Sequence record: SRR9188677_231
Reading direction: 5' to 3' (one strand)
DNA: 64,000 bases
Shown here: positions 1-64,000 of the stretch, in pieces
How positions within the stretch are numbered: position 1 is the first letter of the stretch
How the letters are laid out: every line of letters starts with the position of its first letter
The notes under the pieces: model-generated
The model's input: only the letters and a program-made list of their open reading frames with translations
What the model was told of the DNA's origin: nothing
The model's database searches: none
Translations under genes and position numbers: made by a program

Positions 1-434
1 TCAACTTTAGGTTCAACTTTAGGTTCAACTAGTGGAGCAGGCTTAGCAGTAGCTGTTTCAGCAACCGCCACTTGCGCAGGCACTGCTTTGGCTGGTTTGT
101 TTGGTGCTGGGGGCGTTACAGGCACTTCTTCGATATGTGCTGCAGGTGTTTCTACCGCAGGCGTTGTCTGAGTGGCGGCATTTGCAGCAGGTGCAGCAGC
201 CTCTACCTCAAGTTCAACATCCTCATCCGGTAATTCAAGTATCGGTTCGCGGTTAGCTTGTTGATTGACGACGGTAATCTCAACATCGTCATGCGCAGGT
301 TCAACGACTCTGTCTTTCAGGACGAAAGGCAATACGATCAACATCAGAATAACTAGGGTGATGGCACCCACCAGCCGCCTGCGGGCTGTTTTCTTAAGGG
401 TCAGTTCTTTGTCTGTCACACTATCTCTTGCCAT
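1..434 (-). CDS. dedD: DedD-like cell division protein, N-terminal part (runs off window)
   Basis: Translated by hand: MARDSVTDKELTLKKTARRRLVGAITLVILMLIVLP, then a Pro/Ala-rich linker with VEPK repeats. Lies directly downstream of folC, as in the conserved accD-folC-dedD order. Confidence 0.8.
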   Translation of the reverse strand, partial: MARDSVTDKELTLKKTARRRLVGAITLVILMLIVLPFVLKDRVVEPAHDDVEITVVNQQANREPILELPDEDVELEVEAAAPAANAATQTTPAVETPAAHIEEVPVTPPAPNKPAKAVPAQVAVAETATAKPAPLVEPKVEPKV

Positions 435-483
435 GTTGTCTTAAATTCTCACTCACATCATTTCACATATTGCTAGTCAACAG

Positions 484-1776
484 CTAGCTTGATGAAGTCC
501 ATTGGTCAGGTGTTATTTCCAGGATGGCAGCCACAGTGAAAAATGAGCCGAACACAATAATTTTATCATTTTTTGCTGCTTTTTTATAACAGCTTCTTAA
601 TGCCGTTGGCAGGTCAGGATGTGTCTTCAATTGCTGATCAGAAACTTTGTGGCTCAGGCACTGCTTAAGATAATCAACACTGGCGGCACGCGGATGCTGG
701 ATAGGCGCGATTTCCCACTCATCGATGACATCATGCAGAATATCTACCACACCGGCGATATCCTTGTCTGACAACATGGAAAATACGGCAACAACCTTAC
801 AACCGTCGGCGCTCAGTTGTTGCAAATTACTACGCAAGGCACGAGCAGCATGCGGGTTATGTGCTACATCCAGAATCACATCCGGCGAGCGATGCCAATA
901 TTGAAAACGACCGACCACTTTTGTCGAGGTCAACCCTTGTCGTAAATCGTCGTCTGTCACTGGTAATTTAGATTGTAGTGCGCGCACTGCATAAATCACG
1001 TTGGCGGCATTTTGCCACTGATAATCACCAAACAATGGTAGCGAACCAATGGCCAGTGAGCCATGAGCGTCACTATATTGCGTATCCGCTAAGTCCATGC
1101 GGTAATCCACACCATAGCGTTTTAATTGCACGCCTAGTGATTCAGCATAATTCAGGAGAGAAATTGGAGGTTGTACATCGCCACAAATGGCAATCTGGTG
1201 TTTACGGTAAATGCCTGCTTTTTCATTGCCGATCAATTCGCGGGTGTCACCCAAAAACTCCATATGATCAAGGTCAACATTAGTCACAATAGCGCAATCG
1301 GCATCGACAATATTGACGGCATCCAGCCTGCCGCCGAGCCCTACTTCGAGAATAACGACATCCAGAGGCTGCTGCTCAAATGCCCACAATGCCGCCAGTG
1401 TACCCATCTCAAAATAAGTCAAAGATATATCTTCGCGCGCTTTTTCTACGGCGGTGAATGCTGCGCATAAAACGTCATCGGCAATCAACTCGCCATTTAA
1501 GCGGACGCGCTCTTGATATTGCACCAGATGCGGTGAAGTGTAACAGCCGACACGGTAGCCAGCTGTAGCATAAATGCCTTCGAGCATGGCACATGTAGAG
1601 CCTTTACCATTTGTACCACCGACGGTGATCACGGTAAAAGGAAATTTCAGATGTAAGCGTGCGGCTACCGCTTGTACCCGTGACAATCCCATTTCTATCG
1701 ATTTGGGATGTAATGACTCTATGAAGCTAAGCCAAGCCTCAACTGTGACAGGAAGCTCGGGCACATGTGACGACAT
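484..1776 (-). CDS. folC: Folylpolyglutamate synthase/dihydrofolate synthase
   Basis: GTNGKGST P-loop, EVGLGGRLDA and DVAHNP motifs. Confidence 0.97.
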   Translation of the reverse strand: MSSHVPELPVTVEAWLSFIESLHPKSIEMGLSRVQAVAARLHLKFPFTVITVGGTNGKGSTCAMLEGIYATAGYRVGCYTSPHLVQYQERVRLNGELIADDVLCAAFTAVEKAREDISLTYFEMGTLAALWAFEQQPLDVVILEVGLGGRLDAVNIVDADCAIVTNVDLDHMEFLGDTRELIGNEKAGIYRKHQIAICGDVQPPISLLNYAESLGVQLKRYGVDYRMDLADTQYSDAHGSLAIGSLPLFGDYQWQNAANVIYAVRALQSKLPVTDDDLRQGLTSTKVVGRFQYWHRSPDVILDVAHNPHAARALRSNLQQLSADGCKVVAVFSMLSDKDIAGVVDILHDVIDEWEIAPIQHPRAASVDYLKQCLSHKVSDQQLKTHPDLPTALRSCYKKAAKNDKIIVFGSFFTVAAILEITPDQWTSSS

Positions 1777-2639
1777 CAGGCAACTTTAGCAATATTCATA
1801 AAACCGGCCAGCAACTGGCTTAATTTTGCGCGCATTTCTCGGCGGTCAATAATCATATCAATCGCGCCATGCGTTAGCAGGAACTCTGCACGCTGGAAGC
1901 CTTCAGGAAGGGTTTCGCGTACTGTTTGCTCAATGACGCGCGGCCCAGCAAATCCGATTAGCGCATTTGGTTCGGCAACAATCACATCACCCAGCATGGC
2001 AAAACTCGCAGAAACGCCACCCATGGTTGGGTCAGTCAGGACTGAGACATAAGGCAAGCCAGCTTCAGAAAGTTTAGTCAATGCTGCGCTGGTCTTGGCC
2101 ATTTGCATTAATGACAGCAAACCTTCCTGCATGCGCGCCCCGCCACTGGCAGAAACACAGATAAAAGCGCATTTGTTTTCAATAGCAGCCTGCACGCCAC
2201 GGACAAAGCGCTCGCCGACTACAGAACCCATAGAGCCGCCCATAAACTTAAACTCGAACGCAGCCACGACAACCGGTACGCGCTCAACCGTACCGCGCAT
2301 CACGATCAATGCATCCTTTTCTTTCACGTCGCGTTGCGCACTGCGCATACGTTCAGTATAGGTCTTGCTATCCTTGAATTTCAAGGCATCGACTGGCGTG
2401 ACATCGGCACCAATTTCAACGCGGCTTTCCGGATCCAGAAACACATTCAGACGCGCGCGGGCCCCCAATCTGTGATGATGGCCACACTGGGGACATACCT
2501 CCAGGTTTGCATCCAGATCAGTACGATACAGCACGGTCTGACAGGCATCACATTTATGCCAAAGTCCTTCCGGCATATTGCGGCGCTCGCCGCTTACCGC
2601 ACGTTTGATTTTTTGAGGAATTTTGTCTAACCAGCTCAT
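1776..2639 (-). CDS. accD: Acetyl-CoA carboxylase carboxyltransferase beta subunit
   Basis: CxxC...CxxC zinc ribbon, [10 protein letters not shown] and SGGARMQEG motifs. Confidence 0.98.
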
Positions 2640-2669
2640 AGTCTCTCCTGCTCAAATAATGTGATGCCC

Positions 2670-3470
2670 CTAAACGGAGTCAATCGCAGTACGTAATTCT
2701 TTCATCAAGGCTTGCACATTCGGAATCAGGTTGTGTTCATCTGACTGCTCGATTGCCAGCACCATACGGCTACCTACCACTACCGCATCAGCAATCGCAG
2801 ATACCTCACGTGCAGTCTCTGCATCTTTCACGCCAAATCCCACGCCAATAGGCAAATCAGTACTGCCACGGATTTCAGCCACACGTTTTTTTACTTCAAC
2901 GATGTCAAGATTACCTGCGCCGGTAACGCCTTTAAGCGATACGTAATACAGGAAACCTGTTGCCTGCTTGACAATTAATTCGGTACGCGATGGCTCGGTA
3001 GTCGGGGACAGCAGAAAAATACTATCAATGCCGGCTGCCGCCAGTTGCTTATTGAAGTCTTCACACTCTTCAGGCGGGTAATCAACAGTCAATACGCCAT
3101 CGACACCGGCTTCTTTGGCTAAATTCACAAACTGTAATACACCCATTGCCTCGATAGGGTTAGCATAGCCCATCAGAACAATGGGGGTTTTCTGATTGGT
3201 TTCGCGGAAATCTTTCACCATCGCCAGCACTTTGCGCAAGCCCATTTTATGCATTAACGCACGCTCACTTGCACGCTGAATCACCGGGCCATCCGCCATC
3301 GGGTCAGAAAAAGGCACGCCCAACTCAATCACATCGGCACCGGAGTCAACCAAAGCATGCAATAAAGGTACGGTCTGGTCTGGGTGTGGATCTCCAGCCG
3401 TGAAGTAAGGGATCAGCGCTTTTTTACCTTGCGCTTTTAATTCAGCAAAAACGGATTGAATGCGTGACAT
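2670..3470 (-). CDS. trpA: Tryptophan synthase alpha chain
   Basis: ELGVPFSDPMADGPVIQ and GVTG motifs. Confidence 0.98.
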   Translation of the reverse strand: MSRIQSVFAELKAQGKKALIPYFTAGDPHPDQTVPLLHALVDSGADVIELGVPFSDPMADGPVIQRASERALMHKMGLRKVLAMVKDFRETNQKTPIVLMGYANPIEAMGVLQFVNLAKEAGVDGVLTVDYPPEECEDFNKQLAAAGIDSIFLLSPTTEPSRTELIVKQATGFLYYVSLKGVTGAGNLDIVEVKKRVAEIRGSTDLPIGVGFGVKDAETAREVSAIADAVVVGSRMVLAIEQSDEHNLIPNVQALMKELRTAIDSV

Positions 3471-3533
3471 AGCAAAAAATTCTTTTTTCTAATGGATGGG
3501 CTATTTATAGTCTGGACTAGCTAATTGGCTGCA

Positions 3534-4736
3534 TCAGAGTGTGATGTTAGATAGCTTAGCAACGGTATTAATATCTTTATCACCGCGTCCTGACAGATTC
3601 ACAAGCACCACTTGGTCCGGTGACATTGTTCTAGCCAGTTTTTCTCCATAAGCTAAGGCATGGCTTGATTCCATTGCCGGAATAATGCCTTCTGTACGAC
3701 AGAGCTGGTGAAATGCATGCATGGCTTCGTCATCTGTGATCGCTACATATTCAGCGCGCTTGATATCTTTTAACCATGCATGCTCCGGGCCTACTCCCGG
3801 ATAGTCGAGGCCAGCTGAGATAGAGTGTGTTTCAACGATATTGCCGTCTTCATCCTGCATCAGGTAAGTACGGTTGCCATGCAATACACCAATCGGGCTG
3901 TTCGCAGTTAGGGGAGCAGCATGGCTTCCGGTTTCAAGACCATGCCCTGCTGCTTCTACGCCAATCAGGCGCACGCCTTCAACATCAATGTAGGGATAGA
4001 AAATCCCCATCGCATTGGAACCACCGCCCACACAGGCCACCACCGCATCAGGCTGGCGACCTATCATTTCCTGCATTTGCTGTTTGGCTTCAATACCGAT
4101 CACCGCCTGGAAATCGCGCACCATCATCGGATAAGGATGCGGACCGGCAACTGTGCCAATAATGTAAAACGTATTGGAGATATTAGTAACCCAGTCACGC
4201 ATTGCTTCATTCAGTGCGTCTTTCAGGGTTTTAGAGCCGCTTTCTACAGGGATAACTGTCGCACCCAGCAGTTTCATGCGAAATACATTAGGTGCCTGAC
4301 GCTTCACATCTTCGGCGCCCATGTACACCACGCACTCTAGGCCCAAACGAGCAGCGATGGTTGCGGTTGCCACGCCATGCTGCCCTGCGCCTGTTTCTGC
4401 AATCACGCGCGGCTTACCCATACGCTTGGCCAACAAAGCCTGGCCTATGGTGTTGTTAATTTTGTGCGCGCCAGTATGGTTTAAATCTTCGCGCTTAAGG
4501 TAGATCTGGGCGCCGCCGATTTTATCGGACAAGCGCTTGGCATGATAAATCGGGCTTGGACGGCCAACAAAATGTTTGAGATCGTAAGCAAATTCAGCTA
4601 AAAACTCAGGATCATGGCGATACTTTTCATACATCAGCCGCAGCTCTTCCAGTGCTTCTACCAAAGTTTCCGCGACGAAAATTCCACCAAATGGACCAAA
4701 ATGGCCATGTTTATCTGGCATGTCATACACTTGCAT
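3534..4736 (-). CDS. trpB: Tryptophan synthase beta chain
   Basis: [12 protein letters not shown] (PLP lysine) and ETGAGQHG motifs. Confidence 0.99.
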
Positions 4737-4788
4737 GCGTTACTCCGTATATCGTTCTGTTATTCAAACCGCCCCAGTGCATACCTTC

Positions 4789-5430
4789 TCAACCTGCATT
4801 GCGTCTTGCATCGTATTGGGTAACCTGCTGCATAAATGCTGCTATTTTTTCTGGGGATTTAATCCCTTTTTGCGCCTCTACACCACCGCTCACATCCACG
4901 GCATAAGGCTGAACCTGTTGCAATGCATCAGCGACATTCAGAGGATTTAATCCACCAGCCAAAACCAGTGGTTTTTTTAACCCGGCAGGGATCAATCCCC
5001 AATCAAATGTCTGGCCTGTCCCCCCAACTGCTTTTTCTGAAAAAGTATCCAGCAATAAGGCGGAAGCCGACGCAAAATCAAGCTCGCATTGTACCAAACT
5101 TACATCCGGTTTGACGCGGATTGCTTTGTAATATGGCAGATTAAATTTCTCGCAATAATCCGCCGCTTCGTCGCCATGAAACTGCAGGCAATCCAGAGAA
5201 GTCGTATCTATCACCTGTTGCACCTCGCTGGCAGAAGCATTCACAAAAAGGCCAACCTTACCAACATAAGGCGGTAAATTTTTAATGATAGCCTGCGCCT
5301 GGGCTGCGCTTACAGCACGCGGACTTGGCGCATAAAACACAAATCCGAGAGCATCAGCTCCGGCATCAATAGCCGCCCAAGCATCCTCCTGCCTGGTAAT
5401 GCCACAAATTTTAACTCTGGTTCTTTTCAT
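4789..5430 (-). CDS. trpF: Phosphoribosylanthranilate isomerase
   Basis: RVKICGIT, LAGGLNP and DVSGGVE motifs; start placed at MKRTRVK. Confidence 0.96.
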   Translation of the reverse strand: MKRTRVKICGITRQEDAWAAIDAGADALGFVFYAPSPRAVSAAQAQAIIKNLPPYVGKVGLFVNASASEVQQVIDTTSLDCLQFHGDEAADYCEKFNLPYYKAIRVKPDVSLVQCELDFASASALLLDTFSEKAVGGTGQTFDWGLIPAGLKKPLVLAGGLNPLNVADALQQVQPYAVDVSGGVEAQKGIKSPEKIAAFMQQVTQYDARRNAG

Positions 5431-5448
5431 ATGCCTCATGGACCTTAT

Positions 5449-6222
5449 TTAGTCCCACTTTGTTTCACAGGGTGGCAGTTGCCAATGCGTATCATAGGTC
5501 ACGCCCGTAAAGTACAAGCCATCCGGCATAAACGTGGGGGGTGAAAGCGTTCTATCTTTACGCTGGAGCAATTCAGCAAATTCGGCGACCGTCAGTTTGC
5601 CTTGACCGACATAGATTAATGCCCCGACGACATTACGTATCTGGTGTTGCAGAAAAGCATTTGCCTGAAAGCTGAAAACTATATGTTTGCCTTGCTGGCT
5701 TACTTCGGCACGGTGCATGGTGCGTATCGGGGAACTAGCCTGGCATTCACTGGCGCGAAACGCGCTGAAATCATGCTCGCCTAATAAGAATTCGGCGGCA
5801 AGTTGCATCGGTGCAATGTCCAACGGTCTATGGTACCAGCCTACACGACCATGCTGGGTCGCTGGTGCCACAGCATGGTTATAGAGCACATATTGGTAAC
5901 TGCGTGCCTTGGCGCTAAATCGGGCATGAAAATCATCAGCGACTTCCCGCGCCCACAAGATGCGGATCCATGGTGGCAAATGCGCATTGGTACCACGAAC
6001 CCATGCACTTTGTGGCCGTGCTACCGTCGTTTCAAAATGGGCAACCTGCATTAACGCATGGACACCGGTATCAGTCCGGCCAGCCGCATGCAGCCTTACC
6101 GACTCACCACCAACCATTGCTATGGCTTGCTCAATTGCATCCTGTACCCCACGGCCATTAGGCTGGCTTTGCCATCCCTGAAAATAAGCACCATGATATT
6201 CAATGCCAATCGCAATTTTCAT
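5449..6222 (-). CDS. truA: tRNA pseudouridine(38-40) synthase
   Basis: GWQSQ and AGRTDTGVHA motifs; start placed at MKIAIGIEY. Confidence 0.96.
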   Translation of the reverse strand: MKIAIGIEYHGAYFQGWQSQPNGRGVQDAIEQAIAMVGGESVRLHAAGRTDTGVHALMQVAHFETTVARPQSAWVRGTNAHLPPWIRILWAREVADDFHARFSAKARSYQYVLYNHAVAPATQHGRVGWYHRPLDIAPMQLAAEFLLGEHDFSAFRASECQASSPIRTMHRAEVSQQGKHIVFSFQANAFLQHQIRNVVGALIYVGQGKLTVAEFAELLQRKDRTLSPPTFMPDGLYFTGVTYDTHWQLPPCETKWD

Positions 6223-6351
6223 GGCGCATAGTATAAGGGCTGTCAGGTATAACACCTAATAGCGCAAAGCTTTGAATCAATATTTTCTTATTCGTGCTGG
6301 CTTTTGGCTGATCCATACCATTGCTATGCGTCTACTTCATCTTCAAATAAA

Positions 6352-6372
6352 AAGGCCGGAAAACCCGGCCTT
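6352..6372 (-). terminator. Probable intrinsic terminator after fimV
   Basis: aaggccgg-aaaac-ccggcctt hairpin followed by a T-run on the minus strand. Confidence 0.6.
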
Positions 6373-6375
6373 GTT

Positions 6376-9339
6376 TTATGCAACTTTAGCAAGCAACTCA
6401 CTAGCTCGTTGCCGTTGGCGTTCACCACCCTCGGTAAGCACTTCTTCGATCAATTCCTTGGCGCCTATCATATCTTCCATATCGATATAGGCCTGGATCA
6501 AATCCAGCTTGGTATTAACCTCTTCTGGCTCACCATCAAACTCAACCAGGCTTTCCTCAGGCTTTTCTGTGACATCCAGTGAAATTTCAGGGAAAGCGGT
6601 CTCGGTACTGAAGGTTTCGGCAGGTACGCGGCTGAGCACTTCGTCATCCACATTGTCGAGGCGGATATCATCGATATCGAGTGCATCCTCTTCTTCAGCA
6701 GTCTTGATAGTCGTATCATTTGGCCCTCCCAGCTCCAGCGAAAGCTCAGGTAGAGATTCAAACACAGCATCATCCGATGATAGCGTCTGCTCACCTGTCG
6801 CCTGTGTAGCAGCCTGATTATCTCTGACTGAACTTGAAGAGTCGTCATCAAGATTCAGGGAGGGTAAGTCCAGCGCTTTTGGTGTTAGCTCTGCATCAAC
6901 CACTGCATTTGGCACCGATGTCTGCTCAATTGTTTCTTTTTCAGAGCTTTGTTCAAAGCGAAGTTCAGTATTAAGGTCTGGTTTCTCTGAGTCCTCGGAC
7001 TGAGGTGCTTTTTCGTTAGCCAGAATATTTTCTTGCTGAACAGGCTCGATGATTAAATCGTCTGAAGGCGTTTCTAGCAATTCCGGCAAATTATCTGCAG
7101 GTTTGTTATCAGAATTATCAAAGTCTGTTTGTAATTCTGCAAATTTTTCCGGTTTACTTTCGGTCAGTGTGGGTTCAGTAAATGTATTTACGCTTGATGA
7201 ATCTTCAGTCGAAACTTCTACACCTGCATTGCCCGCATTATCAGTATTATTTTTTTTGCTATTATCAGATGATTCGAATTCAAGCGCTGGCGCTTCAAAA
7301 TTGAAGTGGTAGCCTTGATCTGCACTATCTGCTTCAACCACGGGTGTTTCGAGGCCGGTATTATCAAGCGCCGGCATCTGGTAAAGTGAATTTTCAGGAT
7401 CCAGCTTCTGCCCCATCGCCACTACTTTAGACCAGGTCTGGTCATTAGGGCCGACATTGGCGTAAATCTCCCCAGCCAATGATTCAAATGCTCCCTTGTT
7501 AGCCGTACTTTGGTAAATTTCAAGCAGCTTTAACTTGAGCTCCTGCCGTTCGGGATCTTTTTGAATCGCATCCTTGAGAATTTCTTCTGCCTGCGCATCA
7601 CGACCGTAAGCCATGTAGACTTCGGCTTCAGCAATCGGGTCAACATCGTGTGAGTCGATCATCCCGCCTACACCACTTTGCGAGAAGTCGGTCAAGAAAG
7701 AGGTGTCACCAGAAGCAGCCTGGGTATCACCAAATACAGTGTTGTTCTGCATTTCAGTCGCTGGTGAAGTCAGGATCGCATCTTCAAAGGTATCAATTTC
7801 TTTTTTACGGCGAATGCGGATCAGTGCCCAAACACAAATCAGGATAGGCAAGGCAATCAAGGCCCATGGCAATACGGGACTGATTCCTTTCAAGCGCGCC
7901 ATCAGCACATGCATGAAAGATGGCTGCTCTGCTTCAATAGCAGGCTCAGCCGGAACAGGTTCTGTATTCGCTTTAGGCGAATCCTGAACAGCGGGTGCCG
8001 GTTTGCTTTCGGCGGGTACTGCAGACGTTTCAGTGGCCTGAGTGGCAGGTACTTCAGTTTTGGATTCCGGGCCTTGGGCTTCAGGTGTTTTGGTATCAGG
8101 AGCCGTAGCTTGTGCAGCATTTTTCTCCGCCTGCGCCATGGCATTATTTTTCATCTCTACCAGTTTTTTCATGTCGGCGACTTGTTTTTCAAGCGCTGCG
8201 GCACGCGATTGCTCTTCCTTGATAGCGTTTTCTTTAGCGATGGCTTCTTCCTTGGCAGCATTTTCCGAAGCTTTAGAAGCGGCTTTATCGGTTTGGGTGC
8301 CAGACTTTTCATCGCCGGCAGACAGCTTCAGTGTATCTTTGCCTGCTGGTATTTGTGGTACCGGCTTGTCCTGTGCACTACCAATTTTGCCAGCGGATTG
8401 CTGGGTGTTACCGCCGGTTTCACTGGCAGCAGATTTTTCCACTACATTGGACAAGGCATTTTTATACGCCAGCCAATTTGTATTGTGTTCGGCCACCAGA
8501 TTTTTGGCTTGCTGGTTGCTGATGGCATTTAAAGTGTCTTGATCCGGCATGCGGATAATCTTGCCCACTTTCAAACGGTTCATGTTTTTACCATCAAACG
8601 CATCCTGGTTTGATCGGTAAAGTGCCGCCAGCATTTGCTCGACACTGACATTATCCGGTTTCATTTGCCGCGCGATGGCATACAGCGTATCGCCTCGGTC
8701 AGTGGTGAGTGGGTCCGGCGTATCAACGTTTTCAGCGGATGGTTCAGGTTTGGGCGTTGGCTTGGGAGCCACGGCGCGGTTAGCTGGCGACTTTTTCGAA
8801 GCAGGCTTGCTTGTAACAGGCTGTTCAATGTCGGCTGCAGGCACCGTTTCCACTTTAGGTGTTTCAGCGCGGGCTTGCGGTTGTCCGGTCACGGGCAACC
8901 CTGATGATTCAGACACGTAGTTAGAATTAAATCCAGGAGGGTCCAGCAAGAGGGTGTATTCTTTGACCAGTCGCCCGGTCGGCCAATCTACTTGGATCAG
9001 CATATCCAGGAAAGCTTCGGTAATCGGTTGTGAACTGGTGAGTTTAAGGATGGGCTGACCCTTGCTATTGTTGCCAACCTCAATCTGAATATATGGGTAA
9101 GAAGCAGGTTTTTCCAGCATCTGATCTTGATACACCTGATCAGCGGCTAGCGCGGCCTGGATACTATTTAATTCGCCTGGCGCAACCGCCAGCAATTCAA
9201 TTTCTGCATTCAGTGGTTCCCCCAGTTTTGAAGTGGAGGTCATTGTTCCCAGACCTGCAGCGTGCGCAACAATTGCTGCGCTCAAGCTCAACCCCAGACT
9301 TAATGTAAAGGCTAATTTTTTTAATTTAAATTTAGGCAC
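6376..9339 (-). CDS. fimV: FimV/HubP polar landmark protein
   Basis: GRLVKEYTLLLDP N-domain, LysM-like segment, TM helix, DPIAEAEVYMAYGR, acidic linker, C-terminal TKLDLIQAYIDMED; asd-fimV-truA synteny. Confidence 0.93.
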   Translation of the reverse strand: MPKFKLKKLAFTLSLGLSLSAAIVAHAAGLGTMTSTSKLGEPLNAEIELLAVAPGELNSIQAALAADQVYQDQMLEKPASYPYIQIEVGNNSKGQPILKLTSSQPITEAFLDMLIQVDWPTGRLVKEYTLLLDPPGFNSNYVSESSGLPVTGQPQARAETPKVETVPAADIEQPVTSKPASKKSPANRAVAPKPTPKPEPSAENVDTPDPLTTDRGDTLYAIARQMKPDNVSVEQMLAALYRSNQDAFDGKNMNRLKVGKIIRMPDQDTLNAISNQQAKNLVAEHNTNWLAYKNALSNVVEKSAASETGGNTQQSAGKIGSAQDKPVPQIPAGKDTLKLSAGDEKSGTQTDKAASKASENAAKEEAIAKENAIKEEQSRAAALEKQVADMKKLVEMKNNAMAQAEKNAAQATAPDTKTPEAQGPESKTEVPATQATETSAVPAESKPAPAVQDSPKANTEPVPAEPAIEAEQPSFMHVLMARLKGISPVLPWALIALPILICVWALIRIRRKKEIDTFEDAILTSPATEMQNNTVFGDTQAASGDTSFLTDFSQSGVGGMIDSHDVDPIAEAEVYMAYGRDAQAEEILKDAIQKDPERQELKLKLLEIYQSTANKGAFESLAGEIYANVGPNDQTWSKVVAMGQKLDPENSLYQMPALDNTGLETPVVEADSADQGYHFNFEAPALEFESSDNSKKNNTDNAGNAGVEVSTEDSSSVNTFTEPTLTESKPEKFAELQTDFDNSDNKPADNLPELLETPSDDLIIEPVQQENILANEKAPQSEDSEKPDLNTELRFEQSSEKETIEQTSVPNAVVDAELTPKALDLPSLNLDDDSSSSVRDNQAATQATGEQTLSSDDAVFESLPELSLELGGPNDTTIKTAEEEDALDIDDIRLDNVDDEVLSRVPAETFSTETAFPEISLDVTEKPEESLVEFDGEPEEVNTKLDLIQAYIDMEDMIGAKELIEEVLTEGGERQRQRASELLAKVA

Positions 9340-9548
9340 CGTTTAACCCTTGTCATTCATGGCGATTGTCAACATAGCATCAATCAGTAAGCCACGCAAG
9401 CACGCCAATTGCCACCCTGCTTGCCACAAACTTACCTTGCTTGGACTCTATCATCCATTAAACCTGAATGCATGCAAAACAAAAGCCCGAAAAGACCATG
9501 ATTTTATTAACAAATCATGGCTTTACGGGCTGCAATTTAATTAATTAC

Positions 9549-10661
9549 TTAAGCTTCAACCAGAATACGTAACATACGACGCAGAGGTTCTGCTGCACCC
9601 CAGAGTAACTGGTCGCCAACGGTAAAAGCTGACAGGTATTCGCCACCCATGGCCAGCTTGCGCAAACGGCCAACCGGGGTTGTTAACGTACCCGTCACGG
9701 CCGCAGGCGTTAATTCACGCATGCTGACTTCGCGCTCATTAGGAATCACTTTGGCCCACTGGTTGGCTTCTGCCAACATCTGGTTGATTTCATCCAGCGG
9801 CACATCCTGGCGCAACTTCAGGGTTAAGGCTTGTGAATGGCAACGCATTGCACCAATGCGCACGCACAGACCATCAATCACAATCGGGTTGGCTTCACGA
9901 CCCAGAATCTTGTTGGTCTCTACACCGCCCTTCCATTCCTCCTTGCTTTGGCCGTTACCCAGATCCTTATCAACCCACGGGATCAGGCTACCAGCCAAAG
10001 GCACGCCAAAATTAGAAGTAGGTAAATCACCGCTCCGAATAGTATCGGCTACAGTTTTATCAATCTCAAGAATCGCAGAAGCAGGATCGCCCAACAGATT
10101 CGCCGCTGATGCATGAATCACGCCCATTTGTGAAATCAACTCACGCATGTTTTGCGCACCGGCACCTGAAGCTGCCTGGTAAGTCATCGAAGTGGCCCAT
10201 TCCACCAGATCCGCCTTGAACAGACCGTTCAAAGCCATCAGCATTAGGGAAACAGTACAGTTACCACCAATCCAGTTTTTGCCGCCCTGGCTCAATGCAT
10301 CCTTGATCACATGCATATTGACCGGGTCAAGAATCACCACTGCATCTTTTTCCATACGCAAAGTAGAAGCGGCATCAATCCAGTGACCATTCCAGCCACT
10401 GCTGCGCAATTGCGGAAAAATCTCGCTGGTGTAATCACCGCCCTGGCAAGACACAATCGCATCCATGTTGCTCAGTTCAGCAATATCCTTGGCATCTTTT
10501 AGCGCAGGCGAATCCTTGCCAACCTTGGGAGCAGCTCCACCCGTTTGTGATGTAGTGAAAAACTGCGGATCAATATCTGCAAAATCGTTCTCTTGCACCA
10601 TGCGTTGCATGAGCACAGAGCCCACCATACCGCGCCAACCTACAAACCCTACTTTTAACAT
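9549..10661 (-). CDS. asd: Aspartate-semialdehyde dehydrogenase
   Basis: [17 protein letters not shown] and WGAAEPLRR motifs. Confidence 0.98.
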
Positions 10662-10702
10662 GTGATCTCATTATTCTCGCCGGTCATCCCGGCATCAAAA
10701 CA

Positions 10703-10825
10703 TTATTCGGATGCTTTTTTCTGCACAGCTTCACCAGCTTTTTCCATATCCTTGCCCACACCGTTCATGGTATTGCAACCTGCCAACACCATCGTCACAA
10801 CCAATAGCATCATTAACTTTTTCAT
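10703..10825 (-). CDS. Entericidin A/B family lipoprotein (40 aa, below ORF-track cutoff)
   Basis: MKKLMMLLVVTMVLAGCNTMNGVGKDMEKAGEAVQKKASE; lipobox LAGC, CNTxxGxGKD signature, AAGGAG RBS. Confidence 0.88.
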   Translation of the reverse strand: MKKLMMLLVVTMVLAGCNTMNGVGKDMEKAGEAVQKKASE

Positions 10826-10842
10826 TTATTTTCTCCTTAAAA

Positions 10843-11337
10843 TTAATCTCTGAAATTACCAAACTTCAACGGAAAATCCGTCACACTCTTTTTAACATAC
10901 GCAATGGCATCCTGCAATAAATCGCGTTTAGCACCATTAACCCGCACTGTATCGCCTTGAATAGTGGCTTGCACTTTCATTCCGCTGTCTTTGATCAGCT
11001 TGGTGATTTTCTTGGCCAAGTCGCTATCAATACCATCTTGCACGCGCAGATCCTGTTTCACCTTGTTACCTGAGACCTTTTGTACGTCCTTGTGTTCAAG
11101 TCGCTTGGAAGACTCCGGTTCTTTCTTTTCCATTGCTGGAAGCAAAATATCTTTTATCTGGTCCAGTTGAAAATCATTGTCACCAAACAAGGTAATGACC
11201 TTGTCTTTTTCGTTAAATTCGACTTTGGCAGATGTACCTTTGAAATCGTAACGATTGGTGATCTGTTTAATTGAAGCATCAATCGAGTTTTTTAAGTTGA
11301 CCATATCAACTTCAGAAGTAATATCAAAACTGGGCAT
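10843..11337 (-). CDS. yajQ: YajQ family nucleotide-binding protein
   Basis: MPSFDI, RYDFKG, KVQATIQGD and FGNFRD motifs. Confidence 0.95.
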   Translation of the reverse strand: MPSFDITSEVDMVNLKNSIDASIKQITNRYDFKGTSAKVEFNEKDKVITLFGDNDFQLDQIKDILLPAMEKKEPESSKRLEHKDVQKVSGNKVKQDLRVQDGIDSDLAKKITKLIKDSGMKVQATIQGDTVRVNGAKRDLLQDAIAYVKKSVTDFPLKFGNFRD

Positions 11338-11359
11338 CTTTGAAAACCTTTCAAGCGAT

Positions 11360-11427
11360 GGCAGAGCAAGGCGTTAGCTCGCAGGCAGTACATTAAGTAC
11401 GACAAGCGCTAACAACACCGCTCTGCC
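11360..11427. repeat. Intergenic nested palindromic element
   Basis: ggcagagc/gctctgcc and gttagc/gctaac arms around a gtac-attaa-gtac core. Confidence 0.55.
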
Positions 11428-11441
11428 GAGCAATCACACAA

Positions 11442-11753
11442 TTATTCGAAATGGCAGACGTAGTCTACAGTCTCTAACACTTCAATATCAAAAGACGAAT
11501 TACCCGCCACAGTGAATTTCTCACCTGCTTTATAAGTGGTCCAGTTTTCTTCATCTTTCAAGCGCACTTTACAGACACCATCATTAATTTCCATCAATTC
11601 TGGCGAGCCGGTATTAAAGGTCAAAGTGCTCGGGAAAATCACACCCACGGTACAGCGTGTACCGTTCGGAAACAGCACAGTGTGGCTCACACACTTGCCA
11701 TCAAAATAAACGTTTGCTTTCTTTTTAACGCTGACATTATCAAATTGTGCCAT
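11442..11753 (-). CDS. ppnP: Pyrimidine/purine nucleoside phosphorylase
   Basis: [13 protein letters not shown]...YVCHF. Confidence 0.9.
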
Positions 11754-11856
11754 TTTAAATTCCTGATTAATTTCAATGTGTCGCCAATAAAAGCGCGACT
11801 ATATCACACCTGAAAACAGAGCGAGCGCGATGCAATACAAGGCGCGCGCAGCCTGT

Positions 11857-12927
11857 TTACATCGCCGCCACGATCTGGTCACCCATTTCAGAACAGGAAA
11901 CACGATTGGTGCCCTCTTCATAAATGTCACCGGTACGGTAGCCTGCTGCCAGCACTTTCTTCACTGCATTTTCAATGCGGGTCGCTGCAGCTTCGTTATC
12001 AAAGCTGTAACGCAACATCATGGCGGCAGACAAAATAGTCGCAATCGGGTTCGCCAGGTTTTTACCAGCGATATCCGGCGCAGAACCGTGTGATGGCTCG
12101 TACAAGCCCTGCTTGCTCTCATTCAGCGAAGCAGACGCCAGCATGCCAATCGAGCCAGTCAGCATGGAAGCTTCATCTGACAAGATATCGCCAAAGATAT
12201 TGCCCGTCACCATCACATCAAACTGTTTCGGGTTACGGATCAACTGCATGGCTGCGTTATCCACGTACATATGGCTCAATTCCACTTCCGGATACTCTTT
12301 CGCGACATCAATCACGATCTCTTTCCAGAATTCAGTGGTTTCCAATACGTTGGCTTTATCGACTGAACACAATTTTTTGCCACGCTTCATGGCGATTTCA
12401 AACGCCACATGCGCAATGCGACGTACTTCCGGCTCGCTGTAGATCATGGTGTTGAAACCTTCACGCACGCCTTCTTCATTAGTCCGAATGCCACGTGGCT
12501 GGCCGAAATAGACATCACCGGTCAGTTCACGCACGATCATGATATCCAGGCCGGCAACCACTTCCGGTTTCAAGGTTGACGCATTCGCCAGTTCCGGGAA
12601 TAGCACTGCCGGACGCAGATTGGCAAACAAACCCAAGTCTTTACGAATAGCCAGTAATCCGCGCTCAGGACGTAATGGGCGATCCAAAGTGTCATACTGC
12701 GGACCACCTACAGCGCCCAGCAACACCGCATCCGCGGCCCTACAGATTTTTTGCGTAAACTCAGGGTATGGATGACCGTACTGGTCATAAGCCTGACCAC
12801 CTAACGGCGCTTCGGTGAAGGTCATATCCAGACCATCTTTTTTCAATACTTCCAGCACGCGCAAGGCTTGTGCAACGATTTCAGGGCCGATGCCGTCGCC
12901 GGGTAAAACTGCAATATTTAATGCCAT
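11857..12927 (-). CDS. leuB: 3-isopropylmalate dehydrogenase
   Basis: [16 protein letters not shown] and [12 protein letters not shown] motifs. Confidence 0.98.
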
Positions 12928-12959
12928 AGGTTTATCCTAAATAATTATTCTATGATGTG

Positions 12960-13099
12960 AGAAGCCATCAGAAACCGTCGCGAGCAATTGAGTGACAAGG
13001 CACCCGGAGCACAGAAACCGGAATGTACAAAAGTACATGAGGATTACGAGCACCGCGTAACGAAGTCAATCAATTGCACAGCAGGTTTATATGGTTTCT
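12960..13099. repeat. RPE/MITE-like palindromic intergenic element between leuD and leuB
   Basis: Imperfect terminal inverted repeats (agaagccat / atggtttct), caattg arms and an atgtac-aaaa-gtacat-gaggatt core. Confidence 0.6.
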
Positions 13100-13736
13100 A
13101 AGCGAATAGCCAGGGTTGGGCGGCTTTATGTTTAATCTCAAATGCCTTGATCTCATCCGCATGCTGCAAGGTCAGGCCGATTTCATCGAGGCCATTCAGC
13201 AGGTTGTGTTTGCGGGTCGGAGTGATCTCAAAGCTGAATGACTGACCTGAAGGCGTAGTCACCGTTTGTGAAACCAGATCGACGTTCAGCGAGTAACCCT
13301 CATTTGCCAGGCACTCTTTGAACAGGATATCCACTTGTTCGGCTGAAGTGACTATCGGCAAGATACCGTTTTTGAAACAGTTATTAAAGAAGATATCGGC
13401 AAAACTAGGCGCAATAATCACGCGGAAACCCTGGTCTTCAATCGCCCATGGCGCATGCTCACGTGATGAGCCACAACCGAAATTATCACGCGCCAGCAAT
13501 ACTTGCGCACCTTGATATCGCGGCTGGTTCAGCACGAAATCCTTATTCAAAGGACGTGTGCTGCAATCCATGCCAGGTTCACCGTAGTTGGTATAGCGCC
13601 ATTCATCGAACAGGTACGGGCCAAAGCCTGAACGTTTGATGGATTTCAGGAATTGCTTTGGAATAATCGCATCAGTATCGACATTGGCACGATCCAGAGG
13701 ACAAACCAGGCCATTAATAGTGGTAAATGCTTTCAT
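13098..13736 (-). CDS. leuD: 3-isopropylmalate dehydratase small subunit
   Basis: [13 protein letters not shown] and [11 protein letters not shown] motifs; true start MKAFTT after a GGAG RBS. Confidence 0.97.
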
Positions 13737-13749
13737 ACGGTGTTCTCCT

Positions 13750-15156
13750 TTATACGCTGCGCACGTCAACGAAATGACCGGCAATCGCAGCTGCTGCTGC
13801 CATTTCCGGGCTGACCAGATGCGTGCGTCCACCAGGGCCCTGACGGCCTTCAAAGTTACGGTTAGAGGTTGAAGCACAACGCTCACCCGGCTCCAGGCGG
13901 TCAGCATTCATCGCCAGGCACATGGAACAGCCTGGCTCACGCCATTCAAAACCTGCATCAATAAATACTTTGTCCAGGCCTTCAGCCTCGGCCTGGCGTT
14001 TCACCTGGCCGGAACCAGGCACTACCATCGCCAGTTTGATATTGCCAGCGACTTTTTTGCCTTTGGCAACACTGGCTGCAGCGCGCAGATCTTCAATACG
14101 TGAGTTGGTACAGGATCCAATAAATATTTTATCCAGCCGAATTTGATCAAGCGGTGTATTGGCATCCAGTCCCATGTACTTCAGCGCATTTTCGATACTG
14201 GTACGCTTGGTCGCATCGCCTTCCTGTTGCGGATCCGGCACATTCGATCCGATTGGCAACACTTGTTCAGGCGAAGTACCCCAGGTCACTTGTGGCGCGA
14301 TTTCAGCACCTTTCAGTTCAACTACTGCATCATATTGTGCATCTGCATCGGATTGCAGGGTTTTCCAGTACGCCACCGCCCTGGTCCAGTTTTCACCTTT
14401 TGGGGCATGCAGACGACCTTCAAGATAAGCAGCGGTTTTCTCATCCGGTGCCACAATACCGGCACGTGCACCTGCTTCGATCGCCATATTACACAGCGTC
14501 ATACGGCCTTCCATGGATAAACCACGGATGACTTCGCCACCAAACTCAATCGCATAGCCAGTGCCGCCGGCGGTACCTATTTTGCCGATAATCGCCAGCG
14601 CAACGTCTTTAGCAGTCACGCCTTTACCAAGCTGACCATCCACTTTCACCAGCATGCGTTTGGACTTTTTAGCTACCAGTGTTTGCGTAGCCATCACATG
14701 CTCAACTTCAGAAGTGCCTATGCCATGTGCAAGCGCACCAAATGCACCATGGGTTGAAGTATGGCTATCGCCACACACCACTGTCATACCAGGCAGGGTC
14801 GTACCGTTCTCGGGCCCGATCACATGGATAATGCCTTGATCCTTGTTTTTGAAAGGAAAATACACCAAGGCACCAAATTCCTTGATATTGCTATCCAGTG
14901 TTTCCACCTGCAGGCGCGAGATTGGGTCTTCAATCCCTTTATCCCAATCTTTGGTCGGCGTGTTGTGATCAGGGTTAGCCACGATGGATGAATTGCGCCA
15001 TGGCTTACGGCCAGCGATGCGTAACCCTTCATAGGCTTGCGGGCTGGTGACTTCATGCACCAGATGGCGATCAATATAAATCAGACAGGTGCCGTCTGGT
15101 TCCTCACGCACCACATGTGAATCCCATAATTTGTCGTATAGCGTTTTGCCTGCCAT
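13750..15156 (-). CDS. leuC: 3-isopropylmalate dehydratase large subunit
   Basis: [14 protein letters not shown] and GCSMCLAMN (Fe-S ligands). Confidence 0.98.
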
Positions 15157-15288
15157 GACTGTTCCTTTCAAATCCAAGCTATCAAATCTTAATAAATTGA
15201 TAAAACACGCGCAGAATACCTAAATTTTAATACCCTTACAAGAAGATGATTTATACTAGTATTGAAACTAATAGGATAATAAAATCAA

Positions 15289-16074
15289 ATGGATACAAGA
15301 CGCCAGGAACTGGCTGAATTTCTGCAAGCGATGCGCCAGCGCGGTAGCCCTGAAGAATTCGGTTTTCCCTCAGGATCTCGCCGCCGCACACAAGGCCTGC
15401 GCCGTGAAGAAGTCGCGCAATTGGCCGGCATCAGTGCCACCTGGTATACCTGGATTGAACAGGCACGCGAAATCAATGTGTCGTCAGAAGCCTTGGATAG
15501 ACTAGCGACTGCTTTAAAACTCAGCAAAACCGAGCGCAGTTATTTATTTGATATGGCCGACCGGCGCGATCCGCAGGCGCATCAGAGTGAAGTCGATACC
15601 GCCCCTGAAACATTAGTGGGTATCTTAAGCCAGATACAGGTCCCGGCTTACATAATGGGTCGCACGTGGGATATCCTGGCCTGGAATCAGGCCGCGACCA
15701 ACCTGTTTAGCGGATTGCTGGATATCCAATGGCCCGAAGGTCAGCACCCTAACCTGCTCCGGTTTGTGTTCGCCAATCCTGCCGCCAGGCAATTTGTCGT
15801 TAACTGGGAAATGCGTAGTCGTCGCCTTGTCGCCGAATTCAGGGCCGATTGCCGTTCGCGGTTGGAAGAACCGGAAGTGAAACAGCTGGTGGATGAACTC
15901 AGTACCAGTAGCGCTGAATTTGACCGCTTCTGGAAACAACATGATGTGCTTGAAAGACAAGGCGGAAAACGTGAATTTCAGCATCCTGATTTAGGATTGA
16001 TCCAGTTTCAGCAAGTGACATTGAGACTGGTTGAACAGGAGCAACTTAAACTGGTGTTACTGCAACCCACCTGA
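15289..16074 (+). CDS. XRE-family HTH regulator with MmyB-like ligand-binding domain
   Basis: RRRTQGLRREEVAQLAGISATWYTWIEQ; C-terminal PAYIMGRTWDILAWN...NLLRFVF. Confidence 0.88.
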   Translation: MDTRRQELAEFLQAMRQRGSPEEFGFPSGSRRRTQGLRREEVAQLAGISATWYTWIEQAREINVSSEALDRLATALKLSKTERSYLFDMADRRDPQAHQSEVDTAPETLVGILSQIQVPAYIMGRTWDILAWNQAATNLFSGLLDIQWPEGQHPNLLRFVFANPAARQFVVNWEMRSRRLVAEFRADCRSRLEEPEVKQLVDELSTSSAEFDRFWKQHDVLERQGGKREFQHPDLGLIQFQQVTLRLVEQEQLKLVLLQPT

Positions 16075-16086
16075 CAATGAATGCAA

Positions 16087-17664
16087 TTACGCCTTTTTCG
16101 TCTTGAAAAGCTTGTATTCGATCGCATCTTTTAATGCCAGCCACGAAGCTTCGAGAATGTCTGATGAGACGCCTATCGTGGTCCAGTTGGTCTGCTGGTC
16201 AGTAGATTCGATCATGACCCGCACTTTAGCCGCCGTGGCCAGGTTCGAATCCAGCACACGTACTTTATAGTCTATCAGTTTGATGTCTTTGATGACGGGG
16301 TAAAAAGGCTCCAGTGCTTTTCGCATTGCCTTATCCAGTGCATACACAGGGCCATCGCCATAAGCGGTCACTTCCGCTTCCTGGTTATCTACATAAATAT
16401 GCACGGTAGCTGAAGAGTTGATGCCATTTATAGATGGTTCATGAATGTACACACTATATTGTTTCAACCTGAAAAATGGTTGAAACTTGCCCAGCAGCTT
16501 TTGCATCAGCAAATCAAATGAGCTTTCTGCACTCTCAAACTGGTAGCCTTCATGCTCCAGTGCTTTCAGGTGTTCAAGTATCTGGATAGCCTCATCAGAC
16601 TCCTTGGTCAGGGTCGGATCTATCTGTTGCAGTTTATTCAGAATCGCCCCGCGCCCTGCCACCTCGGACACCAGAATATGGCGTTCATTGCCGACCATGT
16701 TCGGGCTGACATGCTCATAAGACTTGGGGTTTTTATTCACAGCATCAATGTGCATACCGCCTTTGTGAGAAAAAGCATCATGGCCGACATAGGGTGCTTT
16801 ATCATTAAAAGTGACGTTTGCGACTTCGCTTACAAAGCGCGCAGCGGTCGTGAGTTCAGCCAACTGGGCTGAAGAAATGCATTCCAGCCCTAGTTTCAGC
16901 TGCACGTTTGGAATGATAGACACCAGATTGGCATTGCCACAACGCTCACCTATGCCATTGATGGTGCCTTGTACCTGCACCGCACCTGCTTGCACCGCAG
17001 CGACAGAATTTGCCACTGCCATCTCGCAATCATTATGGCAATGAATACCGATTTCTAAAGTGGGGAAACGCGTAACAACTGTTTGGGTGATTTCAAAAAT
17101 CTCGTTGGGAAATGTCCCGCCATTGGTATCGCACAATGCCAACACATTCGCACCGGCATCAGCCGCTGCCTGCAAGGTATTCAATGCATACTCGGGATTT
17201 GCTTTGTAGCCATCGTAGAAGTGCTCGGCATCGAACACAATCTCTTTATTTTGCGCTTTGAGAAAGGCAATCGTGTCGCCTATCATCGCCAGGTTTTCCT
17301 CCAGCGTGGTACGCAGGATATCGGTCACCTGGTAATCCCAACTCTTGCCAAAAATAGCGACCGCTTGGGTATTTGCGGATAACAGGGACTGCAGGTTTTT
17401 ATCTTCGGCAGCTGTAATCCCAATTCGGCGCGTGCTGCCAAACGCAATGATCTTGGCGTGTTGTAAATTCAGCTCGCCGACGCGTGCGAAAAACTCTAAA
17501 TCTTTTGGGTTGGAACCGGGGTTGCCGGCTTCGATGTAGCCTATGCCTAACTTGTCCAGGCGTTGCACGATTTTGAGTTTATCCTCGACTGAAAATGAAA
17601 CACCCTGCGCTTGTGCTCCATCGCGCAGGGTTGAATCATAAGCAATCACACGTTGCCTGGACAT
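16087..17664 (-). CDS. cimA: Citramalate synthase
   Basis: DSTLRDGAQ, GKSWD, FDAEHFYDGY, HCHND and HKGGMH motifs, plus a LeuA-type regulatory domain. Confidence 0.9.
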   Translation of the reverse strand: MSRQRVIAYDSTLRDGAQAQGVSFSVEDKLKIVQRLDKLGIGYIEAGNPGSNPKDLEFFARVGELNLQHAKIIAFGSTRRIGITAAEDKNLQSLLSANTQAVAIFGKSWDYQVTDILRTTLEENLAMIGDTIAFLKAQNKEIVFDAEHFYDGYKANPEYALNTLQAAADAGANVLALCDTNGGTFPNEIFEITQTVVTRFPTLEIGIHCHNDCEMAVANSVAAVQAGAVQVQGTINGIGERCGNANLVSIIPNVQLKLGLECISSAQLAELTTAARFVSEVANVTFNDKAPYVGHDAFSHKGGMHIDAVNKNPKSYEHVSPNMVGNERHILVSEVAGRGAILNKLQQIDPTLTKESDEAIQILEHLKALEHEGYQFESAESSFDLLMQKLLGKFQPFFRLKQYSVYIHEPSINGINSSATVHIYVDNQEAEVTAYGDGPVYALDKAMRKALEPFYPVIKDIKLIDYKVRVLDSNLATAAKVRVMIESTDQQTNWTTIGVSSDILEASWLALKDAIEYKLFKTKKA

Positions 17665-17700
17665 AAGGATTATTTGTTTGCGGTCATTTTTTGCGCTGGG

Positions 17701-18924
17701 TTATTTTTTACGCAAGTGCAAATTCGCTGCAATACGCATACGCAAAGCATTCAGCTTGATGAAGCCGCCGGCATCTTTCTGGTCGTAGGCGCCTTTGTCA
17801 TCCTCAAAGGTAGCAATAGTAGAGTCAAACAGCGAATCTGTTTTACTGTCACGGCCTACCACAATCACATTGCCTTTATACAGTTTCACGCGCACCCAGC
17901 CATTGACTGTCGCTTGCGTGTGGTCGATTAATGTTTGCAGCGCAAGACGCTCCGGGCTCCACCAGTAACCGTTGTAGATCAGGCTGGCGTAGCGTGGCAT
18001 TAAATCATCTTTCAGGTGCGCGACTTCGCGGTCCAGCGTGATGCTTTCAATCGCACGGTGTGCCTTGAGGATGATGGTACCGCCAGGGGTTTCATAGCAG
18101 CCACGTGACTTCATACCGACATAACGGTTTTCCACAAGATCCAGGCGGCCAATGCCGTGTTTGCCACCAATACGGTTGAGTTCTGCCAGGATTTCATGCG
18201 CTTTTAAAGCTTTGCCATTCAGGGCTACGATATCGCCGTTCTTGAATTCGATATCCAGATACTCAGCTGCATCAGGCGCTTTCTCAGGCGACACTGTCCA
18301 GCGCCACATATCTTCCTCGGCTTCGGCAGAAGGGTCTTCCAGATGACGGCCTTCGTAAGAAATATGCAGCAAGTTAGCATCCATAGAATATGGACTGCCG
18401 CCTTGCTTATGCTTCATTTCAACCGGGATGCCATGTTTCTCGGCGTAAGCCAGCAGTTTTTCGCGGGACAACAAATCCCACTCACGCCACGGGGCGATGA
18501 TCTGGATATTCGGGTTAAGCGCATAAGCACCCAGTTCAAAACGCACCTGATCGTTACCTTTACCGGTCGCACCATGTGAAATGGCATCGGCTTTGGTTTC
18601 ATTAGCGATTTCAATCAGGCGCTTTGCAATCAATGGACGTGCGATAGACGTACCCAGCAGGTATTCGCCTTCATATACAGTATTGGCACGGAACATAGGA
18701 AACACGAAGTCACGCACAAACTCTTCGCGCAGGTCATCAATGTAGATTTCCTTGACGCCAAACTTTTGCGCTTTCTCGCGCGCCGGTTCCAGCTCTTCAC
18801 CCTGGCCCAGATCAGCAGTAAATGTCACCACTTCACATTGATAGGTGTCTTGCAACCACTTCAAGATCACGGAAGTATCCAACCCGCCGGAGTAGGCCAA
18901 TACCGCTTTTTTAATATCGCTCAT
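17701..18924 (-). CDS. argG: Argininosuccinate synthase
   Basis: AYSGGLDTS and [14 protein letters not shown] motifs. Confidence 0.98.
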
Positions 18925-18963
18925 TTAAATAAATCCCAAACTGAAATCATCAGGCTTGTTTTA

Positions 18964-19026
18964 TCAAGCCACTTTTCCCAATAATAAATATCCCATCAAC
19001 GCTTTTTTGGTATGCCGCCTGTTAAC
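18964..19026 (-). pseudogene. Degenerate duplicate of the argF 3' end
   Basis: Translates VNRRHTKKALMGYLLLGKVA*, against ArgF C-terminus ENRLHTQKALMEYLLLGKIL*. Confidence 0.75.
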
Positions 19027-19095
19027 ACTATGGCCGCCAAGCTTAAACTAAAGATTAGCCCGCGCCGACACAGCTTGCACAACTTAAGCTAGCGC

Positions 19096-20013
19096 TTAAA
19101 GAATTTTTCCCAGCAGAAGGTACTCCATGAGTGCCTTCTGCGTGTGCAATCTGTTTTCAGCTTCATCCCAGACCACGCTTTGTGAACCATCAATCACTTC
19201 TGCAGAAACCTCCTCGCCACGATGGGCAGGCAGGCAATGCATAAACAATGCATCCGCTTTCGCTACCCGCATCATGTCGGCATCGACTTGCCAGTCGGCA
19301 AAGTCTTTACGGCGCTCTTCATTTTCAGCTTCAAAACCCATGCTGGTCCAGACATCGGTCGTTACCAGGTCAGCGTCACGTGCCGCTTCCATCGGGTCAG
19401 CAAACGACTCGAAATGGTCAGTGCCGTAAAGATTGGCACGCTCAAACTCGACTTCGTAGCCTGGAGGTGTTGACACATGCACGTTGAAATCCAGTACTTC
19501 AGCGGCTTGCAGCCAGGTATTGCAAACATTGTTGCTGTCCCCGATCCAGGTCACAGTTTTGCCCTGGATAGAACCACGGTGCTCAATGAATGTAAAAATA
19601 TCCGCCAGTATTTGGCAAGGGTGATATTCATTGGTCAAACCATTAATCACCGGCACACGTGAGTTCTGGGCAAAGCGCTCGATGATGCTTTGCTCAAAAG
19701 TTCGGATCATGACGATATCGCTCATACGTGAAATCACTTGCGCCGCATCTTCCACCGGTTCGCCACGGCCCAACTGAGAGTCGCGTGTATTCAGGTAAAT
19801 GGCTGAACCGCCCAGTTGCTGCATACCTGCTTCAAACGACAGACGCGTACGCGTGCTGGCCTTTTCAAAAATCATGACCAGCGTCCTATCCACTAATGGC
19901 CAGTATTGTTTGTAATTTTTGAACTGGGATTTAATCCATTTGGCGCGCGCAAAAATATGCTCTATTTCATCACGTGCTAAATCGTTAAATTGCAAAAAGT
20001 GTTTGATACTCAT
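19096..20013 (-). CDS. argF: Ornithine carbamoyltransferase
   Basis: STRTR, HPCQ, SMG and HCLP motifs. Confidence 0.98.
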   Translation of the reverse strand: MSIKHFLQFNDLARDEIEHIFARAKWIKSQFKNYKQYWPLVDRTLVMIFEKASTRTRLSFEAGMQQLGGSAIYLNTRDSQLGRGEPVEDAAQVISRMSDIVMIRTFEQSIIERFAQNSRVPVINGLTNEYHPCQILADIFTFIEHRGSIQGKTVTWIGDSNNVCNTWLQAAEVLDFNVHVSTPPGYEVEFERANLYGTDHFESFADPMEAARDADLVTTDVWTSMGFEAENEERRKDFADWQVDADMMRVAKADALFMHCLPAHRGEEVSAEVIDGSQSVVWDEAENRLHTQKALMEYLLLGKIL

Positions 20014-20034
20014 GATATTTCAGCGCCAGTTACT

Positions 20035-21225
20035 TCACGCGCTTGCCTTTAAAAAATTCAAAATCAGGGGAGCGAGCCTATTAACTAACTCTTCGGCCTC
20101 TTGCTTGGTCATGACCAGTGATGGCAACAAGCGGATGACTTTTTCAGAAGTCACGTTAATCAATATCTTTGCCGCCAAGCCCTGCTTAACCAACTCGGCA
20201 CAAGGCCTATCCAGCTCAACACCTATCATCATGCCGGCATTACGTATCTGGACGATGCCTTTCTGGCCTTTTAATGCATCAGTGAGCAACTGGTTAATGT
20301 AATTACCTACGGTCTCTGCGTTTTCACGCAGGTTTTCTTCGGCGATAATGTTCAGCGTCGCCAGCCCGGCGGCAGTTGCCAGTGGGTTGCCACCAAACGT
20401 TGAACCGTGCTTGCCCGGGCTAAAAGTATCAGCCGCTGCACCACGCGCCACACAAGCGCCAATTGGCACGCCAGAACCCAGGCCTTTAGCCAGTGTCATC
20501 ACGTCAGGCACAATCCCCGTATGCTGGAAAGCGAACCAGGTGCCTGTTCTGGCAATACCGGACTGTACTTCATCCAGCATCAGCAACCAGCCATTCGCAT
20601 CACAGATCTCGCGTAAGCCCTGAAAATAGGTTCTCAGGCTAGCGGGAATATGCACCCCACCTTCACCCTGAATCGGCTCCACCAGGATAGCCACCACATT
20701 GTTTTTGTGTGAAGCGATGGTTTTGATGGCTTCCAGGTCATCAAAAGGCACACGCAAAAAGCCACTGACCAAAGGTTCAAAACCTGCTTGCACCTTGCGG
20801 TTACCGGTAGCAGACAAAGTCGCCATGGTCCTGCCGTGGAAGCTATGGTCCATCACGATAATTTCAGGATGATCTATACCCTTGTTGTGCCCATACAAAC
20901 GCGCCAGCTTGATCGCAGCTTCGTTCGCTTCGCAACCTGAGTTACAGAAAAAGATCTTATCCATGCCGGAAATTTCAGCCAGCTTATCTGCCAGTGCTGA
21001 CTGCTCGGCGATCTGATAAATATTGGAGACATGGATCAAACGGGCAACTTGCGCATTGAGTGCGGCGGTAAATTTCGGGTGTGCATGACCAAGACCATTC
21101 ACAGCCACGCCAGACAGCGCGTCGAGGTAGCGATCACCGGCGGTGTCTGTCAACCAGACACCTTCGCCTTTGACAAACGTTACCGGCTGCCTGCCATAGG
21201 TGTTCATTAAATGTTCGGAATGCAT
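20035..21225 (-). CDS. argD: Acetylornithine aminotransferase
   Basis: NSGCEANE, FHGRT, DEVQSG and TLAKGLG motifs; upstream of argF. Confidence 0.93.
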   Translation of the reverse strand: MHSEHLMNTYGRQPVTFVKGEGVWLTDTAGDRYLDALSGVAVNGLGHAHPKFTAALNAQVARLIHVSNIYQIAEQSALADKLAEISGMDKIFFCNSGCEANEAAIKLARLYGHNKGIDHPEIIVMDHSFHGRTMATLSATGNRKVQAGFEPLVSGFLRVPFDDLEAIKTIASHKNNVVAILVEPIQGEGGVHIPASLRTYFQGLREICDANGWLLMLDEVQSGIARTGTWFAFQHTGIVPDVMTLAKGLGSGVPIGACVARGAAADTFSPGKHGSTFGGNPLATAAGLATLNIIAEENLRENAETVGNYINQLLTDALKGQKGIVQIRNAGMMIGVELDRPCAELVKQGLAAKILINVTSEKVIRLLPSLVMTKQEAEELVNRLAPLILNFLKASA

Positions 21226-21250
21226 TTCAAACCCTTTTTCAAAAAACAAA

Positions 21251-21270
21251 ACGGCGGCTCAAGCCGCCGT
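21251..21270 (-). terminator. Probable intrinsic terminator after the puuD-like gene
   Basis: acggcggc-tcaa-gccgccgt followed by a long T-run on the minus strand. Confidence 0.65.
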
Positions 21271-21286
21271 AAACGTCTTGAACCTT

Positions 21287-21778
21287 CTAAAATCCTAATA
21301 CTGCCCTATGACTCAATCCATTCGCCATAAAAAACAACATCGGCAAGGAGAGCATCATGTTTGTACGTGATGCCAGCATAGCTACACGTCGCGCTTTATT
21401 CTTGGCTGAATCATCAGCAGGCACTATACCTAAAATCTTTTTCTGGTTCGGCCAGATAAATACCCAGACATTGATCAGCATGATGGTGCCTAACCATGCA
21501 CCCACACCGATCACTTCAAAACCATTGCGCAGCATGAAAGCATCACCCATATGTGCACCCAGCAAAGCAGCACCCGCTAGCCAGGTCACCACGGCAGACC
21601 AGCGGAACCAGAGCAATGCCCTGGGTGCCACATGTTTGCTGATGCCAGCAGCCGTGCCATCCGCCGCCGCGTCTTTCAAGGCAGCCATCTGCACCAGGTT
21701 AAAATAATACAGCAGACCTATCCAGGTAATGCCTGCCAAGAAATGTATCCATCGTGCCAGAGCCGGTACCAGTTCCAT
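21287..21778 (-). CDS. Urate hydroxylase PuuD-like membrane protein (no cytochrome c domain)
   Basis: RWIHFLAGITWIGLLYYFN, LLWFRW, NVWVFIWPNQK and ASRTN motifs. Confidence 0.75.
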   Translation of the reverse strand: MELVPALARWIHFLAGITWIGLLYYFNLVQMAALKDAAADGTAAGISKHVAPRALLWFRWSAVVTWLAGAALLGAHMGDAFMLRNGFEVIGVGAWLGTIMLINVWVFIWPNQKKILGIVPADDSAKNKARRVAMLASRTNMMLSLPMLFFMANGLSHRAVLGF

Positions 21779-21781
21779 GGT

Positions 21782-21886
21782 TTAGCCTCCGACCGCGATA
21801 AAGTTCTTAAGGAAAAACACCAGTGCCAGAGTTAATAACAACCCTGAAATGATAGTACCTGCGACAGATTCCAATGGATTTTTCAT
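21782..21886 (-). CDS. 34-aa single-TM small protein coupled to the puuD-like gene
   Basis: MKNPLESVAGTIISGLLLTLALVFFLKNFIAVGG*; own AAGGGGG RBS; last codons supply the GGAGG RBS of the next gene. Confidence 0.65.
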   Translation of the reverse strand: MKNPLESVAGTIISGLLLTLALVFFLKNFIAVGG

Positions 21887-22191
21887 ACTTTCCCCCTTGT
21901 ATGTAGCCATGTTTATAGTGAATATTGCATGCCCTATTCAAATCAAATAAGACGCAAATTCCGGTCATTTCACCCGCCCTTTAATACAGGCATTTTTTGT
22001 TGTGAAATCACAGTTTGGCGAATGCTGGAGATTACCGCAAAAGTCTTGATTTGACAAGTTGGCAAGCCTGATGCAGCCCTGCCAAACCGATTTCGCAGAT
22101 GATGGCTGGACTTTTTCGATTTATAATGCGCGACGGCATTATGATTGTGCGTTTGAAACTCAAGCGCCTCCCTATGAGGAACTCACACACC

Positions 22192-23682
22192 ATGGCAACA
22201 AACCATATCGATGTATTGCTTGTTGGCGGCGGCATTATGAGCGCTACCCTGGCTATTCTTCTGCATCGTCTGGACCCTGCACTACAGATTTGCATGGTGG
22301 AACAGTTGGAAGATGTAGCCCTGGAAAGCTCGGACGCCCTGAACAATGCGGGTACCGGCCATGCCGGATACTGCGAGCTGAATTACACTCCCAAAACCAA
22401 AAATGGTGACATTGAGATTCGCCGCGCGCTTGAAATCAATGCAGCGTTTGAAGTTTCGCTGCAATGCTGGTCAACCCTGGTGAAAGAAGGCGTATTGAAC
22501 GCCGATGATTTTATACAGCGCGTGCCGCACCTCAGCGCAGTATGGGGCGAACAAAGCAGCGCGTTTTTGCGGCAACGTCACGCTCTGCTCAAAGCGCATC
22601 CGCTATTTGCTGAAATGCAATGGAGCAGCCAGGAAAAAAAACTTAATGAATGGATGCCACTGATGATGGCTGGCCGCAGGCAGGCAGATCATATGTCTGC
22701 CACCCATGTCGGACATGGCTCTGATGTCAACTTCGGTGCTTTAACGAGGCAACTGGTCGCGTATTTAAAAACACGCTCTAATTTCACCTTGCTGACTCGA
22801 TCGCGCGTCAGCAAACTGAAGCAGCAGCACCTAAAAGAACAAAGTGCGTGGCAGGTGCACATTCAGCACTTAACTTCAGGCCAAACGCAATCGTATGACG
22901 CCTCGTTTGTTTTCCTGGGTGCCGGCGGCGGCGCATTGCCGCTCTTGCAGCAATCCGGCATCCCTGAAGCGCAGGGTTATGGCGGCTTTCCGGTCAGCGG
23001 ACAATGGCTGATCTGCAATAATCCTGCACTGATCAACAAACACCATGCCAAGGTCTACAGCCAGGCTGCAGTTGGCGCGCCACCGATGTCTGTTCCGCAT
23101 CTGGATACACGCATGATCCATGGAAAACCGGCACTGCTATTTGGCCCTTATGCTGGTTTCACTACCCGCTTCCTCAAGCAAGGCTCACGCTTAGACCTGG
23201 CCAAATCGGTCAAATTCAAGAATATCAAAAGCCTGCTGGGTGTATGCCGGCACAATGTAGACCTGACAAAATACCTGATTAAAGAAGTATTCCAGGGCCA
23301 CGAAAAACGTATGAATGCACTACGCGTATTTTTGCCGGAAGCGAATAGCCATGACTGGAAGCTGGCGCATGCCGGCCAGCGGGTACAGATCATCAAACGC
23401 TGCCATCAACACTGGGGTAAGCTGGAGTTTGGTACTGAAATTGTGGCTTCTGCCGATGGCAGCCTGGCAGCATTGCTAGGCGCATCGCCAGGCGCATCAG
23501 TGAGTGTCAAAGCCATGCTGGATGTACTCGAACGCTGTTTTGGCGACCGTATGCAAACGCCAGCCTGGCAAGACACATTGAAAGCACTGATTCCTTCTTA
23601 CGGAGAATCGCTGATTGAGGATGCAAACCTGCTTGGCCGTGTTCGGCGAGATACATTGAGCACATTAAAGCTTGCGCCATAG
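22192..23682 (+). CDS. mqo: Malate:quinone oxidoreductase
   Basis: GGGIMSATL, NNAGTGHA, MSVPHLDTR and LLGASPGAS motifs. Confidence 0.95.
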   Translation: MATNHIDVLLVGGGIMSATLAILLHRLDPALQICMVEQLEDVALESSDALNNAGTGHAGYCELNYTPKTKNGDIEIRRALEINAAFEVSLQCWSTLVKEGVLNADDFIQRVPHLSAVWGEQSSAFLRQRHALLKAHPLFAEMQWSSQEKKLNEWMPLMMAGRRQADHMSATHVGHGSDVNFGALTRQLVAYLKTRSNFTLLTRSRVSKLKQQHLKEQSAWQVHIQHLTSGQTQSYDASFVFLGAGGGALPLLQQSGIPEAQGYGGFPVSGQWLICNNPALINKHHAKVYSQAAVGAPPMSVPHLDTRMIHGKPALLFGPYAGFTTRFLKQGSRLDLAKSVKFKNIKSLLGVCRHNVDLTKYLIKEVFQGHEKRMNALRVFLPEANSHDWKLAHAGQRVQIIKRCHQHWGKLEFGTEIVASADGSLAALLGASPGASVSVKAMLDVLERCFGDRMQTPAWQDTLKALIPSYGESLIEDANLLGRVRRDTLSTLKLAP

Positions 23683-23796
23683 GCTGTTGATTTTTCAAAC
23701 AAAACTCACTTATTTGAAGTTATGAGCTGCTTACGGATGATAAGAAAAATTGAATTTCATAGCCGATATTATGGTCCAGCCTACAAATACTTAAAA

Positions 23797-25590
23797 ATGA
23801 AAGCCCATTTGTTGATGCCTTATTTTTCATTGTCTCATTCAAATTTTCCAGCCTTCAACCTTCCTCTTGGTGCAAAGACCTCTGCGTTATTTGCCAGCCT
23901 GGTGCTAGCTGGCTGCCAGGCAACAGAAGCGCAAAATACGCCTTCACAAACACCAGATTTCGGTGAGAACGTCATTATCATGGATCCTTCCATGCCATCG
24001 AGTGATATCCAGAACAAACTGGATGCCATATTCAAACAGCAGGAAGCTAACCAGTTCGGCCCTGAGCGCTATGCGGTATTGTTCAAGCCTGGCGTTTACC
24101 ATAACAAAGTCAGGTTAGGATTTTATACCCAGCTATTAGGTCTGGGGCAGTTTCCCGATGATGTCATGCTGCAAGGCGGTATCCAGGTGGAAGCCTCCTG
24201 GCATGGTGGTGATGCCACGCAAAACTTCTGGCGCAGTGTAGAAAACCTTTCAGTGACGCCCGATAACGGCACCATGCAATGGGCGGTTTCACAGGCATCC
24301 CCTTTACGCCGCATCCATGTGCGCGGCAATATGTTGCTGGATGACAATGGCGGCTGGTCGAGTGGCGGATTTATGGCAGACAGCCTGGTTGATCAGGAGA
24401 TCAATTCCGGCACCCAGCAACAATGGTTTACCCGCAACTCCACTCTGGGCAGCTGGACTAACCAAAACTGGAACATGGTATTCGTAGGCGTAAAAAATGC
24501 GCCCGAAGCCAACAACTGGCCTACACCGCCCTATACTGTAATTGAGCGCACGCCGCGGGTCAGTGAAAAACCATTTTTAAATATTGATAGCGTGGGCCAT
24601 TACAGTGTCTTTATTCCGGCATTGCGAAAAGACACTCAGGGAGTCAGCTGGCAACATACCCGTGTAGCAGGTGAAAGCCTGCCACTAAACAAGTTTTATA
24701 TTGCCAAAGCCAATAAAGATACTGCCAAAACCATCAATGCCGCATTGGGCACGGGCAAACATTTATTGCTGACACCAGGCACTTACAAACTTGATGCCCC
24801 AATCCAAATCAAAAAACCGAATACAGTAGTGTTGGGATTAGGCATCGCCACCCTGTTGCCTACTGCTGGCAATATCGCAATGACTGTGGCCGATGTGGAT
24901 GGCGTCAAAGTCAGCGGCGTACTATTTGATGCCGGTGAAAAGAATTCTGACATATTGCTACAGTTGGGCGACAAGAAAACGGCTGTCAGTCATGCACAAA
25001 ACCCGAGCACCTTGCATGACGTATTTTTCAGGGTTGGGGGTGCGAGCGTCGGCAATGCCACGCATAGTGTGGTTGTGAACAGCAACCATGTCATAGGCGA
25101 TAACTTATGGGTGTGGCGCGGCGACCACGGCAATGGCATAGGCTGGCAAACCAACAAAACCAAACACGGTATTATCGTGAATGGTGATGACGTCACCATG
25201 TACGGTTTGTTTGTGGAGCACTTCCACAACTATCAAACCCTGTGGAATGGTGAGAATGGCGAAGTCTATTTTTACCAAAGTGAAGCACCTTATGATGTGC
25301 CCAACCAGCAAAGCTGGATGAACGGCAGCACCAACGGTTATGCCTCTTATAAAGTCGCTGACCATGTCAAACACCACAAAGCCATCGGCATGGGGATTTA
25401 CTGCTTCTTTGATGTGAATACCAGCGTCAAACTACATAGTGCGATTGAAGCACCAACCGGCCCGGATATTCACTTTGATCACATAACCAGTGTATCGCTA
25501 GGCGGAACCGGGGAAATCACCCATGTGCTCAATGACCAGGGTGAAAAAGCTTATGACAAAAATTATGTATCCAGGATAGTCAGTCAATAA
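23797..25590 (+). CDS. Lipoprotein, bacterial GH55-like (beta-1,3-glucanase-like) beta-helix protein
   Basis: Lipobox LAGC; PDFGENV, NFWRSVEN, WAVSQA, SGGFMADS, QQQWFTRNS and GLFVEH motifs. Start uncertain (23722, 23797 or 23815). Confidence 0.7.
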   Translation: MKAHLLMPYFSLSHSNFPAFNLPLGAKTSALFASLVLAGCQATEAQNTPSQTPDFGENVIIMDPSMPSSDIQNKLDAIFKQQEANQFGPERYAVLFKPGVYHNKVRLGFYTQLLGLGQFPDDVMLQGGIQVEASWHGGDATQNFWRSVENLSVTPDNGTMQWAVSQASPLRRIHVRGNMLLDDNGGWSSGGFMADSLVDQEINSGTQQQWFTRNSTLGSWTNQNWNMVFVGVKNAPEANNWPTPPYTVIERTPRVSEKPFLNIDSVGHYSVFIPALRKDTQGVSWQHTRVAGESLPLNKFYIAKANKDTAKTINAALGTGKHLLLTPGTYKLDAPIQIKKPNTVVLGLGIATLLPTAGNIAMTVADVDGVKVSGVLFDAGEKNSDILLQLGDKKTAVSHAQNPSTLHDVFFRVGGASVGNATHSVVVNSNHVIGDNLWVWRGDHGNGIGWQTNKTKHGIIVNGDDVTMYGLFVEHFHNYQTLWNGENGEVYFYQSEAPYDVPNQQSWMNGSTNGYASYKVADHVKHHKAIGMGIYCFFDVNTSVKLHSAIEAPTGPDIHFDHITSVSLGGTGEITHVLNDQGEKAYDKNYVSRIVSQ

Positions 25591-25630
25591 GCGCAGACTG
25601 GTCACTTCCCCCCTTTATCTAGAACCCAAA

Positions 25631-25667
25631 CAGTGAGCGGAAAATAATCAATATTTTCCGCTCACTG
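25631..25667. terminator. Hairpin between convergent genes (probably bidirectional terminator)
   Basis: cagtgagcggaaaata / tattttccgctcactg perfect 16-bp arms. Confidence 0.7.
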
Positions 25668-25672
25668 CATTT

Positions 25673-26674
25673 TTAGCGTTTGACTTTGCGATCAAGGAAA
25701 TTGTGCATTAACTTGCCGATTTCCTCGCCATCCTCTTCCAGAGCAAAGTGACCGCTATCGAGCAGGTGCAATTCAGCATGAGGTAGATCACGCAGGTAAG
25801 GCGTTGCCCCGGTAGCCGGAAAGATTTTGTCGTTCTTACCCCAGACTATCAACATAGGTGGTTGATGTTTACGGAAATACGCTTGCCATACCGGGTAAAG
25901 CGGAGGATTCGTCCCGTAGCTGTAGAACATCTCAACTTGAATATCCTTGTTTCCAGGGCGATCAAGGTAGGCCTGGTCTATTACCCAGGTATCAGGGCTC
26001 ACATGCCTAGCCGGGTCACGAAAGCCCTCAGTGTATTGCCATTTGGTAGCGCCAATTTCCAGCAGCGGGCGCAGCTTGGCTGCATTAGCTTCTGTTTTAT
26101 CTTTCCAGTAGGCTTTGATCGGCTCCCAGAACGGATTATCTATCCCCTCTTGATATGCATTACCGTTTTGCACAACGATTGCACTGATTTTTTCCGGGTG
26201 TGCAGCAGCCAGGCGGTAACCGATAGGTGCGCCATAATCCTGTACATAGAGGGTATAGTTGCTTAAACCGATCTTGGTGGTCAATTTGTCTACTACTGCA
26301 GCCAGGTTGTCGAAGCTATAACTAAACTTATCCATGGCTGGCTGATCGCTTTGCCCATAGCCGGGATAATCAGGCGCGATGACGTGATAACGGTCAGCTA
26401 GTTGCGGTATAAGATTGCGGAACATATGTGACGAGGTTGGAAAGCCATGCAGAAGCAGCACTGTAGGCGCATTTTTAGGCCCTGCTTCGCGGTAGAATAC
26501 TTTCACGCCATCGACGAATACCGTGTGATATGAAACAGCCGTTTCATTCTGGATAGCTTGCGTTGATGTTTCTGCCGCCGTTGCCTGATACACCGGCAAA
26601 ACTGATGAAGCCATTAGCGCAGCCAGTAATACTGGAATTTGCACAGCAATTTTAAATTTTGTGTAGTTCATCAT
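25673..26674 (-). CDS. Secreted alpha/beta hydrolase (epoxide hydrolase/dehalogenase clan)
   Basis: Signal peptide, HGFP oxyanion motif, QDYG nucleophile elbow, GHFALE. Confidence 0.85.
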
Positions 26675-26843
26675 TTATCCTTTGTCATTGAGGTCGATAA
26701 CCGAAGAAATTCGGGATGACTCAATGTAACCGGATAAGAATTTAAGAAAAACTAGCGGGAAATCAATACACTGTTTCGCTTAACGTAATAATGAACGACA
26801 GTAAGGCCTGGCCTTTCAATCCGGGCAAGCCTGTTTGCATGAA

Positions 26844-28619
26844 TCAGGCTGTTTGCTGACCATACAAGCGCTGGTAAACACTACCCGCCTGGTTAACCAA
26901 TGTCGCATGCTGGCCTTCTTCAATAATACGGCCAGCATCAAACACCAGTACACGATCAGCTTCTTTCACGGCCGACAAACGATGCGCGATGGTAATCGTG
27001 GTACGGCCACGCAAGAACACATGCATAGCCGCATGTAGCATGGCTTCAGTGTGGGTATCCAGCATAGACGTCGCTTCATCGAGGATAACAACTTGCGGCT
27101 GCTTGAGCATCATGCGTGCAATCGCCAGCCGCTGTCGCTGCCCACCTGACAAGCGCACGCCGCTACGTCCAAGTTGCGAATCCAGCCGCTCTGGCAAATC
27201 ACGGACAAATTGCGCTAACTGGGCTACTTCAAGTACCTGCCATAGCTCATCATCAGAATAAGCTTGTTGCATGGAAAGGTTTTGCCGCACGCTATCATTG
27301 AATAACATGGGATGTTGCAGTACTACACCCACATGCTCACGCACCTGGGCATAGCCTAATTGCTCTATCGATTTTCCATTAAACAAAATCTGTCCATGGT
27401 TAGGCGCATACAAGCCGAGTAGCAATTGCACCAGGGTAGACTTTCCTGCACCGGAAACTCCAACCAGGGCGACCTGCTCCCCCGGCGCAATATCCAGGCT
27501 GACCTGATCAAGTATCGGGTCACCCTCCCCATAGGCGAACGTCACCTGTTTTAGCGTAATGGCGGCGGGCTGTTGGTCAGTGAAACCTTTTACTGCTGCC
27601 GGATAATGCGGCTCTTCATCTGCTTCCAGTACCTGGTTAATCCTGCTCAGAGCCGCTTTGGCTGCATAGTAGGAAAATTGCACATTGAGCAGTTCCTGTA
27701 CCGGCCCCATCATGAACCATAAATAGCCGAACACGGCGATCATTTGGCCGACTGACAAATCAGAAAACACCACCATTAACATGGCGACGGCACGGAAAAT
27801 CTCGAAGCCAAACAGGAATACGCCAAATGACAAGCGGGATAAAGCATCTGATTTCCAGCCGGAAGCGGTAGCAGCTTCCCTGACAGCTTCCGCGGCTTGC
27901 TTGGCTTGTTCGAGGAAGCGTTTATCACTATTGCTGGCGCGAAGCTGCTGCATCACTTCCAGCGTTTCACTGACTGATTGCGACAACACTTCAAACGCAT
28001 TATTTTCGCGCTGTTTCCATAACTTGACCTTTTTACCCAGCACCATGGTCAGCGCAATGACAAAAGGGTTAAGCAGCAGAATAATCAAGGCCAGTTGCCA
28101 GTGCATCCATAGTAAAACCACAGCGACACCAATCACACTCAATACGGCAACCAGCACTTTGGCAATGGTCTCACCGAGGAATTTATCCAGTGTTTCAATA
28201 TCCGTCAGCAGGCGCGCGGTGATTTGCCCTGCCCCCAGGCTTTCATATACCTGCATGCGGATGCGTGACAACTTGTCGAGCAGCGTTTGCCGAACGCCTA
28301 ATGTGACCTGCTTGGATAAACTGACAAAAATGCGGGTGGTAGCCACACCAAGCAATACACTGCCCAGACGCAAGCAAATGGTGAAAATCGTCACGCAAGC
28401 AATGATGGCGATGGGTCCCATCCATGTTGGCGGGAGCCACTGGGAAAGAGTCTGGGTAAGTTTACCGGGTTGATTTAACAGGACTTCATCGACTAGCAGT
28501 GGCATCATCAACGGGATGGGCACCGCGACTGCGGCACCGCAAAATGCCAGCCACTGGCCCAACCACAAACGCCGAGACTGCCGGCGTAACTGCTGCCAAA
28601 GGCCAGTTAAAGTAATCAT
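26844..28619 (-). CDS. ABC exporter, fused permease/ATPase
   Basis: TM domain plus GVSGAGKS, LSGGQRQR and ILDEATS. Confidence 0.92.
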   Translation of the reverse strand: MITLTGLWQQLRRQSRRLWLGQWLAFCGAAVAVPIPLMMPLLVDEVLLNQPGKLTQTLSQWLPPTWMGPIAIIACVTIFTICLRLGSVLLGVATTRIFVSLSKQVTLGVRQTLLDKLSRIRMQVYESLGAGQITARLLTDIETLDKFLGETIAKVLVAVLSVIGVAVVLLWMHWQLALIILLLNPFVIALTMVLGKKVKLWKQRENNAFEVLSQSVSETLEVMQQLRASNSDKRFLEQAKQAAEAVREAATASGWKSDALSRLSFGVFLFGFEIFRAVAMLMVVFSDLSVGQMIAVFGYLWFMMGPVQELLNVQFSYYAAKAALSRINQVLEADEEPHYPAAVKGFTDQQPAAITLKQVTFAYGEGDPILDQVSLDIAPGEQVALVGVSGAGKSTLVQLLLGLYAPNHGQILFNGKSIEQLGYAQVREHVGVVLQHPMLFNDSVRQNLSMQQAYSDDELWQVLEVAQLAQFVRDLPERLDSQLGRSGVRLSGGQRQRLAIARMMLKQPQVVILDEATSMLDTHTEAMLHAAMHVFLRGRTTITIAHRLSAVKEADRVLVFDAGRIIEEGQHATLVNQAGSVYQRLYGQQTA

Positions 28620-28630
28620 GAATCTGAAGC

Positions 28631-29392
28631 TTATTTCTGGGGATTGGCCAACACGCGTTGACGGCGGATTTCATACAAAGCAATGCCACTGGCGACACTG
28701 ACATTCATACTTTGCACTGAGCCAAACATAGGGATAGTAATCAGTGAATCACAGGTTTCTTGGGTCAGGCGACGCAAGCCATCGCCTTCAGCACCCATCA
28801 CCAGGGCAATCGGCCCTTCAAATTTGGTGTTATGCAGTTCACTTGGTGCATCCATAGTGGTGCCGACTACATGCACGCCCGCTTCCTTGAGTTCACGCAT
28901 GGTGCGCGCAAGATTGGTGACTGAAATAAAAGGCACTGTTTCAGCGGCGCCACTGGCGACTTTACGTACCGTGCCATTTAAGCCGACTGAACGGTCTTTA
29001 GGCGCAATAATCGCATGTACGCCCATGGCATCTGCAACACGCAAACAGGCACCCAAGTTATGCGGATCCTGCACACCATCCAGGATTAAAAAGAAAGGTG
29101 GCTCATCCAGGTCTGATTCGAGGATATCGTGGATATCCTTATAAGGCATGGGCGTTTCAATCACCCTGGCGATCACACCCTGGTGGCGGCCATGTGCACC
29201 GATAAATCCGTCCAGGCGGTTACGCTCGGACTGGATCACGCGAATATTCTGTGACTTGGCCATCTCCAGCAGGTCGCGCATACGCGCATCTACCCGGTCT
29301 TGATCAATGATAATTTCCTGAATGCTGCTGCCATGCTGACGCATGCGACTCAACACCGCATGAAAACCAAACAGAATGCGGGCTTCTGACAT
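28631..29392 (-). CDS. rlmB: 23S rRNA (Gm2251) methyltransferase
   Basis: HQGV, DPHNLGACLR, GAEGDG and SMNVSVA motifs; follows rnr. Confidence 0.95.
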   Translation of the reverse strand: MSEARILFGFHAVLSRMRQHGSSIQEIIIDQDRVDARMRDLLEMAKSQNIRVIQSERNRLDGFIGAHGRHQGVIARVIETPMPYKDIHDILESDLDEPPFFLILDGVQDPHNLGACLRVADAMGVHAIIAPKDRSVGLNGTVRKVASGAAETVPFISVTNLARTMRELKEAGVHVVGTTMDAPSELHNTKFEGPIALVMGAEGDGLRRLTQETCDSLITIPMFGSVQSMNVSVASGIALYEIRRQRVLANPQK

Positions 29393-29527
29393 AGTTACTC
29401 CTAATTAATTTAATTCTGATTTCAAACGCCAAGCGCCGCGCAGATTTGCTTCAAGCGCGGGCTGGTTTGAATATTTCGCAAGGTTGCAGGCATAAGCAAC
29501 AATCTTACGAAATGTGCACAGGCGATA

Positions 29528-31990
29528 TTATCGGGCTTTCGCCTTGGGTTTGCCTTTATTTTTTTGCACCGAGCGACGGTTTTTTTCTTTTGCCGTACGT
29601 GGTTTGCCAGCGCCCTCTTTGCCTGAGCTTGCTGATGATGTTGCTGTTCTTGCTTTGGATGACGCTTTATTACCTGTCGCTTTACCCGTTTTACCAGCGT
29701 TATAGGGGCTTGCAGGTCTGGCCCGAGCTTCTGTTACCTGAGATCTTCTTGGGCTGGATGTTCCGGCGTCTGAAACTGTCTCAGTTTCTGCGCCCTCATC
29801 GGAAGCGTCGCCTTTCCCGGCCAGGGTAAAGTCGATGCGGGCGGTTTCAAGGTCCACACGCACGACTTTCACGGTCAGCCGGTCGCCAAGGCGATAACGA
29901 ACACTGGTACGCTCGCCTACCATTTCATGGCGGGCTTTGTCATGGATAAAGTAATCGTTTCCAAGGTCTGTCACATGCAGCAAGCCTTCGACATACACTT
30001 CATCCAGCGCTACAAACAAGCCGAAACTGGTCACGCCAGCCACGGTGCCGGCAAATACTTCGCCGACTTTGTCCTGCATGTAAAAGCATTTCAGCCAGTT
30101 GGTGACATCACGTGTCGCATCATCGGCCCTGCGTTCAGTCATCGAGCAATGGGTACCCAGTTGATGCCAGTCTTTGGCCTGGTAACGTTTACCTTCTACA
30201 ACTGCCTTGATGGCGCGGTGTACCAGTAAATCCGGATAACGACGGATAGGTGAAGTAAAGTGCGTATACGCATCGTAAGCCAGGCCAAAATGGCCGACAT
30301 TATCCGGGCTATAGACGGCCTGTTGCATCGAACGCAGCATCACGGTTTGCAATAATTGCGCATCCGGACGCGATTTAATGCGCTGCATCAGTTTCGCGTA
30401 ATCCTTGGCCTGTGGCTTTTCACCACCGCCTACGCCAAAACCGAACTCGCCCATAAACAGGCGCAGGGCTTCCAGTTTCTCCGGCGTAGGCCCTTCATGG
30501 ATACGATAGAGGCAAGTCTGCTCGTTTTTGAGCAGAAAATCTGCAGCACAGACGTTGGCAGCCAGCATGCATTCTTCAATCAGCTTGTGCGCGTCGTTAC
30601 GTACCACCGGCACAATCTTGTCTATCTTGCCGTTGTCATTGAACACCATCATGGTCTCGGTGGATTCAAACTCGACCGCGCCGCGTTTTTCACGTTGCGT
30701 CAGCATTAACTTGAACACGCCATTAAGATTATTCAAATGCGGCAGCAGCCATTGGTATTCTGCGGTCAGCGCCGGGTCTTCCTCGTGCAGCAACGCAGAT
30801 ACCTTGGTATACGTCATGCGTGCTTTGGACAGCATCACTGAAGGATAGAACTGGTATTGCTTGACTACGCCCTGCCCATCGATCTGCATATCACAGACCA
30901 TACACAAACGCTCAACCTCAGGGTTCAGCGAGCACAAGCCATTCGATAAGGCTTCCGGCAACATCGGAATCACGCGACGTGGAAAGTACACAGAGTTACC
31001 GCGGTCAAACGCCTCTTTATCCAGGGCATCGCCAGGCTGCACGTAAAAACTGACATCAGCAATTGCCACCACCAGTCGCCAGCCTTTGCCTTGCGGCTCG
31101 GCAAATACGGCATCGTCAAAGTCACGCGCAGTTTCACCATCAATGGTAATCAGCGCTAGATCACGTAAATCCTTGCGGCCTTTGTAATCTTTGGGCTGGA
31201 CCGTTCTTGGAAAGTCCTCAGCCTGTTTGATGGCTGCCGGATTGAATTGATGCGGCAAATGGTGCTTGCGTAAGGCAATCTCGATTTCCATACCGCTATC
31301 GGCATAGTTACCCAGAATCTCCACCACTTTGCCCATAGGGCGCGAATGTGAGGAAGGGTATTCAGTCAGTTCAATGGTGACCACCTGCCCCACTTGCGCA
31401 TCCATATCCAGATGGTAAGGAATCAGGATATCCTGACTGATACGCTTGTCTTCTGCAGCCACAATCGTCACACCCTGTGCGCGAATGACGCGACCTACAA
31501 GCGTCTTGTTGGCTCGTTCCAGCACTTCAACCAGCTTGCCCTCCGGGCGGCCTCTTCTATCCAGCCCGGCCAGCCTCACCATGGCGCGGTCACCATGCAT
31601 GACCATGGTCATTTCTTTCGGGCCCAGGAAAATATCTTCAGGATGCTTGGTCTTGTCATCTGGTACTAAAAAACCAAAACCATCGGTATGGCCGAAAATA
31701 GTGCCGGCGATTAAATGTATCTTGTCCGGCAGGCAAAATGCGTTTTTACGATTGCGCATTAACTGACCATCACGCTCCATCGCGCCCAAGCGGCGGTTAA
31801 AGTTATCGCGCTCATCATGGCTGATGTCTAGCAACAGGTATATTTGGTCTGCGCTGAGGGGAACACCCTGATCAGAAAGAAGCTGCAAAACCAGCTCACG
31901 GCTTGGTAACGGTGTTTGATATAACTCGGCTTCGCGTTGCGCCTGCGGGTCATTTGCCCGCAGAGGCGTTTTAGTTTTTCTTGTTGACAA
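29528..31990 (-). CDS. rnr: Ribonuclease R
   Basis: TIDGETARDFDDA, HFTSPIRRYPDL, S1 domain and basic tail. Confidence 0.97.
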   Translation of the reverse strand: MSTRKTKTPLRANDPQAQREAELYQTPLPSRELVLQLLSDQGVPLSADQIYLLLDISHDERDNFNRRLGAMERDGQLMRNRKNAFCLPDKIHLIAGTIFGHTDGFGFLVPDDKTKHPEDIFLGPKEMTMVMHGDRAMVRLAGLDRRGRPEGKLVEVLERANKTLVGRVIRAQGVTIVAAEDKRISQDILIPYHLDMDAQVGQVVTIELTEYPSSHSRPMGKVVEILGNYADSGMEIEIALRKHHLPHQFNPAAIKQAEDFPRTVQPKDYKGRKDLRDLALITIDGETARDFDDAVFAEPQGKGWRLVVAIADVSFYVQPGDALDKEAFDRGNSVYFPRRVIPMLPEALSNGLCSLNPEVERLCMVCDMQIDGQGVVKQYQFYPSVMLSKARMTYTKVSALLHEEDPALTAEYQWLLPHLNNLNGVFKLMLTQREKRGAVEFESTETMMVFNDNGKIDKIVPVVRNDAHKLIEECMLAANVCAADFLLKNEQTCLYRIHEGPTPEKLEALRLFMGEFGFGVGGGEKPQAKDYAKLMQRIKSRPDAQLLQTVMLRSMQQAVYSPDNVGHFGLAYDAYTHFTSPIRRYPDLLVHRAIKAVVEGKRYQAKDWHQLGTHCSMTERRADDATRDVTNWLKCFYMQDKVGEVFAGTVAGVTSFGLFVALDEVYVEGLLHVTDLGNDYFIHDKARHEMVGERTSVRYRLGDRLTVKVVRVDLETARIDFTLAGKGDASDEGAETETVSDAGTSSPRRSQVTEARARPASPYNAGKTGKATGNKASSKARTATSSASSGKEGAGKPRTAKEKNRRSVQKNKGKPKAKAR

Positions 31991-32025
31991 TATTAATTCT
32001 TCCTTTAAAATGCACAGCTTCTTTA

Positions 32026-32110
32026 GCCCAGGTGGCGGAATTGGTAGACGCGCTAGTTTCAGGTATTAGTGTTTAACGACGTGGAGGTTCGAGTCCTCTC
32101 TTGGGCACCA
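32026..32110 (+). tRNA. tRNA-Leu(CAG)
   Basis: gcccagg...ttgggcacca, D-loop ggtaga, anticodon arm ctagt-ttCAGgt-attag, long variable arm, gttcga T-loop, CCA end; 85 nt. Confidence 0.95.
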
Positions 32111-32437
32111 TAAAGAATAAAACAATCCTTTGTTAGTAATAACTTAGGATTTTTTTGTTTTAAGCTACCCAAAAAAACTACCCGCATAAAATTTATTCTG
32201 ACTGTGTTGAGACAACATAAGGTCAGTTTAACACTCTTTCCAATATCTACCGTTTTACTACAGGTAGAAATTCGACAACATCCCTCCTGTTTAGTCATTC
32301 GAAAGTTTTTTTATTTCATTCATATTTTTTGAAATATTTGCTCATCGCGAATTAGTTTTAATTCAATATTCCTACATTAAACCGGCTTTAAAAACGCTAC
32401 AATTCGCTCGAATGATTTCAGTTTTTTACAGCTAAGC

Positions 32438-33592
32438 ATGAGCGATGCAAATTCACGCCGGATTGCGCATATCGATATGGACGCATTTTTTGCTTCCTGC
32501 GAATTATCACAATATCCGGAACTCCGCGGTTTGCCGGTAGTAGTAGGCGGACGCGCTTCTGATACCCCTAAATTGAATGGTGATGGCACGCATATTTTCT
32601 CGCGACTGCGGGATTATGTCGGCCGTGGCGTATTAACCACTGCCACTTATGAAGCGCGCGCACTGGGCTTGCATTCTGCCATGCCTACCATGCGTGCTGC
32701 CAAACTGGCGCCAGATGCGATTATCCTGCCTGTCAATTTTAATTTATATCGTCGCTATTCACGGCTATTTAAAGAAGCTATACAGTCGATCAGCCCCGTC
32801 ATTCAAGATATTGGCATTGATGAAGTCTATGTGGATATCACCATGCTGGATGAGGATTCCCTGACTATCGCAAAAAGGCTAAAGGCGGCCGTATTGGAGG
32901 CCACCAGCCTCACTTGCTCTGTCGGCATTGCGCCCAATAAGTTATTAGCCAAACTTTGTTCCGATATCCAAAAACCGGATGGTATCACCATTATCAGCAT
33001 GGACGATCTGCCTTCCCGTATATGGCCCATGCCGGCACGCAAAATCAATGGCATAGGCCCTAAAGCCAGCGCCAAGCTTGAGTCACTGGGAATCCACACG
33101 ATTGGCGAGATTGCCACACTGCATGAAGCCTGGCTGATCTCACATTTTGGACAAAGTTACGGCAAATGGCTTTATCGCGTCTCTCGCGGGCTGGATGACC
33201 GGCCGGTCGTAACCGAGAGCGAGCCGGTTTCCATGAGCCGCGAAACAACCTTTGAACAAAACCTGCATGCAGTGCGCGACAAGCAAACCTTGAGCGCAAG
33301 CTTTACCCATTTGTGTGAGCGTGTCGCGGATGACCTGCAACGTAAAGGCTATGTCTGCCGCAAGATAGGCCTCAAGCTGCGTTTCGATGATTTTAAAACA
33401 GTCACCCGTGACCTGACACTAGCCAAACCTATTGCAGATGCACAATCGATACGCCGGGCTGCGGGCAAATGTTTAAAGCGCATAGATCTTAATCGCACAA
33501 TACGTCTGCTTGGTGTAAAAGCCAGCGGCCTTGAACGGCCTGGTGTCCAGGCAAGTAAAGCCTCTGAACAATACACGTTTAATTTTGATTGA
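32438..33592 (+). CDS. dinB: DNA polymerase IV
   Basis: HIDMDAFFAS, YEAR, IDEVYVD, KPDG and RLLGV motifs. Confidence 0.93.
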   Translation: MSDANSRRIAHIDMDAFFASCELSQYPELRGLPVVVGGRASDTPKLNGDGTHIFSRLRDYVGRGVLTTATYEARALGLHSAMPTMRAAKLAPDAIILPVNFNLYRRYSRLFKEAIQSISPVIQDIGIDEVYVDITMLDEDSLTIAKRLKAAVLEATSLTCSVGIAPNKLLAKLCSDIQKPDGITIISMDDLPSRIWPMPARKINGIGPKASAKLESLGIHTIGEIATLHEAWLISHFGQSYGKWLYRVSRGLDDRPVVTESEPVSMSRETTFEQNLHAVRDKQTLSASFTHLCERVADDLQRKGYVCRKIGLKLRFDDFKTVTRDLTLAKPIADAQSIRRAAGKCLKRIDLNRTIRLLGVKASGLERPGVQASKASEQYTFNFD

Positions 33593-33694
33593 TGAGATAT
33601 TTGCTGCATTTAGGCTTGTCTTTACCCACGCAACCACTATCTAACATTTGACTTAAGCACGCCCCATCCATGCAAGCTTTTCCGGAGAACCCCT

Positions 33695-34030
33695 ATGAAG
33701 TACTGGCTTTATCTAGCAATCGCAATCATTTCCGAAATTACGGCCACATCAAGCCTGAAAGCCAGCGAAGGCTTTACCAGACTATTACCTTCAATGGCGG
33801 TGGTCATTGGCTATGGGCTATCGTTTTACTTCCTGTCACTGACGCTCAAAGTCATTCCAATCGGGATCACTTACGCAATATGGGCAGGTCTGGGCATTGT
33901 GCTGCTGGCCATTGTTGGCTGGGTATTTTATGGGCAAAAACTTGATACTGCAGCCATCGTCGGCATTGGTTTTATCCTGGCTGGTGTACTTATTATGAAT
34001 TTATTCTCTAAAACAGTCTCTCATGGATAG
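33695..34030 (+). CDS. SMR family small multidrug efflux protein (EmrE-like)
   Basis: WLYLAIAIISE with membrane Glu, four TM helices, YAIWAG. Confidence 0.9.
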   Translation: MKYWLYLAIAIISEITATSSLKASEGFTRLLPSMAVVIGYGLSFYFLSLTLKVIPIGITYAIWAGLGIVLLAIVGWVFYGQKLDTAAIVGIGFILAGVLIMNLFSKTVSHG

Positions 34031-34080
34031 ATAATCAATTTATCACTCAATAAATCAGAATAATTTAAAAGGAGAAATGA

Positions 34081-34608
34081 ATGAGGGCTTTATTCACATC
34101 GTTGGTATTGATGGCCGGATTTATTCCGGCGGCTAGCCATGCAGCAGCAGAGACATTGAAACTGGATGAGTCAGTGGAAATTAATGCAAACGCAGATACA
34201 GTTTGGGCCAATGTCAGCAACTTTGGCGACTTGGGCTTGTGGCACCCAGCCATCAAGACCACGCATATTTTAAGTGGTACGCCTAACCTTCCTGGCGCCA
34301 TCCGCTTGCTGACATTACAAGACAATAGCCAGGTAAAAGAAGAGTTGCTGACCTTCAGCCCGGCGCAAAAAACTTTTAGCTATAAAATCCTGGATGGCGT
34401 GTTGCCAGTCAGTAATTACCGCTCAACCATTAGTGTGAAAGCCATCTCTGCAACAAAATCCAAAGTGTCCTGGAGTGGTGACTTTAAACGCAAAGACCTT
34501 TCGGATAAGCCAGTCGCTAACCAGACCGATGATGATGCGATTAAAACCATGACTGTGGTTTATAGATCTGGCCTTGATAATTTGAAGAAAATATCTGAAG
34601 GCAGGTAA
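34081..34608 (+). CDS. Periplasmic SRPBCC protein, MxaD-like
   Basis: Signal peptide, VWA..WHPAI, RLLTL and VYRSGLDNLK, resembling MxaD. Confidence 0.65.
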   Translation: MRALFTSLVLMAGFIPAASHAAAETLKLDESVEINANADTVWANVSNFGDLGLWHPAIKTTHILSGTPNLPGAIRLLTLQDNSQVKEELLTFSPAQKTFSYKILDGVLPVSNYRSTISVKAISATKSKVSWSGDFKRKDLSDKPVANQTDDDAIKTMTVVYRSGLDNLKKISEGR

Positions 34609-34638
34609 TGATGGTTGGTATTTACTTTTTATAAAACA

Positions 34639-34668
34639 AAACCGGCAAATTAGTTTTTGCCGGTTTTT
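34639..34668. terminator. Bidirectional terminator hairpin
   Basis: aaaccggcaaa...tttgccggttt between convergent genes. Confidence 0.6.
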
Positions 34669-34684
34669 TAAATCTCTAGTTTGC

Positions 34685-35164
34685 TTAAAGACCTAACTCA
34701 CTCAAGCCAGGATGGTCATCCGGACGTCGACCCAGAGGCCAGCGGAATAACCGTTCACTCTCTTTAATCGGTAAATCATTGATAGATGAAAAACGATTGA
34801 TCATCAGTCCGTCCGGCCCGAACTCCCAGTTTTCATTACCGTAAGAACGAAACCAGTTTCCCGAGTCATCTTTCGACTCATAGGCGTAGCGAACCGCAAT
34901 GCGGTTTTCAGTAAAAGCCCATAACTCCTTGATCAGGCGGTACTCCAGCTCTTTGTTCCATTTACGCTCAAGAAACGCCTGTGCCTGGTCGCGGCCCTTC
35001 ACAAATTCTGCCCGGTTTCTCCATTGCGTATCCAAAGAATATGCCATGGCAACTTTGGCTGCGTCCCTTGAATTCCAGCCATCTTCAGCCAGCCGCACCT
35101 TTTCAATGGCTGTTTCGCGTGTGAACGGCGGAACAGGTGGGCGAATAGATGGGGTTGAGCTCAT
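34685..35164 (-). CDS. DUF1348 / NTF2-like protein
   Basis: [19 protein letters not shown] and SYGNENWEF motifs. Confidence 0.88.
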
Positions 35165-35217
35165 TTCAATCTCCTGAGTGGATTAGCAATTCTTGTCATT
35201 TATAAAACTATAACGCT

Positions 35218-36027
35218 TTAGAAGCCTATTGAATAACCTACATAACCCAACGGCTGAAAACGAGTTTCGACGATCGGGCTATCGGCTTGCTGGTTGCCAA
35301 GGCGATTGGCAATCAGCCCGAAAAACACCGCCTGATCAGCAGTCACACTATAAATCCCATTAACGCCCAGTTGCAACTGCGTGCCCGCCTTAGCCTGATA
35401 GGCTGGGCGATCGGCACGAACTTCATCGGCATCGACGCCAAAGTAATAATCATTAAATTTTCGGTTATTCCACTGCACGCCAACCAGGCCATTCACGCGG
35501 AACCGTTCAGACCGGTAAAGACTGCGGATAAATTGTAGCTGCACATTCTGACCGTTGCTGGCACCACCGGCATCGAATCCCCATTGTGCATTGATGGTGC
35601 CATAATCAGTCTGCCAGCGCAGTACTGGGCCGACATCTACAGAAAAATCACGGTCGTTCATGCCTTTGGTACGGCTGCTGTCATCAGCATCCCAGCCAAA
35701 CCTGGCATCGGCAGACAAACCCATGCGGATACGTTTGTCATCCGACTCCAATAACCAGACGCCTGCCTGCAAACCATTGATATAAAAGCGCTCGCCATAG
35801 TTGGCGTTGATGACAGGCAAGATCAGCATGCGCTGGTCTTTGGAGCCCGAAGTTTTTGGAATCACCCCAACGCCCAGGCCATACATGTTTTTCTGTCGCG
35901 GCATGGCGGTTTCGGTTTGCCTGTCAATATTGGTTTCTGCCATTACTCCGGGACTCACTAGCAACATGCTGACAAGCCCGAGTGCGTGATTGAATGATGC
36001 TAATGCTTTTTTGCCTGGCTTATTCAA
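35218..36027 (-). CDS. MipA/OmpV family outer-membrane protein
   Basis: Signal peptide, beta-strand pattern, YYFGV, DSPIV, terminal Phe. Confidence 0.8.
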   Translation of the reverse strand: MNKPGKKALASFNHALGLVSMLLVSPGVMAETNIDRQTETAMPRQKNMYGLGVGVIPKTSGSKDQRMLILPVINANYGERFYINGLQAGVWLLESDDKRIRMGLSADARFGWDADDSSRTKGMNDRDFSVDVGPVLRWQTDYGTINAQWGFDAGGASNGQNVQLQFIRSLYRSERFRVNGLVGVQWNNRKFNDYYFGVDADEVRADRPAYQAKAGTQLQLGVNGIYSVTADQAVFFGLIANRLGNQQADSPIVETRFQPLGYVGYSIGF

Positions 36028-36447
36028 ACTTCTTCTCCGATTCTAAGGCTTTAAATTGATATCCGTATGATATTAAACTGGATTCTATAAATTACATTAA
36101 CCACAGACGCCATATCTGTAAAGAAGTTGCTTAAACATCCGTGTATTTCAACCTCATAAACCCATCGTTAAATTAAGCTCAAAAAACAGAGCTTACATCT
36201 CACAATCAGTATCATCCGGAACTTTTATTTGCGCGCCCTCCTTCTAGTTAAAAAATTAGCTAAGTGGTTGTAAATTCAATAAAAAACGAGGCTTTATCTT
36301 CTGTAGTAAATGTAGGTTTTTGTACGAATATTCCTACACGAGATTCAGCCAAAGATGTATGGAGCCTAATTTGATTAATCAGCATTATTGAGCCTTCATT
36401 GAAATAAATGCATTAAACCAAATTAGAAATTAGAGGGAGGACACACA

Positions 36448-36894
36448 ATGTCACAATCTTCAGGTACAAACAGCGCTACAAGCGCGATTTCACTAGCTGC
36501 AATTACTGCTGGCGCTGTAGCTGCCGCAGTAGTGATTATGTCAATCGGCTCTATCGTTACCATCATATCCATTGGTGCATCAATCAACCCAGGAACGCAA
36601 CAAACAGCGTCTAACTTTACTGATAGTACTGCTGGAATTCGTAACGTAGCTGTATTGCCAGTTGAAATGCAAACCACCAAAGCTGGTAACTTTTACAAAG
36701 TTAAAAAGAATAACAAGTACAAAAGCTTTTATATTGATGCCATCTTACGTGAAGATTCACACACTATTTCACCTGATTCACAACAGACCAGTGCTGAGCC
36801 AAAAGAGCAGCAACCTAAACTTACGGTTAAAGGTAATCACGTTTTCGCCAGCTTGAGTGATAGACAAACACAAACCTTAGTAGCCGCAGCATAA
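36448..36894 (+). CDS. Hypothetical protein with N-terminal hydrophobic segment
   Basis: 148-aa ORF with a strong GAGGGAGG RBS; no family recognised. Confidence 0.55.
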   Translation: MSQSSGTNSATSAISLAAITAGAVAAAVVIMSIGSIVTIISIGASINPGTQQTASNFTDSTAGIRNVAVLPVEMQTTKAGNFYKVKKNNKYKSFYIDAILREDSHTISPDSQQTSAEPKEQQPKLTVKGNHVFASLSDRQTQTLVAAA

Positions 36895-36906
36895 TCAAAA
36901 TTTCAA

Positions 36907-37371
36907 ATGCGCAGGCTAATTTCAAGTTTACTAATCATCAGCAGTTTTTTAACTGCTGATTTGTTATTAGCAGCCGAAACAATTAAAGCACCCCATGTAG
37001 CCTTTTCCAGCAAATATCGTAGCGTTGATTATTTATTTACTGACCGTGCTGAAGTTGAAGCCATCGCCGATGGCGCCAATTATGATTTTGCTATCCGTGA
37101 AGTGGGCTGGGACCTGCTTTCAGCAGTTGGCCGAGCTTGCAATTCCGTAAAAAATATCCAGGCCATATTTATAGACCGCATTAACTTCAAAGAACGCCAC
37201 TCCCTTGTTGTGCTTGGTGTCTTGGCAGACCTGCAATTCCTGTCTTTAAATATTGATGAAGCACTCTCAAATGCAACTCTGAAAGAACTGCTCAGCGCGT
37301 TTGAGCGGGAGCATGTTTCCATTATCCGCCTTGCTGAAGCAAGCGGTGTAGAACTTTCAATCTCAAAATAA
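36907..37371 (+). CDS. Hypothetical exported protein
   Basis: 154 aa, signal-peptide-like N-terminus, 12 bp after the previous ORF. Confidence 0.55.
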   Translation: MRRLISSLLIISSFLTADLLLAAETIKAPHVAFSSKYRSVDYLFTDRAEVEAIADGANYDFAIREVGWDLLSAVGRACNSVKNIQAIFIDRINFKERHSLVVLGVLADLQFLSLNIDEALSNATLKELLSAFEREHVSIIRLAEASGVELSISK

Positions 37372-37647
37372 AATTGCGTCAATCGCCTTTATTATTAAAA
37401 AGGCCCTCTAATGGTGTATTTCAGGTTTATCACAGATACATAGTTTGAAGCCTATTTCCAATCTTATTCCAGGCATCAATATTTCACTAAAGCATTTACA
37501 ATAAAGACCAAAAGTTGTTTACCTATCGATTAATTCAATCAGGTATCCACGCAGCATTTGACTGGTAATCAAGTGCAAAAACCTTGAGTCTTGAAGACTT
37601 TTAAGGCATTGTGGCGACATTGAACGAAGATACATTGGAACAAATGA

Positions 37648-38436
37648 ATGAGCAGCACGTTTCACCCTGAAAAATCTCATATCAAGGTTGATCATACAAA
37701 TTTTGTAAAAGGAAATAACGCCTCCTTAAAACCTTTTCATTGTGAAAAAGGCCTGGTAGAAATTGGCAAACTAAATATTTTTCTCATCGGCGTGATTGGA
37801 GTGATCATATTTGGCTTGATTGCGCAGGAAGATGGAAGCACGCTACTCTCTACGCAGGATATGCGTGTCCAAACGGTGACTACACCTGAAATTGCCGCTA
37901 TTGAAACGCCAAAAGTAGATACTCCTGCAGAAGAACAGCCTGAGGCTCCTTTACCCGAGTCAAAACCCTCGCCCAAAAAACGTAAGAAAAACGAAACAAA
38001 CGCTACAGTGATTGTGACTCGCACTCAGCAACCTGAATCAGCGGCCGGTAACCAAGTTCAGCATACCGAGGCAAACACAGAGACTGCAGCTAATCATGAA
38101 GCAGAACAACCAACTCTGAAAGAACCTCAAAAAAACATGCTAGTGTTTAATATCTGGAGCGTTTCTGAACTGAGGCTGCGTAGTGCTTTCACAAAGCTAA
38201 TCAATGATAGCTCGGCCCCTGCCTCAATTTTGGAGTCTAGAAAAAAAGAGTATCTCAGCTTTGTCAATAAAAGAAGCCACAAATGCGGCGAACTCAATAG
38301 CAAGTTTGCCAGCAATATCAATTCAGTCGAGAAATTGACTTTTAAAGATAAAGATGTGGAAATTTTAGAATGCCATACTTCAGAAAATACGACTGAACTG
38401 AATAGATTAAATGAGTTGGGTATCAGTGCTTCTTAA
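37648..38436 (+). CDS. Hypothetical bitopic membrane protein
   Basis: TM helix, Pro/Glu-rich linker, helical C-domain with two Cys. Confidence 0.55.
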   Translation: MSSTFHPEKSHIKVDHTNFVKGNNASLKPFHCEKGLVEIGKLNIFLIGVIGVIIFGLIAQEDGSTLLSTQDMRVQTVTTPEIAAIETPKVDTPAEEQPEAPLPESKPSPKKRKKNETNATVIVTRTQQPESAAGNQVQHTEANTETAANHEAEQPTLKEPQKNMLVFNIWSVSELRLRSAFTKLINDSSAPASILESRKKEYLSFVNKRSHKCGELNSKFASNINSVEKLTFKDKDVEILECHTSENTTELNRLNELGISAS

Positions 38437-38553
38437 TGATCTTTTAATTTAAATGTTTGCGTCGAATCTGAATTCTGAATAAATATATAAAATCATCTCT
38501 CTAGCCTCCCAACCAGTTTTAATAAGCTCATTAAATCCTTATTAAATAAAATA

Positions 38554-38581
38554 AAAAATCGCCCTTTAAGGGCGATTTTTT
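38554..38581 (-). terminator. Intrinsic terminator of the TonB-dependent receptor gene
   Basis: aaaaatcgccct-tta-agggcgattttt. Confidence 0.75.
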
Positions 38582-38600
38582 GTTATTAAATCTACTCTTT

Positions 38601-41291
38601 TTACAGTGTGCCTTTTAACACTAAACCAATGTAACGGAACGTTCCCAATCCGTCCCAGCCTACAGGATAGTTATTGCTGAAGTTATTCACACTTGTTGTA
38701 TAACGTTTATCGAACAGGTTCTTGGCAACCAGGTTAATTTCAAACTTGTTCTTGGTGTTGGTGATAATACCAATACCGCCATCCGTGACCGAATAACCAC
38801 TGACTTCACCATATTCAGAAAGTTGTGATTCCAGATTTTGCTTGGAACGGAACACTGTGCTGAAGAAAGCATGGCCAGTGAAACCTCCAGCCAGTGGTAA
38901 ACGATAGTCTGCACCGAGAATACCGGTCAATTTAGGTGCGCCTACAATTTGCTTGCCGGTGTTATCGCAAGTTGGATTAGCAGCTGATACCACGATTTCA
39001 GCCGGGCAAGTTGCATTTTCCCAATCAGAGTAGACTGCATGGTTATAAGCCCCGCCAAAGTTGATTACAAGGTTTGAGGTTGCGTTGAATGCGCCATCGA
39101 CTTCAATACCACGAGCGGTGATTTCTGGAATGTTACCAAATCTTGATTGGTAACCTGTGGGAACGCCGGTAGATACGCCTACAAACTCACTGGTAGTCGC
39201 CTGGTAATCTTTTACGACAGTATTGTAAAGATTGACGTTTAGCAGCAATCGACGATCAAAGAGAACACTCTTGAAACCCAACTCGAAATCGACAGACTTC
39301 TCCGGTTTTGCATCTTGTCGCAGTCCATTATTGGTATTAAATGCAACAACGCTGGATTTTTCGCCACCGCCTGCAGAAGCATAAAACATTACACTTTCAT
39401 TGTATTTATAACTGGGGCTAACCAACCAGGAAATTGAATTCTCAGTCAAGTCTCCTGATATAGAACCAACATCTGCTCCGGTTTGATCAGTACGAATGCG
39501 ATTGGCAGCAGTTTCTTCAGCTCCTGTTGCGCCTGGAGCAGTGAGTGTTGGCAATGGGGAACCATCATAGAGTGTACTACTTTTGGAGAAGCGATTCGAA
39601 CGGTCTTCTACTGTGTATCTCAAACCCGTCGTCACATCTGTTTTGTCAGTTAAATGCCAGTTAATTTGGCCAAACAATGCCTTACTGTCAGTGCTGGATA
39701 CTTGATTGTTTGTCGCATATACATTGTTCAAAGAACTTTTTAACAAAGAACGACCAGCAGCAGTACCGGGTACATATAAAGCGTTATATTGAGCTTGACC
39801 CGCATAATATGCTCCAGCATCTTCACCATAAAGGTTTCTTGAAGTGGTATCTGCTTCAGACTTCATATAGAAGAAACCAGTTTGGTAATCAAATAATTTA
39901 CCCGGTTCAGAAGTTAAGCGAAATTCTTGCGAGAACTGTTTTGCATCTACTAAAGTACCTCCTCGTTGTACATCAAACTTTGTCTCTTCCGAATCGTTTC
40001 TGGCATCAAAATGGTACTTTCTAGTGCCCGTAATAGAAGTTAATGTAACCGGACCTAAGTTCCAGTCTACCGACAAAGAAGCACCACGATTATATGTTTG
40101 TAATGGCTGAGCATTATTTAATTCAACCTCATCCATTACACCTTTACCAATAATAGGTCTATAGTTGCCGCCGTCAAAATACTCACGCGCCAAGCGTGTA
40201 GTATGCGTAGTTGTCCGCAAGCTACCATTGGCAAACGTTAAAGGATCTATAATTTTAGCTTTAGTATTACTATGCTCATTTGCTACCGCTGAATCCAGAT
40301 TCAATTTGGCGGTAATATTTTCAGTTGGCGTTAGCAAGAGTTGTAGCCTACCGCCTAATCGGTTCTTTTCGTGCCAGCGCCCACCTTCGGTAAACACATT
40401 CTCACGGTCTCCATCTTGTTTATCAACAAAGAATGAACCACGCCAAGCGAGCAAATCATCTACAATTGCGTTGCTGTATGAACCACGTGCCTTTTGACCA
40501 CCCGGTGATGCATCATCGCCCATGCGTCCGCCAGCCTCTAGCTCTAGCCAACCTTGCTGCGTAAAGCTGGGTGCCCGACTTACATAGTTGATCAAACCTA
40601 AAGTTGTATTTTTACCTTTAAGTGTTCCCTGCGGACCACGTAAAACTTCTACACGATCCAGATCGGTAAAGTTCTGAAAAGACATACCTACCTGACTAAG
40701 GTAAATATCATCAACGACAATGCCAACAGCCGCTTCAGCATTTTCGTTTCCCGTAGATTTACCCACACCACGAATAGAAATACCGGAACGACGCGCATTT
40801 GGCGTTGTTGCAGTTAAACCCGGGGTAACCCTGGTCAAATCATCAATAGTGAAAATACGATCGCGGTCAATTTGTTTACCGCTGATAATCGTCTCCGGGA
40901 TCGGCACATCCTGCGCAATCTCTGCACGGTTACGAGATGTCACCACCACTGACCCGAGCAAGTTTTGATCTTCAGGCTCAGTTTTTTTAGCCGTTTCTGC
41001 TTTTCCAGAAGCTTGTGCGGAGGGCTCTGGCTCTTCACCAGTCTGGTCTTTCAATTCTCTTTTGGCATCTTCAAGCGCTTGCTCCAGTTGAATGATTTTA
41101 TCTTTGATCTCTTTCGAGTCTTTCTCAGCCGCGTATGCATCCAGAGAACCCGCTAGTGAAAGTCCAGCCAATACAGTAAATGCGGTGCCGCGGAAAACTG
41201 TTGTTGAATGGTGTTTTCCAAACACCATTGTGGAAAGTAGTTTGGCAATAATCTTGGGTTTGGTATGTATCCCTGTATTAATGTCTTGCAT
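38601..41291 (-). CDS. TonB-dependent outer-membrane receptor
   Basis: TonB-box-like SVVVTSR, plug motif RVEVLRGPQGTLKGKN, barrel motif KNLFDKRY; N-terminal coiled-coil extension. Confidence 0.92.
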   Translation of the reverse strand: MQDINTGIHTKPKIIAKLLSTMVFGKHHSTTVFRGTAFTVLAGLSLAGSLDAYAAEKDSKEIKDKIIQLEQALEDAKRELKDQTGEEPEPSAQASGKAETAKKTEPEDQNLLGSVVVTSRNRAEIAQDVPIPETIISGKQIDRDRIFTIDDLTRVTPGLTATTPNARRSGISIRGVGKSTGNENAEAAVGIVVDDIYLSQVGMSFQNFTDLDRVEVLRGPQGTLKGKNTTLGLINYVSRAPSFTQQGWLELEAGGRMGDDASPGGQKARGSYSNAIVDDLLAWRGSFFVDKQDGDRENVFTEGGRWHEKNRLGGRLQLLLTPTENITAKLNLDSAVANEHSNTKAKIIDPLTFANGSLRTTTHTTRLAREYFDGGNYRPIIGKGVMDEVELNNAQPLQTYNRGASLSVDWNLGPVTLTSITGTRKYHFDARNDSEETKFDVQRGGTLVDAKQFSQEFRLTSEPGKLFDYQTGFFYMKSEADTTSRNLYGEDAGAYYAGQAQYNALYVPGTAAGRSLLKSSLNNVYATNNQVSSTDSKALFGQINWHLTDKTDVTTGLRYTVEDRSNRFSKSSTLYDGSPLPTLTAPGATGAEETAANRIRTDQTGADVGSISGDLTENSISWLVSPSYKYNESVMFYASAGGGEKSSVVAFNTNNGLRQDAKPEKSVDFELGFKSVLFDRRLLLNVNLYNTVVKDYQATTSEFVGVSTGVPTGYQSRFGNIPEITARGIEVDGAFNATSNLVINFGGAYNHAVYSDWENATCPAEIVVSAANPTCDNTGKQIVGAPKLTGILGADYRLPLAGGFTGHAFFSTVFRSKQNLESQLSEYGEVSGYSVTDGGIGIITNTKNKFEINLVAKNLFDKRYTTSVNNFSNNYPVGWDGLGTFRYIGLVLKGTL

Positions 41292-41345
41292 TACATCATC
41301 CCTTTTTTATAGTAAGTAATTAAAACTTTGTCACGCAAGCCTTAT

Positions 41346-41504
41346 TGCAATATGCGTACCATAAAAAATAATGATGAAATTAATCAGGTATGTTATTGAT
41401 ATTATTGAATTTAATACTCATCCAAGCTTAAAAATATTCGCGAAAAATTAAAAAATACTGTGTCTCTCACAACACAATCGCCAGACTCTGTTGCTGTAGA
41501 AACA
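41346..41504 (-). promoter_or_regulatory. Sigma-54 promoter 1 with paired enhancer sites
   Basis: TGGTAC-GCATA-TTGCA at 41346-41361; TGT-N10-ACA at 41459-41474 and 41489-41504; IHF-like 41389-41401 (1 mismatch). Confidence 0.75.
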
Positions 41505-41647
41505 GTTTTTCAAGAACTTTGTATGAGAATTTAGATGGTTCAAACTTTGCCTTAGAGCGCTCTTATAGAATCTCACTTAATTAAAATAAATAAAAAAAAG
41601 CCCAGTTTTAACCGGGCTTTATCAGTCGATGAACTTGGAAATATTTG

Positions 41648-42679
41648 TTATTTGACTAATACCTGTGGCGTGTCTGTTGCACCTAAACCGAAGCCACCAT
41701 TGTTTTCAAAGCATATACGTTCATCATGTTCCAAATACTTGGCGCTGGTTTTAGTTTTGGCCCAGCGGGCTTCCAGATTCCAGCCATCAGAATCCTCTGC
41801 ATCGGTATATTTAATCGCAGGAATAGTAATGGTGAAAGGCCGGGTGTAGATGGTCGGATCATCAAACGTGCCTTCGTAATTAAAACGTTTGCCATCGTCT
41901 GAAAAAATATATTTTTCTTTAATAGTGGCATTCTCACTGACGAACTCACCTGAGCGCCCGAACAGTGCTTTTCCGTTATGATTACTCACATCAACAACCA
42001 GCGTATTGCCTTCCCAATGCCCTCTGAAATCACCGTTCCATAGTTTTAATTTGGAAGGCAGATGTGGTTTGTTATCGAGATGGATAATCCGGCTGCCGTT
42101 ATCAAATACAAACAATACATACCCAGGATATTGCAAAATATCATAACCGTGCCAGTAAAAGGATTTTGGTACGCCGCCAGGTGCGCATCGTGCGTTTGGC
42201 TCCACATGACCTGGGTTGGTGGGGTTATGAAAGCCTATCCTGAACTGTTCCACCTTTTCCTTGGCCCATGGCTGGAAAGGGAATTTGCCATCCTGAGGAT
42301 CGCTGATTCGGCTTGGTGCCCGCTCTTCACGTGGCCCCAGTGGTTTTTTTCTGGCTTCGTAAATCACCCCTGCTTGCGGGTCTTCCAGATTGCTGTGATT
42401 ACCAATCGTGTTCGACCACAAGCCACTAATGTCAGGTTGGCCATCCGGCAACCGCGGACCACTCCATTTTCCTGAGACCAGTTTAGGAAATGAAGTTTCA
42501 CGGGCAATCCTGGTCTGACCAGGTGGCGTGACAACCGGTGTTGCAGCAACTGGCTGAGCCTTGCTCTTAGCTTCATCGACAGCCAGCGATGACTCTGACG
42601 CTGCCATTGCGCACAAAGCAAGGAAAATACTGGAGTACCCTGAAAAGCGCTTAATACGATGTTTCATCATATGATTCAT
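41648..42679 (-). CDS. Uncharacterised periplasmic protein (GHWEGxTLVVD family)
   Basis: Signal peptide, GQPDISGLW, CAPGGVP and GDFRGHWEGNTLVVD; paralog of 42713-43528. Confidence 0.8.
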   Translation of the reverse strand: MNHMMKHRIKRFSGYSSIFLALCAMAASESSLAVDEAKSKAQPVAATPVVTPPGQTRIARETSFPKLVSGKWSGPRLPDGQPDISGLWSNTIGNHSNLEDPQAGVIYEARKKPLGPREERAPSRISDPQDGKFPFQPWAKEKVEQFRIGFHNPTNPGHVEPNARCAPGGVPKSFYWHGYDILQYPGYVLFVFDNGSRIIHLDNKPHLPSKLKLWNGDFRGHWEGNTLVVDVSNHNGKALFGRSGEFVSENATIKEKYIFSDDGKRFNYEGTFDDPTIYTRPFTITIPAIKYTDAEDSDGWNLEARWAKTKTSAKYLEHDERICFENNGGFGLGATDTPQVLVK

Positions 42680-42712
42680 TGACCATTCATTTGTTTTAAC
42701 TGAGTTACTGAG

Positions 42713-43528
42713 CTATTTAGTGTCCGGCTTTGGCGGGTAATGTTGCTCGTACTCGAGGGTGTAGCGGTAATCTTCAATGAGCTGAAAGTTTTTTTCTGGG
42801 TGGCGATGCAAATAAACAGTAATGTTCCATGGACGGCTAAACACATTTTTGTCTTTAATCGTAGCCTTGTATTCAATCGTGTTAGCATCAGCCAGCTTCC
42901 AGCGCTCCACAACGTGCAGTGCATCACTGTGAAAGTTACCTGAACGATCCAGCCAGGTTTTATCATTAAAGTGCTTCACGTCAACAACCAGGGTATCGCC
43001 TTCCCAATGACCACGGGAGTCGCCTAACCACCAGTCGTTAGGATCATCAGGATGCTCGGTATTGTTGGTGTGTATAGTGCGTACCGAGTGTCCAAATTGA
43101 TGCACGATAGTGATATCACGTGGCCGTTGGAATAGCTGGATGGGTTCACGGTAATAGATGCCACGTGGTACGCCGAGCGTGGCACCTCTCAAGCGTGGAT
43201 CTGCGGTGAACCTGTTTTCAAAATTCTTCTTTCGCTGCTCTAGAGCTTGCGGCAGGTAAGGAATCTCTCCACCCTCCACCACACCCACACCAGAAGAAGC
43301 ATCAGCGCGTGCAATATGTGGCTCCAAATCTTCATCTGCCGAACTGGTGGTCTCCCATATACCGGAAAAATCCGGTTTTTTGTCAGCTCCGCGAGGAATT
43401 TTGGCATCGTGGGCAAATACATGATCGACCGGTAAAAAAAAGGCCAACACCATGAAAGACAGCAAGGTCGCTATTTCTTTCACACGTTGCCCGGATTGCA
43501 TCTTTAAAGGCATCAACTGAAATCCCAT
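42713..43528 (-). CDS. Uncharacterised periplasmic protein (GHWEGxTLVVD family)
   Basis: Signal peptide, KPDFSGIW, GDSRGHWEGDTLVVD, HSDALHVVER; start may be 43501-43528. Confidence 0.8.
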   Translation of the reverse strand: MGFQLMPLKMQSGQRVKEIATLLSFMVLAFFLPVDHVFAHDAKIPRGADKKPDFSGIWETTSSADEDLEPHIARADASSGVGVVEGGEIPYLPQALEQRKKNFENRFTADPRLRGATLGVPRGIYYREPIQLFQRPRDITIVHQFGHSVRTIHTNNTEHPDDPNDWWLGDSRGHWEGDTLVVDVKHFNDKTWLDRSGNFHSDALHVVERWKLADANTIEYKATIKDKNVFSRPWNITVYLHRHPEKNFQLIEDYRYTLEYEQHYPPKPDTK

Positions 43529-43555
43529 TCTTTTAATTTTTTGTCATCAGTGACA

Positions 43556-43999
43556 TTAGTTAGTGGTACCTGCAGACGGCAATGCTGGTGCGTCCTGTGC
43601 ACCGCCAGTCTGGAATACCCGGCCATCGGCCAATTTGATAGAAGTGGAATAGGCGAATTTCTTACCATTCTTCGATAAATAACCATTGATGACTACTTCA
43701 GTACCTGATGGCAACACAGTTTTGGTCAGGCCTTTTTGTTTGAGGCTGAAAGGTGCCCCAAACTCAAATCCCCAGTTGCTGACTGTGCCATCGGCTTCTT
43801 TAACATCAACATATACCCAGCTATGCGGGTTCACCCACTCGGCTTTGGTGACCACACCTTTAATTTCAATCGGCTTCAAAGCATCAAACTCTGCCGAAAA
43901 AGCATGGTGTGCAGTCACATTCTGTGCACTTAACATTAAGCCGGTAGTTATGACGGCTAAAGTCCCCTTAAAGCACACAAAACTATTTAATTTAGTCAT
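43556..43999 (-). CDS. DUF6152-like periplasmic protein
   Basis: Signal peptide ending A|HHAFSAEFD, WVNPH motif, OB-fold-like strand pattern. Confidence 0.75.
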   Translation of the reverse strand: MTKLNSFVCFKGTLAVITTGLMLSAQNVTAHHAFSAEFDALKPIEIKGVVTKAEWVNPHSWVYVDVKEADGTVSNWGFEFGAPFSLKQKGLTKTVLPSGTEVVINGYLSKNGKKFAYSTSIKLADGRVFQTGGAQDAPALPSAGTTN

Positions 44000-44034
44000 T
44001 CTTTAAATCTCCACTATTTTCTCTAATGCTTGTA

Positions 44035-44439
44035 TTACTCAGCTTTAGTCAATACAGCCAATTTGGATATGCCAACACGTTCCACTATCGCCATCACCTT
44101 TGCAACAGACCCGTAATTCACTTCATCGTCTGAACTCAGATGAAACACCTGTTCCGGACGTTGCTGGTAAATCGTTTTCAACTTGCTTTCAAGCTCGGTC
44201 AAGGGCACTTGGTCTTTATCCACGTAAACATCGCCTTTGGCGTCTACACTTAATGTCACAGGTTTAAGCTGGTCGGTAGGTTTGGTTGCAACCGTTTTAG
44301 GTAAATTCACGGAGATTGCATTGGTCATCACCGGGGCAGTCACAATAAATGCCACCAGCAATACCAACATCACATCCACTAATGGGGTTACGTTGATCTC
44401 ACTCAGGACGTCGTCGCCATCGCTTGAACTAAAAGACAT
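44035..44439 (-). CDS. exbD: ExbD/TolR biopolymer transport protein
   Basis: EINVTPLVDVMLVLL motif. Confidence 0.93.
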   Translation of the reverse strand: MSFSSSDGDDVLSEINVTPLVDVMLVLLVAFIVTAPVMTNAISVNLPKTVATKPTDQLKPVTLSVDAKGDVYVDKDQVPLTELESKLKTIYQQRPEQVFHLSSDDEVNYGSVAKVMAIVERVGISKLAVLTKAE

Positions 44440-45167
44440 TAAGCTATCGCTCCTTTCAGGTTACGCACTACATTAGCTTCTTGAGTTGTACTGCCAGTTT
44501 CAATACGTGGCTGGAAAGTCACGCGGCGGGATACTTTGATCAAGTCTGCGGCAAAATCATCCAGGTTGTCGCTGCTGGTCTTCAAGCGGCGCAGGAAGAA
44601 GTTATAGGCAAGCACCGCCGGCACCGCTACAGCAATACCAATTGCAGTCGCAATCAATGCCTCACCAATCGGGCCTGCAACGACTTCCAGGCTGGCAGAG
44701 CCCAGGCGGCTGATGTCAGTCAGCGCGTGCATAATGCCCCACACCGTACCAAACAGACCGACGAATGGCGCAGTACTACCAATACTAGCCAGCACTACCA
44801 GACCGGCTTCACGGATAAAACGCTCTTTTTTAATCTGCTGTTTTAACGCACGCTCCAGTACATCCTGGCGGTCACCGGAGTGCTGCAGATCACCACCAGC
44901 GCCTGATGAAGCATCAAACTCTTTCAGTGCATGAAAACCCACTTGGGCGACACGATAAGCAGGGCCTGCATGCCCTTCTAACTTAGAAGCGGCATTCAAA
45001 TCGGACGCAGACCAGAATGCGCCACGGAATTTAACGTTTTGACGGCGGATCAGCCACACCTGATAGGCCTTAATTAAAATCAAAACCCAGGTGAAAATTG
45101 AGCCGATGACTAATGCAATCAATACACCTTGTACGACTGCAGATGTTGATGAAGATACTTCTAACAT
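44439..45167 (-). CDS. exbB: ExbB/TolQ proton channel
   Basis: APFVGLFGTVWGIM and EALIATAIG motifs. Confidence 0.93.
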   Translation of the reverse strand: MLEVSSSTSAVVQGVLIALVIGSIFTWVLILIKAYQVWLIRRQNVKFRGAFWSASDLNAASKLEGHAGPAYRVAQVGFHALKEFDASSGAGGDLQHSGDRQDVLERALKQQIKKERFIREAGLVVLASIGSTAPFVGLFGTVWGIMHALTDISRLGSASLEVVAGPIGEALIATAIGIAVAVPAVLAYNFFLRRLKTSSDNLDDFAADLIKVSRRVTFQPRIETGSTTQEANVVRNLKGAIA

Positions 45168-45179
45168 AATCTAAATTCC

Positions 45180-46028
45180 TTATTGTTCAGGATTAAAAAT
45201 AATTGGCACAGTAGCCCAGCCATCGATAGGTGTGCTGCCACGCTTAGAGGGTACGAAAGTCCATTTCATGACAGTATTTACAGCCGCATCATCAAGTATT
45301 TTCTTACCGGTTGATTTTTTGACTGTTGCACTCTCAGGGGCTCCACTTGCCAACACTCGTACACGCAATATGACTGTTCCACCCCACCCGTTTCTTAATG
45401 CCGCACCGGGATAATCAGGTTTGGGGTTATTCAAATAGCCTGCGTTAGCAGAAGCTTCTGTTACAGGTTCTTCAACCTTGGGTGCAGGCGGTGCTGGTGG
45501 TGGCGCTACTTCAGGTATCGGTGCGCTTTTGTCCAGCGGACCGCTGGCTGCCATCACCGGCGCACTGGTTGCCTCTGCCTTGGTGTTTTCTTGCACAGTC
45601 AAATCAGTCGGCGCCACATTTTCAACCGCAGGCGCCGTTTTAAGTGCTGCGATGGGCTGGGGTGGCGGCGGTGCTACTTTCTGTACTTTTGGTGGCGGCG
45701 GAGGCGGTGGTGGCGGAGGCGGCTCTACCACCGGCGGTGGAATTTCAGGTTTGATAAACTCAATCGCCACCTCATGCTTAGGTTCAACAACCAAAGGAGG
45801 CTGCTCGTAATTAAGATATGCCCATACGGCAGCCAGGTGCAGTAAAACAATGCCTGTACCAGCCCAAATGTAAACACTCTTTTTTAGCTCGCCATCAAAC
45901 TGCAACCCTTGCTTGATAGCAATCCGTTCCAGTTTTGCAGCCAATTGTGCCGTTGGCTTTGCCAACTGGCTAAAAGTTTTGTCATCAAATGCATCAACTA
46001 CATAACGACTTAGTGAACTCGACATCAA
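45180..46028 (-). CDS. tonB: TonB energy transducer
   Basis: TM helix with LH, poly-Pro spacer, YP..A..G..GTV and LDDAA...W.F C-domain. Confidence 0.92.
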   Translation of the reverse strand: MMSSSLSRYVVDAFDDKTFSQLAKPTAQLAAKLERIAIKQGLQFDGELKKSVYIWAGTGIVLLHLAAVWAYLNYEQPPLVVEPKHEVAIEFIKPEIPPPVVEPPPPPPPPPPPKVQKVAPPPPQPIAALKTAPAVENVAPTDLTVQENTKAEATSAPVMAASGPLDKSAPIPEVAPPPAPPAPKVEEPVTEASANAGYLNNPKPDYPGAALRNGWGGTVILRVRVLASGAPESATVKKSTGKKILDDAAVNTVMKWTFVPSKRGSTPIDGWATVPIIFNPEQ

Positions 46029-46099
46029 TTATTCCCTTAAGCAAGCGTACATATGCATAATCTCTTGCTTTGTACATCCATGAAATATTGCTTTATATA

Positions 46100-46215
46100 T
46101 ACAATTTTTGTGCCAACATAAAAAACCATTAATATTCAATTGGTTAAGACATAAATCGCATTTCTTCCAATGGTTAACTGTCTCTGTAGAAACAACTACT
46201 GTTGCGTGGCAAACA
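46100..46215 (-). promoter_or_regulatory. Sigma-54 promoter 2 with paired enhancer sites
   Basis: TGGCAC-AAAAA-TTGTA at 46100-46115 (-12 is GT, not GC); TGT-N10-ACA at 46179-46194 and 46200-46215; IHF-like 46134-46146 (1 mismatch). Confidence 0.65.
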
Positions 46216-46230
46216 GTCCTCATGGCTACA

Positions 46231-46261
46231 AAAAAGCCACTCGTTGTTTTGAGTGGCTTTT
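46231..46261 (-). terminator. Intrinsic terminator after the sigma-54 activator gene
   Basis: aaaagccactc...gagtggctttt with a T-run on the minus strand. Confidence 0.7.
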
Positions 46262-46294
46262 CAAACGACTTGATTAAAAACTAGCAAAAGTTAA

Positions 46295-47425
46295 TTACTG
46301 GATAATGCCGTATTGCTTTAAATAAGCCCTTAACACATTACGGCTAATCCCCAGCACCCGCGCCGTTTGCACTTGGTTCTGGTGTGAATATTCATAAGCT
46401 TTGAGCACAATTCTTTTAACGCAATTCTCAAGCAATTCATCTGGCTCCAGTTTGATATATTCACGCAGCAAAGCATCCATCTGATCTTCAAGTGACAAAC
46501 TATTGCTTAACCCTGAGCCTGCAAGACTTTGCAAACTTGGCAAGTTCAAATCCGATGGCTTCAGCAATTTGCCGTCGCACACCAGTAATGCCCGGTGAAT
46601 GACATTTTCCAGTTCGCGGATATTTCCCGGCCATGGATAATCATTCATCAATTTAATTGTGTCTGATGTCAGCTGCGGCTTCACCGTATGCAAGCGATTG
46701 CGATAGACCTCCAGAAAATGTTCAACCAGAGGCAAAATATCCCCCTTACGATCTCGCAAAGGCGGGATCTCAATGGGGACCACTTTAATCCGGTAGTACA
46801 AGTCTTCCCTGAACCTGCCTGCATTCACGGCTTCCACCAGGTTCACATTGGTCGCAGCTATCAGCCGCACATCAATTGGAACCGGTTTTCGGGAACCTAT
46901 CGGCGTCACTTCACGCTCCTGTAAAACCCTGAGCAACTTCACCTGGGTGGAGAGAGGTAAATCTCCGATTTCATCCAGGAATAAAGTCCCGCCGTTGGCA
47001 GTCTCGAACCATCCTTTTTTGGAACCGACGGCGCCGGTAAACGCACCTCGCTCGTAACCGAATAATTCACTTTCAACCAATGTTTCTGAAAAGGCACCGC
47101 AATTGATGGCCGCAAATGGGCCCGCTTTTCTTGGGCTTAAATTATGGATATGTCTTGCTACCAACTCCTTGCCCGTCCCAGTTTCACCTTTAATCAAAGC
47201 AGTAGCATCACTTGGTGCTACCTTTTCAATCAAAGAAAGTAACTGTTTGGATTTCTCATCAGAATAAATGAGTGCGCTTGCTCTAACGGATAAACTTAAA
47301 CGTTGTGGATTGGGAAAAAGAACAATCTTGTCCTCTCCCGAAAGGTTTTCATCAAACTCGGATGCTGTCCATACTCCCTCGCCCGCATTGTCACGATCAT
47401 TTCTCGCCATTTGTGTATCCGTCAC
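46295..47425 (-). CDS. Sigma-54-dependent activator (bEBP), SfnR-like, lacking an N-terminal sensor domain
   Basis: GETGTGKE, GAFTGA, FLDEIG, FREDLYYR, WPGNIREL, Fis-type HTH (NQVQTARVLGISRNVLR); short N-terminus LSLSVRASALIYSD resembles SfnR-type activators. Confidence 0.9.
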   Translation of the reverse strand: MTDTQMARNDRDNAGEGVWTASEFDENLSGEDKIVLFPNPQRLSLSVRASALIYSDEKSKQLLSLIEKVAPSDATALIKGETGTGKELVARHIHNLSPRKAGPFAAINCGAFSETLVESELFGYERGAFTGAVGSKKGWFETANGGTLFLDEIGDLPLSTQVKLLRVLQEREVTPIGSRKPVPIDVRLIAATNVNLVEAVNAGRFREDLYYRIKVVPIEIPPLRDRKGDILPLVEHFLEVYRNRLHTVKPQLTSDTIKLMNDYPWPGNIRELENVIHRALLVCDGKLLKPSDLNLPSLQSLAGSGLSNSLSLEDQMDALLREYIKLEPDELLENCVKRIVLKAYEYSHQNQVQTARVLGISRNVLRAYLKQYGIIQ

Positions 47426-47535
47426 GTGGTATTTATTTTCAAAAACGTGAAAGATACGCTTGCTACATAATAATTACAAATAACATTTTGTCATTCATTT
47501 ATATCAAATAGTTATTAAAAAATCGGCAATTCTAC

Positions 47536-47664
47536 TGCTGGCACTGCAACAGTTCTGAATAGGCAATTGCTGCGAAATCAACAGAGGCAACATTTAAATA
47601 AAAAACACAAAGCATACAAGCCATTGATTAAAAGAGTTTTTAATAAGGTGGCACACATTCTGCT
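47536..47664 (+). promoter_or_regulatory. Sigma-54 promoter 3 with paired enhancer sites
   Basis: TGC-N10-ACA at 47536-47551 and 47568-47583; exact IHF consensus 47617-47629 (minus strand); TGGCAC-ACATT-CTGCT at 47649-47664. Confidence 0.8.
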
Positions 47665-47752
47665 ATGAATCGGGTACTATAGGCGCCTACCCTATTTATA
47701 TAGGCCACCCCCCTATAAAATAACTGTATTTATAACTAGAAAGAATTGATTC

Positions 47753-49885
47753 ATGTCACGCCGAGCTAAGCCCTCATATTCGTATTTATCTGCATTATTT
47801 TTATCACTGGCAGCTTTAACAGAATTTCAACAAGCAATGGCTGCTGAAGAGGAGTTACCTGCTGTTGAAGTGAAAGGTAAACAAGAACAAGAGTCGTCTA
47901 TTAATTTGAAAGCTAAAACCAGTACTGGTAGCCGCCTTGGATTAACCAATCTGGAAACCCCCGCCAGCGTAGAAACACTGGATGCCGAGACAGTGAAACT
48001 TCGCGGCGATTTCAGCATACGCGAAGCTGTTTCCCGAACTACTGGTTTCACAGATATTAGCAACCTGGGCACCGGTGTTGCTTACTCTGCCCGTGGCTTC
48101 ACCGGCAACAACTCAGTAGCCCAGGCAGAAGATGGGATACGTTTGCTAGTCGCGGCTACGACCATCACCTACCCCTCCGATAGTTGGGGCTATGACAGAT
48201 TCGAAGTATTGCGTGGCCCGGCATCAGTACTGTTCGGTGACGCTTCAGTCGGCGGCATTGTGAACAGCATCCGCAAAGCACCAAACCGCGAATTTTCATT
48301 GCAAGGCCTGGTGAGTGGTGGCACACAAGGCGCCTATCGTTTAGGGATAGGCGGCACAGCACCAGTGGGTGAAGTAGCCGCCGTACGTATTGATGCATCG
48401 GCTTCGGGCGGTCAGGGACATGTGGATGATGGACGTTATTACAGTCACAAGCTAATGACTAATTTTGAGATCAAGCCAAGTGATACGCTCAAGCTGAACT
48501 TTATCTATGATCATAGTGATGAAAATCCTATGAATTACACTGGCATCCCATTAAAGAATGGCCGGATTAAAAGTGAGCTGCGTGACGAGAATTACAATGT
48601 AGACAATGCTATTCAAGAATTCCTGGATGACAGATTGAAAGCCAAGTTGGAATGGGATATTTCAGACTCTTTGAAACTTACTAACACAGCGTACTGGTTT
48701 AACTCACGCAGGCATTGGCGTGGAGTTGAATTGTACGCTTTAGGCGCTACTCCTAATACCGTCAACAGGAACACTTATACCGAGATACAGCACAAACAAA
48801 GGCAACTGGGTAACCAGACTATTCTCGCCGGCACGAGTGAGCTTTGGAATCATGAAAACAAATGGTCTGTTGGCTATGAAGTTGCTCGAGTTGATTTCCA
48901 GTATTTTGACAACTTCTACCTGGGCAATGACCCGAGTAGTACGGTTGATATTAGCAACAGCAATCCTGGCTTGTTTCAAACCATAGACCCAACGCTAAAG
49001 GAATTTACCTCCAAGACAGTGCAACAAGCCTTGTTTGTAGAAGACGCTTTTCGCATTACGCCTGACCTAACCTTAAGTGCAGGTCTTCGCCAAGACTGGA
49101 TCGACCTTGATCATACTGCCACCCTTCCTTACAGAACCACTGATTACAACAAGCAGTTCTCCCCCTTCTCATTCCGTCTGGGTGCTACTTACTTGTTCTC
49201 ACCGAACACATCACTATATGGTCAATGGAGTCAAGGTTCTGACCCTGTCTCTACGATTGTTAGCACACGTTCAAACAATCGCAACTTTAAACTTACCTCG
49301 GCAGAGCAGACTGAAATTGGTATCAAGCATGTGCTCGAGAATCGGAAAGGCGAGTTTACTGTGGCTATCTACGATATCAGCAAGGATGATATTCTCACGC
49401 GTGATCCCAGCAACCCAACGCAGACGGTACAGGGTGGTAAGCAATCATCCAGGGGCATAGAGTTTTCTGCTTTATTATTACCGCTTGATCATTGGCGCAC
49501 AGACTTTAACCTTGCTATTCTGGATGCTCAATATGACGAATTGCGTGAAGGTAGTGCGGGTATTTCGCGTGCAGGCAACACCCCAGTTGATGTTCCGGAG
49601 CGTGTAGCTAATGCGTGGGTCTATTACCAGCAACCATTGTGGCAAGCCGGACTAGGTGCACGTTTCGTTGGTGAACGTTATTCGAATAATGCCAATACGA
49701 CAAAATTGCCTGGCTATACCGTTTATGACGCTAATGTAGCTTGGCACATTAATAAAAATATCACACTGCGTGGCAGCATCCGCAATTTGACCAATAAGTT
49801 GTATGCGGCTGTCTCTTACGATACCGAGCAGTTTCTCATTGGTGAATCTCGCCGTGCCGAAATTAGAGGCGAGTTTAACTTTTAA
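47753..49885 (+). CDS. TonB-dependent receptor (siderophore-receptor-like)
   Basis: ETPASVE, RFEVLRGPASVLFG and RNLTNKLY motifs; terminal Phe. Confidence 0.92.
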   Translation: MSRRAKPSYSYLSALFLSLAALTEFQQAMAAEEELPAVEVKGKQEQESSINLKAKTSTGSRLGLTNLETPASVETLDAETVKLRGDFSIREAVSRTTGFTDISNLGTGVAYSARGFTGNNSVAQAEDGIRLLVAATTITYPSDSWGYDRFEVLRGPASVLFGDASVGGIVNSIRKAPNREFSLQGLVSGGTQGAYRLGIGGTAPVGEVAAVRIDASASGGQGHVDDGRYYSHKLMTNFEIKPSDTLKLNFIYDHSDENPMNYTGIPLKNGRIKSELRDENYNVDNAIQEFLDDRLKAKLEWDISDSLKLTNTAYWFNSRRHWRGVELYALGATPNTVNRNTYTEIQHKQRQLGNQTILAGTSELWNHENKWSVGYEVARVDFQYFDNFYLGNDPSSTVDISNSNPGLFQTIDPTLKEFTSKTVQQALFVEDAFRITPDLTLSAGLRQDWIDLDHTATLPYRTTDYNKQFSPFSFRLGATYLFSPNTSLYGQWSQGSDPVSTIVSTRSNNRNFKLTSAEQTEIGIKHVLENRKGEFTVAIYDISKDDILTRDPSNPTQTVQGGKQSSRGIEFSALLLPLDHWRTDFNLAILDAQYDELREGSAGISRAGNTPVDVPERVANAWVYYQQPLWQAGLGARFVGERYSNNANTTKLPGYTVYDANVAWHINKNITLRGSIRNLTNKLYAAVSYDTEQFLIGESRRAEIRGEFNF

Positions 49886-49908
49886 GCAAGCATCTTGAGT
49901 TAGTTGTT

Positions 49909-51327
49909 TTGCGATATCTGTATCTTACCCATCGATGGCTGGGCCTTATTCTTGGCCCACTCGTCGTGCTCTGGCTGTTATCCGGGGTAGTGATGTTATT
50001 TGTCAGCTACCCCTCTCTCACAAATGAAGAACAGCTGGATCACCTGCAGACATTACAGCGCGACTTAGTAAAGGTTTCACCCGAAACTGCCTGGCATTCA
50101 ATTTCTGGACAATCTCTAGAGACAACTCCCAAAAAAATCCAGCTGGAGATGCAACAAAGCCGGCCGGTATACTATTTTTTAAAAGATCACTGGCGTGCGG
50201 TCTGGGCCGACTCCGCGAGTAGAGTTGTCATTGATCGTGAGATGGCTATCCGAAATGCACTGGCTTTCCAACCAGCGGAACACGTTAGTAAAGTGAGTTT
50301 GATTGCACTTGATCAGTGGTCTTTTTCCGGCAGGCTGAATCCACACCGCCCGCTTTATAAAGTTTCGCTCGATAACGACAGCAAGTCAGAAATATATATA
50401 TCCAGCCGTACGGGCCAGGTTGTGCTTGAAACCAGCCGGCATGAAAGATTCTGGAACTGGCTGGGTTCAATCACCCACTGGGTTTACTTCACAGAGTTGC
50501 GCGCTAACAGAGAGGTCTGGCGGCAGGTGATTTTGTGGCCCGCCGGTTTTGCTATTGCGTTATCGGCGATTGGCATCTGGATAGGCATATTAAGAATGCG
50601 GCTGGCTTCACGTTATAGCCGAAATCGGCATACCCCCTATCGCGGCCTTATGCGTATACATCATGTTGCCGGTTATGCACTGGGATTGATTTTATTTACC
50701 TGGTTATTCAGCGGCTGGCTTTCGATGACACCGCTAAACTGGCTGTCTGACCGCAGTTTATCCGATCAAGAATTACATAACTGGCAAGGCCAGCCGGTTT
50801 CTTTAGATGATTACCGACTACCAGACCATTTTTCAGCCGAAACAAAACTCGTTGAATGGACCTCATTTTCAGGAAAGGTAGGTATCATTAGCCATCTTTT
50901 GGATAAGACCCAAAGGATAGACGCGGTGAGCGGCAATGCATTGCCTGCATACACACTGCAACAATTACAGGCAGCTGTCAGGGATTTACAAACAGCATCT
51001 CTGACATCTATCGAATGGCTCCCTGAACAAGGAGACGCCTATTACACACCGGAAAACAAGCACCTTCCTATCGTGCGCGCCAGTTTTGCGGGTGATTCTA
51101 ATGTGAGCTATTACATCAATGCAGTCACAGGGGAAATCGTTTCCAGCCAGGATACACGTAGCCGATCTTATCGATGGCTGTTTACGGCACTGCACACATG
51201 GAACTTCCCGGGGATTGAACCGCAATTCTGGCGCAGGCTGTTAATAATTCTGCTATCTATCGCCGGGCTGGCTATTAGTCTGACTGGCCTTTACTATGGC
51301 TTTAAACGTTTGGCATTGCAGCGTTAA
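49909..51327 (+). CDS. PepSY-associated TM helix protein
   Basis: HRWLG, HWVYF, HHVAG and LHTW His-bearing helices; YISSRTG and YINAVTG PepSY repeats. Confidence 0.85.
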   Translation: MRYLYLTHRWLGLILGPLVVLWLLSGVVMLFVSYPSLTNEEQLDHLQTLQRDLVKVSPETAWHSISGQSLETTPKKIQLEMQQSRPVYYFLKDHWRAVWADSASRVVIDREMAIRNALAFQPAEHVSKVSLIALDQWSFSGRLNPHRPLYKVSLDNDSKSEIYISSRTGQVVLETSRHERFWNWLGSITHWVYFTELRANREVWRQVILWPAGFAIALSAIGIWIGILRMRLASRYSRNRHTPYRGLMRIHHVAGYALGLILFTWLFSGWLSMTPLNWLSDRSLSDQELHNWQGQPVSLDDYRLPDHFSAETKLVEWTSFSGKVGIISHLLDKTQRIDAVSGNALPAYTLQQLQAAVRDLQTASLTSIEWLPEQGDAYYTPENKHLPIVRASFAGDSNVSYYINAVTGEIVSSQDTRSRSYRWLFTALHTWNFPGIEPQFWRRLLIILLSIAGLAISLTGLYYGFKRLALQR

Positions 51328-51329
51328 AC

Positions 51330-51902
51330 CTAATAATGATTGCGGCGCAACTCAGAAGGAATATAACTCCATTTGGGAATCCACAGCAAAGCGATTAAAG
51401 ACCCTATCGCCCCTGCTATCGCAATCAATATCATAGCCGGATGCTCAACAATCTGCTCCGGATAAATACTGACAAACGCGCCCAAGCCGATGGCATTTCC
51501 TCCTGCTACTAACACTGCCGCGGCATAATCATGAAAACGGCGGGCCTTGTTGGCCCCCATCGCCCATTTCGGATCAGTATTATAGCTTGGCATATGCGTA
51601 TGGGCATTATCCAGCTTCTCAAGCTCGGACAGGAAACTGCGCAAATTGGTTATTGCTCGTTCTGATTTGTAATCCAGGAATGCGAGACTAGTGGAAGCCA
51701 CGGGGAATCCAAGCACCAACCATTCTATTGGTAAAGGGTAACTCGCTGCACCAGAAGGTTTAAGTGCCACCAGGGCTGCAAGCAAACTGACTGTCAGCGT
51801 CACATACAGGGTCAGGGCCTGCTGCCGTTGCGTAATGCGGGCATTCACCTCTTGCGAAGCAGAAATAAACCGGTAATTGGCATCCACGATATTTTTTGAC
51901 AT
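51330..51902 (-). CDS. Hypothetical membrane protein (about 4 TM)
   Basis: 190-aa ORF with hydrophobic helices and a GGAG RBS. Confidence 0.65.
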   Translation of the reverse strand: MSKNIVDANYRFISASQEVNARITQRQQALTLYVTLTVSLLAALVALKPSGAASYPLPIEWLVLGFPVASTSLAFLDYKSERAITNLRSFLSELEKLDNAHTHMPSYNTDPKWAMGANKARRFHDYAAAVLVAGGNAIGLGAFVSIYPEQIVEHPAMILIAIAGAIGSLIALLWIPKWSYIPSELRRNHY

Positions 51903-51957
51903 GGTATTGACTCCGCTTTAACAGTGGGTTCATCAATGAGTTTAGCTGAAACAAAAA

Positions 51958-51998
51958 AACCGGAATAGCCTTCTGAAAAAGCAGAAGCTATTCCGGTT
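51958..51998 (-). terminator. Intrinsic terminator after the cytochrome c lipoprotein gene
   Basis: aaccggaatagc...gctattccggtt followed by a T7 run on the minus strand. Confidence 0.75.
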
Positions 51999-52016
51999 GA
52001 GCCAATCAGTGAATTG

Positions 52017-52631
52017 CTAACTTACATCTGCAAGCTTGATTAAACGTGCGAATAGCCCTGACTCAGCCTGACCTAATGGCTTCCATGAAACAGGGCGCTT
52101 ATCATTCGGGTACCAATAGGCAGAGTGGCAAGCTTCACAAGCTTTTTCTATACCCTCGCCAGCTTTAAGCAAAGCCTCAGGATTTTTCTCATCAATTGCG
52201 ATTAGCGCAATTTTGGTTGCTTCCTGCAGCCCCTGAGCTTTTAAGGCAAAATCAGCGTGATTATTGCGGATAAGCTCCTCAATCTTTTTGGGGTCCTCTT
52301 CAACAGGGTGTATGGAAGTACTGGCCCCGGTCACCGCAACCTGCCGGTCAGGGATCTGCAATAAATTACCTGCCTCTATCAACGCAATGGCATGCTGCCT
52401 GAGTACAGCCCACTCTGCATCTGTAGCAGGTGCTTTTTCCTCAACCCCCTCTTTTGTGACCGTAGTGGAGACGGAATTCCAGATAGGATCCACATGAGGG
52501 TCAATCACCGAAAGCATCAGCTCCTGCAAGGTGCCAAATGGCTTGATGCCGTCCGGAATTTCTGTTGTTTGTTTACTGCACGCAGTAATCACCAGATAAA
52601 ACGTGGTTAAAAACACTACCTTTACATTCAT
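52017..52631 (-). CDS. Lipoprotein cytochrome c, helical-bundle (c'-like)
   Basis: Lipobox ITAC; single C-terminal CEACH heme-attachment motif. Confidence 0.8.
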   Translation of the reverse strand: MNVKVVFLTTFYLVITACSKQTTEIPDGIKPFGTLQELMLSVIDPHVDPIWNSVSTTVTKEGVEEKAPATDAEWAVLRQHAIALIEAGNLLQIPDRQVAVTGASTSIHPVEEDPKKIEELIRNNHADFALKAQGLQEATKIALIAIDEKNPEALLKAGEGIEKACEACHSAYWYPNDKRPVSWKPLGQAESGLFARLIKLADVS

Positions 52632-52662
52632 GTATAAACTTGCTTTCTATTGCGATTGGAGT

Positions 52663-53139
52663 CTAATTCAAAAAACCGATTGCACGTCCTGCAAATGCAA
52701 CCCCAAACCACAGGGTGAGGCTCAGTATTGCTGCGGATATTGCGACCACAGGTTTTGGATTCTCTTTACGCGTCACCAGCCTTGTGATCGTGAAATGCAC
52801 TACCAGTACCGCGGCCAGCAGATAGAACTTCAGCCAGAATGCAGGATTCGGGTAATACAATGAAGCGCTGGGCAGAAGAATAAACAAGCCGGATATGGCA
52901 ACCAGTACCAATCCAGCCAGGATCAAGGGATTAGTGACTTTAGCCAGGTAAGGAATGGGTTGATTGCGCAATCCAAACCCAATCAGGCGCAGGTTTACGA
53001 TTAATACGGCAGTTAAAATCAGCAGGAATCCCAGTATGTGAAACAGTTGTGCAACTGCACCGGCAAATGCATTCAGCTGCGAAATATACAGGCTTACCTG
53101 ATTGGTTTGAAGTTCATTAAAAAAAGCTTCTGTGGTCAT
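52663..53139 (-). CDS. DUF6644-like four-TM protein
   Basis: FHILG...NLRLIG, SG, NPAFWLK, W...GRAIG; start placed at MTTEAFF; paralog of the next gene. Confidence 0.75.
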   Translation of the reverse strand: MTTEAFFNELQTNQVSLYISQLNAFAGAVAQLFHILGFLLILTAVLIVNLRLIGFGLRNQPIPYLAKVTNPLILAGLVLVAISGLFILLPSASLYYPNPAFWLKFYLLAAVLVVHFTITRLVTRKENPKPVVAISAAILSLTLWFGVAFAGRAIGFLN

Positions 53140-53164
53140 GATCTGGTTCTCGCAATTACTTAGA

Positions 53165-53674
53165 TTAGAATCTGGATTGGGTTGCTTCAAGGTATGGAAT
53201 CAATCGCCCCAAAATAACGACGCCGCTCCATGAAATCAGCGAAACCCAGCCTGCCAGCTTGGCGCCTGCCGGAAATTGAGCCTGCTGACCCCATACTTGT
53301 ACAGTCCTGCCAAACTTCAGTTCAAACCAAAGTGCATTGAAACCGGCGACCACAATGAGTGCCAGTTTGAGTGGGAAAACCGGTATTTCCCAGATACGCG
53401 GGCCTTCAGCCCATAACAAAATAATGCCGGTGACAAAGGTAATCAGGAACCCCACCAACACATAAGGCCTGAAATTATGCAGCACTTCATTGACGGGCAC
53501 TTGCTTGAGGAATACCCCAATCAATCGTAGATCAGTTGCTATAATCAAGCCCACCGATAGTGCCAGCCCGATCAAATGAATGCCTTCCAGCAACGGAAAC
53601 AGATACAGTGATTCGCGCACACTGGTACCAAACTCTGAGTCATGCAGAATTTGTAGAAATTGAATAATGGTCAT
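53165..53674 (-). CDS. DUF6644-like four-TM protein
   Basis: EGIHLIG...DLRLIG, TG, F.LK, W...GRLIPY. Confidence 0.75.
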   Translation of the reverse strand: MTIIQFLQILHDSEFGTSVRESLYLFPLLEGIHLIGLALSVGLIIATDLRLIGVFLKQVPVNEVLHNFRPYVLVGFLITFVTGIILLWAEGPRIWEIPVFPLKLALIVVAGFNALWFELKFGRTVQVWGQQAQFPAGAKLAGWVSLISWSGVVILGRLIPYLEATQSRF

Positions 53675-53780
53675 GAATGTCCCTAAAAATAGTAGCTGTT
53701 ACGATTAGGCCCAAATCTCAGTATTTAGTAGCAATCATCCGCTTCAACACTTGTTTTATAGGCTTATCCCCTATGGCTAT

Positions 53781-53939
53781 AGCAGACTCCATGCCATCAA
53801 TTAGCCCAAACAAAAAACTTATTTAAGTATATGATTTATATATCATTTATCAACAAACCTCACATTGATTGATGGTGATACCAGGAAGCGGCTGTTGCCT
53901 GTGCAACAAATGGCTCGAGAGGGTGTTGATTACCCAGCA
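53781..53939 (-). promoter_or_regulatory. Sigma-54 promoter 4 with paired enhancer sites
   Basis: TGGCAT-GGAGT-CTGCT at 53781-53796; IHF-like 53824-53836 (1 mismatch); TGT-N10-ACA at 53893-53908 and TGT-N10-GCA at 53924-53939. Confidence 0.78.
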
Positions 53940-54079
53940 ATGAGTGAAAATAGAAGGACTACAAAAAAGAAAGGTATGCTACGCCCTGCCCCCATTAAAG
54001 AGGGATTTAATCAGGGCATAACATACACAGAGATTGCAGCAATTTACTGATGTCAGCTTAATTGCTGCGGGGGAGATAG

Positions 54080-54967
54080 TCAGGCCAGGTGTTGACGGAA
54101 AAACTGCACCGTCCTTCCCCAGGCTAACTTTGCAGCTTCCGCGTCGTATCGCGGCGTTGTATCGTTATTGAAACCATGCTGAACATCAGGGTAAATAAAT
54201 GCCTGATAATTCACTTTTGCGGCTTTTAGTGCGGCCTCATATTTAGGCCAACCAGCATTGATACGTTCATCCTGACCTGCATAATGCAGCAATAAAGGCG
54301 CCTTGATTTTGGCGACTTCTTCATCAGCAGGCTGCCCACCATAGAAAGGGACGGCTGCCCCAAGATCGGAGACTTTAGTCGCCAGGAAATTGGAAATACC
54401 GCCGCCATAACAAAAGCCGACCACCCCGACTTTGCCATTACCTTGCGGCAATTTTTTCAGTGCAGCCGCTGAGGCAATAAAATCTTCACGGCTTTTAGCC
54501 TGGTCCAGCTTCTGGAAAAGTTCACGCGCCTTGTCTTCATCACCGGGATAGCCTCCCAGCGGGAAAAGCGCGTCAGGGGCAAATGCAATAAAGCCATCCA
54601 CAGCCAGACGGCGCGCGATATCTTCAATATGCGGATTCAGGCCACGGTTTTCATGCACGACCAGCACAGTCGGCAACTTGCCTTTGGCATTGGCTGGCGT
54701 GACCAGATAGCCGCGCACTTTGCCGTAACCATTGGGCGAATCAATTTCAATGTACTCTGCCTTGATCCGCACATCAGACTCTTCGACTTGCTTGGCCTGG
54801 GCAAATTTGGGCGTCAAAGCCGCCAGCAGGCCGCTGGCAGTCACCCCAGCAACTGTATATTTACCAGCCTGGTTCAGAAAGTCACGCCGACTGATATCAC
54901 CGTGCACAAACTTGTCAAACAGCCCCAATACTTCCGGATGAAAATCCTTCGCTGTTTTTTGCGTCAT
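54080..54967 (-). CDS. yghX: YghX-like dienelactone hydrolase family protein with Tat motif
   Basis: SRRDFL, HENRGLNPH, GFCYGG nucleophile and HGFNND motifs. Confidence 0.85.
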   Translation of the reverse strand: MTQKTAKDFHPEVLGLFDKFVHGDISRRDFLNQAGKYTVAGVTASGLLAALTPKFAQAKQVEESDVRIKAEYIEIDSPNGYGKVRGYLVTPANAKGKLPTVLVVHENRGLNPHIEDIARRLAVDGFIAFAPDALFPLGGYPGDEDKARELFQKLDQAKSREDFIASAAALKKLPQGNGKVGVVGFCYGGGISNFLATKVSDLGAAVPFYGGQPADEEVAKIKAPLLLHYAGQDERINAGWPKYEAALKAAKVNYQAFIYPDVQHGFNNDTTPRYDAEAAKLAWGRTVQFFRQHLA

Positions 54968-54998
54968 TCAAATTCTCCGTAATGTCAGTGATCAATGG

Positions 54999-56351
54999 TT
55001 ATTTAGGGCGGCCAAGGAAGCCTTGCGCCAGCAATGGAATACGGTAAGCGGCGCCACGGCCAACTACGTACAAGGTTTTCTTATCTTTGCCGGCAAAGGC
55101 CAGATTCTGTGGCTTGTTAGGTAAAGCGATAATGCCCTGTTTTTCACCTTTGGCATTAAACACTTCCACACCTACATTAGTGGCAACATACAAGCGATTC
55201 TCCGAGTCCACTGCAATACCATCTGCACCGCTGGAGAACTCACCTGCGGCGTTCTTTTGATAACCTTCCAGCTTGGCGAAATCACGCTTGTTGGATAATG
55301 AGCCATCTGCTTTAATGTCATAAGCAATCAGATATTGATTCGCGGTGTCAGCCACGTATAACGTCTTTTCATCTGTACTTAACTGTACACCATTCGGGCG
55401 CTTCAGATCATTCACCACCCGTGTTGTTTTACCTTCAGGAGTGATGTAATAAACCGCTGGTCTGGCAGGCTCATTATTCCCTTCTTCTGGCTTGGGAATC
55501 ACGCCAATATCGGTAAAGTAGATACCGCCTTTTTTATCCAGTACCAGATCATTCGGGCGCTGGAACGGTTTGCCATCATAGCTGTTTGACAATACTTTTT
55601 CATGGCCGGCAGGATAGATAATTCCGACTTGCGGCTTCAGGTTCTGCACAGAAATCAGGTCACCTTTAGGTGTGAATGCCAAACCATTAGAACCATTGCT
55701 GTTTTGCAGGAAGATAGACACGGCACGGTCATCTTTCAGCTGCGTAATGCGGTTAGCACGGGTCTCGGTGAAAATGGCAGAGCCGTCCGGCAAGGCAATC
55801 GGGCCTTCGGTACCATCAAATCCTTCATACAAGAATTCGTACTTGCTACCTTTGGCGACAACACCAGGGATATCCGCATTCACTTCATACTTTGGTGTCG
55901 GCGGTGCGATTTTGGTTAATGCACCACCCTGTGCTTCGTAGTCCTGTGCGCCAATTGCACCAACGACCTTATAGCCTTTATTAATCAGCAGATCAGCTGC
56001 TGCATGCGCTCGACCGGCATGATTGGAGACTGTAGCAACCTGTTTATCCTTTGGAATGTAATCCAGGTACTTTTCCAGCTCTTTGGATTGGATATTCAGA
56101 TAAACCGGGAAACCACCGATTTTGATTAACTCGTCCGGACGACGTAAATCAATCAGTACATACTCATTTGGCTTGGACAGAATGGCATCGACTTCTTCAC
56201 GGGTTAATTTCTTGGAAATTGGTGGTTTTTTTGCTTCTTGCGTGCTCGCTTGCGGTTCAGCCGCAGCTACGGTGGTCGTCACCCCTCCGGCATAAGATAC
56301 CGTTGCCGCGGAAATAAATAGTGTTGCTACGATCAAGTGGATCTGTTTCAT
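54999..56351 (-). CDS. Secreted fusion: rhodanese-like domain plus SMP-30/gluconolactonase propeller
   Basis: Signal peptide; IDLRRPDE...VSNHAGRA rhodanese fold; TEGP, RPND, RPNG and ADGI propeller motifs. Confidence 0.85.
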   Translation of the reverse strand: MKQIHLIVATLFISAATVSYAGGVTTTVAAAEPQASTQEAKKPPISKKLTREEVDAILSKPNEYVLIDLRRPDELIKIGGFPVYLNIQSKELEKYLDYIPKDKQVATVSNHAGRAHAAADLLINKGYKVVGAIGAQDYEAQGGALTKIAPPTPKYEVNADIPGVVAKGSKYEFLYEGFDGTEGPIALPDGSAIFTETRANRITQLKDDRAVSIFLQNSNGSNGLAFTPKGDLISVQNLKPQVGIIYPAGHEKVLSNSYDGKPFQRPNDLVLDKKGGIYFTDIGVIPKPEEGNNEPARPAVYYITPEGKTTRVVNDLKRPNGVQLSTDEKTLYVADTANQYLIAYDIKADGSLSNKRDFAKLEGYQKNAAGEFSSGADGIAVDSENRLYVATNVGVEVFNAKGEKQGIIALPNKPQNLAFAGKDKKTLYVVGRGAAYRIPLLAQGFLGRPK

Positions 56352-56443
56352 TGTTTTCCTCTTATATTCATCAGGGTTGAAGCTCTACATGTTTGGTATA
56401 ACCGCTTTGCGAACCAGGTACATGTGATATCAGACCTGACTAT

Positions 56444-56633
56444 TGCAACACACATGCCAGTTTTAGAAGTCGCAATAAAATTATTTCCAGTTTGAGAAGA
56501 ATCACCTAACCAATTGATTTTAAAAACCTTTAAGTAAAACAAAAATGGCACACCATTGGTGTGCCATTTAACGATTGCCATCTATCTGTTGATTTCGCAA
56601 CAGTTGCGATATCAGGCTGTTGGGTCAGAAACA
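56444..56633 (-). promoter_or_regulatory. Sigma-54 promoter 5 with paired enhancer sites
   Basis: TGGCAT-GTGTG-TTGCA at 56444-56459; exact IHF consensus 56507-56519; TGT-N10-ACA at 56587-56602 and 56618-56633. Confidence 0.82.
56543..56569 (-). terminator. Palindrome with T-tract, probable terminator for the upstream operon
   Basis: aaatggcacacca-t-tggtgtgccattt; continues ttgtttt on the minus strand. Confidence 0.55.
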
Positions 56634-56838
56634 GAAGTGTAAACTAAAGCAATAAAACTTATAGCGTATCCCTACCCACACTGTACGTAACTCCAGTGGA
56701 TATATTCAAACTAATGTCCAAAGGTCTTAGGATTAAGGAAGAAACTGATAAGAAATATAGCGGGAAAAGATGAGATGCACTATCACAACGAGCATAGTTT
56801 TAGTACTAGCCCGCCTTGCTTTCAAGGATTATGAAAGA

Positions 56839-57123
56839 TTATTTCAGATAGGTTTTAAGAACGTTGATGACCTCATCAAGATCTTCCTGGCGATTATGGC
56901 CATGCTCATCTGCCTCGTGCGGCTGGCCTAAATGTTCGCGAATATGGCCCTCCAGTGCTTCAGACATCAAGCCATCAATAGCCCCTCTCACAGACGCGAC
57001 CTGGTGCAGAAAATTAGCGCATGCCACCCCGTTATATAGTGACTTTTCCAGCGCGTCGATTTGACCTTTGATTCGGTTAATGCGCAGGCCAAGTTTTTTA
57101 TTATTTTCCGTGATGTGAGACAT
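56839..57123 (-). CDS. CsoR/RcnR-family repressor with RcnR (Ni/Co) fingerprint
   Basis: From MSH: His3, Cys35, His60, His64; RINRIKGQ and C-terminal YLK. Confidence 0.85.
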   Translation of the reverse strand: MSHITENNKKLGLRINRIKGQIDALEKSLYNGVACANFLHQVASVRGAIDGLMSEALEGHIREHLGQPHEADEHGHNRQEDLDEVINVLKTYLK

Positions 57124-57191
57124 GGTGTTCCTTAAAAATAATGCCGGGGCAGAATAACTGGCTCCCGGCATTGATGGTCAAGTCGAGAGAG

Positions 57192-57812
57192 TTAGCTTGA
57201 ATACTTAATTGAGCAACCATAAGGCTTGGTGCTGGCGTGCGGCACTTTCTTGCCATCAGCCAATGCTGCCCATACTTCGCGCACGTAGTTGTTTGCTTTT
57301 GGCAGATCTTCTACTTTGGCAGTTGGAATGTCATCAATGCCGCCTTTGTAGACCAGGATGCCTTTAGGATCAACAATGTAAATGTGCGGTGTCGTCTGTG
57401 CGCCGTAAGCCTGGCCAATTTTTCCATCCGCATCCAGCACCACATAAGCAGGTTTTGCGCTTCTGGATTCATTCAGTTTGGTGGCTTCTGCACCACTCAC
57501 ATGGCCTTGTTTACCTTCTGCGGATGAGTTTACTTGTACCCATACAATATTCTTAGCGGCTGCGTCTTTTTGCAGTTGTGGAATATTACCACTTTCATAG
57601 TGTTTTTTTACAAACGGGCATTCGTGGTTGGTCCACTCCAGCACCACTGTTTTGCCTTTCAGCGAATCCAGGCTGAGCTTGCCGCCATCTGCTGTGGTGC
57701 CAGTGAATGCCGGTGCCGGTTTATCTATAATGGCTTCTGCAGAAACTGACTGGCTGAATACGCCAATCGCCAAACCGATCAAGGTATGAGTAAAAATTTG
57801 CTTAATTTGCAT
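57192..57812 (-). CDS. Periplasmic peroxiredoxin-like (AhpC/TSA) redoxin
   Basis: Signal peptide, EWTNHECPFV, TTPH, YKGGID and YGCSIKY motifs. Confidence 0.85.
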   Translation of the reverse strand: MQIKQIFTHTLIGLAIGVFSQSVSAEAIIDKPAPAFTGTTADGGKLSLDSLKGKTVVLEWTNHECPFVKKHYESGNIPQLQKDAAAKNIVWVQVNSSAEGKQGHVSGAEATKLNESRSAKPAYVVLDADGKIGQAYGAQTTPHIYIVDPKGILVYKGGIDDIPTAKVEDLPKANNYVREVWAALADGKKVPHASTKPYGCSIKYSS

Positions 57813-57846
57813 GATAGCTCCTGGGTTGTATAAAAGTTGTGGTTAA

Positions 57847-59955
57847 TTAAAGTTGGATATGGGAAAGCACACTGGCTGGCGTCAGAATCTGTGGCAGCTC
57901 AATCGGCTTACCGGCATGTCCCGCGGGATAAAACACGTACAAGGGCACACCACTGCGCCCGAACTTAGTCAGAATTTTGGTGATTTCGGCATCTTTGTTG
58001 GTCCAGTCGCCTTTTAAATACGTAATTCCCTGTTGTTCGAATGCCTGTACGACTTCGGGCTGGCTAAGCGCGACCTTCTCATTGACCAGGCAACTGATGC
58101 ACCAGGCCGCAGTAAAATTCAGGAACACCGGCTTGCCTTCTGCCAGCAGGGACTCAAGTTTTTCGGCCGAATACGGCTGCCAATTTTGTTTTAGGGATTT
58201 AGCCTGTTTATCAGGCAAAGCTTCTGTGGGAGTTTCGGCCAGTAAAGTGACCAGCCCGATAGCAAGCCCCACCACCAGCACTACGCCAGCATTTGCAAAT
58301 TTAAGCCTGGTGGATGAAGCGCCCCTGCTGATGGCATACATCCATGCGGCCAATGCAATCAATACAAAACCACTGAGGACCAGCACCACCGCCAGCTCGC
58401 CTTGCTGCTGGGCTAGCACCCACACCAGCCACACGGCGGCTGCATACATAGGGAATGCAAAAAACTGCTTGGTGTATTCCATCCATATACCCGGTTTTGG
58501 CAATGCTTTTTGCAGGCCAGGCCAACTGGTGAGCAGCAGATAAGGAAATGCCAGGCCCAGACCGAGACTGATAAAAATCACTATCAATTCAGGTGCTGGG
58601 CGCGCCAGCGCAAACCCTAAGGCAGCGGCCATAAATGGTGCAGTACAAGGCGTCGCCACTACGGTGGCGAGTACACCGGTAAAGAAACTGCCCCAATAAC
58701 CAGGCTTATCCGCCAGATGACTGCCTACGCCACTGATACCGCCACCAATGGTAAACACGCCAGATAAATTCAAGCCGACAGTAAACATCAGGTAAGCCAT
58801 CAGGAACACAAACCACGGTGACTGGAACTGGAAGCCCCAGCCCACCTGTGCCCCACCCGCTTTTAACAACACCAGAACCAGGGCTAGCGCAACGAAGCTG
58901 ACAACCACACCAAGGGTATAAACAAGCCCTTGCCTGATCAGCTCACCGCGACCGAGACTGGAATGCGAGATGAGAGAAAGTGCTTTGATAGACAGTACCG
59001 GAAACACACAAGGCATCAGGTTGAGGACTATGCCGCCTGCGAACGCCAGAAAAATCGCCAGCAACAGGCTGTCAGTGCCTGTTTCAGCGGGACTAGATTC
59101 AGTCACGGTTTGCAGTTTGGGATTCAGTAAATAACCGCTGGTTTCAGTGCTCTGCCCCTTTGCAATTAACACGCCTTCCAGTGCTTCGCCGGGTTGCAGC
59201 GGCATATCTCCGGCATGCAATTCTATGGCGATGCCAGTAGCGGTTTTTGTAACTACCTGCTCATGGCTTTGGGCAATCTTTCCCCATTCGTAAGGATAAA
59301 ACCAGATATCCTTCACTGCTGCATCAGCTAGTTCGGGCGCATCCACCAGTAATGTCAATGAACCGTCACTGCCTTGCAAACGGACAGGCCAGCTTACTTT
59401 GGCAGGCTGTCTTTCCAATGCCAGATCGATATCGGGGGCAGCAGTTTTCCGCCCTTGGCCAGCGGCTACTACTGGCAAATCCAGCGATAAAACAACTTGC
59501 TGTGGAATACACTCTTCCTTGCACACCAGCCAGTCGACCACCGCCTGAACTTTCAGCGGTTTGCCAGGTTTTAAATCGGCTGGCAATTTCAACGGCGTGG
59601 GTAATGTCACGCTATTTTCATAGCCGTAATTCACAATCGGGCCCATTTTGAAACGATCCGGCATTGGCCAGACCACATCACCCGCCTCTACTGGCTGGGA
59701 AAACTTCCAGCCTATGGTAGTCACCGTTCCGGAGTCACCAGGGTTACGCCAATAGGTATGCCAGTGAGGCAGAATATCGAGTTTGATCCCCAGAGTAATT
59801 TGCTCACCTGGCGCAATGTGGCTATGTGAAGAAATCAAGGTGGCTGTCACCTGCGGTGTGCTGGCCTGATTTGAAGCCGCCATTACAGGCAGGCTTAATC
59901 CCATCCAGAGGACCCACAACATCAGGTTTCTGATGGAATAACCTTTAAACATCAT
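57847..59955 (-). CDS. dsbD: DsbD/ScsB-type protein-disulfide reductase
   Basis: WHTYWRNPGDSG and CKEEC alpha domain, NLMPCVFP / ATPCTAP TM domain, WCISC thioredoxin domain; start MMFKG overlaps the upstream stop (ATGA). Confidence 0.9.
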   Translation of the reverse strand: MMFKGYSIRNLMLWVLWMGLSLPVMAASNQASTPQVTATLISSHSHIAPGEQITLGIKLDILPHWHTYWRNPGDSGTVTTIGWKFSQPVEAGDVVWPMPDRFKMGPIVNYGYENSVTLPTPLKLPADLKPGKPLKVQAVVDWLVCKEECIPQQVVLSLDLPVVAAGQGRKTAAPDIDLALERQPAKVSWPVRLQGSDGSLTLLVDAPELADAAVKDIWFYPYEWGKIAQSHEQVVTKTATGIAIELHAGDMPLQPGEALEGVLIAKGQSTETSGYLLNPKLQTVTESSPAETGTDSLLLAIFLAFAGGIVLNLMPCVFPVLSIKALSLISHSSLGRGELIRQGLVYTLGVVVSFVALALVLVLLKAGGAQVGWGFQFQSPWFVFLMAYLMFTVGLNLSGVFTIGGGISGVGSHLADKPGYWGSFFTGVLATVVATPCTAPFMAAALGFALARPAPELIVIFISLGLGLAFPYLLLTSWPGLQKALPKPGIWMEYTKQFFAFPMYAAAVWLVWVLAQQQGELAVVLVLSGFVLIALAAWMYAISRGASSTRLKFANAGVVLVVGLAIGLVTLLAETPTEALPDKQAKSLKQNWQPYSAEKLESLLAEGKPVFLNFTAAWCISCLVNEKVALSQPEVVQAFEQQGITYLKGDWTNKDAEITKILTKFGRSGVPLYVFYPAGHAGKPIELPQILTPASVLSHIQL

Positions 59956-60482
59956 TGTGCGAGCCTGTCCTGGATTTTCTGTAAACCGGCAATGGCGCAA
60001 GGCTCATCCGCGCGGCCGCCACCCACGCCGATCGCACCAATGATTTCATCACCAACCTTGATCAGAATTCCACCCGGACGGCCATTGATATTAGGGTTAG
60101 CCGCCACTGAATCAGCAAATGCCTTATCCGTTTTTGCCTGTTCAAACAAAGCACTGGTGCTTTGTTTGAACTGCAATGCGGTCTGTGCCTTGATCGTGCT
60201 GGAGCTGACGCCACGTGGTGACGTACCATCTGCAGCAAGCAAAGCCTTCAACACTCCTGCGGAATCCACCACACTTGCCGCAACTGTTTGTGCACCATCG
60301 GCAGCACAAGCCTCTACAGCAACTTTTGCGGCTTCTATCGCCAATGCCAGGGATGGGCCTTTGGCTGCAGGCACCCTGGCAGGCGTATTGGCTGGAGGGG
60401 GTGGAGGATCTTCGGCCATCACCGGACTGGCAATGGCTCCGTACAACCACACAAGTACAAGACTTGCAGGTAATTTTTTCAT
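59952..60482 (-). CDS. Secreted GlcG/HbpS-like heme-binding protein
   Basis: Signal peptide, SVVDSAG, KAQTA, PGGILI and GAIGVGG motifs. Confidence 0.82.
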   Translation of the reverse strand: MKKLPASLVLVWLYGAIASPVMAEDPPPPPANTPARVPAAKGPSLALAIEAAKVAVEACAADGAQTVAASVVDSAGVLKALLAADGTSPRGVSSSTIKAQTALQFKQSTSALFEQAKTDKAFADSVAANPNINGRPGGILIKVGDEIIGAIGVGGGRADEPCAIAGLQKIQDRLAQ

Positions 60483-60632
60483 AACATTTTCCCTGAATCT
60501 TTAAACAAATCCTTTAAGCATCATTTTTTTAGCAGGTGTGACGTCATCACCCCACTTCACATTTAGGTTGCTATTCATTAATTCCTGACATGGAAAGCAA
60601 CACATGCATATATAAACATCAGGGAGCTTATT

Positions 60633-60825
60633 CGCAATTGCTATGCCAATACCTCACAAACTTAATATGAGATAAAACAAATAATTTTTAACCGATTAAA
60701 ATCAATACATTATTGGCAGGCACGTAATTAGTTTAAAAATTAAAGTTATTTAGTTAATTACTCTCAAATCATCACGCCTGTTTGAAATTCAACACTTGAC
60801 TCAACATATTGCTGCCACAGAAACA
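60633..60825 (-). promoter_or_regulatory. Sigma-54 promoter 6 with paired enhancer sites
   Basis: TGGCAT-AGCAA-TTGCG at 60633-60648; exact IHF consensus 60700-60712; TGT-N10-ACA at 60779-60794 and TGC-N10-ACA at 60810-60825. Confidence 0.8.
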
Positions 60826-60855
60826 TTCATTCTTATTCAACTTGAGTTTTAACAC

Positions 60856-61045
60856 TGTTTCTACACAAACACTTTGCTCTTGAATTGTTCAGATACCAGC
60901 AGACCCCAGCTTTACATCACCAAGGCCTCAACATCTTGGTGTAGATACCTTTAAAAATTTCATATACAAATCAGCCTCTTAAAAAAAGCTGGCATCAAAC
61001 CAAGCGGCCAGCAAGGCGGAGAAGCAACGTGGCATATTTTCTGCT
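60856..61045 (+). promoter_or_regulatory. Sigma-54 promoter 7 with paired enhancer sites
   Basis: TGT-N10-ACA at 60856-60871 and TGT-N10-GCA at 60886-60901; IHF-like 60969-60981 (1 mismatch); TGGCAT-ATTTT-CTGCT at 61030-61045. Confidence 0.78.
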
Positions 61046-61139
61046 AATAGTCATCGCTGAAAGCAATACTATATTGATGACTAACCTTTTATCCGGACCT
61101 ATCCGTCTGTGATTAAAGTAACCAGGATTAAAGCGACAC

Positions 61140-61862
61140 ATGCAAGACACCACCATAAAAGTCTGGGACCTTCCACTACGACTTTTTCATTGGCTATTGG
61201 TTATTACGGTAGCAGTTTCATATCTCTCTGTGAAAACCGACTGGCTGGATGTGGATATCCACTGGTATGCGGGTCTGACCATTACTTTCCTGGTGTTATT
61301 CCGTTTAAGTTGGGGTATTGTTGGCACATCCACAGCCAGATTTACACAGTTCTTCCCTACCCCGCGCAAGCTGCTGAATTACTTTAAAAGTTCGTGGCAG
61401 GGCGTTGGACACACACCAACCGGAGCATTGTCAGTGATTGCGCTCCTGTTATTACTGGCGGGGATGGTTGCGACCGGCGTAATTGCAAGTGATGACATCA
61501 CGCTGCAAGGTCCGTTAGTCAAATATGCAGATGAAGCACTGAGCGACCAGATGTCCGAATTACATTCCCTGCTGTTTAATGTATTGCTGGGCCTGATCGT
61601 TTTGCATGTCCTCGCTATCGTTTTCTACGGGTTACTCAAAAAAGACAACCTGTTAAAACCAATGATCAGTGGGAAAAAGTCCGTGCCCCTTGCCGCATCA
61701 TTAACGCTTCCGCCTATCGGTAAAAGGCTGGGATGGCGCTTACTGTTTAGTGTAATCACTGCTGGCGCATTGACCTGGCTGCTGTTCAGCCCGCAAGCGC
61801 ATACCTTTTTTTACCAGCCCCCGCCTGCCCCAGTTGTGCCTGCTTCACAGCATGCATGGTAA
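61140..61862 (+). CDS. Cytochrome b (Ni/Fe-hydrogenase b-type family)
   Basis: VWDLPLRLFHW, H..G, GHTP.GA, LH...LHV heme ligands. Confidence 0.9.
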   Translation: MQDTTIKVWDLPLRLFHWLLVITVAVSYLSVKTDWLDVDIHWYAGLTITFLVLFRLSWGIVGTSTARFTQFFPTPRKLLNYFKSSWQGVGHTPTGALSVIALLLLLAGMVATGVIASDDITLQGPLVKYADEALSDQMSELHSLLFNVLLGLIVLHVLAIVFYGLLKKDNLLKPMISGKKSVPLAASLTLPPIGKRLGWRLLFSVITAGALTWLLFSPQAHTFFYQPPPAPVVPASQHAW

Positions 61863-61901
61863 CGACAGGCGTTTTTATCATCAATTTCAAGGAAAAAATA
61901 C

Positions 61902-62366
61902 ATGAAAATTCAGACAATCCTGTGCGCGTTTTTGATGTTGCAAGGAGCAGCAGCCTCTGCTGGCCCGATTGAAGATCAGATCAAGTTCCGTCAATCTGCT
62001 TACAGCTTTATTGGCTGGAATACCAACAAAATCAAAACCCAGCTCGACAATCCGGATACACTGTCAAAAGAAGAAATAGTTGCCGCAGCGAATGCCATTG
62101 CTGCTGCTGCGAATTCGGGACTGGGCGCGCTATATGGCCCGGGGACGGACAAAGGCGAAGGCTGGAAGAAATCCAGGTTAAAATCTGAGTTCTTTGAAAA
62201 ACCTGAAGAAGCAAAAAAAGCAGCCTTGCAGTTCAACCTGGAAGCCAATGAGTTTGCTAAGGTAGCGGCCACTGGCGATGTAGGCCAGATCAAAGCCAAG
62301 TTTGGCAAACTGACGCAATCATGCAAATCCTGCCATGACAGCTTCAGGGAAAAAGATGTGAAATAA
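61902..62366 (+). CDS. Cytochrome c' (class II)
   Basis: Signal peptide, IKFRQ, C-terminal CKSCHDSFR. Confidence 0.9.
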   Translation: MKIQTILCAFLMLQGAAASAGPIEDQIKFRQSAYSFIGWNTNKIKTQLDNPDTLSKEEIVAAANAIAAAANSGLGALYGPGTDKGEGWKKSRLKSEFFEKPEEAKKAALQFNLEANEFAKVAATGDVGQIKAKFGKLTQSCKSCHDSFREKDVK

Positions 62367-62481
62367 ACATTACTGTTTGTTTCTATTTTGAACATGCACG
62401 GCGGCTGGCATTTGTCAGCCGCCGTGCGTATGTATAGCAATTAAACAAACCCCTTAACCGCCTGTAGATGCATGAGCCAGT

Positions 62482-63807
62482 ATGTCTTTTAAAAAACTAA
62501 TATTTCTAGCCTTATTCAGTGTGATCCTGATCGGGGGTTCCATATGGCTTTGGCGGGCTTATGAAGCACGGAATGGAGTTGTTGCGGATGAAGCAGACCC
62601 TGCCGCATCTCATGATGCAGACCATAAAAATGGGGGTAATCATGGGCCGGGCAGTGGTCGCCATCGTGGTGACAAACCTGTGCCAGTGTTGGTGACAGCG
62701 GTTGTCAAAGCCGATGTACCTATCATCCATTCGGCCTTGGGCACTGCAATTCCCTCCGCGGTAGTCACTGTTACCAGCCGTGTCAACGGTCAGCTGATAC
62801 AGGTGGCTTTTAAAGAAGGTGAACTGGTCAAACAAGGGCAGTTGCTGGCAAAGATAGACCCGAAACCATTTGAAACGGCGCTGGCACAAATCCAGGGCCA
62901 GGCCGTACGCAACCAGGCATTGCTGAAAAACAGCCAGATTGACCTGGAGCGTTTTAAAACGCTGCAATCGCAAGATTCGATTGCGTCACAGCAGGTAGAC
63001 TCACAGGCTTCATTGGTACAACAATACCAGGGTACGGTACAAGCTGACCACGCCTCGGTTGAGAATGCGAGGCTGCAACTCGGTTATACCAATATTATTG
63101 CTCCCGTCAGTGGCCGTATCGGTTTACGCCAGGTAGATAGCGGCAACAATATCACTACCACAAACCCGATTGCAGTTATTAACGCCATCCACCCTATTCA
63201 TGTGGTGTTTACACTGCCTGAAGACAAAATCACGCAACTGGTCCAACAAACACATACACCAGGCAGCCATCATAAATTCAAGGTGGAAGCCTGGGACAAA
63301 GCAAATAACACCAGGCTGGCCAACGGCTTTTTGACCAGTATTGATAACCAGATTGACACCACTTCTGGCACGCTGAAACTCAAAGCGGAATTTTCCAATG
63401 AAGACAATCGCCTGTTTCCCAACCAGTTCATCAATGTCCGCCTGTATAGCGACACCATACGGAATGCCAGTGTTATTCCGGTCAATGCTTTACAGCATGG
63501 GCCGGACGGCGCCTTTGTTTACAAGATTGTGCGTGACGAGAAAGGCGACAAGGTCATCCTGCAGCCGGTCACCGTTGGTCACACTACCGGTGAAATTGCG
63601 GCCATCACAAATGGTCTCGCTGTAAATGACCAGGTAGTCAGCAGCGGCATAGATAAACTGAAACAGAATGCCAAAGTAAAAATTAAAAACCCGGCCAATG
63701 CATTTGACGATAAAGATGAGCCAGGTGCCGAAAAAAAATCCAGGCGTCCTCACGGTACTGGCTCTCCGGACCAGAAACATAAACGCCGTTCGGATGCGCC
63801 TGCTTAA
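62482..63807 (+). CDS. mdtA: MdtA/MuxA-family RND periplasmic adaptor
   Basis: SRVNGQL, IAPVSGRIGLRQVD, DNQIDTTSGT and LFPNQF motifs. Confidence 0.9.
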   Translation: MSFKKLIFLALFSVILIGGSIWLWRAYEARNGVVADEADPAASHDADHKNGGNHGPGSGRHRGDKPVPVLVTAVVKADVPIIHSALGTAIPSAVVTVTSRVNGQLIQVAFKEGELVKQGQLLAKIDPKPFETALAQIQGQAVRNQALLKNSQIDLERFKTLQSQDSIASQQVDSQASLVQQYQGTVQADHASVENARLQLGYTNIIAPVSGRIGLRQVDSGNNITTTNPIAVINAIHPIHVVFTLPEDKITQLVQQTHTPGSHHKFKVEAWDKANNTRLANGFLTSIDNQIDTTSGTLKLKAEFSNEDNRLFPNQFINVRLYSDTIRNASVIPVNALQHGPDGAFVYKIVRDEKGDKVILQPVTVGHTTGEIAAITNGLAVNDQVVSSGIDKLKQNAKVKIKNPANAFDDKDEPGAEKKSRRPHGTGSPDQKHKRRSDAPA

Positions 63808-63825
63808 GCAGCGCACTGGTTGATG

Positions 63826-64000
63826 ATGAATCCGTCTCGAATTTTTATCTTGCGCCCGGTGGCGACCTCGCTGCTGATGCTGGCCATCTTGCTGGCTGGC
63901 ATTCTGTCATACAGCCTGTTACCTAAGGCCGCTTTACCGCAAGTTGATTACCCGATTATCCAGGTGGTGACTTTGTACCCTGGCGCTAGTGCGGAAGTAA
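63826..64000 (+). CDS. mdtB: MdtB/MuxB RND transporter, N-terminus (runs off window)
   Basis: [18 protein letters not shown]...[22 protein letters not shown]. Confidence 0.88.

Follow-up and report, generated by a model that had tools for sequence, protein, structure and literature searches.

Fourteen palindromic sites in a 64,000-nucleotide stretch of sequence record SRR9188677_231 (the window) very probably serve as the operator of the SfnR-family sigma-54 activator encoded at 46295-47425, and the seven promoters that they precede would constitute a sulfur-starvation regulon. The host is a methanol-eating bacterium. The promoter architecture is textbook and the activator is of a known family; the novelty lies in the cargo, which comprises TonB receptors, a DUF6152/barrel module, DUF6644 proteins with a cytochrome c, and a rhodanese without cysteine, and which includes no flavin monooxygenase. 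The operator would define, base by base, an SfnR-type regulon of seven promoters without known sulfur-releasing enzymes, and it would tie sulfur starvation, a single condition open to testing, to DUF6152, its unnamed barrel partner, and DUF6644, giving unstudied families a testable physiology.

Promoter modules

The elements of the seven promoters (P1-P7) are listed below, with the strand where one applies.

41346-41361 (-): P1 sigma-54 -24/-12 element, before the TonB-dependent receptor gene 38601-41291; start predicted near 41335
41389-41401 (-): P1 IHF-like box, one mismatch
41459-41504: P1 enhancer pair, 41459-41474 (weak) and 41489-41504
46100-46115 (-): P2 sigma-54 element, GT at -12, before tonB-exbB-exbD-DUF6152-barrel-barrel
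46134-46146 (+): P2 IHF-like box, one mismatch
46179-46215: P2 enhancer pair, 46179-46194 and 46200-46215, 21 bp apart
47502-47514 (+): extra exact IHF box, in an AT-rich block upstream of the activator gene
47536-47583: P3 enhancer pair, 47536-47551 and 47568-47583; the activator gene, in the other direction, begins 110-160 bp from these sites
47617-47629 (-): P3 IHF box, exact
47649-47664 (+): P3 sigma-54 element, before a TonB-dependent receptor gene and a PepSY-TM gene
53781-53796 (-): P4 sigma-54 element, before DUF6644-DUF6644-cytochrome c
53824-53836 (-): P4 IHF-like box, one mismatch
53893-53939: P4 enhancer pair, 53893-53908 and 53924-53939
56444-56459 (-): P5 sigma-54 element, before the genes for a rhodanese-like/lactonase fusion and a YghX-like hydrolase
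56507-56519 (-): P5 IHF box, exact
56587-56633: P5 enhancer pair, 56587-56602 and 56618-56633
60633-60648 (-): P6 sigma-54 element, before HbpS-like, DsbD, redoxin, and RcnR-like genes
60700-60712 (+): P6 IHF box, exact
60779-60901: four enhancer sites common to the divergent P6 and P7, at 60779, 60810, 60856, and 60886, 16 bp each
60969-60981 (+): P7 IHF-like box, one mismatch; second candidate at 60952
61030-61045 (+): P7 sigma-54 element, before cytochrome b561, cytochrome c', and MdtA-type efflux genes

The pattern TGG(C/T)A(C/T)-N5-(T/C)TG(C/T) matches at 41346, 46100, 47649, 53781, 56444, 60633, and 61030, where a sequence-only reading had placed all seven elements, and each is oriented to a gene start 70-166 nt away; at -12, the 46100 element has GT, not GC. 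The window holds 13 matches to the loose form of this pattern, and the remaining six lie within genes or have no enhancers. All 14 enhancer sites of that reading were also recovered. The six island intergenic regions contain 15 TG(T/C)-N10-(A/G)CA matches, i.e., the 14 sites and an overlapping register (41474/41476). Because 60633 and 61030 are divergent and have four sites in common, there are six intergenic regions rather than seven. The consensus first given as cTGTTg-N6-(a/c)AACAg was refined to cTGTT(G/T)-N6-(C/A)AACAg, the third base being C in 5 of 28 half-sites. Site 41459 scores lowest (8.5 bits leave-one-out; the others, 11-22 bits). Between the proximal site and the promoter, three IHF boxes are exact and four have one mismatch, which is the tally reported earlier, and a fourth exact box (47502) is located upstream of the enhancer sites on the activator-gene side.

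As a control, the six island intergenic regions were subjected to 2000 dinucleotide shuffles. The sigma-54 pattern (7 observed vs. a shuffle mean of 0.11), TGY-N10-RCA (15 vs. 3.3), and TGT-N10-ACA (10 vs. 0.85) were equalled in 0/2000 shuffles each, and the exact IHF box (4 vs. 0.34) in 1/2000. When the gaps were shuffled (n=1000), the IHF means were 0.10 (exact) and 1.8 (near), and no shuffle gave three exact boxes or seven near-matches. A scan of spacers from 4 to 16 peaked at 10 (15 matches), with spacer 7 as runner-up (nine matches). The 18 other intergenic regions longer than 100 bp contain three loose TG(T/C)-N10-(A/G)CA matches and none to the matrix at 8 bits or more; by these regions and the shuffles, the motif is far from being equally frequent in random intergenic DNA.

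The enhancer site centres are at -97 to -196, with a pair spacing of 21 or 30-32 bp, and all of them occupy one helical face relative to the promoter (seven proximal sites, R 0.79, p ~0.008, 10.5 bp). The IHF box is positioned at 0.46-0.52 of the enhancer-promoter distance; the IHF-to-enhancer correlation is in part a consequence of the geometry, and the box used for P7 is one of two candidates. Elements, order, and spacing agree with the bEBP/IHF/sigma-54 layout proposed for these promoters. Relative to orthologous regions (one misaligned row dropped), conservation is 100% in the sigma-54 cores (144/144 bases), 95% in the site arms (303/319), 72% in the site middles, 84% in the IHF boxes, and 78% in the remainder; at 84% vs. 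a 78% background, the IHF box is thus the least conserved element. Orthologues retain part of the AT-rich block that surrounds the 47502 box upstream of the activator gene, and this block can be considered a putative CysB/LysR site.

The activator

46295-47425 (-): SfnR-like sigma-54 activator, 376 aa; the true start may be an ATG near 47410

Its Pfam domains are the sigma-54 activator and lid only, from residue 53, without a sensor domain. GAFTGA is present, and the C-terminal helix-turn-helix segment matches that of P. aeruginosa SfnR1/2 and of every close homologue; at E 0.001, Pfam gave no HTH_8 match. Identity to the P. aeruginosa proteins that flank msuEDC (SfnR1/SfnR2) is 52.8% and 53.6%, compared with 37-43% to four other activators of the nearest genome, G001. 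In a quick tree with long outgroup branches, in which 16 redundant loci were left out, it groups with Pseudomonas SfnR in an SfnR-like clade of 60 rows, to which other activators do not belong (99% SH-aLRT). It is a paralogue in a separate Methylophilaceae/Gallionellaceae branch outside the SfnR1/2 subclade, whose member in G001 is another paralogue (locus L082), beside sfnG, msuE, sfnB, and ssuD. The activator is not SfnR proper, i.e., the orthologue that controls sfn/msu genes: it is not the orthologue of SfnR1/SfnR2, and its presumed regulon has no flavin monooxygenase for dimethylsulfone or methanesulfonate.

The neighbours in the 80 closest activator loci include SsuA-like proteins (37), MsuE (22), sulfate-binding protein (8), CysE/encapsulin 2A/cysteine desulfurase (5), and CysK (4); several '0 family' neighbour clusters, which are probably antisense shadows of real genes, were not used. 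In 5/80 related loci, an encapsulin 2A operon lies directly upstream of the activator. According to PMC10836720, family 2A cysteine desulfurase encapsulin operons are induced by sulfur starvation, and rhodanese and serine acetyltransferase genes are often among their members. The window holds no such operon, which is a neighbour in related loci and not part of the island feature.

The NifA layout consists of a TGT-N10-ACA upstream activator sequence, an IHF box, and a sigma-54 promoter, and the sites had been labelled NifA-type enhancers. The island does resemble it in the outer TGT/ACA triplets, the 10-base spacer, the IHF box, and the sigma-54 promoter, with 10 sites fitting TGT-N10-ACA, and NifA is among the top NCBIfam scores of the activator. 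Unlike NifA, however, the protein has no GAF domain, scores 327 bits against the TIGR01817 cut-off of 529, and clades with SfnR, and its presumed sites have extra conserved inner bases; no nif genes were found among the regulated genes, and nifH was not over the cut-off in G001. A nitrogen-controlled regulon is therefore extremely improbable and the label was abandoned. Since the sites match the P. aeruginosa msuE pair, they appear to be an SfnR-type operator, to which the TGT-N10-ACA fit is only formal.

Distribution of the proposed operator

Genome-wide scans covered G001, which has 92-95% nucleotide identity over the island region, and its relatives. A strict paired pattern was detected in 12/15 genomes with an SfnR-like activator and in 3/26 without (41 related genomes), each of the three having a single one-strand match, and the reversed control pattern gave one match in the 41 genomes; as kin are not independent, cross-genome p-values overstate, and the activator-homologue loci and the genomes are one collection in which overlap is possible. 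The strict pattern was absent in G005, G025, and G030 despite an SfnR-like activator, and the module scan gave nothing in the close loci L005, L011, L015, L017, and L019 or in most Oxalobacteraceae loci. P. aeruginosa msuE is preceded by a -24/-12 element and by a pair of the same sites spaced 31 bp, for which the window matrix gives 20.6 and 11.9 bits. At many loci, the same pair is found in front of msuE-like, ssuB-like, and sbp genes, and in locus L010 the module stands before a sulfate-binding protein gene that is itself followed by tonB and DUF6152.

The genome G024 (99% complete, one contig) has the island-clade activator only, together with the same gene set and a sigma-54 element with sites at most operon starts of the set; G023 likewise has the island-type activator only and the same modules. 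The earlier proposal that the sites are the operator of the 46295-47425 activator gains support from these two genomes and from the co-occurrence of the motif with SfnR-like proteins, and the activator most likely switches on the seven promoters, as an SfnR-type regulator, under sulfur starvation.

It should be considered that G001 has a second SfnR, 54-56% identical to the island activator and 65% to P. aeruginosa SfnR1, whose nearly identical recognition helix makes cross-activation possible. P. aeruginosa SfnR2 and SfnR1 act in a cascade, and the island sites might similarly be read mainly by the canonical paralogue, or by both proteins in a cascade, with the local activator as an amplifier only. 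P. aeruginosa SfnR proteins face T-type sites, as in the island, and T-type pairs also occur in G036, whose only SfnR-like match is at 57%. Such a reading is nevertheless unlikely in view of G023 and G024, which keep the modules with the island-type activator only, and of the third base across the genus, which is C in 32/32 half-sites beside canonical sfnR vs. T in 82/108 of other pairs (hand tally). Moreover, genomes with canonical SfnR only (G009, G012, and G016, complete; G005 and G025, partial) lack DUF6152. The genus offers a clean case of two activator paralogues with sites that diverge at one base in each half-site. A strict rule of orthogonal sites for paralogues is limited to the genus, as T-type sites accompany classical SfnR-like proteins in G036 and at P. 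aeruginosa msuE. The sequence-only reading had neither the sulfur link nor the second SfnR paralogue.

Putatively regulated operons and sulfur content

38601-41291 (-): TonB-dependent receptor, 896 aa, 0.8% Cys+Met
41648-46028 (-): tonB, exbB, exbD, DUF6152, two paralogous unnamed barrel proteins
47753-51327 (+): siderophore-receptor-like TonB-dependent receptor (0.3% Cys+Met) and PepSY-TM protein
51330-53674 (-): two DUF6644 membrane proteins, c-type cytochrome, 190-aa unknown protein
54080-56351 (-): rhodanese-like/SMP-30 lactonase propeller fusion and YghX-like dienelactone hydrolase
56839-60482 (-): HbpS-like haem protein, DsbD, redoxin, RcnR/CsoR-family repressor
61140-63807 (+): cytochrome b561, cytochrome c', MdtA-type adaptor

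The G001 version of the cytochrome b561 operon extends further, to genes for two RND subunits and an outer-membrane factor (names taken from the translations). Several of the regulated genes resemble metal or redox genes, such as those for RcnR, the siderophore-type receptor with PepSY-TM, and DsbD.

The Cys+Met content is 0.85% in 20 regulated proteins vs. 3.29% in 33 others (p 7e-8), as expected for sulfur starvation, and the DUF6644 membrane proteins have no Cys or Met beyond residue 30. When paralogues in G001 were ranked by Cys+Met, the island adaptor was the lowest of 11 efflux adaptors, the island ExbB the lowest of six ExbB-like proteins, and the island TonB receptors took the bottom two places among 12 distinct ones. 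In orthologous loci, sbp, cysK, and cysE, as well as genes for an O-acetylhomoserine sulfhydrylase and a desulfurase encapsulin, are interspersed. No recognised sulfur enzyme or flavin monooxygenase is present among the regulon genes of the window, and neither a luciferase-like monooxygenase nor TauD was found in G023 or G024; a Sulfatase family search, with matches in 5/5 genomes, carries no weight either way. The rhodanese-like domain (residues 53-135 of 54999-56351; weak match, E ~1e-4) contains no cysteine and hence not the active-site residue of a catalytic rhodanese, so that it would be unable to carry persulfide.

By Pfam membership, DUF6152 is PF19649 and DUF6644 is PF20349; no paper on the function of either family or of the barrel partner was found in the literature searched. 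DUF6152 is predicted to adopt an OB fold and the 343-aa barrel protein a FABP/nitrobindin-like barrel, both with generic matches only (Z <8), and an ESM Atlas search returned only unnamed or DUF clusters. The barrel proteins (271 and 343 aa) are 33% identical to each other. In DUF6152, His31, His32, and His59 are invariant in 121 sequences, residues 30-32 having a pLDDT <50 in the model. They are candidate residues for a histidine brace, a metal site made up of the N-terminal His of the mature protein and a further, suitably placed His. The family has >13,000 clusters; a class-wide search (E 1e-25) matched 1/300 genomes, with one more unscored, too few for linkage. Among the closest DUF6152 homologues, 118/120 have no Cys or Met after residue 30, and the sulfur-free members come from hosts of 46-69% GC; the wider family is not sulfur-poor (mean 1.9%; 22/147 representatives free of Cys and Met), and three distant members occur in genomes without an SfnR-like match. 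The DUF6152 of the island belongs to a sulfur-free subfamily and is under an SfnR-type promoter module.

These data also bear on whether the activator came to serve a different signal, of metal (iron, nickel/cobalt, or copper) or redox nature, low sulfur being inherited history. The RcnR/CsoR-family repressor, the siderophore-type receptor with PepSY-TM, the haem proteins, DsbD, and the invariant His31-His32-His59 of DUF6152 would fit such a role. However, the depletion is extreme and maintained, as seen in the 118/120 homologues and across hosts of such different GC, the activator has no metal-sensing domain, and sulfur-assimilation genes share the loci, which makes this explanation highly unlikely.

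Proposed mechanism and relation to known systems

Like SfnR of Pseudomonas putida DS1 and SfnR1/SfnR2 (Sfa3) of P. aeruginosa, the island protein is a sensor-less sigma-54 activator (53% identity, same recognition helix), and it shares with the P. aeruginosa system a paired operator with 31-bp spacing in front of a -24/-12 promoter, as well as the sulfur-starvation gene context. It differs from these proteins as a paralogue with seven operons lacking flavin monooxygenase, and from the canonical SfnR of the genus in sites that differ by one base per half-site. No description of the seven-promoter regulon or its motif was found in the literature searched, outside which lie the primary SfnR papers, and the operator itself may already be in print. 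The main text of PMC8041468 does not mention SfnR, PA2354, or PA2359, and its supplements could hold a motif. The sFNR of PMC9687028 is a different thing from SfnR.

As the activator has no sensory domain, control is probably exerted by the amount made. In Pseudomonas, SfnR is reportedly regulated by CysB and said to activate sfnFG and sfnA, with a footprint reportedly covering three sites upstream of sfnF. By analogy, the activator level would most likely be set via CysB under sulfur limitation; a CysB-family protein above the cut-off was detected in 5/5 genomes tested. For this activator family, ring assembly by the bEBP, bending by IHF, and opening through GAFTGA are established. Two activator dimers, seated on sites separated by two or three helical turns, would assemble the AAA+ ring, IHF would bend the DNA about halfway between enhancers and promoter, and the GAFTGA loop would open sigma-54 polymerase at -24/-12. 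In PMC12581299, it was reported that SfnR1 protein rises and iron handling is remodelled in P. aeruginosa under sulfur starvation.

The products would form a nearly sulfur-free envelope toolkit, with a dedicated TonB motor and receptors, the DUF6152/barrel module in the periplasm, membrane-bound as well as periplasmic cytochromes, hydrolases, and an efflux pump. It most likely serves to import and process a scarce sulfur source without the flavin monooxygenases usual for SfnR. More specifically, the regulon might represent a hitherto undescribed way of acquiring sulfur in the envelope that does not depend on flavin, with its own SfnR paralogue and an operator that departs by one base per half-site from that of the classical SfnR of the same cell, a proposal that is tentative and rather doubtful in this full form. 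The TonB receptors would import an organosulfur or polysulfur compound, a His-His metal site on DUF6152 would act with the barrel proteins to bind or cleave it, and the DUF6644 pair and cytochromes would supply or remove electrons. If true, this would be the first physiology for the DUF6152 family and would explain the sulfur starvation response of methylotrophs without SsuD, SfnG, or TauD.

Sparing of sulfur under scarcity is a principle for which the literature searched yielded no usable bacterial paper. It is quite possible, if short of probable, that the products of this sulfur-controlled regulon do not acquire sulfur but are sulfur-sparing replacements or have protective functions while Cys and Met are scarce. 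MdtA, ExbB, and the TonB receptors are here the most sulfur-poor paralogues of ordinary families, Cys+Met is normal in DUF6152 outside the sulfur-free subfamily, the rhodanese-like domain has no cysteine, and the remodelled iron handling of sulfur-starved P. aeruginosa (PMC12581299, as above) points the same way. On the other hand, DUF6152 is absent in 21/25 genomes of the genus, and these thus have no sulfur-rich copy to replace; sulfur-assimilation genes are interleaved in the orthologous loci, and the dedicated TonB motor with several receptors points to import. The protective functions concerned would be metal uptake, periplasmic redox, and efflux, and a sparing role is compatible with the regulatory part of the preferred explanation, in which the SfnR-type activator controls the seven promoters.

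Promoter Modules of the Island

The seven-promoter feature is real. All seven sigma-54 -24/-12 elements recognized by the sequence-only reading are found at 41346, 46100, 47649, 53781, 56444, 60633, and 61030 (P1-P7), each oriented to a gene start 70-166 nt away; the 14 enhancer sites lie upstream of them in pairs, and one IHF-like box (three of them exact) is located in each of the seven enhancer-promoter gaps. Since the promoters at 60633 and 61030 are divergent and have four enhancer sites in common, the intergenic regions number six. After refinement, the enhancer consensus is cTGTT(G/T)-N6-(C/A)AACAg. With regard to chance occurrence, the sigma-54 and enhancer counts observed in the island were matched by none of 2000 shuffles, and no matrix match of 8 bits was detected in the 18 other intergenic regions of the window (GC content, 47.7%). 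Paired sites are spaced by 21 or 30-32 bp, site centres fall on one helical face relative to the promoter (p about 0.008, seven proximal sites), and the IHF box occurs at 0.46-0.52 of the site-to-promoter distance. Conservation against orthologous regions (one misaligned row left out) reaches 95% in the site arms, compared with 72% in the site middles and 78% in the background.

A further loose sigma-54 match at 19008 (+), in the argG-argF gap (18925-19095), points away from argG, has no enhancer sites, and is probably due to chance. On the left flank of the island, three ORFs without a Pfam family (36448-38436; low GC3, 0.32-0.38) are conserved in two compared loci (L001 and L002), and no promoter module was found upstream of them.

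The Activator and Its Relatives

46295-47425 (-), SfnR-like sigma-54 activator, 376 aa

The AAA+ core and lid are the sole Pfam domains found in this protein, whose closest named loci are from Methylophilus (99%). In a quick tree of 66 proteins (16 redundant loci omitted), it falls inside a 60-row SfnR-like clade, in a branch made up of 43 rows of Methylophilaceae/Gallionellaceae type. A separate four-row group unites the second activator of G001, the genome nearest to the window, with SfnR1, SfnR2, and one protein from Burkholderia. The P. aeruginosa record has msuE-msuD-msuC flanked by one activator on each side, taken as SfnR1 and SfnR2 because of their position (PMC8234197); the window activator is 53% identical to each. 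Sfa3 is equated with SfnR2 in PMC13584744, and is described as devoid of a GAF domain in PMC8855297. The second G001 activator adjoins sfnG, msuE, sfnB, and ssuD, and this neighborhood, together with its grouping with SfnR1 and SfnR2, argues that the window activator is not SfnR proper. This protein is an SfnR-family paralogue, neither SfnR proper nor NifA. The NifA-type assignment of the sequence-only reading was not borne out, as no NCBIfam cut-off was passed among the 25 matches listed (NifA included), the protein belongs to the SfnR-like clade, and no nifH over the cut-off was found in G001; control of the regulon by nitrogen appears extremely improbable.

Among the 80 closest activator loci, an SsuA-like gene is present in 37, msuE in 22, and a sulfate-binding protein in eight, while five (L004, L009, L031, L055, and L071) carry a CysE/family 2A encapsulin/cysteine desulfurase set immediately upstream of the activator. 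A 190-aa protein without a known family (51330-51902), last in the DUF6644 operon, is encoded directly 3′ of the activator in two of the compared loci (L010:7064 and L074:3567) and could be its partner.

Occurrence of the Proposed Operator Across Genomes

SfnR-like activators (E 1e-100) were detected in 15 of the 41 genomes related to G001. The strict paired pattern occurs in 12 of these 15 versus 3 of the 26 others, where the matches are single and on one strand only. Two related genomes, G024 (99% complete) and G023 (91%), possess the island-type activator only, and have the same genes as the window regulon, most operons being preceded by sigma-54 elements and sites, which supports the window activator as the reader of the sites. 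The earlier proposal that these sites form its operator thus gains support from genomic co-occurrence, and control mainly by the second SfnR seems unlikely.

Many related loci have the same sigma-54/site module upstream of msuE-like, ABC-transporter, and sbp genes; the scan detected none in a number of close loci and in the majority of Oxalobacteraceae loci. The P. aeruginosa msuE gene is preceded by a pair of sites separated by 31 bp, which the window matrix scores at 20.6 and 11.9 bits, and then by a -24/-12 element. Within the genus, the third base is C in 32/32 half-sites of the pairs adjacent to the classical sfnR, and T in 82/108 half-sites of the remaining pairs (counted by hand; overlapping registers, the related genome G036, and the three one-strand matches excluded). 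This split fails outside the genus, where P. aeruginosa and G036 sites are T-type. The P. aeruginosa msuE leader (L119:16390-17053) also contains, immediately 3′ of the -12 element, another palindrome that resembles the sites, the third in this leader; a similar overlap is present at msuE of G001, and the palindrome could have a role in repression.

Predicted Regulated Genes and Their Sulfur Content

Regulon products
Two TonB-dependent receptors; TonB-ExbB-ExbD; DUF6152 with two unnamed paralogues; PepSY-TM protein
Two DUF6644 proteins with a c-type cytochrome; Cys-less rhodanese-like/lactonase fusion; YghX-like hydrolase
HbpS-like, DsbD, redoxin, and RcnR-like genes; cytochrome b561, cytochrome c′, and MdtA

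Low Cys and Met content is a known hallmark of sulfur-starvation proteins. After residue 30, Cys and Met together account for 0.85% of residues in 20 regulated proteins versus 3.29% in 33 others (activator and two doubtful members excluded). As a low sulfur content is common in envelope proteins, paralogues were compared within G001: the island copies rank lowest among 11 efflux adaptors and among six ExbB-like proteins, and take the two bottom places among 12 distinct TonB receptors. The sfnG locus of G001 is also low in Cys and Met. Orthologous loci are interspersed with sbp, cysK, cysE, O-acetylhomoserine sulfhydrylase, and desulfurase encapsulin genes; operons of the latter are induced by sulfur limitation, according to PMC10836720. 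That the cargo spares sulfur or protects, instead of acquiring sulfur, is a tentative alternative.

Control by an SfnR-type activator and sulfur limitation at the seven promoters is, in our judgment, quite probable. Sulfur limitation would raise the sensor-less activator, probably through CysB, a family with a member in 5/5 genomes tested; paper titles describe SfnR as CysB-regulated. Activator dimers, paired on one helical face, would build the ATPase ring, IHF would bend the DNA loop halfway along, and all seven promoters would be opened by sigma-54 polymerase. Their envelope products may take up and convert a sulfur source in short supply while themselves costing the cell hardly any sulfur.

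The promoter layout is textbook, the SfnR family is known, and its binding site may already appear in the primary SfnR papers. Neither a luciferase-like monooxygenase nor TauD was found in G023 or G024, so the regulon can exist in the absence of the enzymes typically associated with SfnR. This monooxygenase-free regulon, the activator paralogue, the one-base site split within the genus, and the connection of unstudied families to sulfur are new.

In G001 and G024, a TonB-dependent receptor of 914-934 aa lies between P6 and the HbpS-like gene (L112:12572-15316 and L163:8881-11685, loci in related genomes); the window has 166 nt of unrelated leader instead (60482-60633). The P6 operon ends with a repressor resembling RcnR/FrmR (56839-57171), below both cut-offs; in G023 and G024, a further TonB receptor gene, equipped with a sigma-54 module of its own, comes next after such a gene, which hints at a requirement for nickel or cobalt. 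Control of the regulon by a metal or redox signal is improbable, and this reading, like those of the second SfnR and nitrogen, is considered less likely than the model above, in which the window activator responds to sulfur limitation.

DUF6152 and the Second Cluster

Within the genus, DUF6152 was detected in 4 of 25 genomes, those with the island-type activator, and in 0/21 others. It is predicted to adopt an OB barrel fold with invariant His31, His32, and His59 just past a predicted signal peptide, and its 343-aa partner a FABP-like barrel, all fold matches being below Z 8. The family (13,164 clusters) is mostly not sulfur-poor (22/147 representatives free of Cys and Met), and a sulfur-poor subfamily includes 118 of the 120 closest homologues. 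In metagenome loci, DUF6152 is sulfur-free in 22/25 cases at >=55% identity versus 5/55 below. Among 35 DUF6152 loci, each of at least 8 kb, the sigma-54 and paired-site module accompanies 7/18 sulfur-free members versus 1/17 others (p 0.04). A literature search by name found no paper on DUF6152 or DUF6644. In the 271-aa barrel (42713-43528), the Cys pair invariant in the 343-aa paralogue family (Cys165 and Cys323) is missing, and the sequence past residue 30 contains neither Cys nor Met.

Another cluster in G001, also located behind similar sites, comprises genes for DUF6152, both barrels, a receptor, and DUF1549/1553-DUF1501:

G001:C1 625-635 kb (L116:13000-20000 and L117:1-3600), second regulon cluster: 952-aa receptor; DUF1549/DUF1553 with DUF1501; all sulfur-poor

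Its neighbors are a LysR-ETF-ferredoxin reductase-like group and, on the downstream side, urease-like genes (names from translations).

Follow-up and report, generated by a model that had tools for sequence, protein, structure and literature searches.

A Met- and Cys-depleted gene block of Methylophilus, probably part of a sulfur-starvation regulon

Low-sulfur proteins and related regulons

TonB-dependent uptake is tied to sulfate-ester use in sftP/atsK of Pseudomonas, periplasmic peroxiredoxins are fed by DsbD/ScsB, and SfnR has no receiver domain. A hierarchical SfnR/CysB sulfate-starvation regulon in Pseudomonas was reportedly worked out by Endoh in 2003 and 2005, Habe in 2007, Kouzuma in 2008 and Lundgren in 2019. 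Low-sulfur proteins of sulfate starvation are said to have been described in Pseudomonas putida by Scott et al. in 2007, and low-sulfur starvation proteins reportedly by Mazel and Marliere in 1989 and Baudouin-Cornu et al. in 2001.

The window analysed here is a stretch of 64,000 nt of Methylophilus DNA (SRR9188677_231). Sulfur sparing is described, in the excerpt of PMC8557817, for SfnG, TauD and other starvation proteins, sulfate-binding proteins included (Rhodococcus qingshengii IGTS8); the likeness to the block lies in the few Met and Cys, and the same pattern was found in SfnG, MsuE, SfnB and a sulfate-binding protein of G001, the nearest genome compared. The difference is that here a block of about 25 kb (about 42 kb in G001) encodes mostly envelope proteins without assigned role, among them an RND adaptor and a TonB-ExbB set dedicated to it, and that canonical sulfur-acquisition enzymes are absent from the window. 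Sulfur sparing is a known phenomenon, of which the Methylophilus block is a large new instance. The SfnR/CysB regulon likewise has a sigma-54 activator over sulfur-acquisition operons; the activator here is a putative SfnR-like one, and the target genes are mostly different. With sftP/atsK the block shares outer-membrane receptors and a TonB system inside a (here putative) sulfur-starvation response, but the window is without sulfatase or AtsK-type dioxygenase, the partners being DUF6152, two unnamed exported proteins and PepSY_TM. As with DsbD/ScsB-fed peroxiredoxins, DsbD adjoins an exported two-Cys AhpC/TSA-type protein, to which it may pass electrons; here, however, the pair stands behind a sigma-54-type promoter within a sulfur-poor regulon.

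Genes and control regions of the block

Each of seven operon starts in the window has a sigma-54-type -24/-12 site and, about 100-160 bp upstream, paired 18-bp inverted repeats. The first gene of the block encodes a TonB-dependent receptor of 896 aa (38601..41291, minus strand; Pfam Plug and TonB_dep_Rec_b-barrel; 7 Met and 2 Cys, 1.0%), with a control region upstream (41347..41505, minus strand) that holds a sigma-54-type site at 41347-41361 and repeats at 41458-41475 and 41488-41505. Next come two paralogous exported proteins of no known family, of 343 aa (41648..42679, minus strand) and 271 aa (42713..43528, minus strand; 32% identical to the G001 343-aa protein), both with zero Pfam or NCBIfam matches; the model of the 343-aa protein (mean pLDDT 63.6) weakly matched calycin/FABP-like barrels. 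A DUF6152 protein of 147 aa (43556..43999, minus strand; PF19649, 97.7 bits) precedes exbD (44035-44439), exbB (44439-45167) and tonB (45180-46028), assigned by Pfam on the same strand, and upstream of tonB lie a sigma-54-type site (46101-46115, minus strand) and repeats at 46178-46195 and 46199-46216. The receiver-less sigma-54 activator (376 aa; 46295..47425, minus strand) has Sigma54_activat at residues 53-219 and AAA_lid_14. On the plus strand, repeats at 47535-47552 and 47567-47584 and a sigma-54-type site at 47649-47663 stand upstream of the 710-aa TonB-dependent receptor, which is followed by a 472-aa PepSY_TM membrane protein (together 47753..51327).

The operon 51330..53674 (minus strand; Pfam assignments) encodes two DUF6644 proteins (53165-53674 and 52663-53190), a lipoprotein with a cytochrome-c'-like CxxCH (52017-52631) and a 190-aa membrane protein (51330-51902); a sigma-54-type site at 53782-53796 (minus strand) is accompanied by repeats at 53892-53909 and 53923-53940. 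A 295-aa YghX-like dienelactone hydrolase (54080..54967, minus strand; PF01738, 177.8 bits; NF041440, 425.9 bits against a cut-off of 460) carries a Tat-type S-R-R-D-F-L motif. It adjoins a 450-aa exported SMP-30/gluconolactonase-like (SGL) beta-propeller (54999..56351, minus strand; PF08450, 137.3 bits), which the earlier note had labelled a rhodanese-lactonase; the rhodanese part of the label fails, the rhodanese-like N-domain being Cys-less and scoring 21.3 bits with PF00581, below the cut-off of 22.2. A further sigma-54-type site (56445-56459, minus strand) is separated from its repeats (56586-56603, 56617-56634) by a terminator-like palindrome with a T-run (56546-56566). The operon 56839..60482 (minus strand) encodes an HbpS-like protein (59952-60482), DsbD (57847-60000), the AhpC/TSA-type protein (57192-57812; Cys65 and Cys200) and a repressor of the CsoR/FrmR/RcnR family (56839-57171). 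A divergent control region (60634..61044) has sigma-54-type sites at 60634-60648 (minus strand), which fits only a looser pattern, and 61030-61044 (plus strand), with inverted-repeat pairs at 60778-60826 and 60855-60902. The last operon (61140..63807, plus strand) encodes cytochrome b561 (61140-61862; 1.7%), cytochrome c' (61902-62366) and an MdtA-type RND adaptor (62482-63807); its G001 counterpart runs on beyond the point where the window ends and also encodes MdtB, MdtC and then an outer-membrane factor.

Since the window's own six control regions served to train the repeat model, its matches in the window and in the orthologous G001 cluster arise by construction. Outside the cluster in G001, only 7 of 17 intergenic matches fell at sulfur-poor loci; 35 of 65 matches lay within genes. 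The looser sigma-54 pattern was not enriched over the whole window (108 matches, 99 expected), and 9 of 22 intergenic sigma-54-type sites in G001 preceded genes below 1.8% Met+Cys, against about 2.2 expected from the 10th percentile. Among 65 SGL homologs the strict pattern preceded only 5, each of them a close relative within the Methylophilaceae, so the regulatory wiring is not conserved across taxa. For the activator there was no curated SfnR model, and the name SfnR was absent from 120 relatives among the matches listed. Two activator paralogs occur in G001, one of them, 56% identical, directly after a DszC/SfnB-like gene; this adjacency to an sfn gene belongs to the G001 paralog and not to the window's activator.

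Met and Cys content

Met and Cys were recounted from a separately built ORF table of the window and from per-residue positions. The depletion reported in the earlier note for 41648-63807 is real, and that interval proved too narrow, since depletion sets in at 38601 with the 896-aa receptor and, in G001, extends past the window's end into the MdtB, MdtC and outer-membrane-factor genes. The recount agreed with the claims that the 450-aa lactonase-like protein has M1 alone and zero Cys, that the 441-aa MdtA has M1 alone, and that YghX has only M1 and C186, the latter inside the G-F-C-Y-G nucleophile elbow; the 710-aa receptor, credited with two Met and no Cys beyond its signal peptide, has M1, M29, M235 and M260 and zero Cys. 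Both DUF6644 proteins had been given as initiator-Met-only, which is true of 53165-53674 (169 aa, M1 alone) but true of 52663-53190 only with an internal start: its longest version has M1, C13 and M18, and from the ATG at residue 18 the initiator Met only. The mature 271-aa and DUF6152 proteins are free of Met and Cys as claimed, all four Met of the former falling in residues 1-26 and the latter having M1, C9 and M22 only, in its signal peptide; mature cytochrome c' has just the CxxCH Cys (C141/C144, besides M1, C8 and M12). Much of the leftover Met and Cys does lie within signal peptides (5 of 7 within residues 1-25 in the 343-aa protein), and signal-peptide and functionally obligatory residues together make up most of it, retained Cys being catalytic, in CxxCH haem sites, in a lipobox or in the peroxiredoxin-type pair. 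ExbB has 2 Met (0.83%) and the PepSY_TM protein 7 Met and 0 Cys. In contrast, Asd (9549-10661), 370 aa long, has the 17 Met and 4 Cys noted earlier. The earlier note also rightly excepted DsbD (3.2%), ExbD (3.0%) and the 190-aa protein (2.1%) from the depletion; compared with paralogs or background, no depletion showed in DsbD, ExbD, TonB, the repressor, the CxxCH lipoprotein or the activator, whose 4 Met and 3 Cys (1.9%) amount to no strong depletion.

The 23 proteins of the cluster set (38.6-63.8 kb) have 111 Met+Cys in 7400 aa (1.50%), whereas the 26 other window ORFs have 378 in 10028 aa (3.77%), at which rate 279 would be expected in the cluster (Mann-Whitney p = 1.1e-7); neither set included the six ORFs at 34081-38436. 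Genome background came from G001, a sister genome (87% of genome covered) and thus not the window's own proteome, with genes called by a crude longest-ORF caller (2257 ORFs from 2,558,054 bases; median 3.69%). At 3.69%, the binomial chance of zero internal Met or Cys over 449 residues is 4.7e-8. Within G001 the median was 1.71% for 35 cluster ORFs and 3.70% elsewhere (p = 8e-14). Relative to the genome rate, cluster Met was 0.50x and Cys 0.41x, compared with 1.11x for Trp, 1.04x for Tyr and 0.74x for His. The depletion is genuine, and Met and Cys are the residues it singles out.

Sulfur limitation and rival explanations

That the block forms part of a sulfur-starvation regulon, its abundant products purged of Met and Cys by selection for sulfur economy, is in our judgement quite probable; induction by sulfur limitation is suggested by linkage and shared regulatory sites. 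In G001, SfnG (TIGR04021, 625 bits) has 2 Met and 0 Cys, MsuE has 1 Met and SfnB 3, which makes them as sulfur-free as the cluster; msuE-sfnG and sfnB are preceded by the cluster's repeat type, with a sigma-54-type site and a repeat-model match between them, and three further repeat-model matches precede the DszC/SfnB-like neighbour of the activator paralog. The G001 sulfate-binding protein (TIGR00971, 508 bits) has the initiator Met only. Around 80 SGL homologs the receptor recurred at 51 loci, YghX at 34, DUF6644 at 26, cytochrome b561 at 24, DsbD at 21 and the 343-aa protein at 20. Sulfur-poor neighbours in other taxa that have no homolog in the window included TauD, SsuA-like binding proteins accompanied by a luciferase-like (SsuD-like) monooxygenase, a sulfate-binding protein at 5 loci, a sulfatase paired with an arylsulfotransferase, rhodanese, and DUF1501 with DUF1549/1553.

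It is very unlikely that the pattern is ordinary, outer-membrane and periplasmic proteins being generally poor in Met and Cys. The G001 exported median (2.74%) is indeed below that of other classes, with PagL, FadL-type and RTX proteins among the lowest of the genome; 20 TonB-dependent receptors ranged from 0.53 to 2.47% (the regulon's four ranked 1, 2, 3 and 6), and 3 of 150 MdtA-family representatives (median 1.34%) were as low as the window's MdtA, so for receptors and adaptors, sulfur-poor as families, the signal is weaker. Yet inside each compartment class of G001, crude as the classes and the signal-peptide rule are, the cluster was lower: 0.90% against 2.74% for mature exported proteins (p = 4e-7), 1.9% against 4.0% with at least 2 TM segments, and 1.36% against 3.37% for the 'other' class. 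A sulfur-free mature part was found in only 9 of 477 predicted exported G001 proteins of at least 120 aa; the cluster accounts for 3 of them and its paralogous module for 2, and one more is a porin with a sigma-54-type site in front of it. Generic relatives from other genomes were ordinary, at about 4%: 14 SGL ORFs from other genomes of the taxonomic class, 23-32% identical, had a median of 4.15% (minimum 1.45%), and 23 dienelactone-hydrolase ORFs one of 3.86% (minimum 2.27%). Paralogs in G001 gave 3.2% and 4.6% for ExbB (cluster copy 0.83%), 1.7-3.6% for RND adaptors (0.45% in the cluster) and ordinary values for cytochrome b561. The close SGL and YghX subfamilies were each sulfur-free in 120 of 120 among the matches listed, and these homologs lie in sulfur-scavenging neighbourhoods. 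Since distant relatives and paralogs are ordinary and the cluster is depleted class by class, neither outcome named in the earlier note as counting against sulfur sparing (equally sulfur-poor homologs in unrelated contexts; values normal for periplasmic proteins) was obtained, and its reading is supported.

A regulon answering envelope oxidative or chlorine stress, whose exported proteins have shed oxidant-damaged Met and Cys, appears unlikely: DsbD, the AhpC/TSA-type and HbpS-like proteins, cytochromes b561 and c' and the CsoR/FrmR-family repressor would suit it, as would the export of most depleted proteins, but the cytoplasmic SfnG, MsuE and SfnB of G001 are equally sulfur-free behind the same promoter and repeat type, Trp and Tyr are not depleted, and in other taxa the neighbouring genes encode sulfate-binding proteins and enzymes of sulfur scavenging. 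Antioxidant enzymes, moreover, already belong to the sulfate-starvation response described in the excerpt of PMC12581299. Avoidance of thiophilic metals, with the block serving stress by or uptake of copper, silver or mercury and its proteins avoiding soft ligands, we hold to be extremely unlikely; it would draw on the CsoR-family repressor, DsbD with its thiol-oxidoreductase partner, the His that begins the predicted mature DUF6152 and 271-aa proteins and the mildly low His overall, whereas the repressor was best matched by the FrmR and RcnR models rather than by copper sensors, Pfam/NCBIfam showed neither a copper oxidase nor a CopA/CusA-type pump nor a Met-rich protein, and this reading gives no reason for a linkage to sfn, ssu, tau and sulfate-binding genes.

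Under sulfur starvation, then, the candidate SfnR-like activator would bind the inverted repeats when sulfur is scarce and would switch on the dedicated TonB-ExbBD, the outer-membrane receptors, two hydrolases of the periplasm (the lactonase-like propeller and YghX) and the small exported binders, together with a putative DsbD-fed peroxiredoxin-type branch, the cytochromes and the MdtABC pump. These products may serve to take up and process some sulfur source and to shield the envelope. Since their synthesis would fall in times of sulfur shortage, and an exported protein would not be recyclable, every Met or Cys would be costly; sulfur-poor composition thereby points to a likely role for a set of uncharacterised envelope proteins. 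Weaker selection may have left an ordinary sulfur content in the activator, the CsoR-like repressor, DsbD and ExbD, as regulators or low-copy membrane proteins. In distant taxa the same proteins were depleted and the same ones undepleted.

Met and Cys content of the cluster proteins

All Met and Cys residues of the 23 proteins encoded at 38601-63807 of the window (the cluster) were located, with ORFs called by a simple rule (longest ORF, no overlap). The earlier note had claimed extreme Met/Cys depletion across the regulon proteins, and the residue listings bore out its counts with one reservation. The 450-aa exported SMP-30/gluconolactonase-like (SGL) propeller (54999-56351, minus strand) has its initiator Met and no Cys, and the 441-aa MdtA (62482-63807) has neither residue past the initiator. 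YghX, a dienelactone hydrolase (DLH)-like protein, holds the initiator Met and Cys186, which lies inside the G-F-C-Y-G nucleophile elbow. The mature 271-aa exported protein and the mature DUF6152 protein are free of both residues, their Met and Cys being confined to residues 1-26 and 1-22, respectively. Past the signal peptide, cytochrome c' keeps only its CxxCH and the 710-aa receptor only two Met. The reservation concerns the two DUF6644 proteins, both described as having the initiator Met alone: this is so for the 169-aa one, and for the second only if it starts at an internal ATG. Asd, offered as a contrast, has 17 Met and 4 Cys, and the content of DsbD, ExbD and the 190-aa membrane protein is ordinary. 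The Cys surviving in the cluster are those required by function: the catalytic residue of YghX, those of two CxxCH sites, one in a lipobox, and Cys65 and Cys200 of the AhpC/TSA-type protein.

Met plus Cys accounted for 111 of 7400 residues (1.50%) in the 23 cluster proteins vs 378 of 10028 (3.77%) in 26 ORFs from the rest of the window (Mann-Whitney p = 1.1e-7; six ORFs at 34-38.4 kb were placed in neither group). The genome background was that of the sister genome G001 rather than the window's own (2,558,054 bases, 87% of G001); the cluster is present there too, its proteins being 85-100% identical to those of the window. The 2257 G001 ORFs of at least 90 aa had a median Met+Cys of 3.69% (5th percentile 1.46%, 1st percentile 0.76%), and its 35 cluster ORFs a median of 1.71% vs 3.70% for the rest (p = 8e-14). 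Under a crude split by predicted location the cluster was low in each class: 0.90% vs 2.74% for the mature parts of exported proteins (p = 4e-7), 1.9% vs 4.0% for membrane proteins, and 1.36% vs 3.37% for the others. The proposed comparison with a genome distribution thus placed the cluster far below the proteome. Relative residue rates in the cluster were 0.50x for Met and 0.41x for Cys, 0.74x for His, and near 1 for Trp, Tyr and others; the depletion is specific to the sulfur residues.

As to whether homologs are equally poor in sulfur, which the note named as a refuting outcome, close subfamilies were uniformly so, and distant members of the same Pfam families had an ordinary content. Relatives of the 450-aa protein (46-97% identical) had 0-5 Met and 0-2 Cys in 120/120 among the matches listed, with taxa there including Methylophilaceae, sphingomonads, Cellvibrio, Methylococcaceae and a Chitinophagaceae record; those of YghX (76-100% identical) had 1-3 Met and 1-2 Cys, likewise in 120/120 among the matches listed. 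Distant ORFs from other genomes of the class gave medians of 4.15% for SGL (n = 14, range 1.45-6.71%, one locus being excluded as its genome is flagged unpublished) and 3.86% for DLH (n = 23, minimum 2.27%). Within G001 the cluster copy of ExbB stood at 0.83% vs 3.2% and 4.6% for its paralogs, the RND adaptor at 0.45% vs 1.7%, 2.3% and 3.6%, and cytochrome b561 at 1.7% vs 3.1%; ExbD, TonB and DsbD did not differ in Met+Cys from their G001 paralogs. Content lower than that of homologs was therefore found for SGL, DLH, ExbB, the MdtA-like adaptors and cytochrome b561, and weakly for the receptors. The 150 best representatives of the MdtA family had a median of 1.34%, with 19 at or below 0.8% and three as low as the window's protein. 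TonB-dependent receptors of G001 (20 mapped of 23 matches) ranged from 0.53% to 2.47%, the regulon's four ranking 1, 2, 3 and 6. Since MdtA-type adaptors and receptors are sulfur-poor as families, the signal is weaker for both.

Sigma-54 control regions and their counterparts in G001

The 376-aa sigma-54 activator (46295-47425) has PF00158 at residues 53-219, preceded by no recognised domain, and is receiver-less; relatives were 344-417 aa long in 120 among the matches listed. The name SfnR was on none of these 120, and NCBIfam returned generic sigma-54 models only. Seven operon starts have a correctly oriented sigma-54-type -24/-12 site at a distance of 56-150 nt upstream. A strict degenerate pattern matched the window 10 times vs 1.03 in shuffles, 6/10 being predicted cluster promoters; a looser pattern was not enriched over the whole window (108 vs 99 expected). 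In G001, 9/22 strict intergenic sites precede genes with <1.8% Met+Cys.

An inverted-repeat search of six control regions, carried out without prior sequence input, returned one type of repeat arm with an 8-nt spacer in three of the six. The matrix grown from this arm found 14 sites in these regions. They form seven pairs with a separation of 21-32 bp, located some 100-160 bp upstream of the predicted promoters. Matches in the training control regions arise partly by construction, and the independent test was G001 outside the orthologous cluster, where 7/17 intergenic matches fell at sulfur-poor loci. One match lies between msuE-sfnG and sfnB; three precede a DszC/SfnB-like gene that overlaps an activator paralog by 4 nt; and three are at a paralogous module (DUF6152, two unnamed proteins and a receptor). 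The cluster thus has its promoter and repeat anatomy in common with the sfn genes of G001. The activator paralog is 56% identical and is encoded with an sfn-type gene, whereas the window's activator is not so placed. We infer that the activator binds the inverted repeats, which are its putative sites, and the cluster operons are probably induced by sulfur shortage, given the promoter and repeat type in common with msuE-sfnG and sfnB and the gene neighbours found elsewhere.

A second copy of the module in G001 (C1 625438-630948, locus L136) encodes DUF6152, 267-aa and 340-aa proteins (59-68% identical) and a 952-aa receptor; it is nearly sulfur-free, with repeat-matrix matches upstream. The perfect palindrome at 56546-56566 (10-nt arms) was considered as an activator site and rejected, as on the minus strand it lies 3' of the CsoR-family gene and is followed by a T-run. 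From its sequence it looks like a terminator for the HbpS-DsbD operon, and it sits between the putative activator sites of the next operon and that operon's promoter.

Sulfur-acquisition genes in G001 and in other taxa

SfnG (TIGR04021, 625 bits), MsuE (TIGR03566) and SfnB (TIGR04022) of G001 scored above the curated cut-offs and have 2, 1 and 3 Met, respectively, and no Cys. The sulfate-binding protein of G001 (TIGR00971, 508 bits) has the initiator Met only; a ModA-like binding protein stands at 4.0%. Two candidate outer-membrane channels were also seen, a TorF/Gcw_chp-type porin with 1 Met behind a sigma-54-type site (G001 C4 252498-253469, L198) and an alginate-export-family barrel with 2 Met adjoining a sulfate-binding protein gene (L215:2371-3681); both may be starvation porins for sulfur anions.

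Of 80 loci surrounding 450-aa protein relatives, 51 have the 896-aa-type receptor, 34 YghX, 26 DUF6644, 24 cytochrome b561, 21 DsbD, 20 the 343-aa exported protein, 20 ExbB and 13 the activator; the sets of depleted and of spared proteins in distant loci were the same as in the window. Sulfur-poor neighbours (Met+Cys of at most 1.1%, at least 150 aa, no homolog in the window) numbered 68 in 32 groups, and the family scan covered representatives of 22 groups plus two further neighbours, the other 10 groups being singletons. Sulfur-scavenging genes were among those scanned: TauD, a sulfate-binding protein (5 loci), an arylsulfotransferase with a sulfatase next to it, a luciferase-like monooxygenase and three SsuA-like binding proteins. 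A rhodanese and DUF1501 (9 loci) with DUF1549/1553 (15 loci) also occurred, as did the non-specific receptors, efflux outer-membrane factor, rotamase, MFS and ABC permease. A full-length GroEL (TIGR02348, 680 bits), 540 aa long with 4 Met and no Cys, was present at six Duganella and Rugamonas loci (L058:15106-16728; also L059, L063, L073, L082 and L090), where it adjoins sulfur-poor receptors; it may serve as a sulfur-free chaperonin during starvation. Strict sigma-54 sites stood upstream of SGL homologs at 5/65 loci, all close relatives, and upstream of 10/196 control genes; these counts do not show that the sigma-54 wiring is conserved across taxa.

Products, proposed roles and alternative readings

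The label 'rhodanese' given earlier to the 450-aa protein fails, as PF00581 scored 21.3 bits, below the cut-off of 22.2, and the whole protein has no Cys; its N-domain is at most rhodanese-like in fold and is no working sulfurtransferase. YghX passed PF01738 (177.8 bits) and fell below the 460 cut-off of NF041440 (425.9 bits), its Cys186 lying in a GxCxG elbow. MdtA scored 216 bits with TIGR01730 (cut-off 94.9) and 390.2 with NF008589, just under 391. In G001 MdtA is followed by 1028-aa and 1032-aa ORFs, read as the RND pumps MdtB/MdtC from length and position, and then by a 464-aa ORF. The 343-aa protein (41648-42679) had no sequence match in the PDB and fell only into unnamed clusters of the protein atlas. 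Its predicted structure has a low mean pLDDT (63.6), and in Foldseek the structured core at about residues 178-317 resembled ligand-binding barrels of FABP/calycin type only weakly (best E = 4e-4, TM ~0.5 on target), a lead toward a possible FABP/calycin-like barrel. After predicted signal-peptide cleavage the DUF6152 protein (43556-43999) would start His-His and the 271-aa protein (42713-43528) His-Asp, which might form a putative N-terminal metal site.

These data fit best, and most likely reflect, sulfur sparing in a sulfur-starvation regulon under an SfnR-like activator. Uptake would fall to the receptors, the TonB-ExbBD set, DUF6152 and the two unnamed exported proteins. Processing in the periplasm would be done by two enzymes, the lactonase-like propeller and Tat-exported YghX, and envelope redox and export by the DsbD/peroxiredoxin-type branch, the cytochromes and MdtABC. 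The redox and export assignment agrees with the published tie between antioxidant enzymes and sulfate starvation (PMC12581299). Sulfur in a signal peptide would be kept in the cell after cleavage and that of an exported mature protein lost, which would account for the location of the Met and Cys still present.

Could the same composition arise otherwise? Proofing of the proteins against oxidants is contradicted by the cytoplasmic SfnG, MsuE and SfnB, which are equally sulfur-free, and by Trp and Tyr being present at normal levels. A pure effect of compartment does account for part of the receptor and adaptor values, but it is contradicted by depletion that persists within location classes and in the family controls. 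The gene content offers no support for a thiophilic-metal system. Formaldehyde stress (FrmR-like repressor, methylotroph) was rejected as the cause, as formaldehyde is not known to target Met.

A more specific version of the sulfur-starvation reading, which we put forward tentatively and think rather unlikely, is that the cluster encodes a new TonB-dependent route for scavenging sulfur, one that Alpha-, Beta- and Gammaproteobacteria have in common. The receptors, DUF6152 and the two calycin-like exported proteins would capture a sulfur compound; the sulfur-free lactonase-like propeller (with its Cys-less rhodanese-like anion-binding domain) and Tat-exported YghX would free the sulfur in the periplasm; DsbD, the peroxiredoxin-type protein and the cytochromes would supply or dispose of electrons; and the sulfur-free ExbB, RND adaptor and the Duganella/Rugamonas GroEL (4 Met) would replace sulfur-rich housekeeping isoforms during starvation.

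Sulfur sparing is already established (PMC8557817), so the finding overturns nothing; the window is a new, large instance of it. Near-absence of Met and Cys together with common sigma-54 control sites provides an annotation lever for families without a known role, assigning DUF6152, DUF6644, the two unnamed exported proteins, YghX and the lactonase-like subfamily (no Met/Cys past the initiator) to the response that methylotrophs and many other Proteobacteria mount to sulfur starvation. Several function-less families thereby gain a testable growth condition, and general envelope machines (ExbB, RND adaptor) can exist as sulfur-free copies. In the literature searched, no paper connects Methylophilaceae with sulfur starvation, and none connects sulfate starvation with gluconolactonase or dienelactone hydrolase. 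Additional low-sulfur proteins may be named in the supplementary tables to PMC8557817 and PMC12581299; neither 'sulf' nor 'TonB' occurs in PMC3728764.

Cluster content differs between strains, since G001 has extra genes (C5 152571-163446) that are absent from the window. They encode a 914-aa receptor (5 Met, 0 Cys), a 596-aa TonB-C-domain protein and a further receptor, whose gene a TAA stop divides into pieces of 449 and 216 aa. Within the window, G+C falls to 0.39-0.42 at 36000-42000 vs about 0.48-0.50 elsewhere, a stretch that encodes the 896-aa receptor and, at 36448-38436, three small ORFs without a family assignment.
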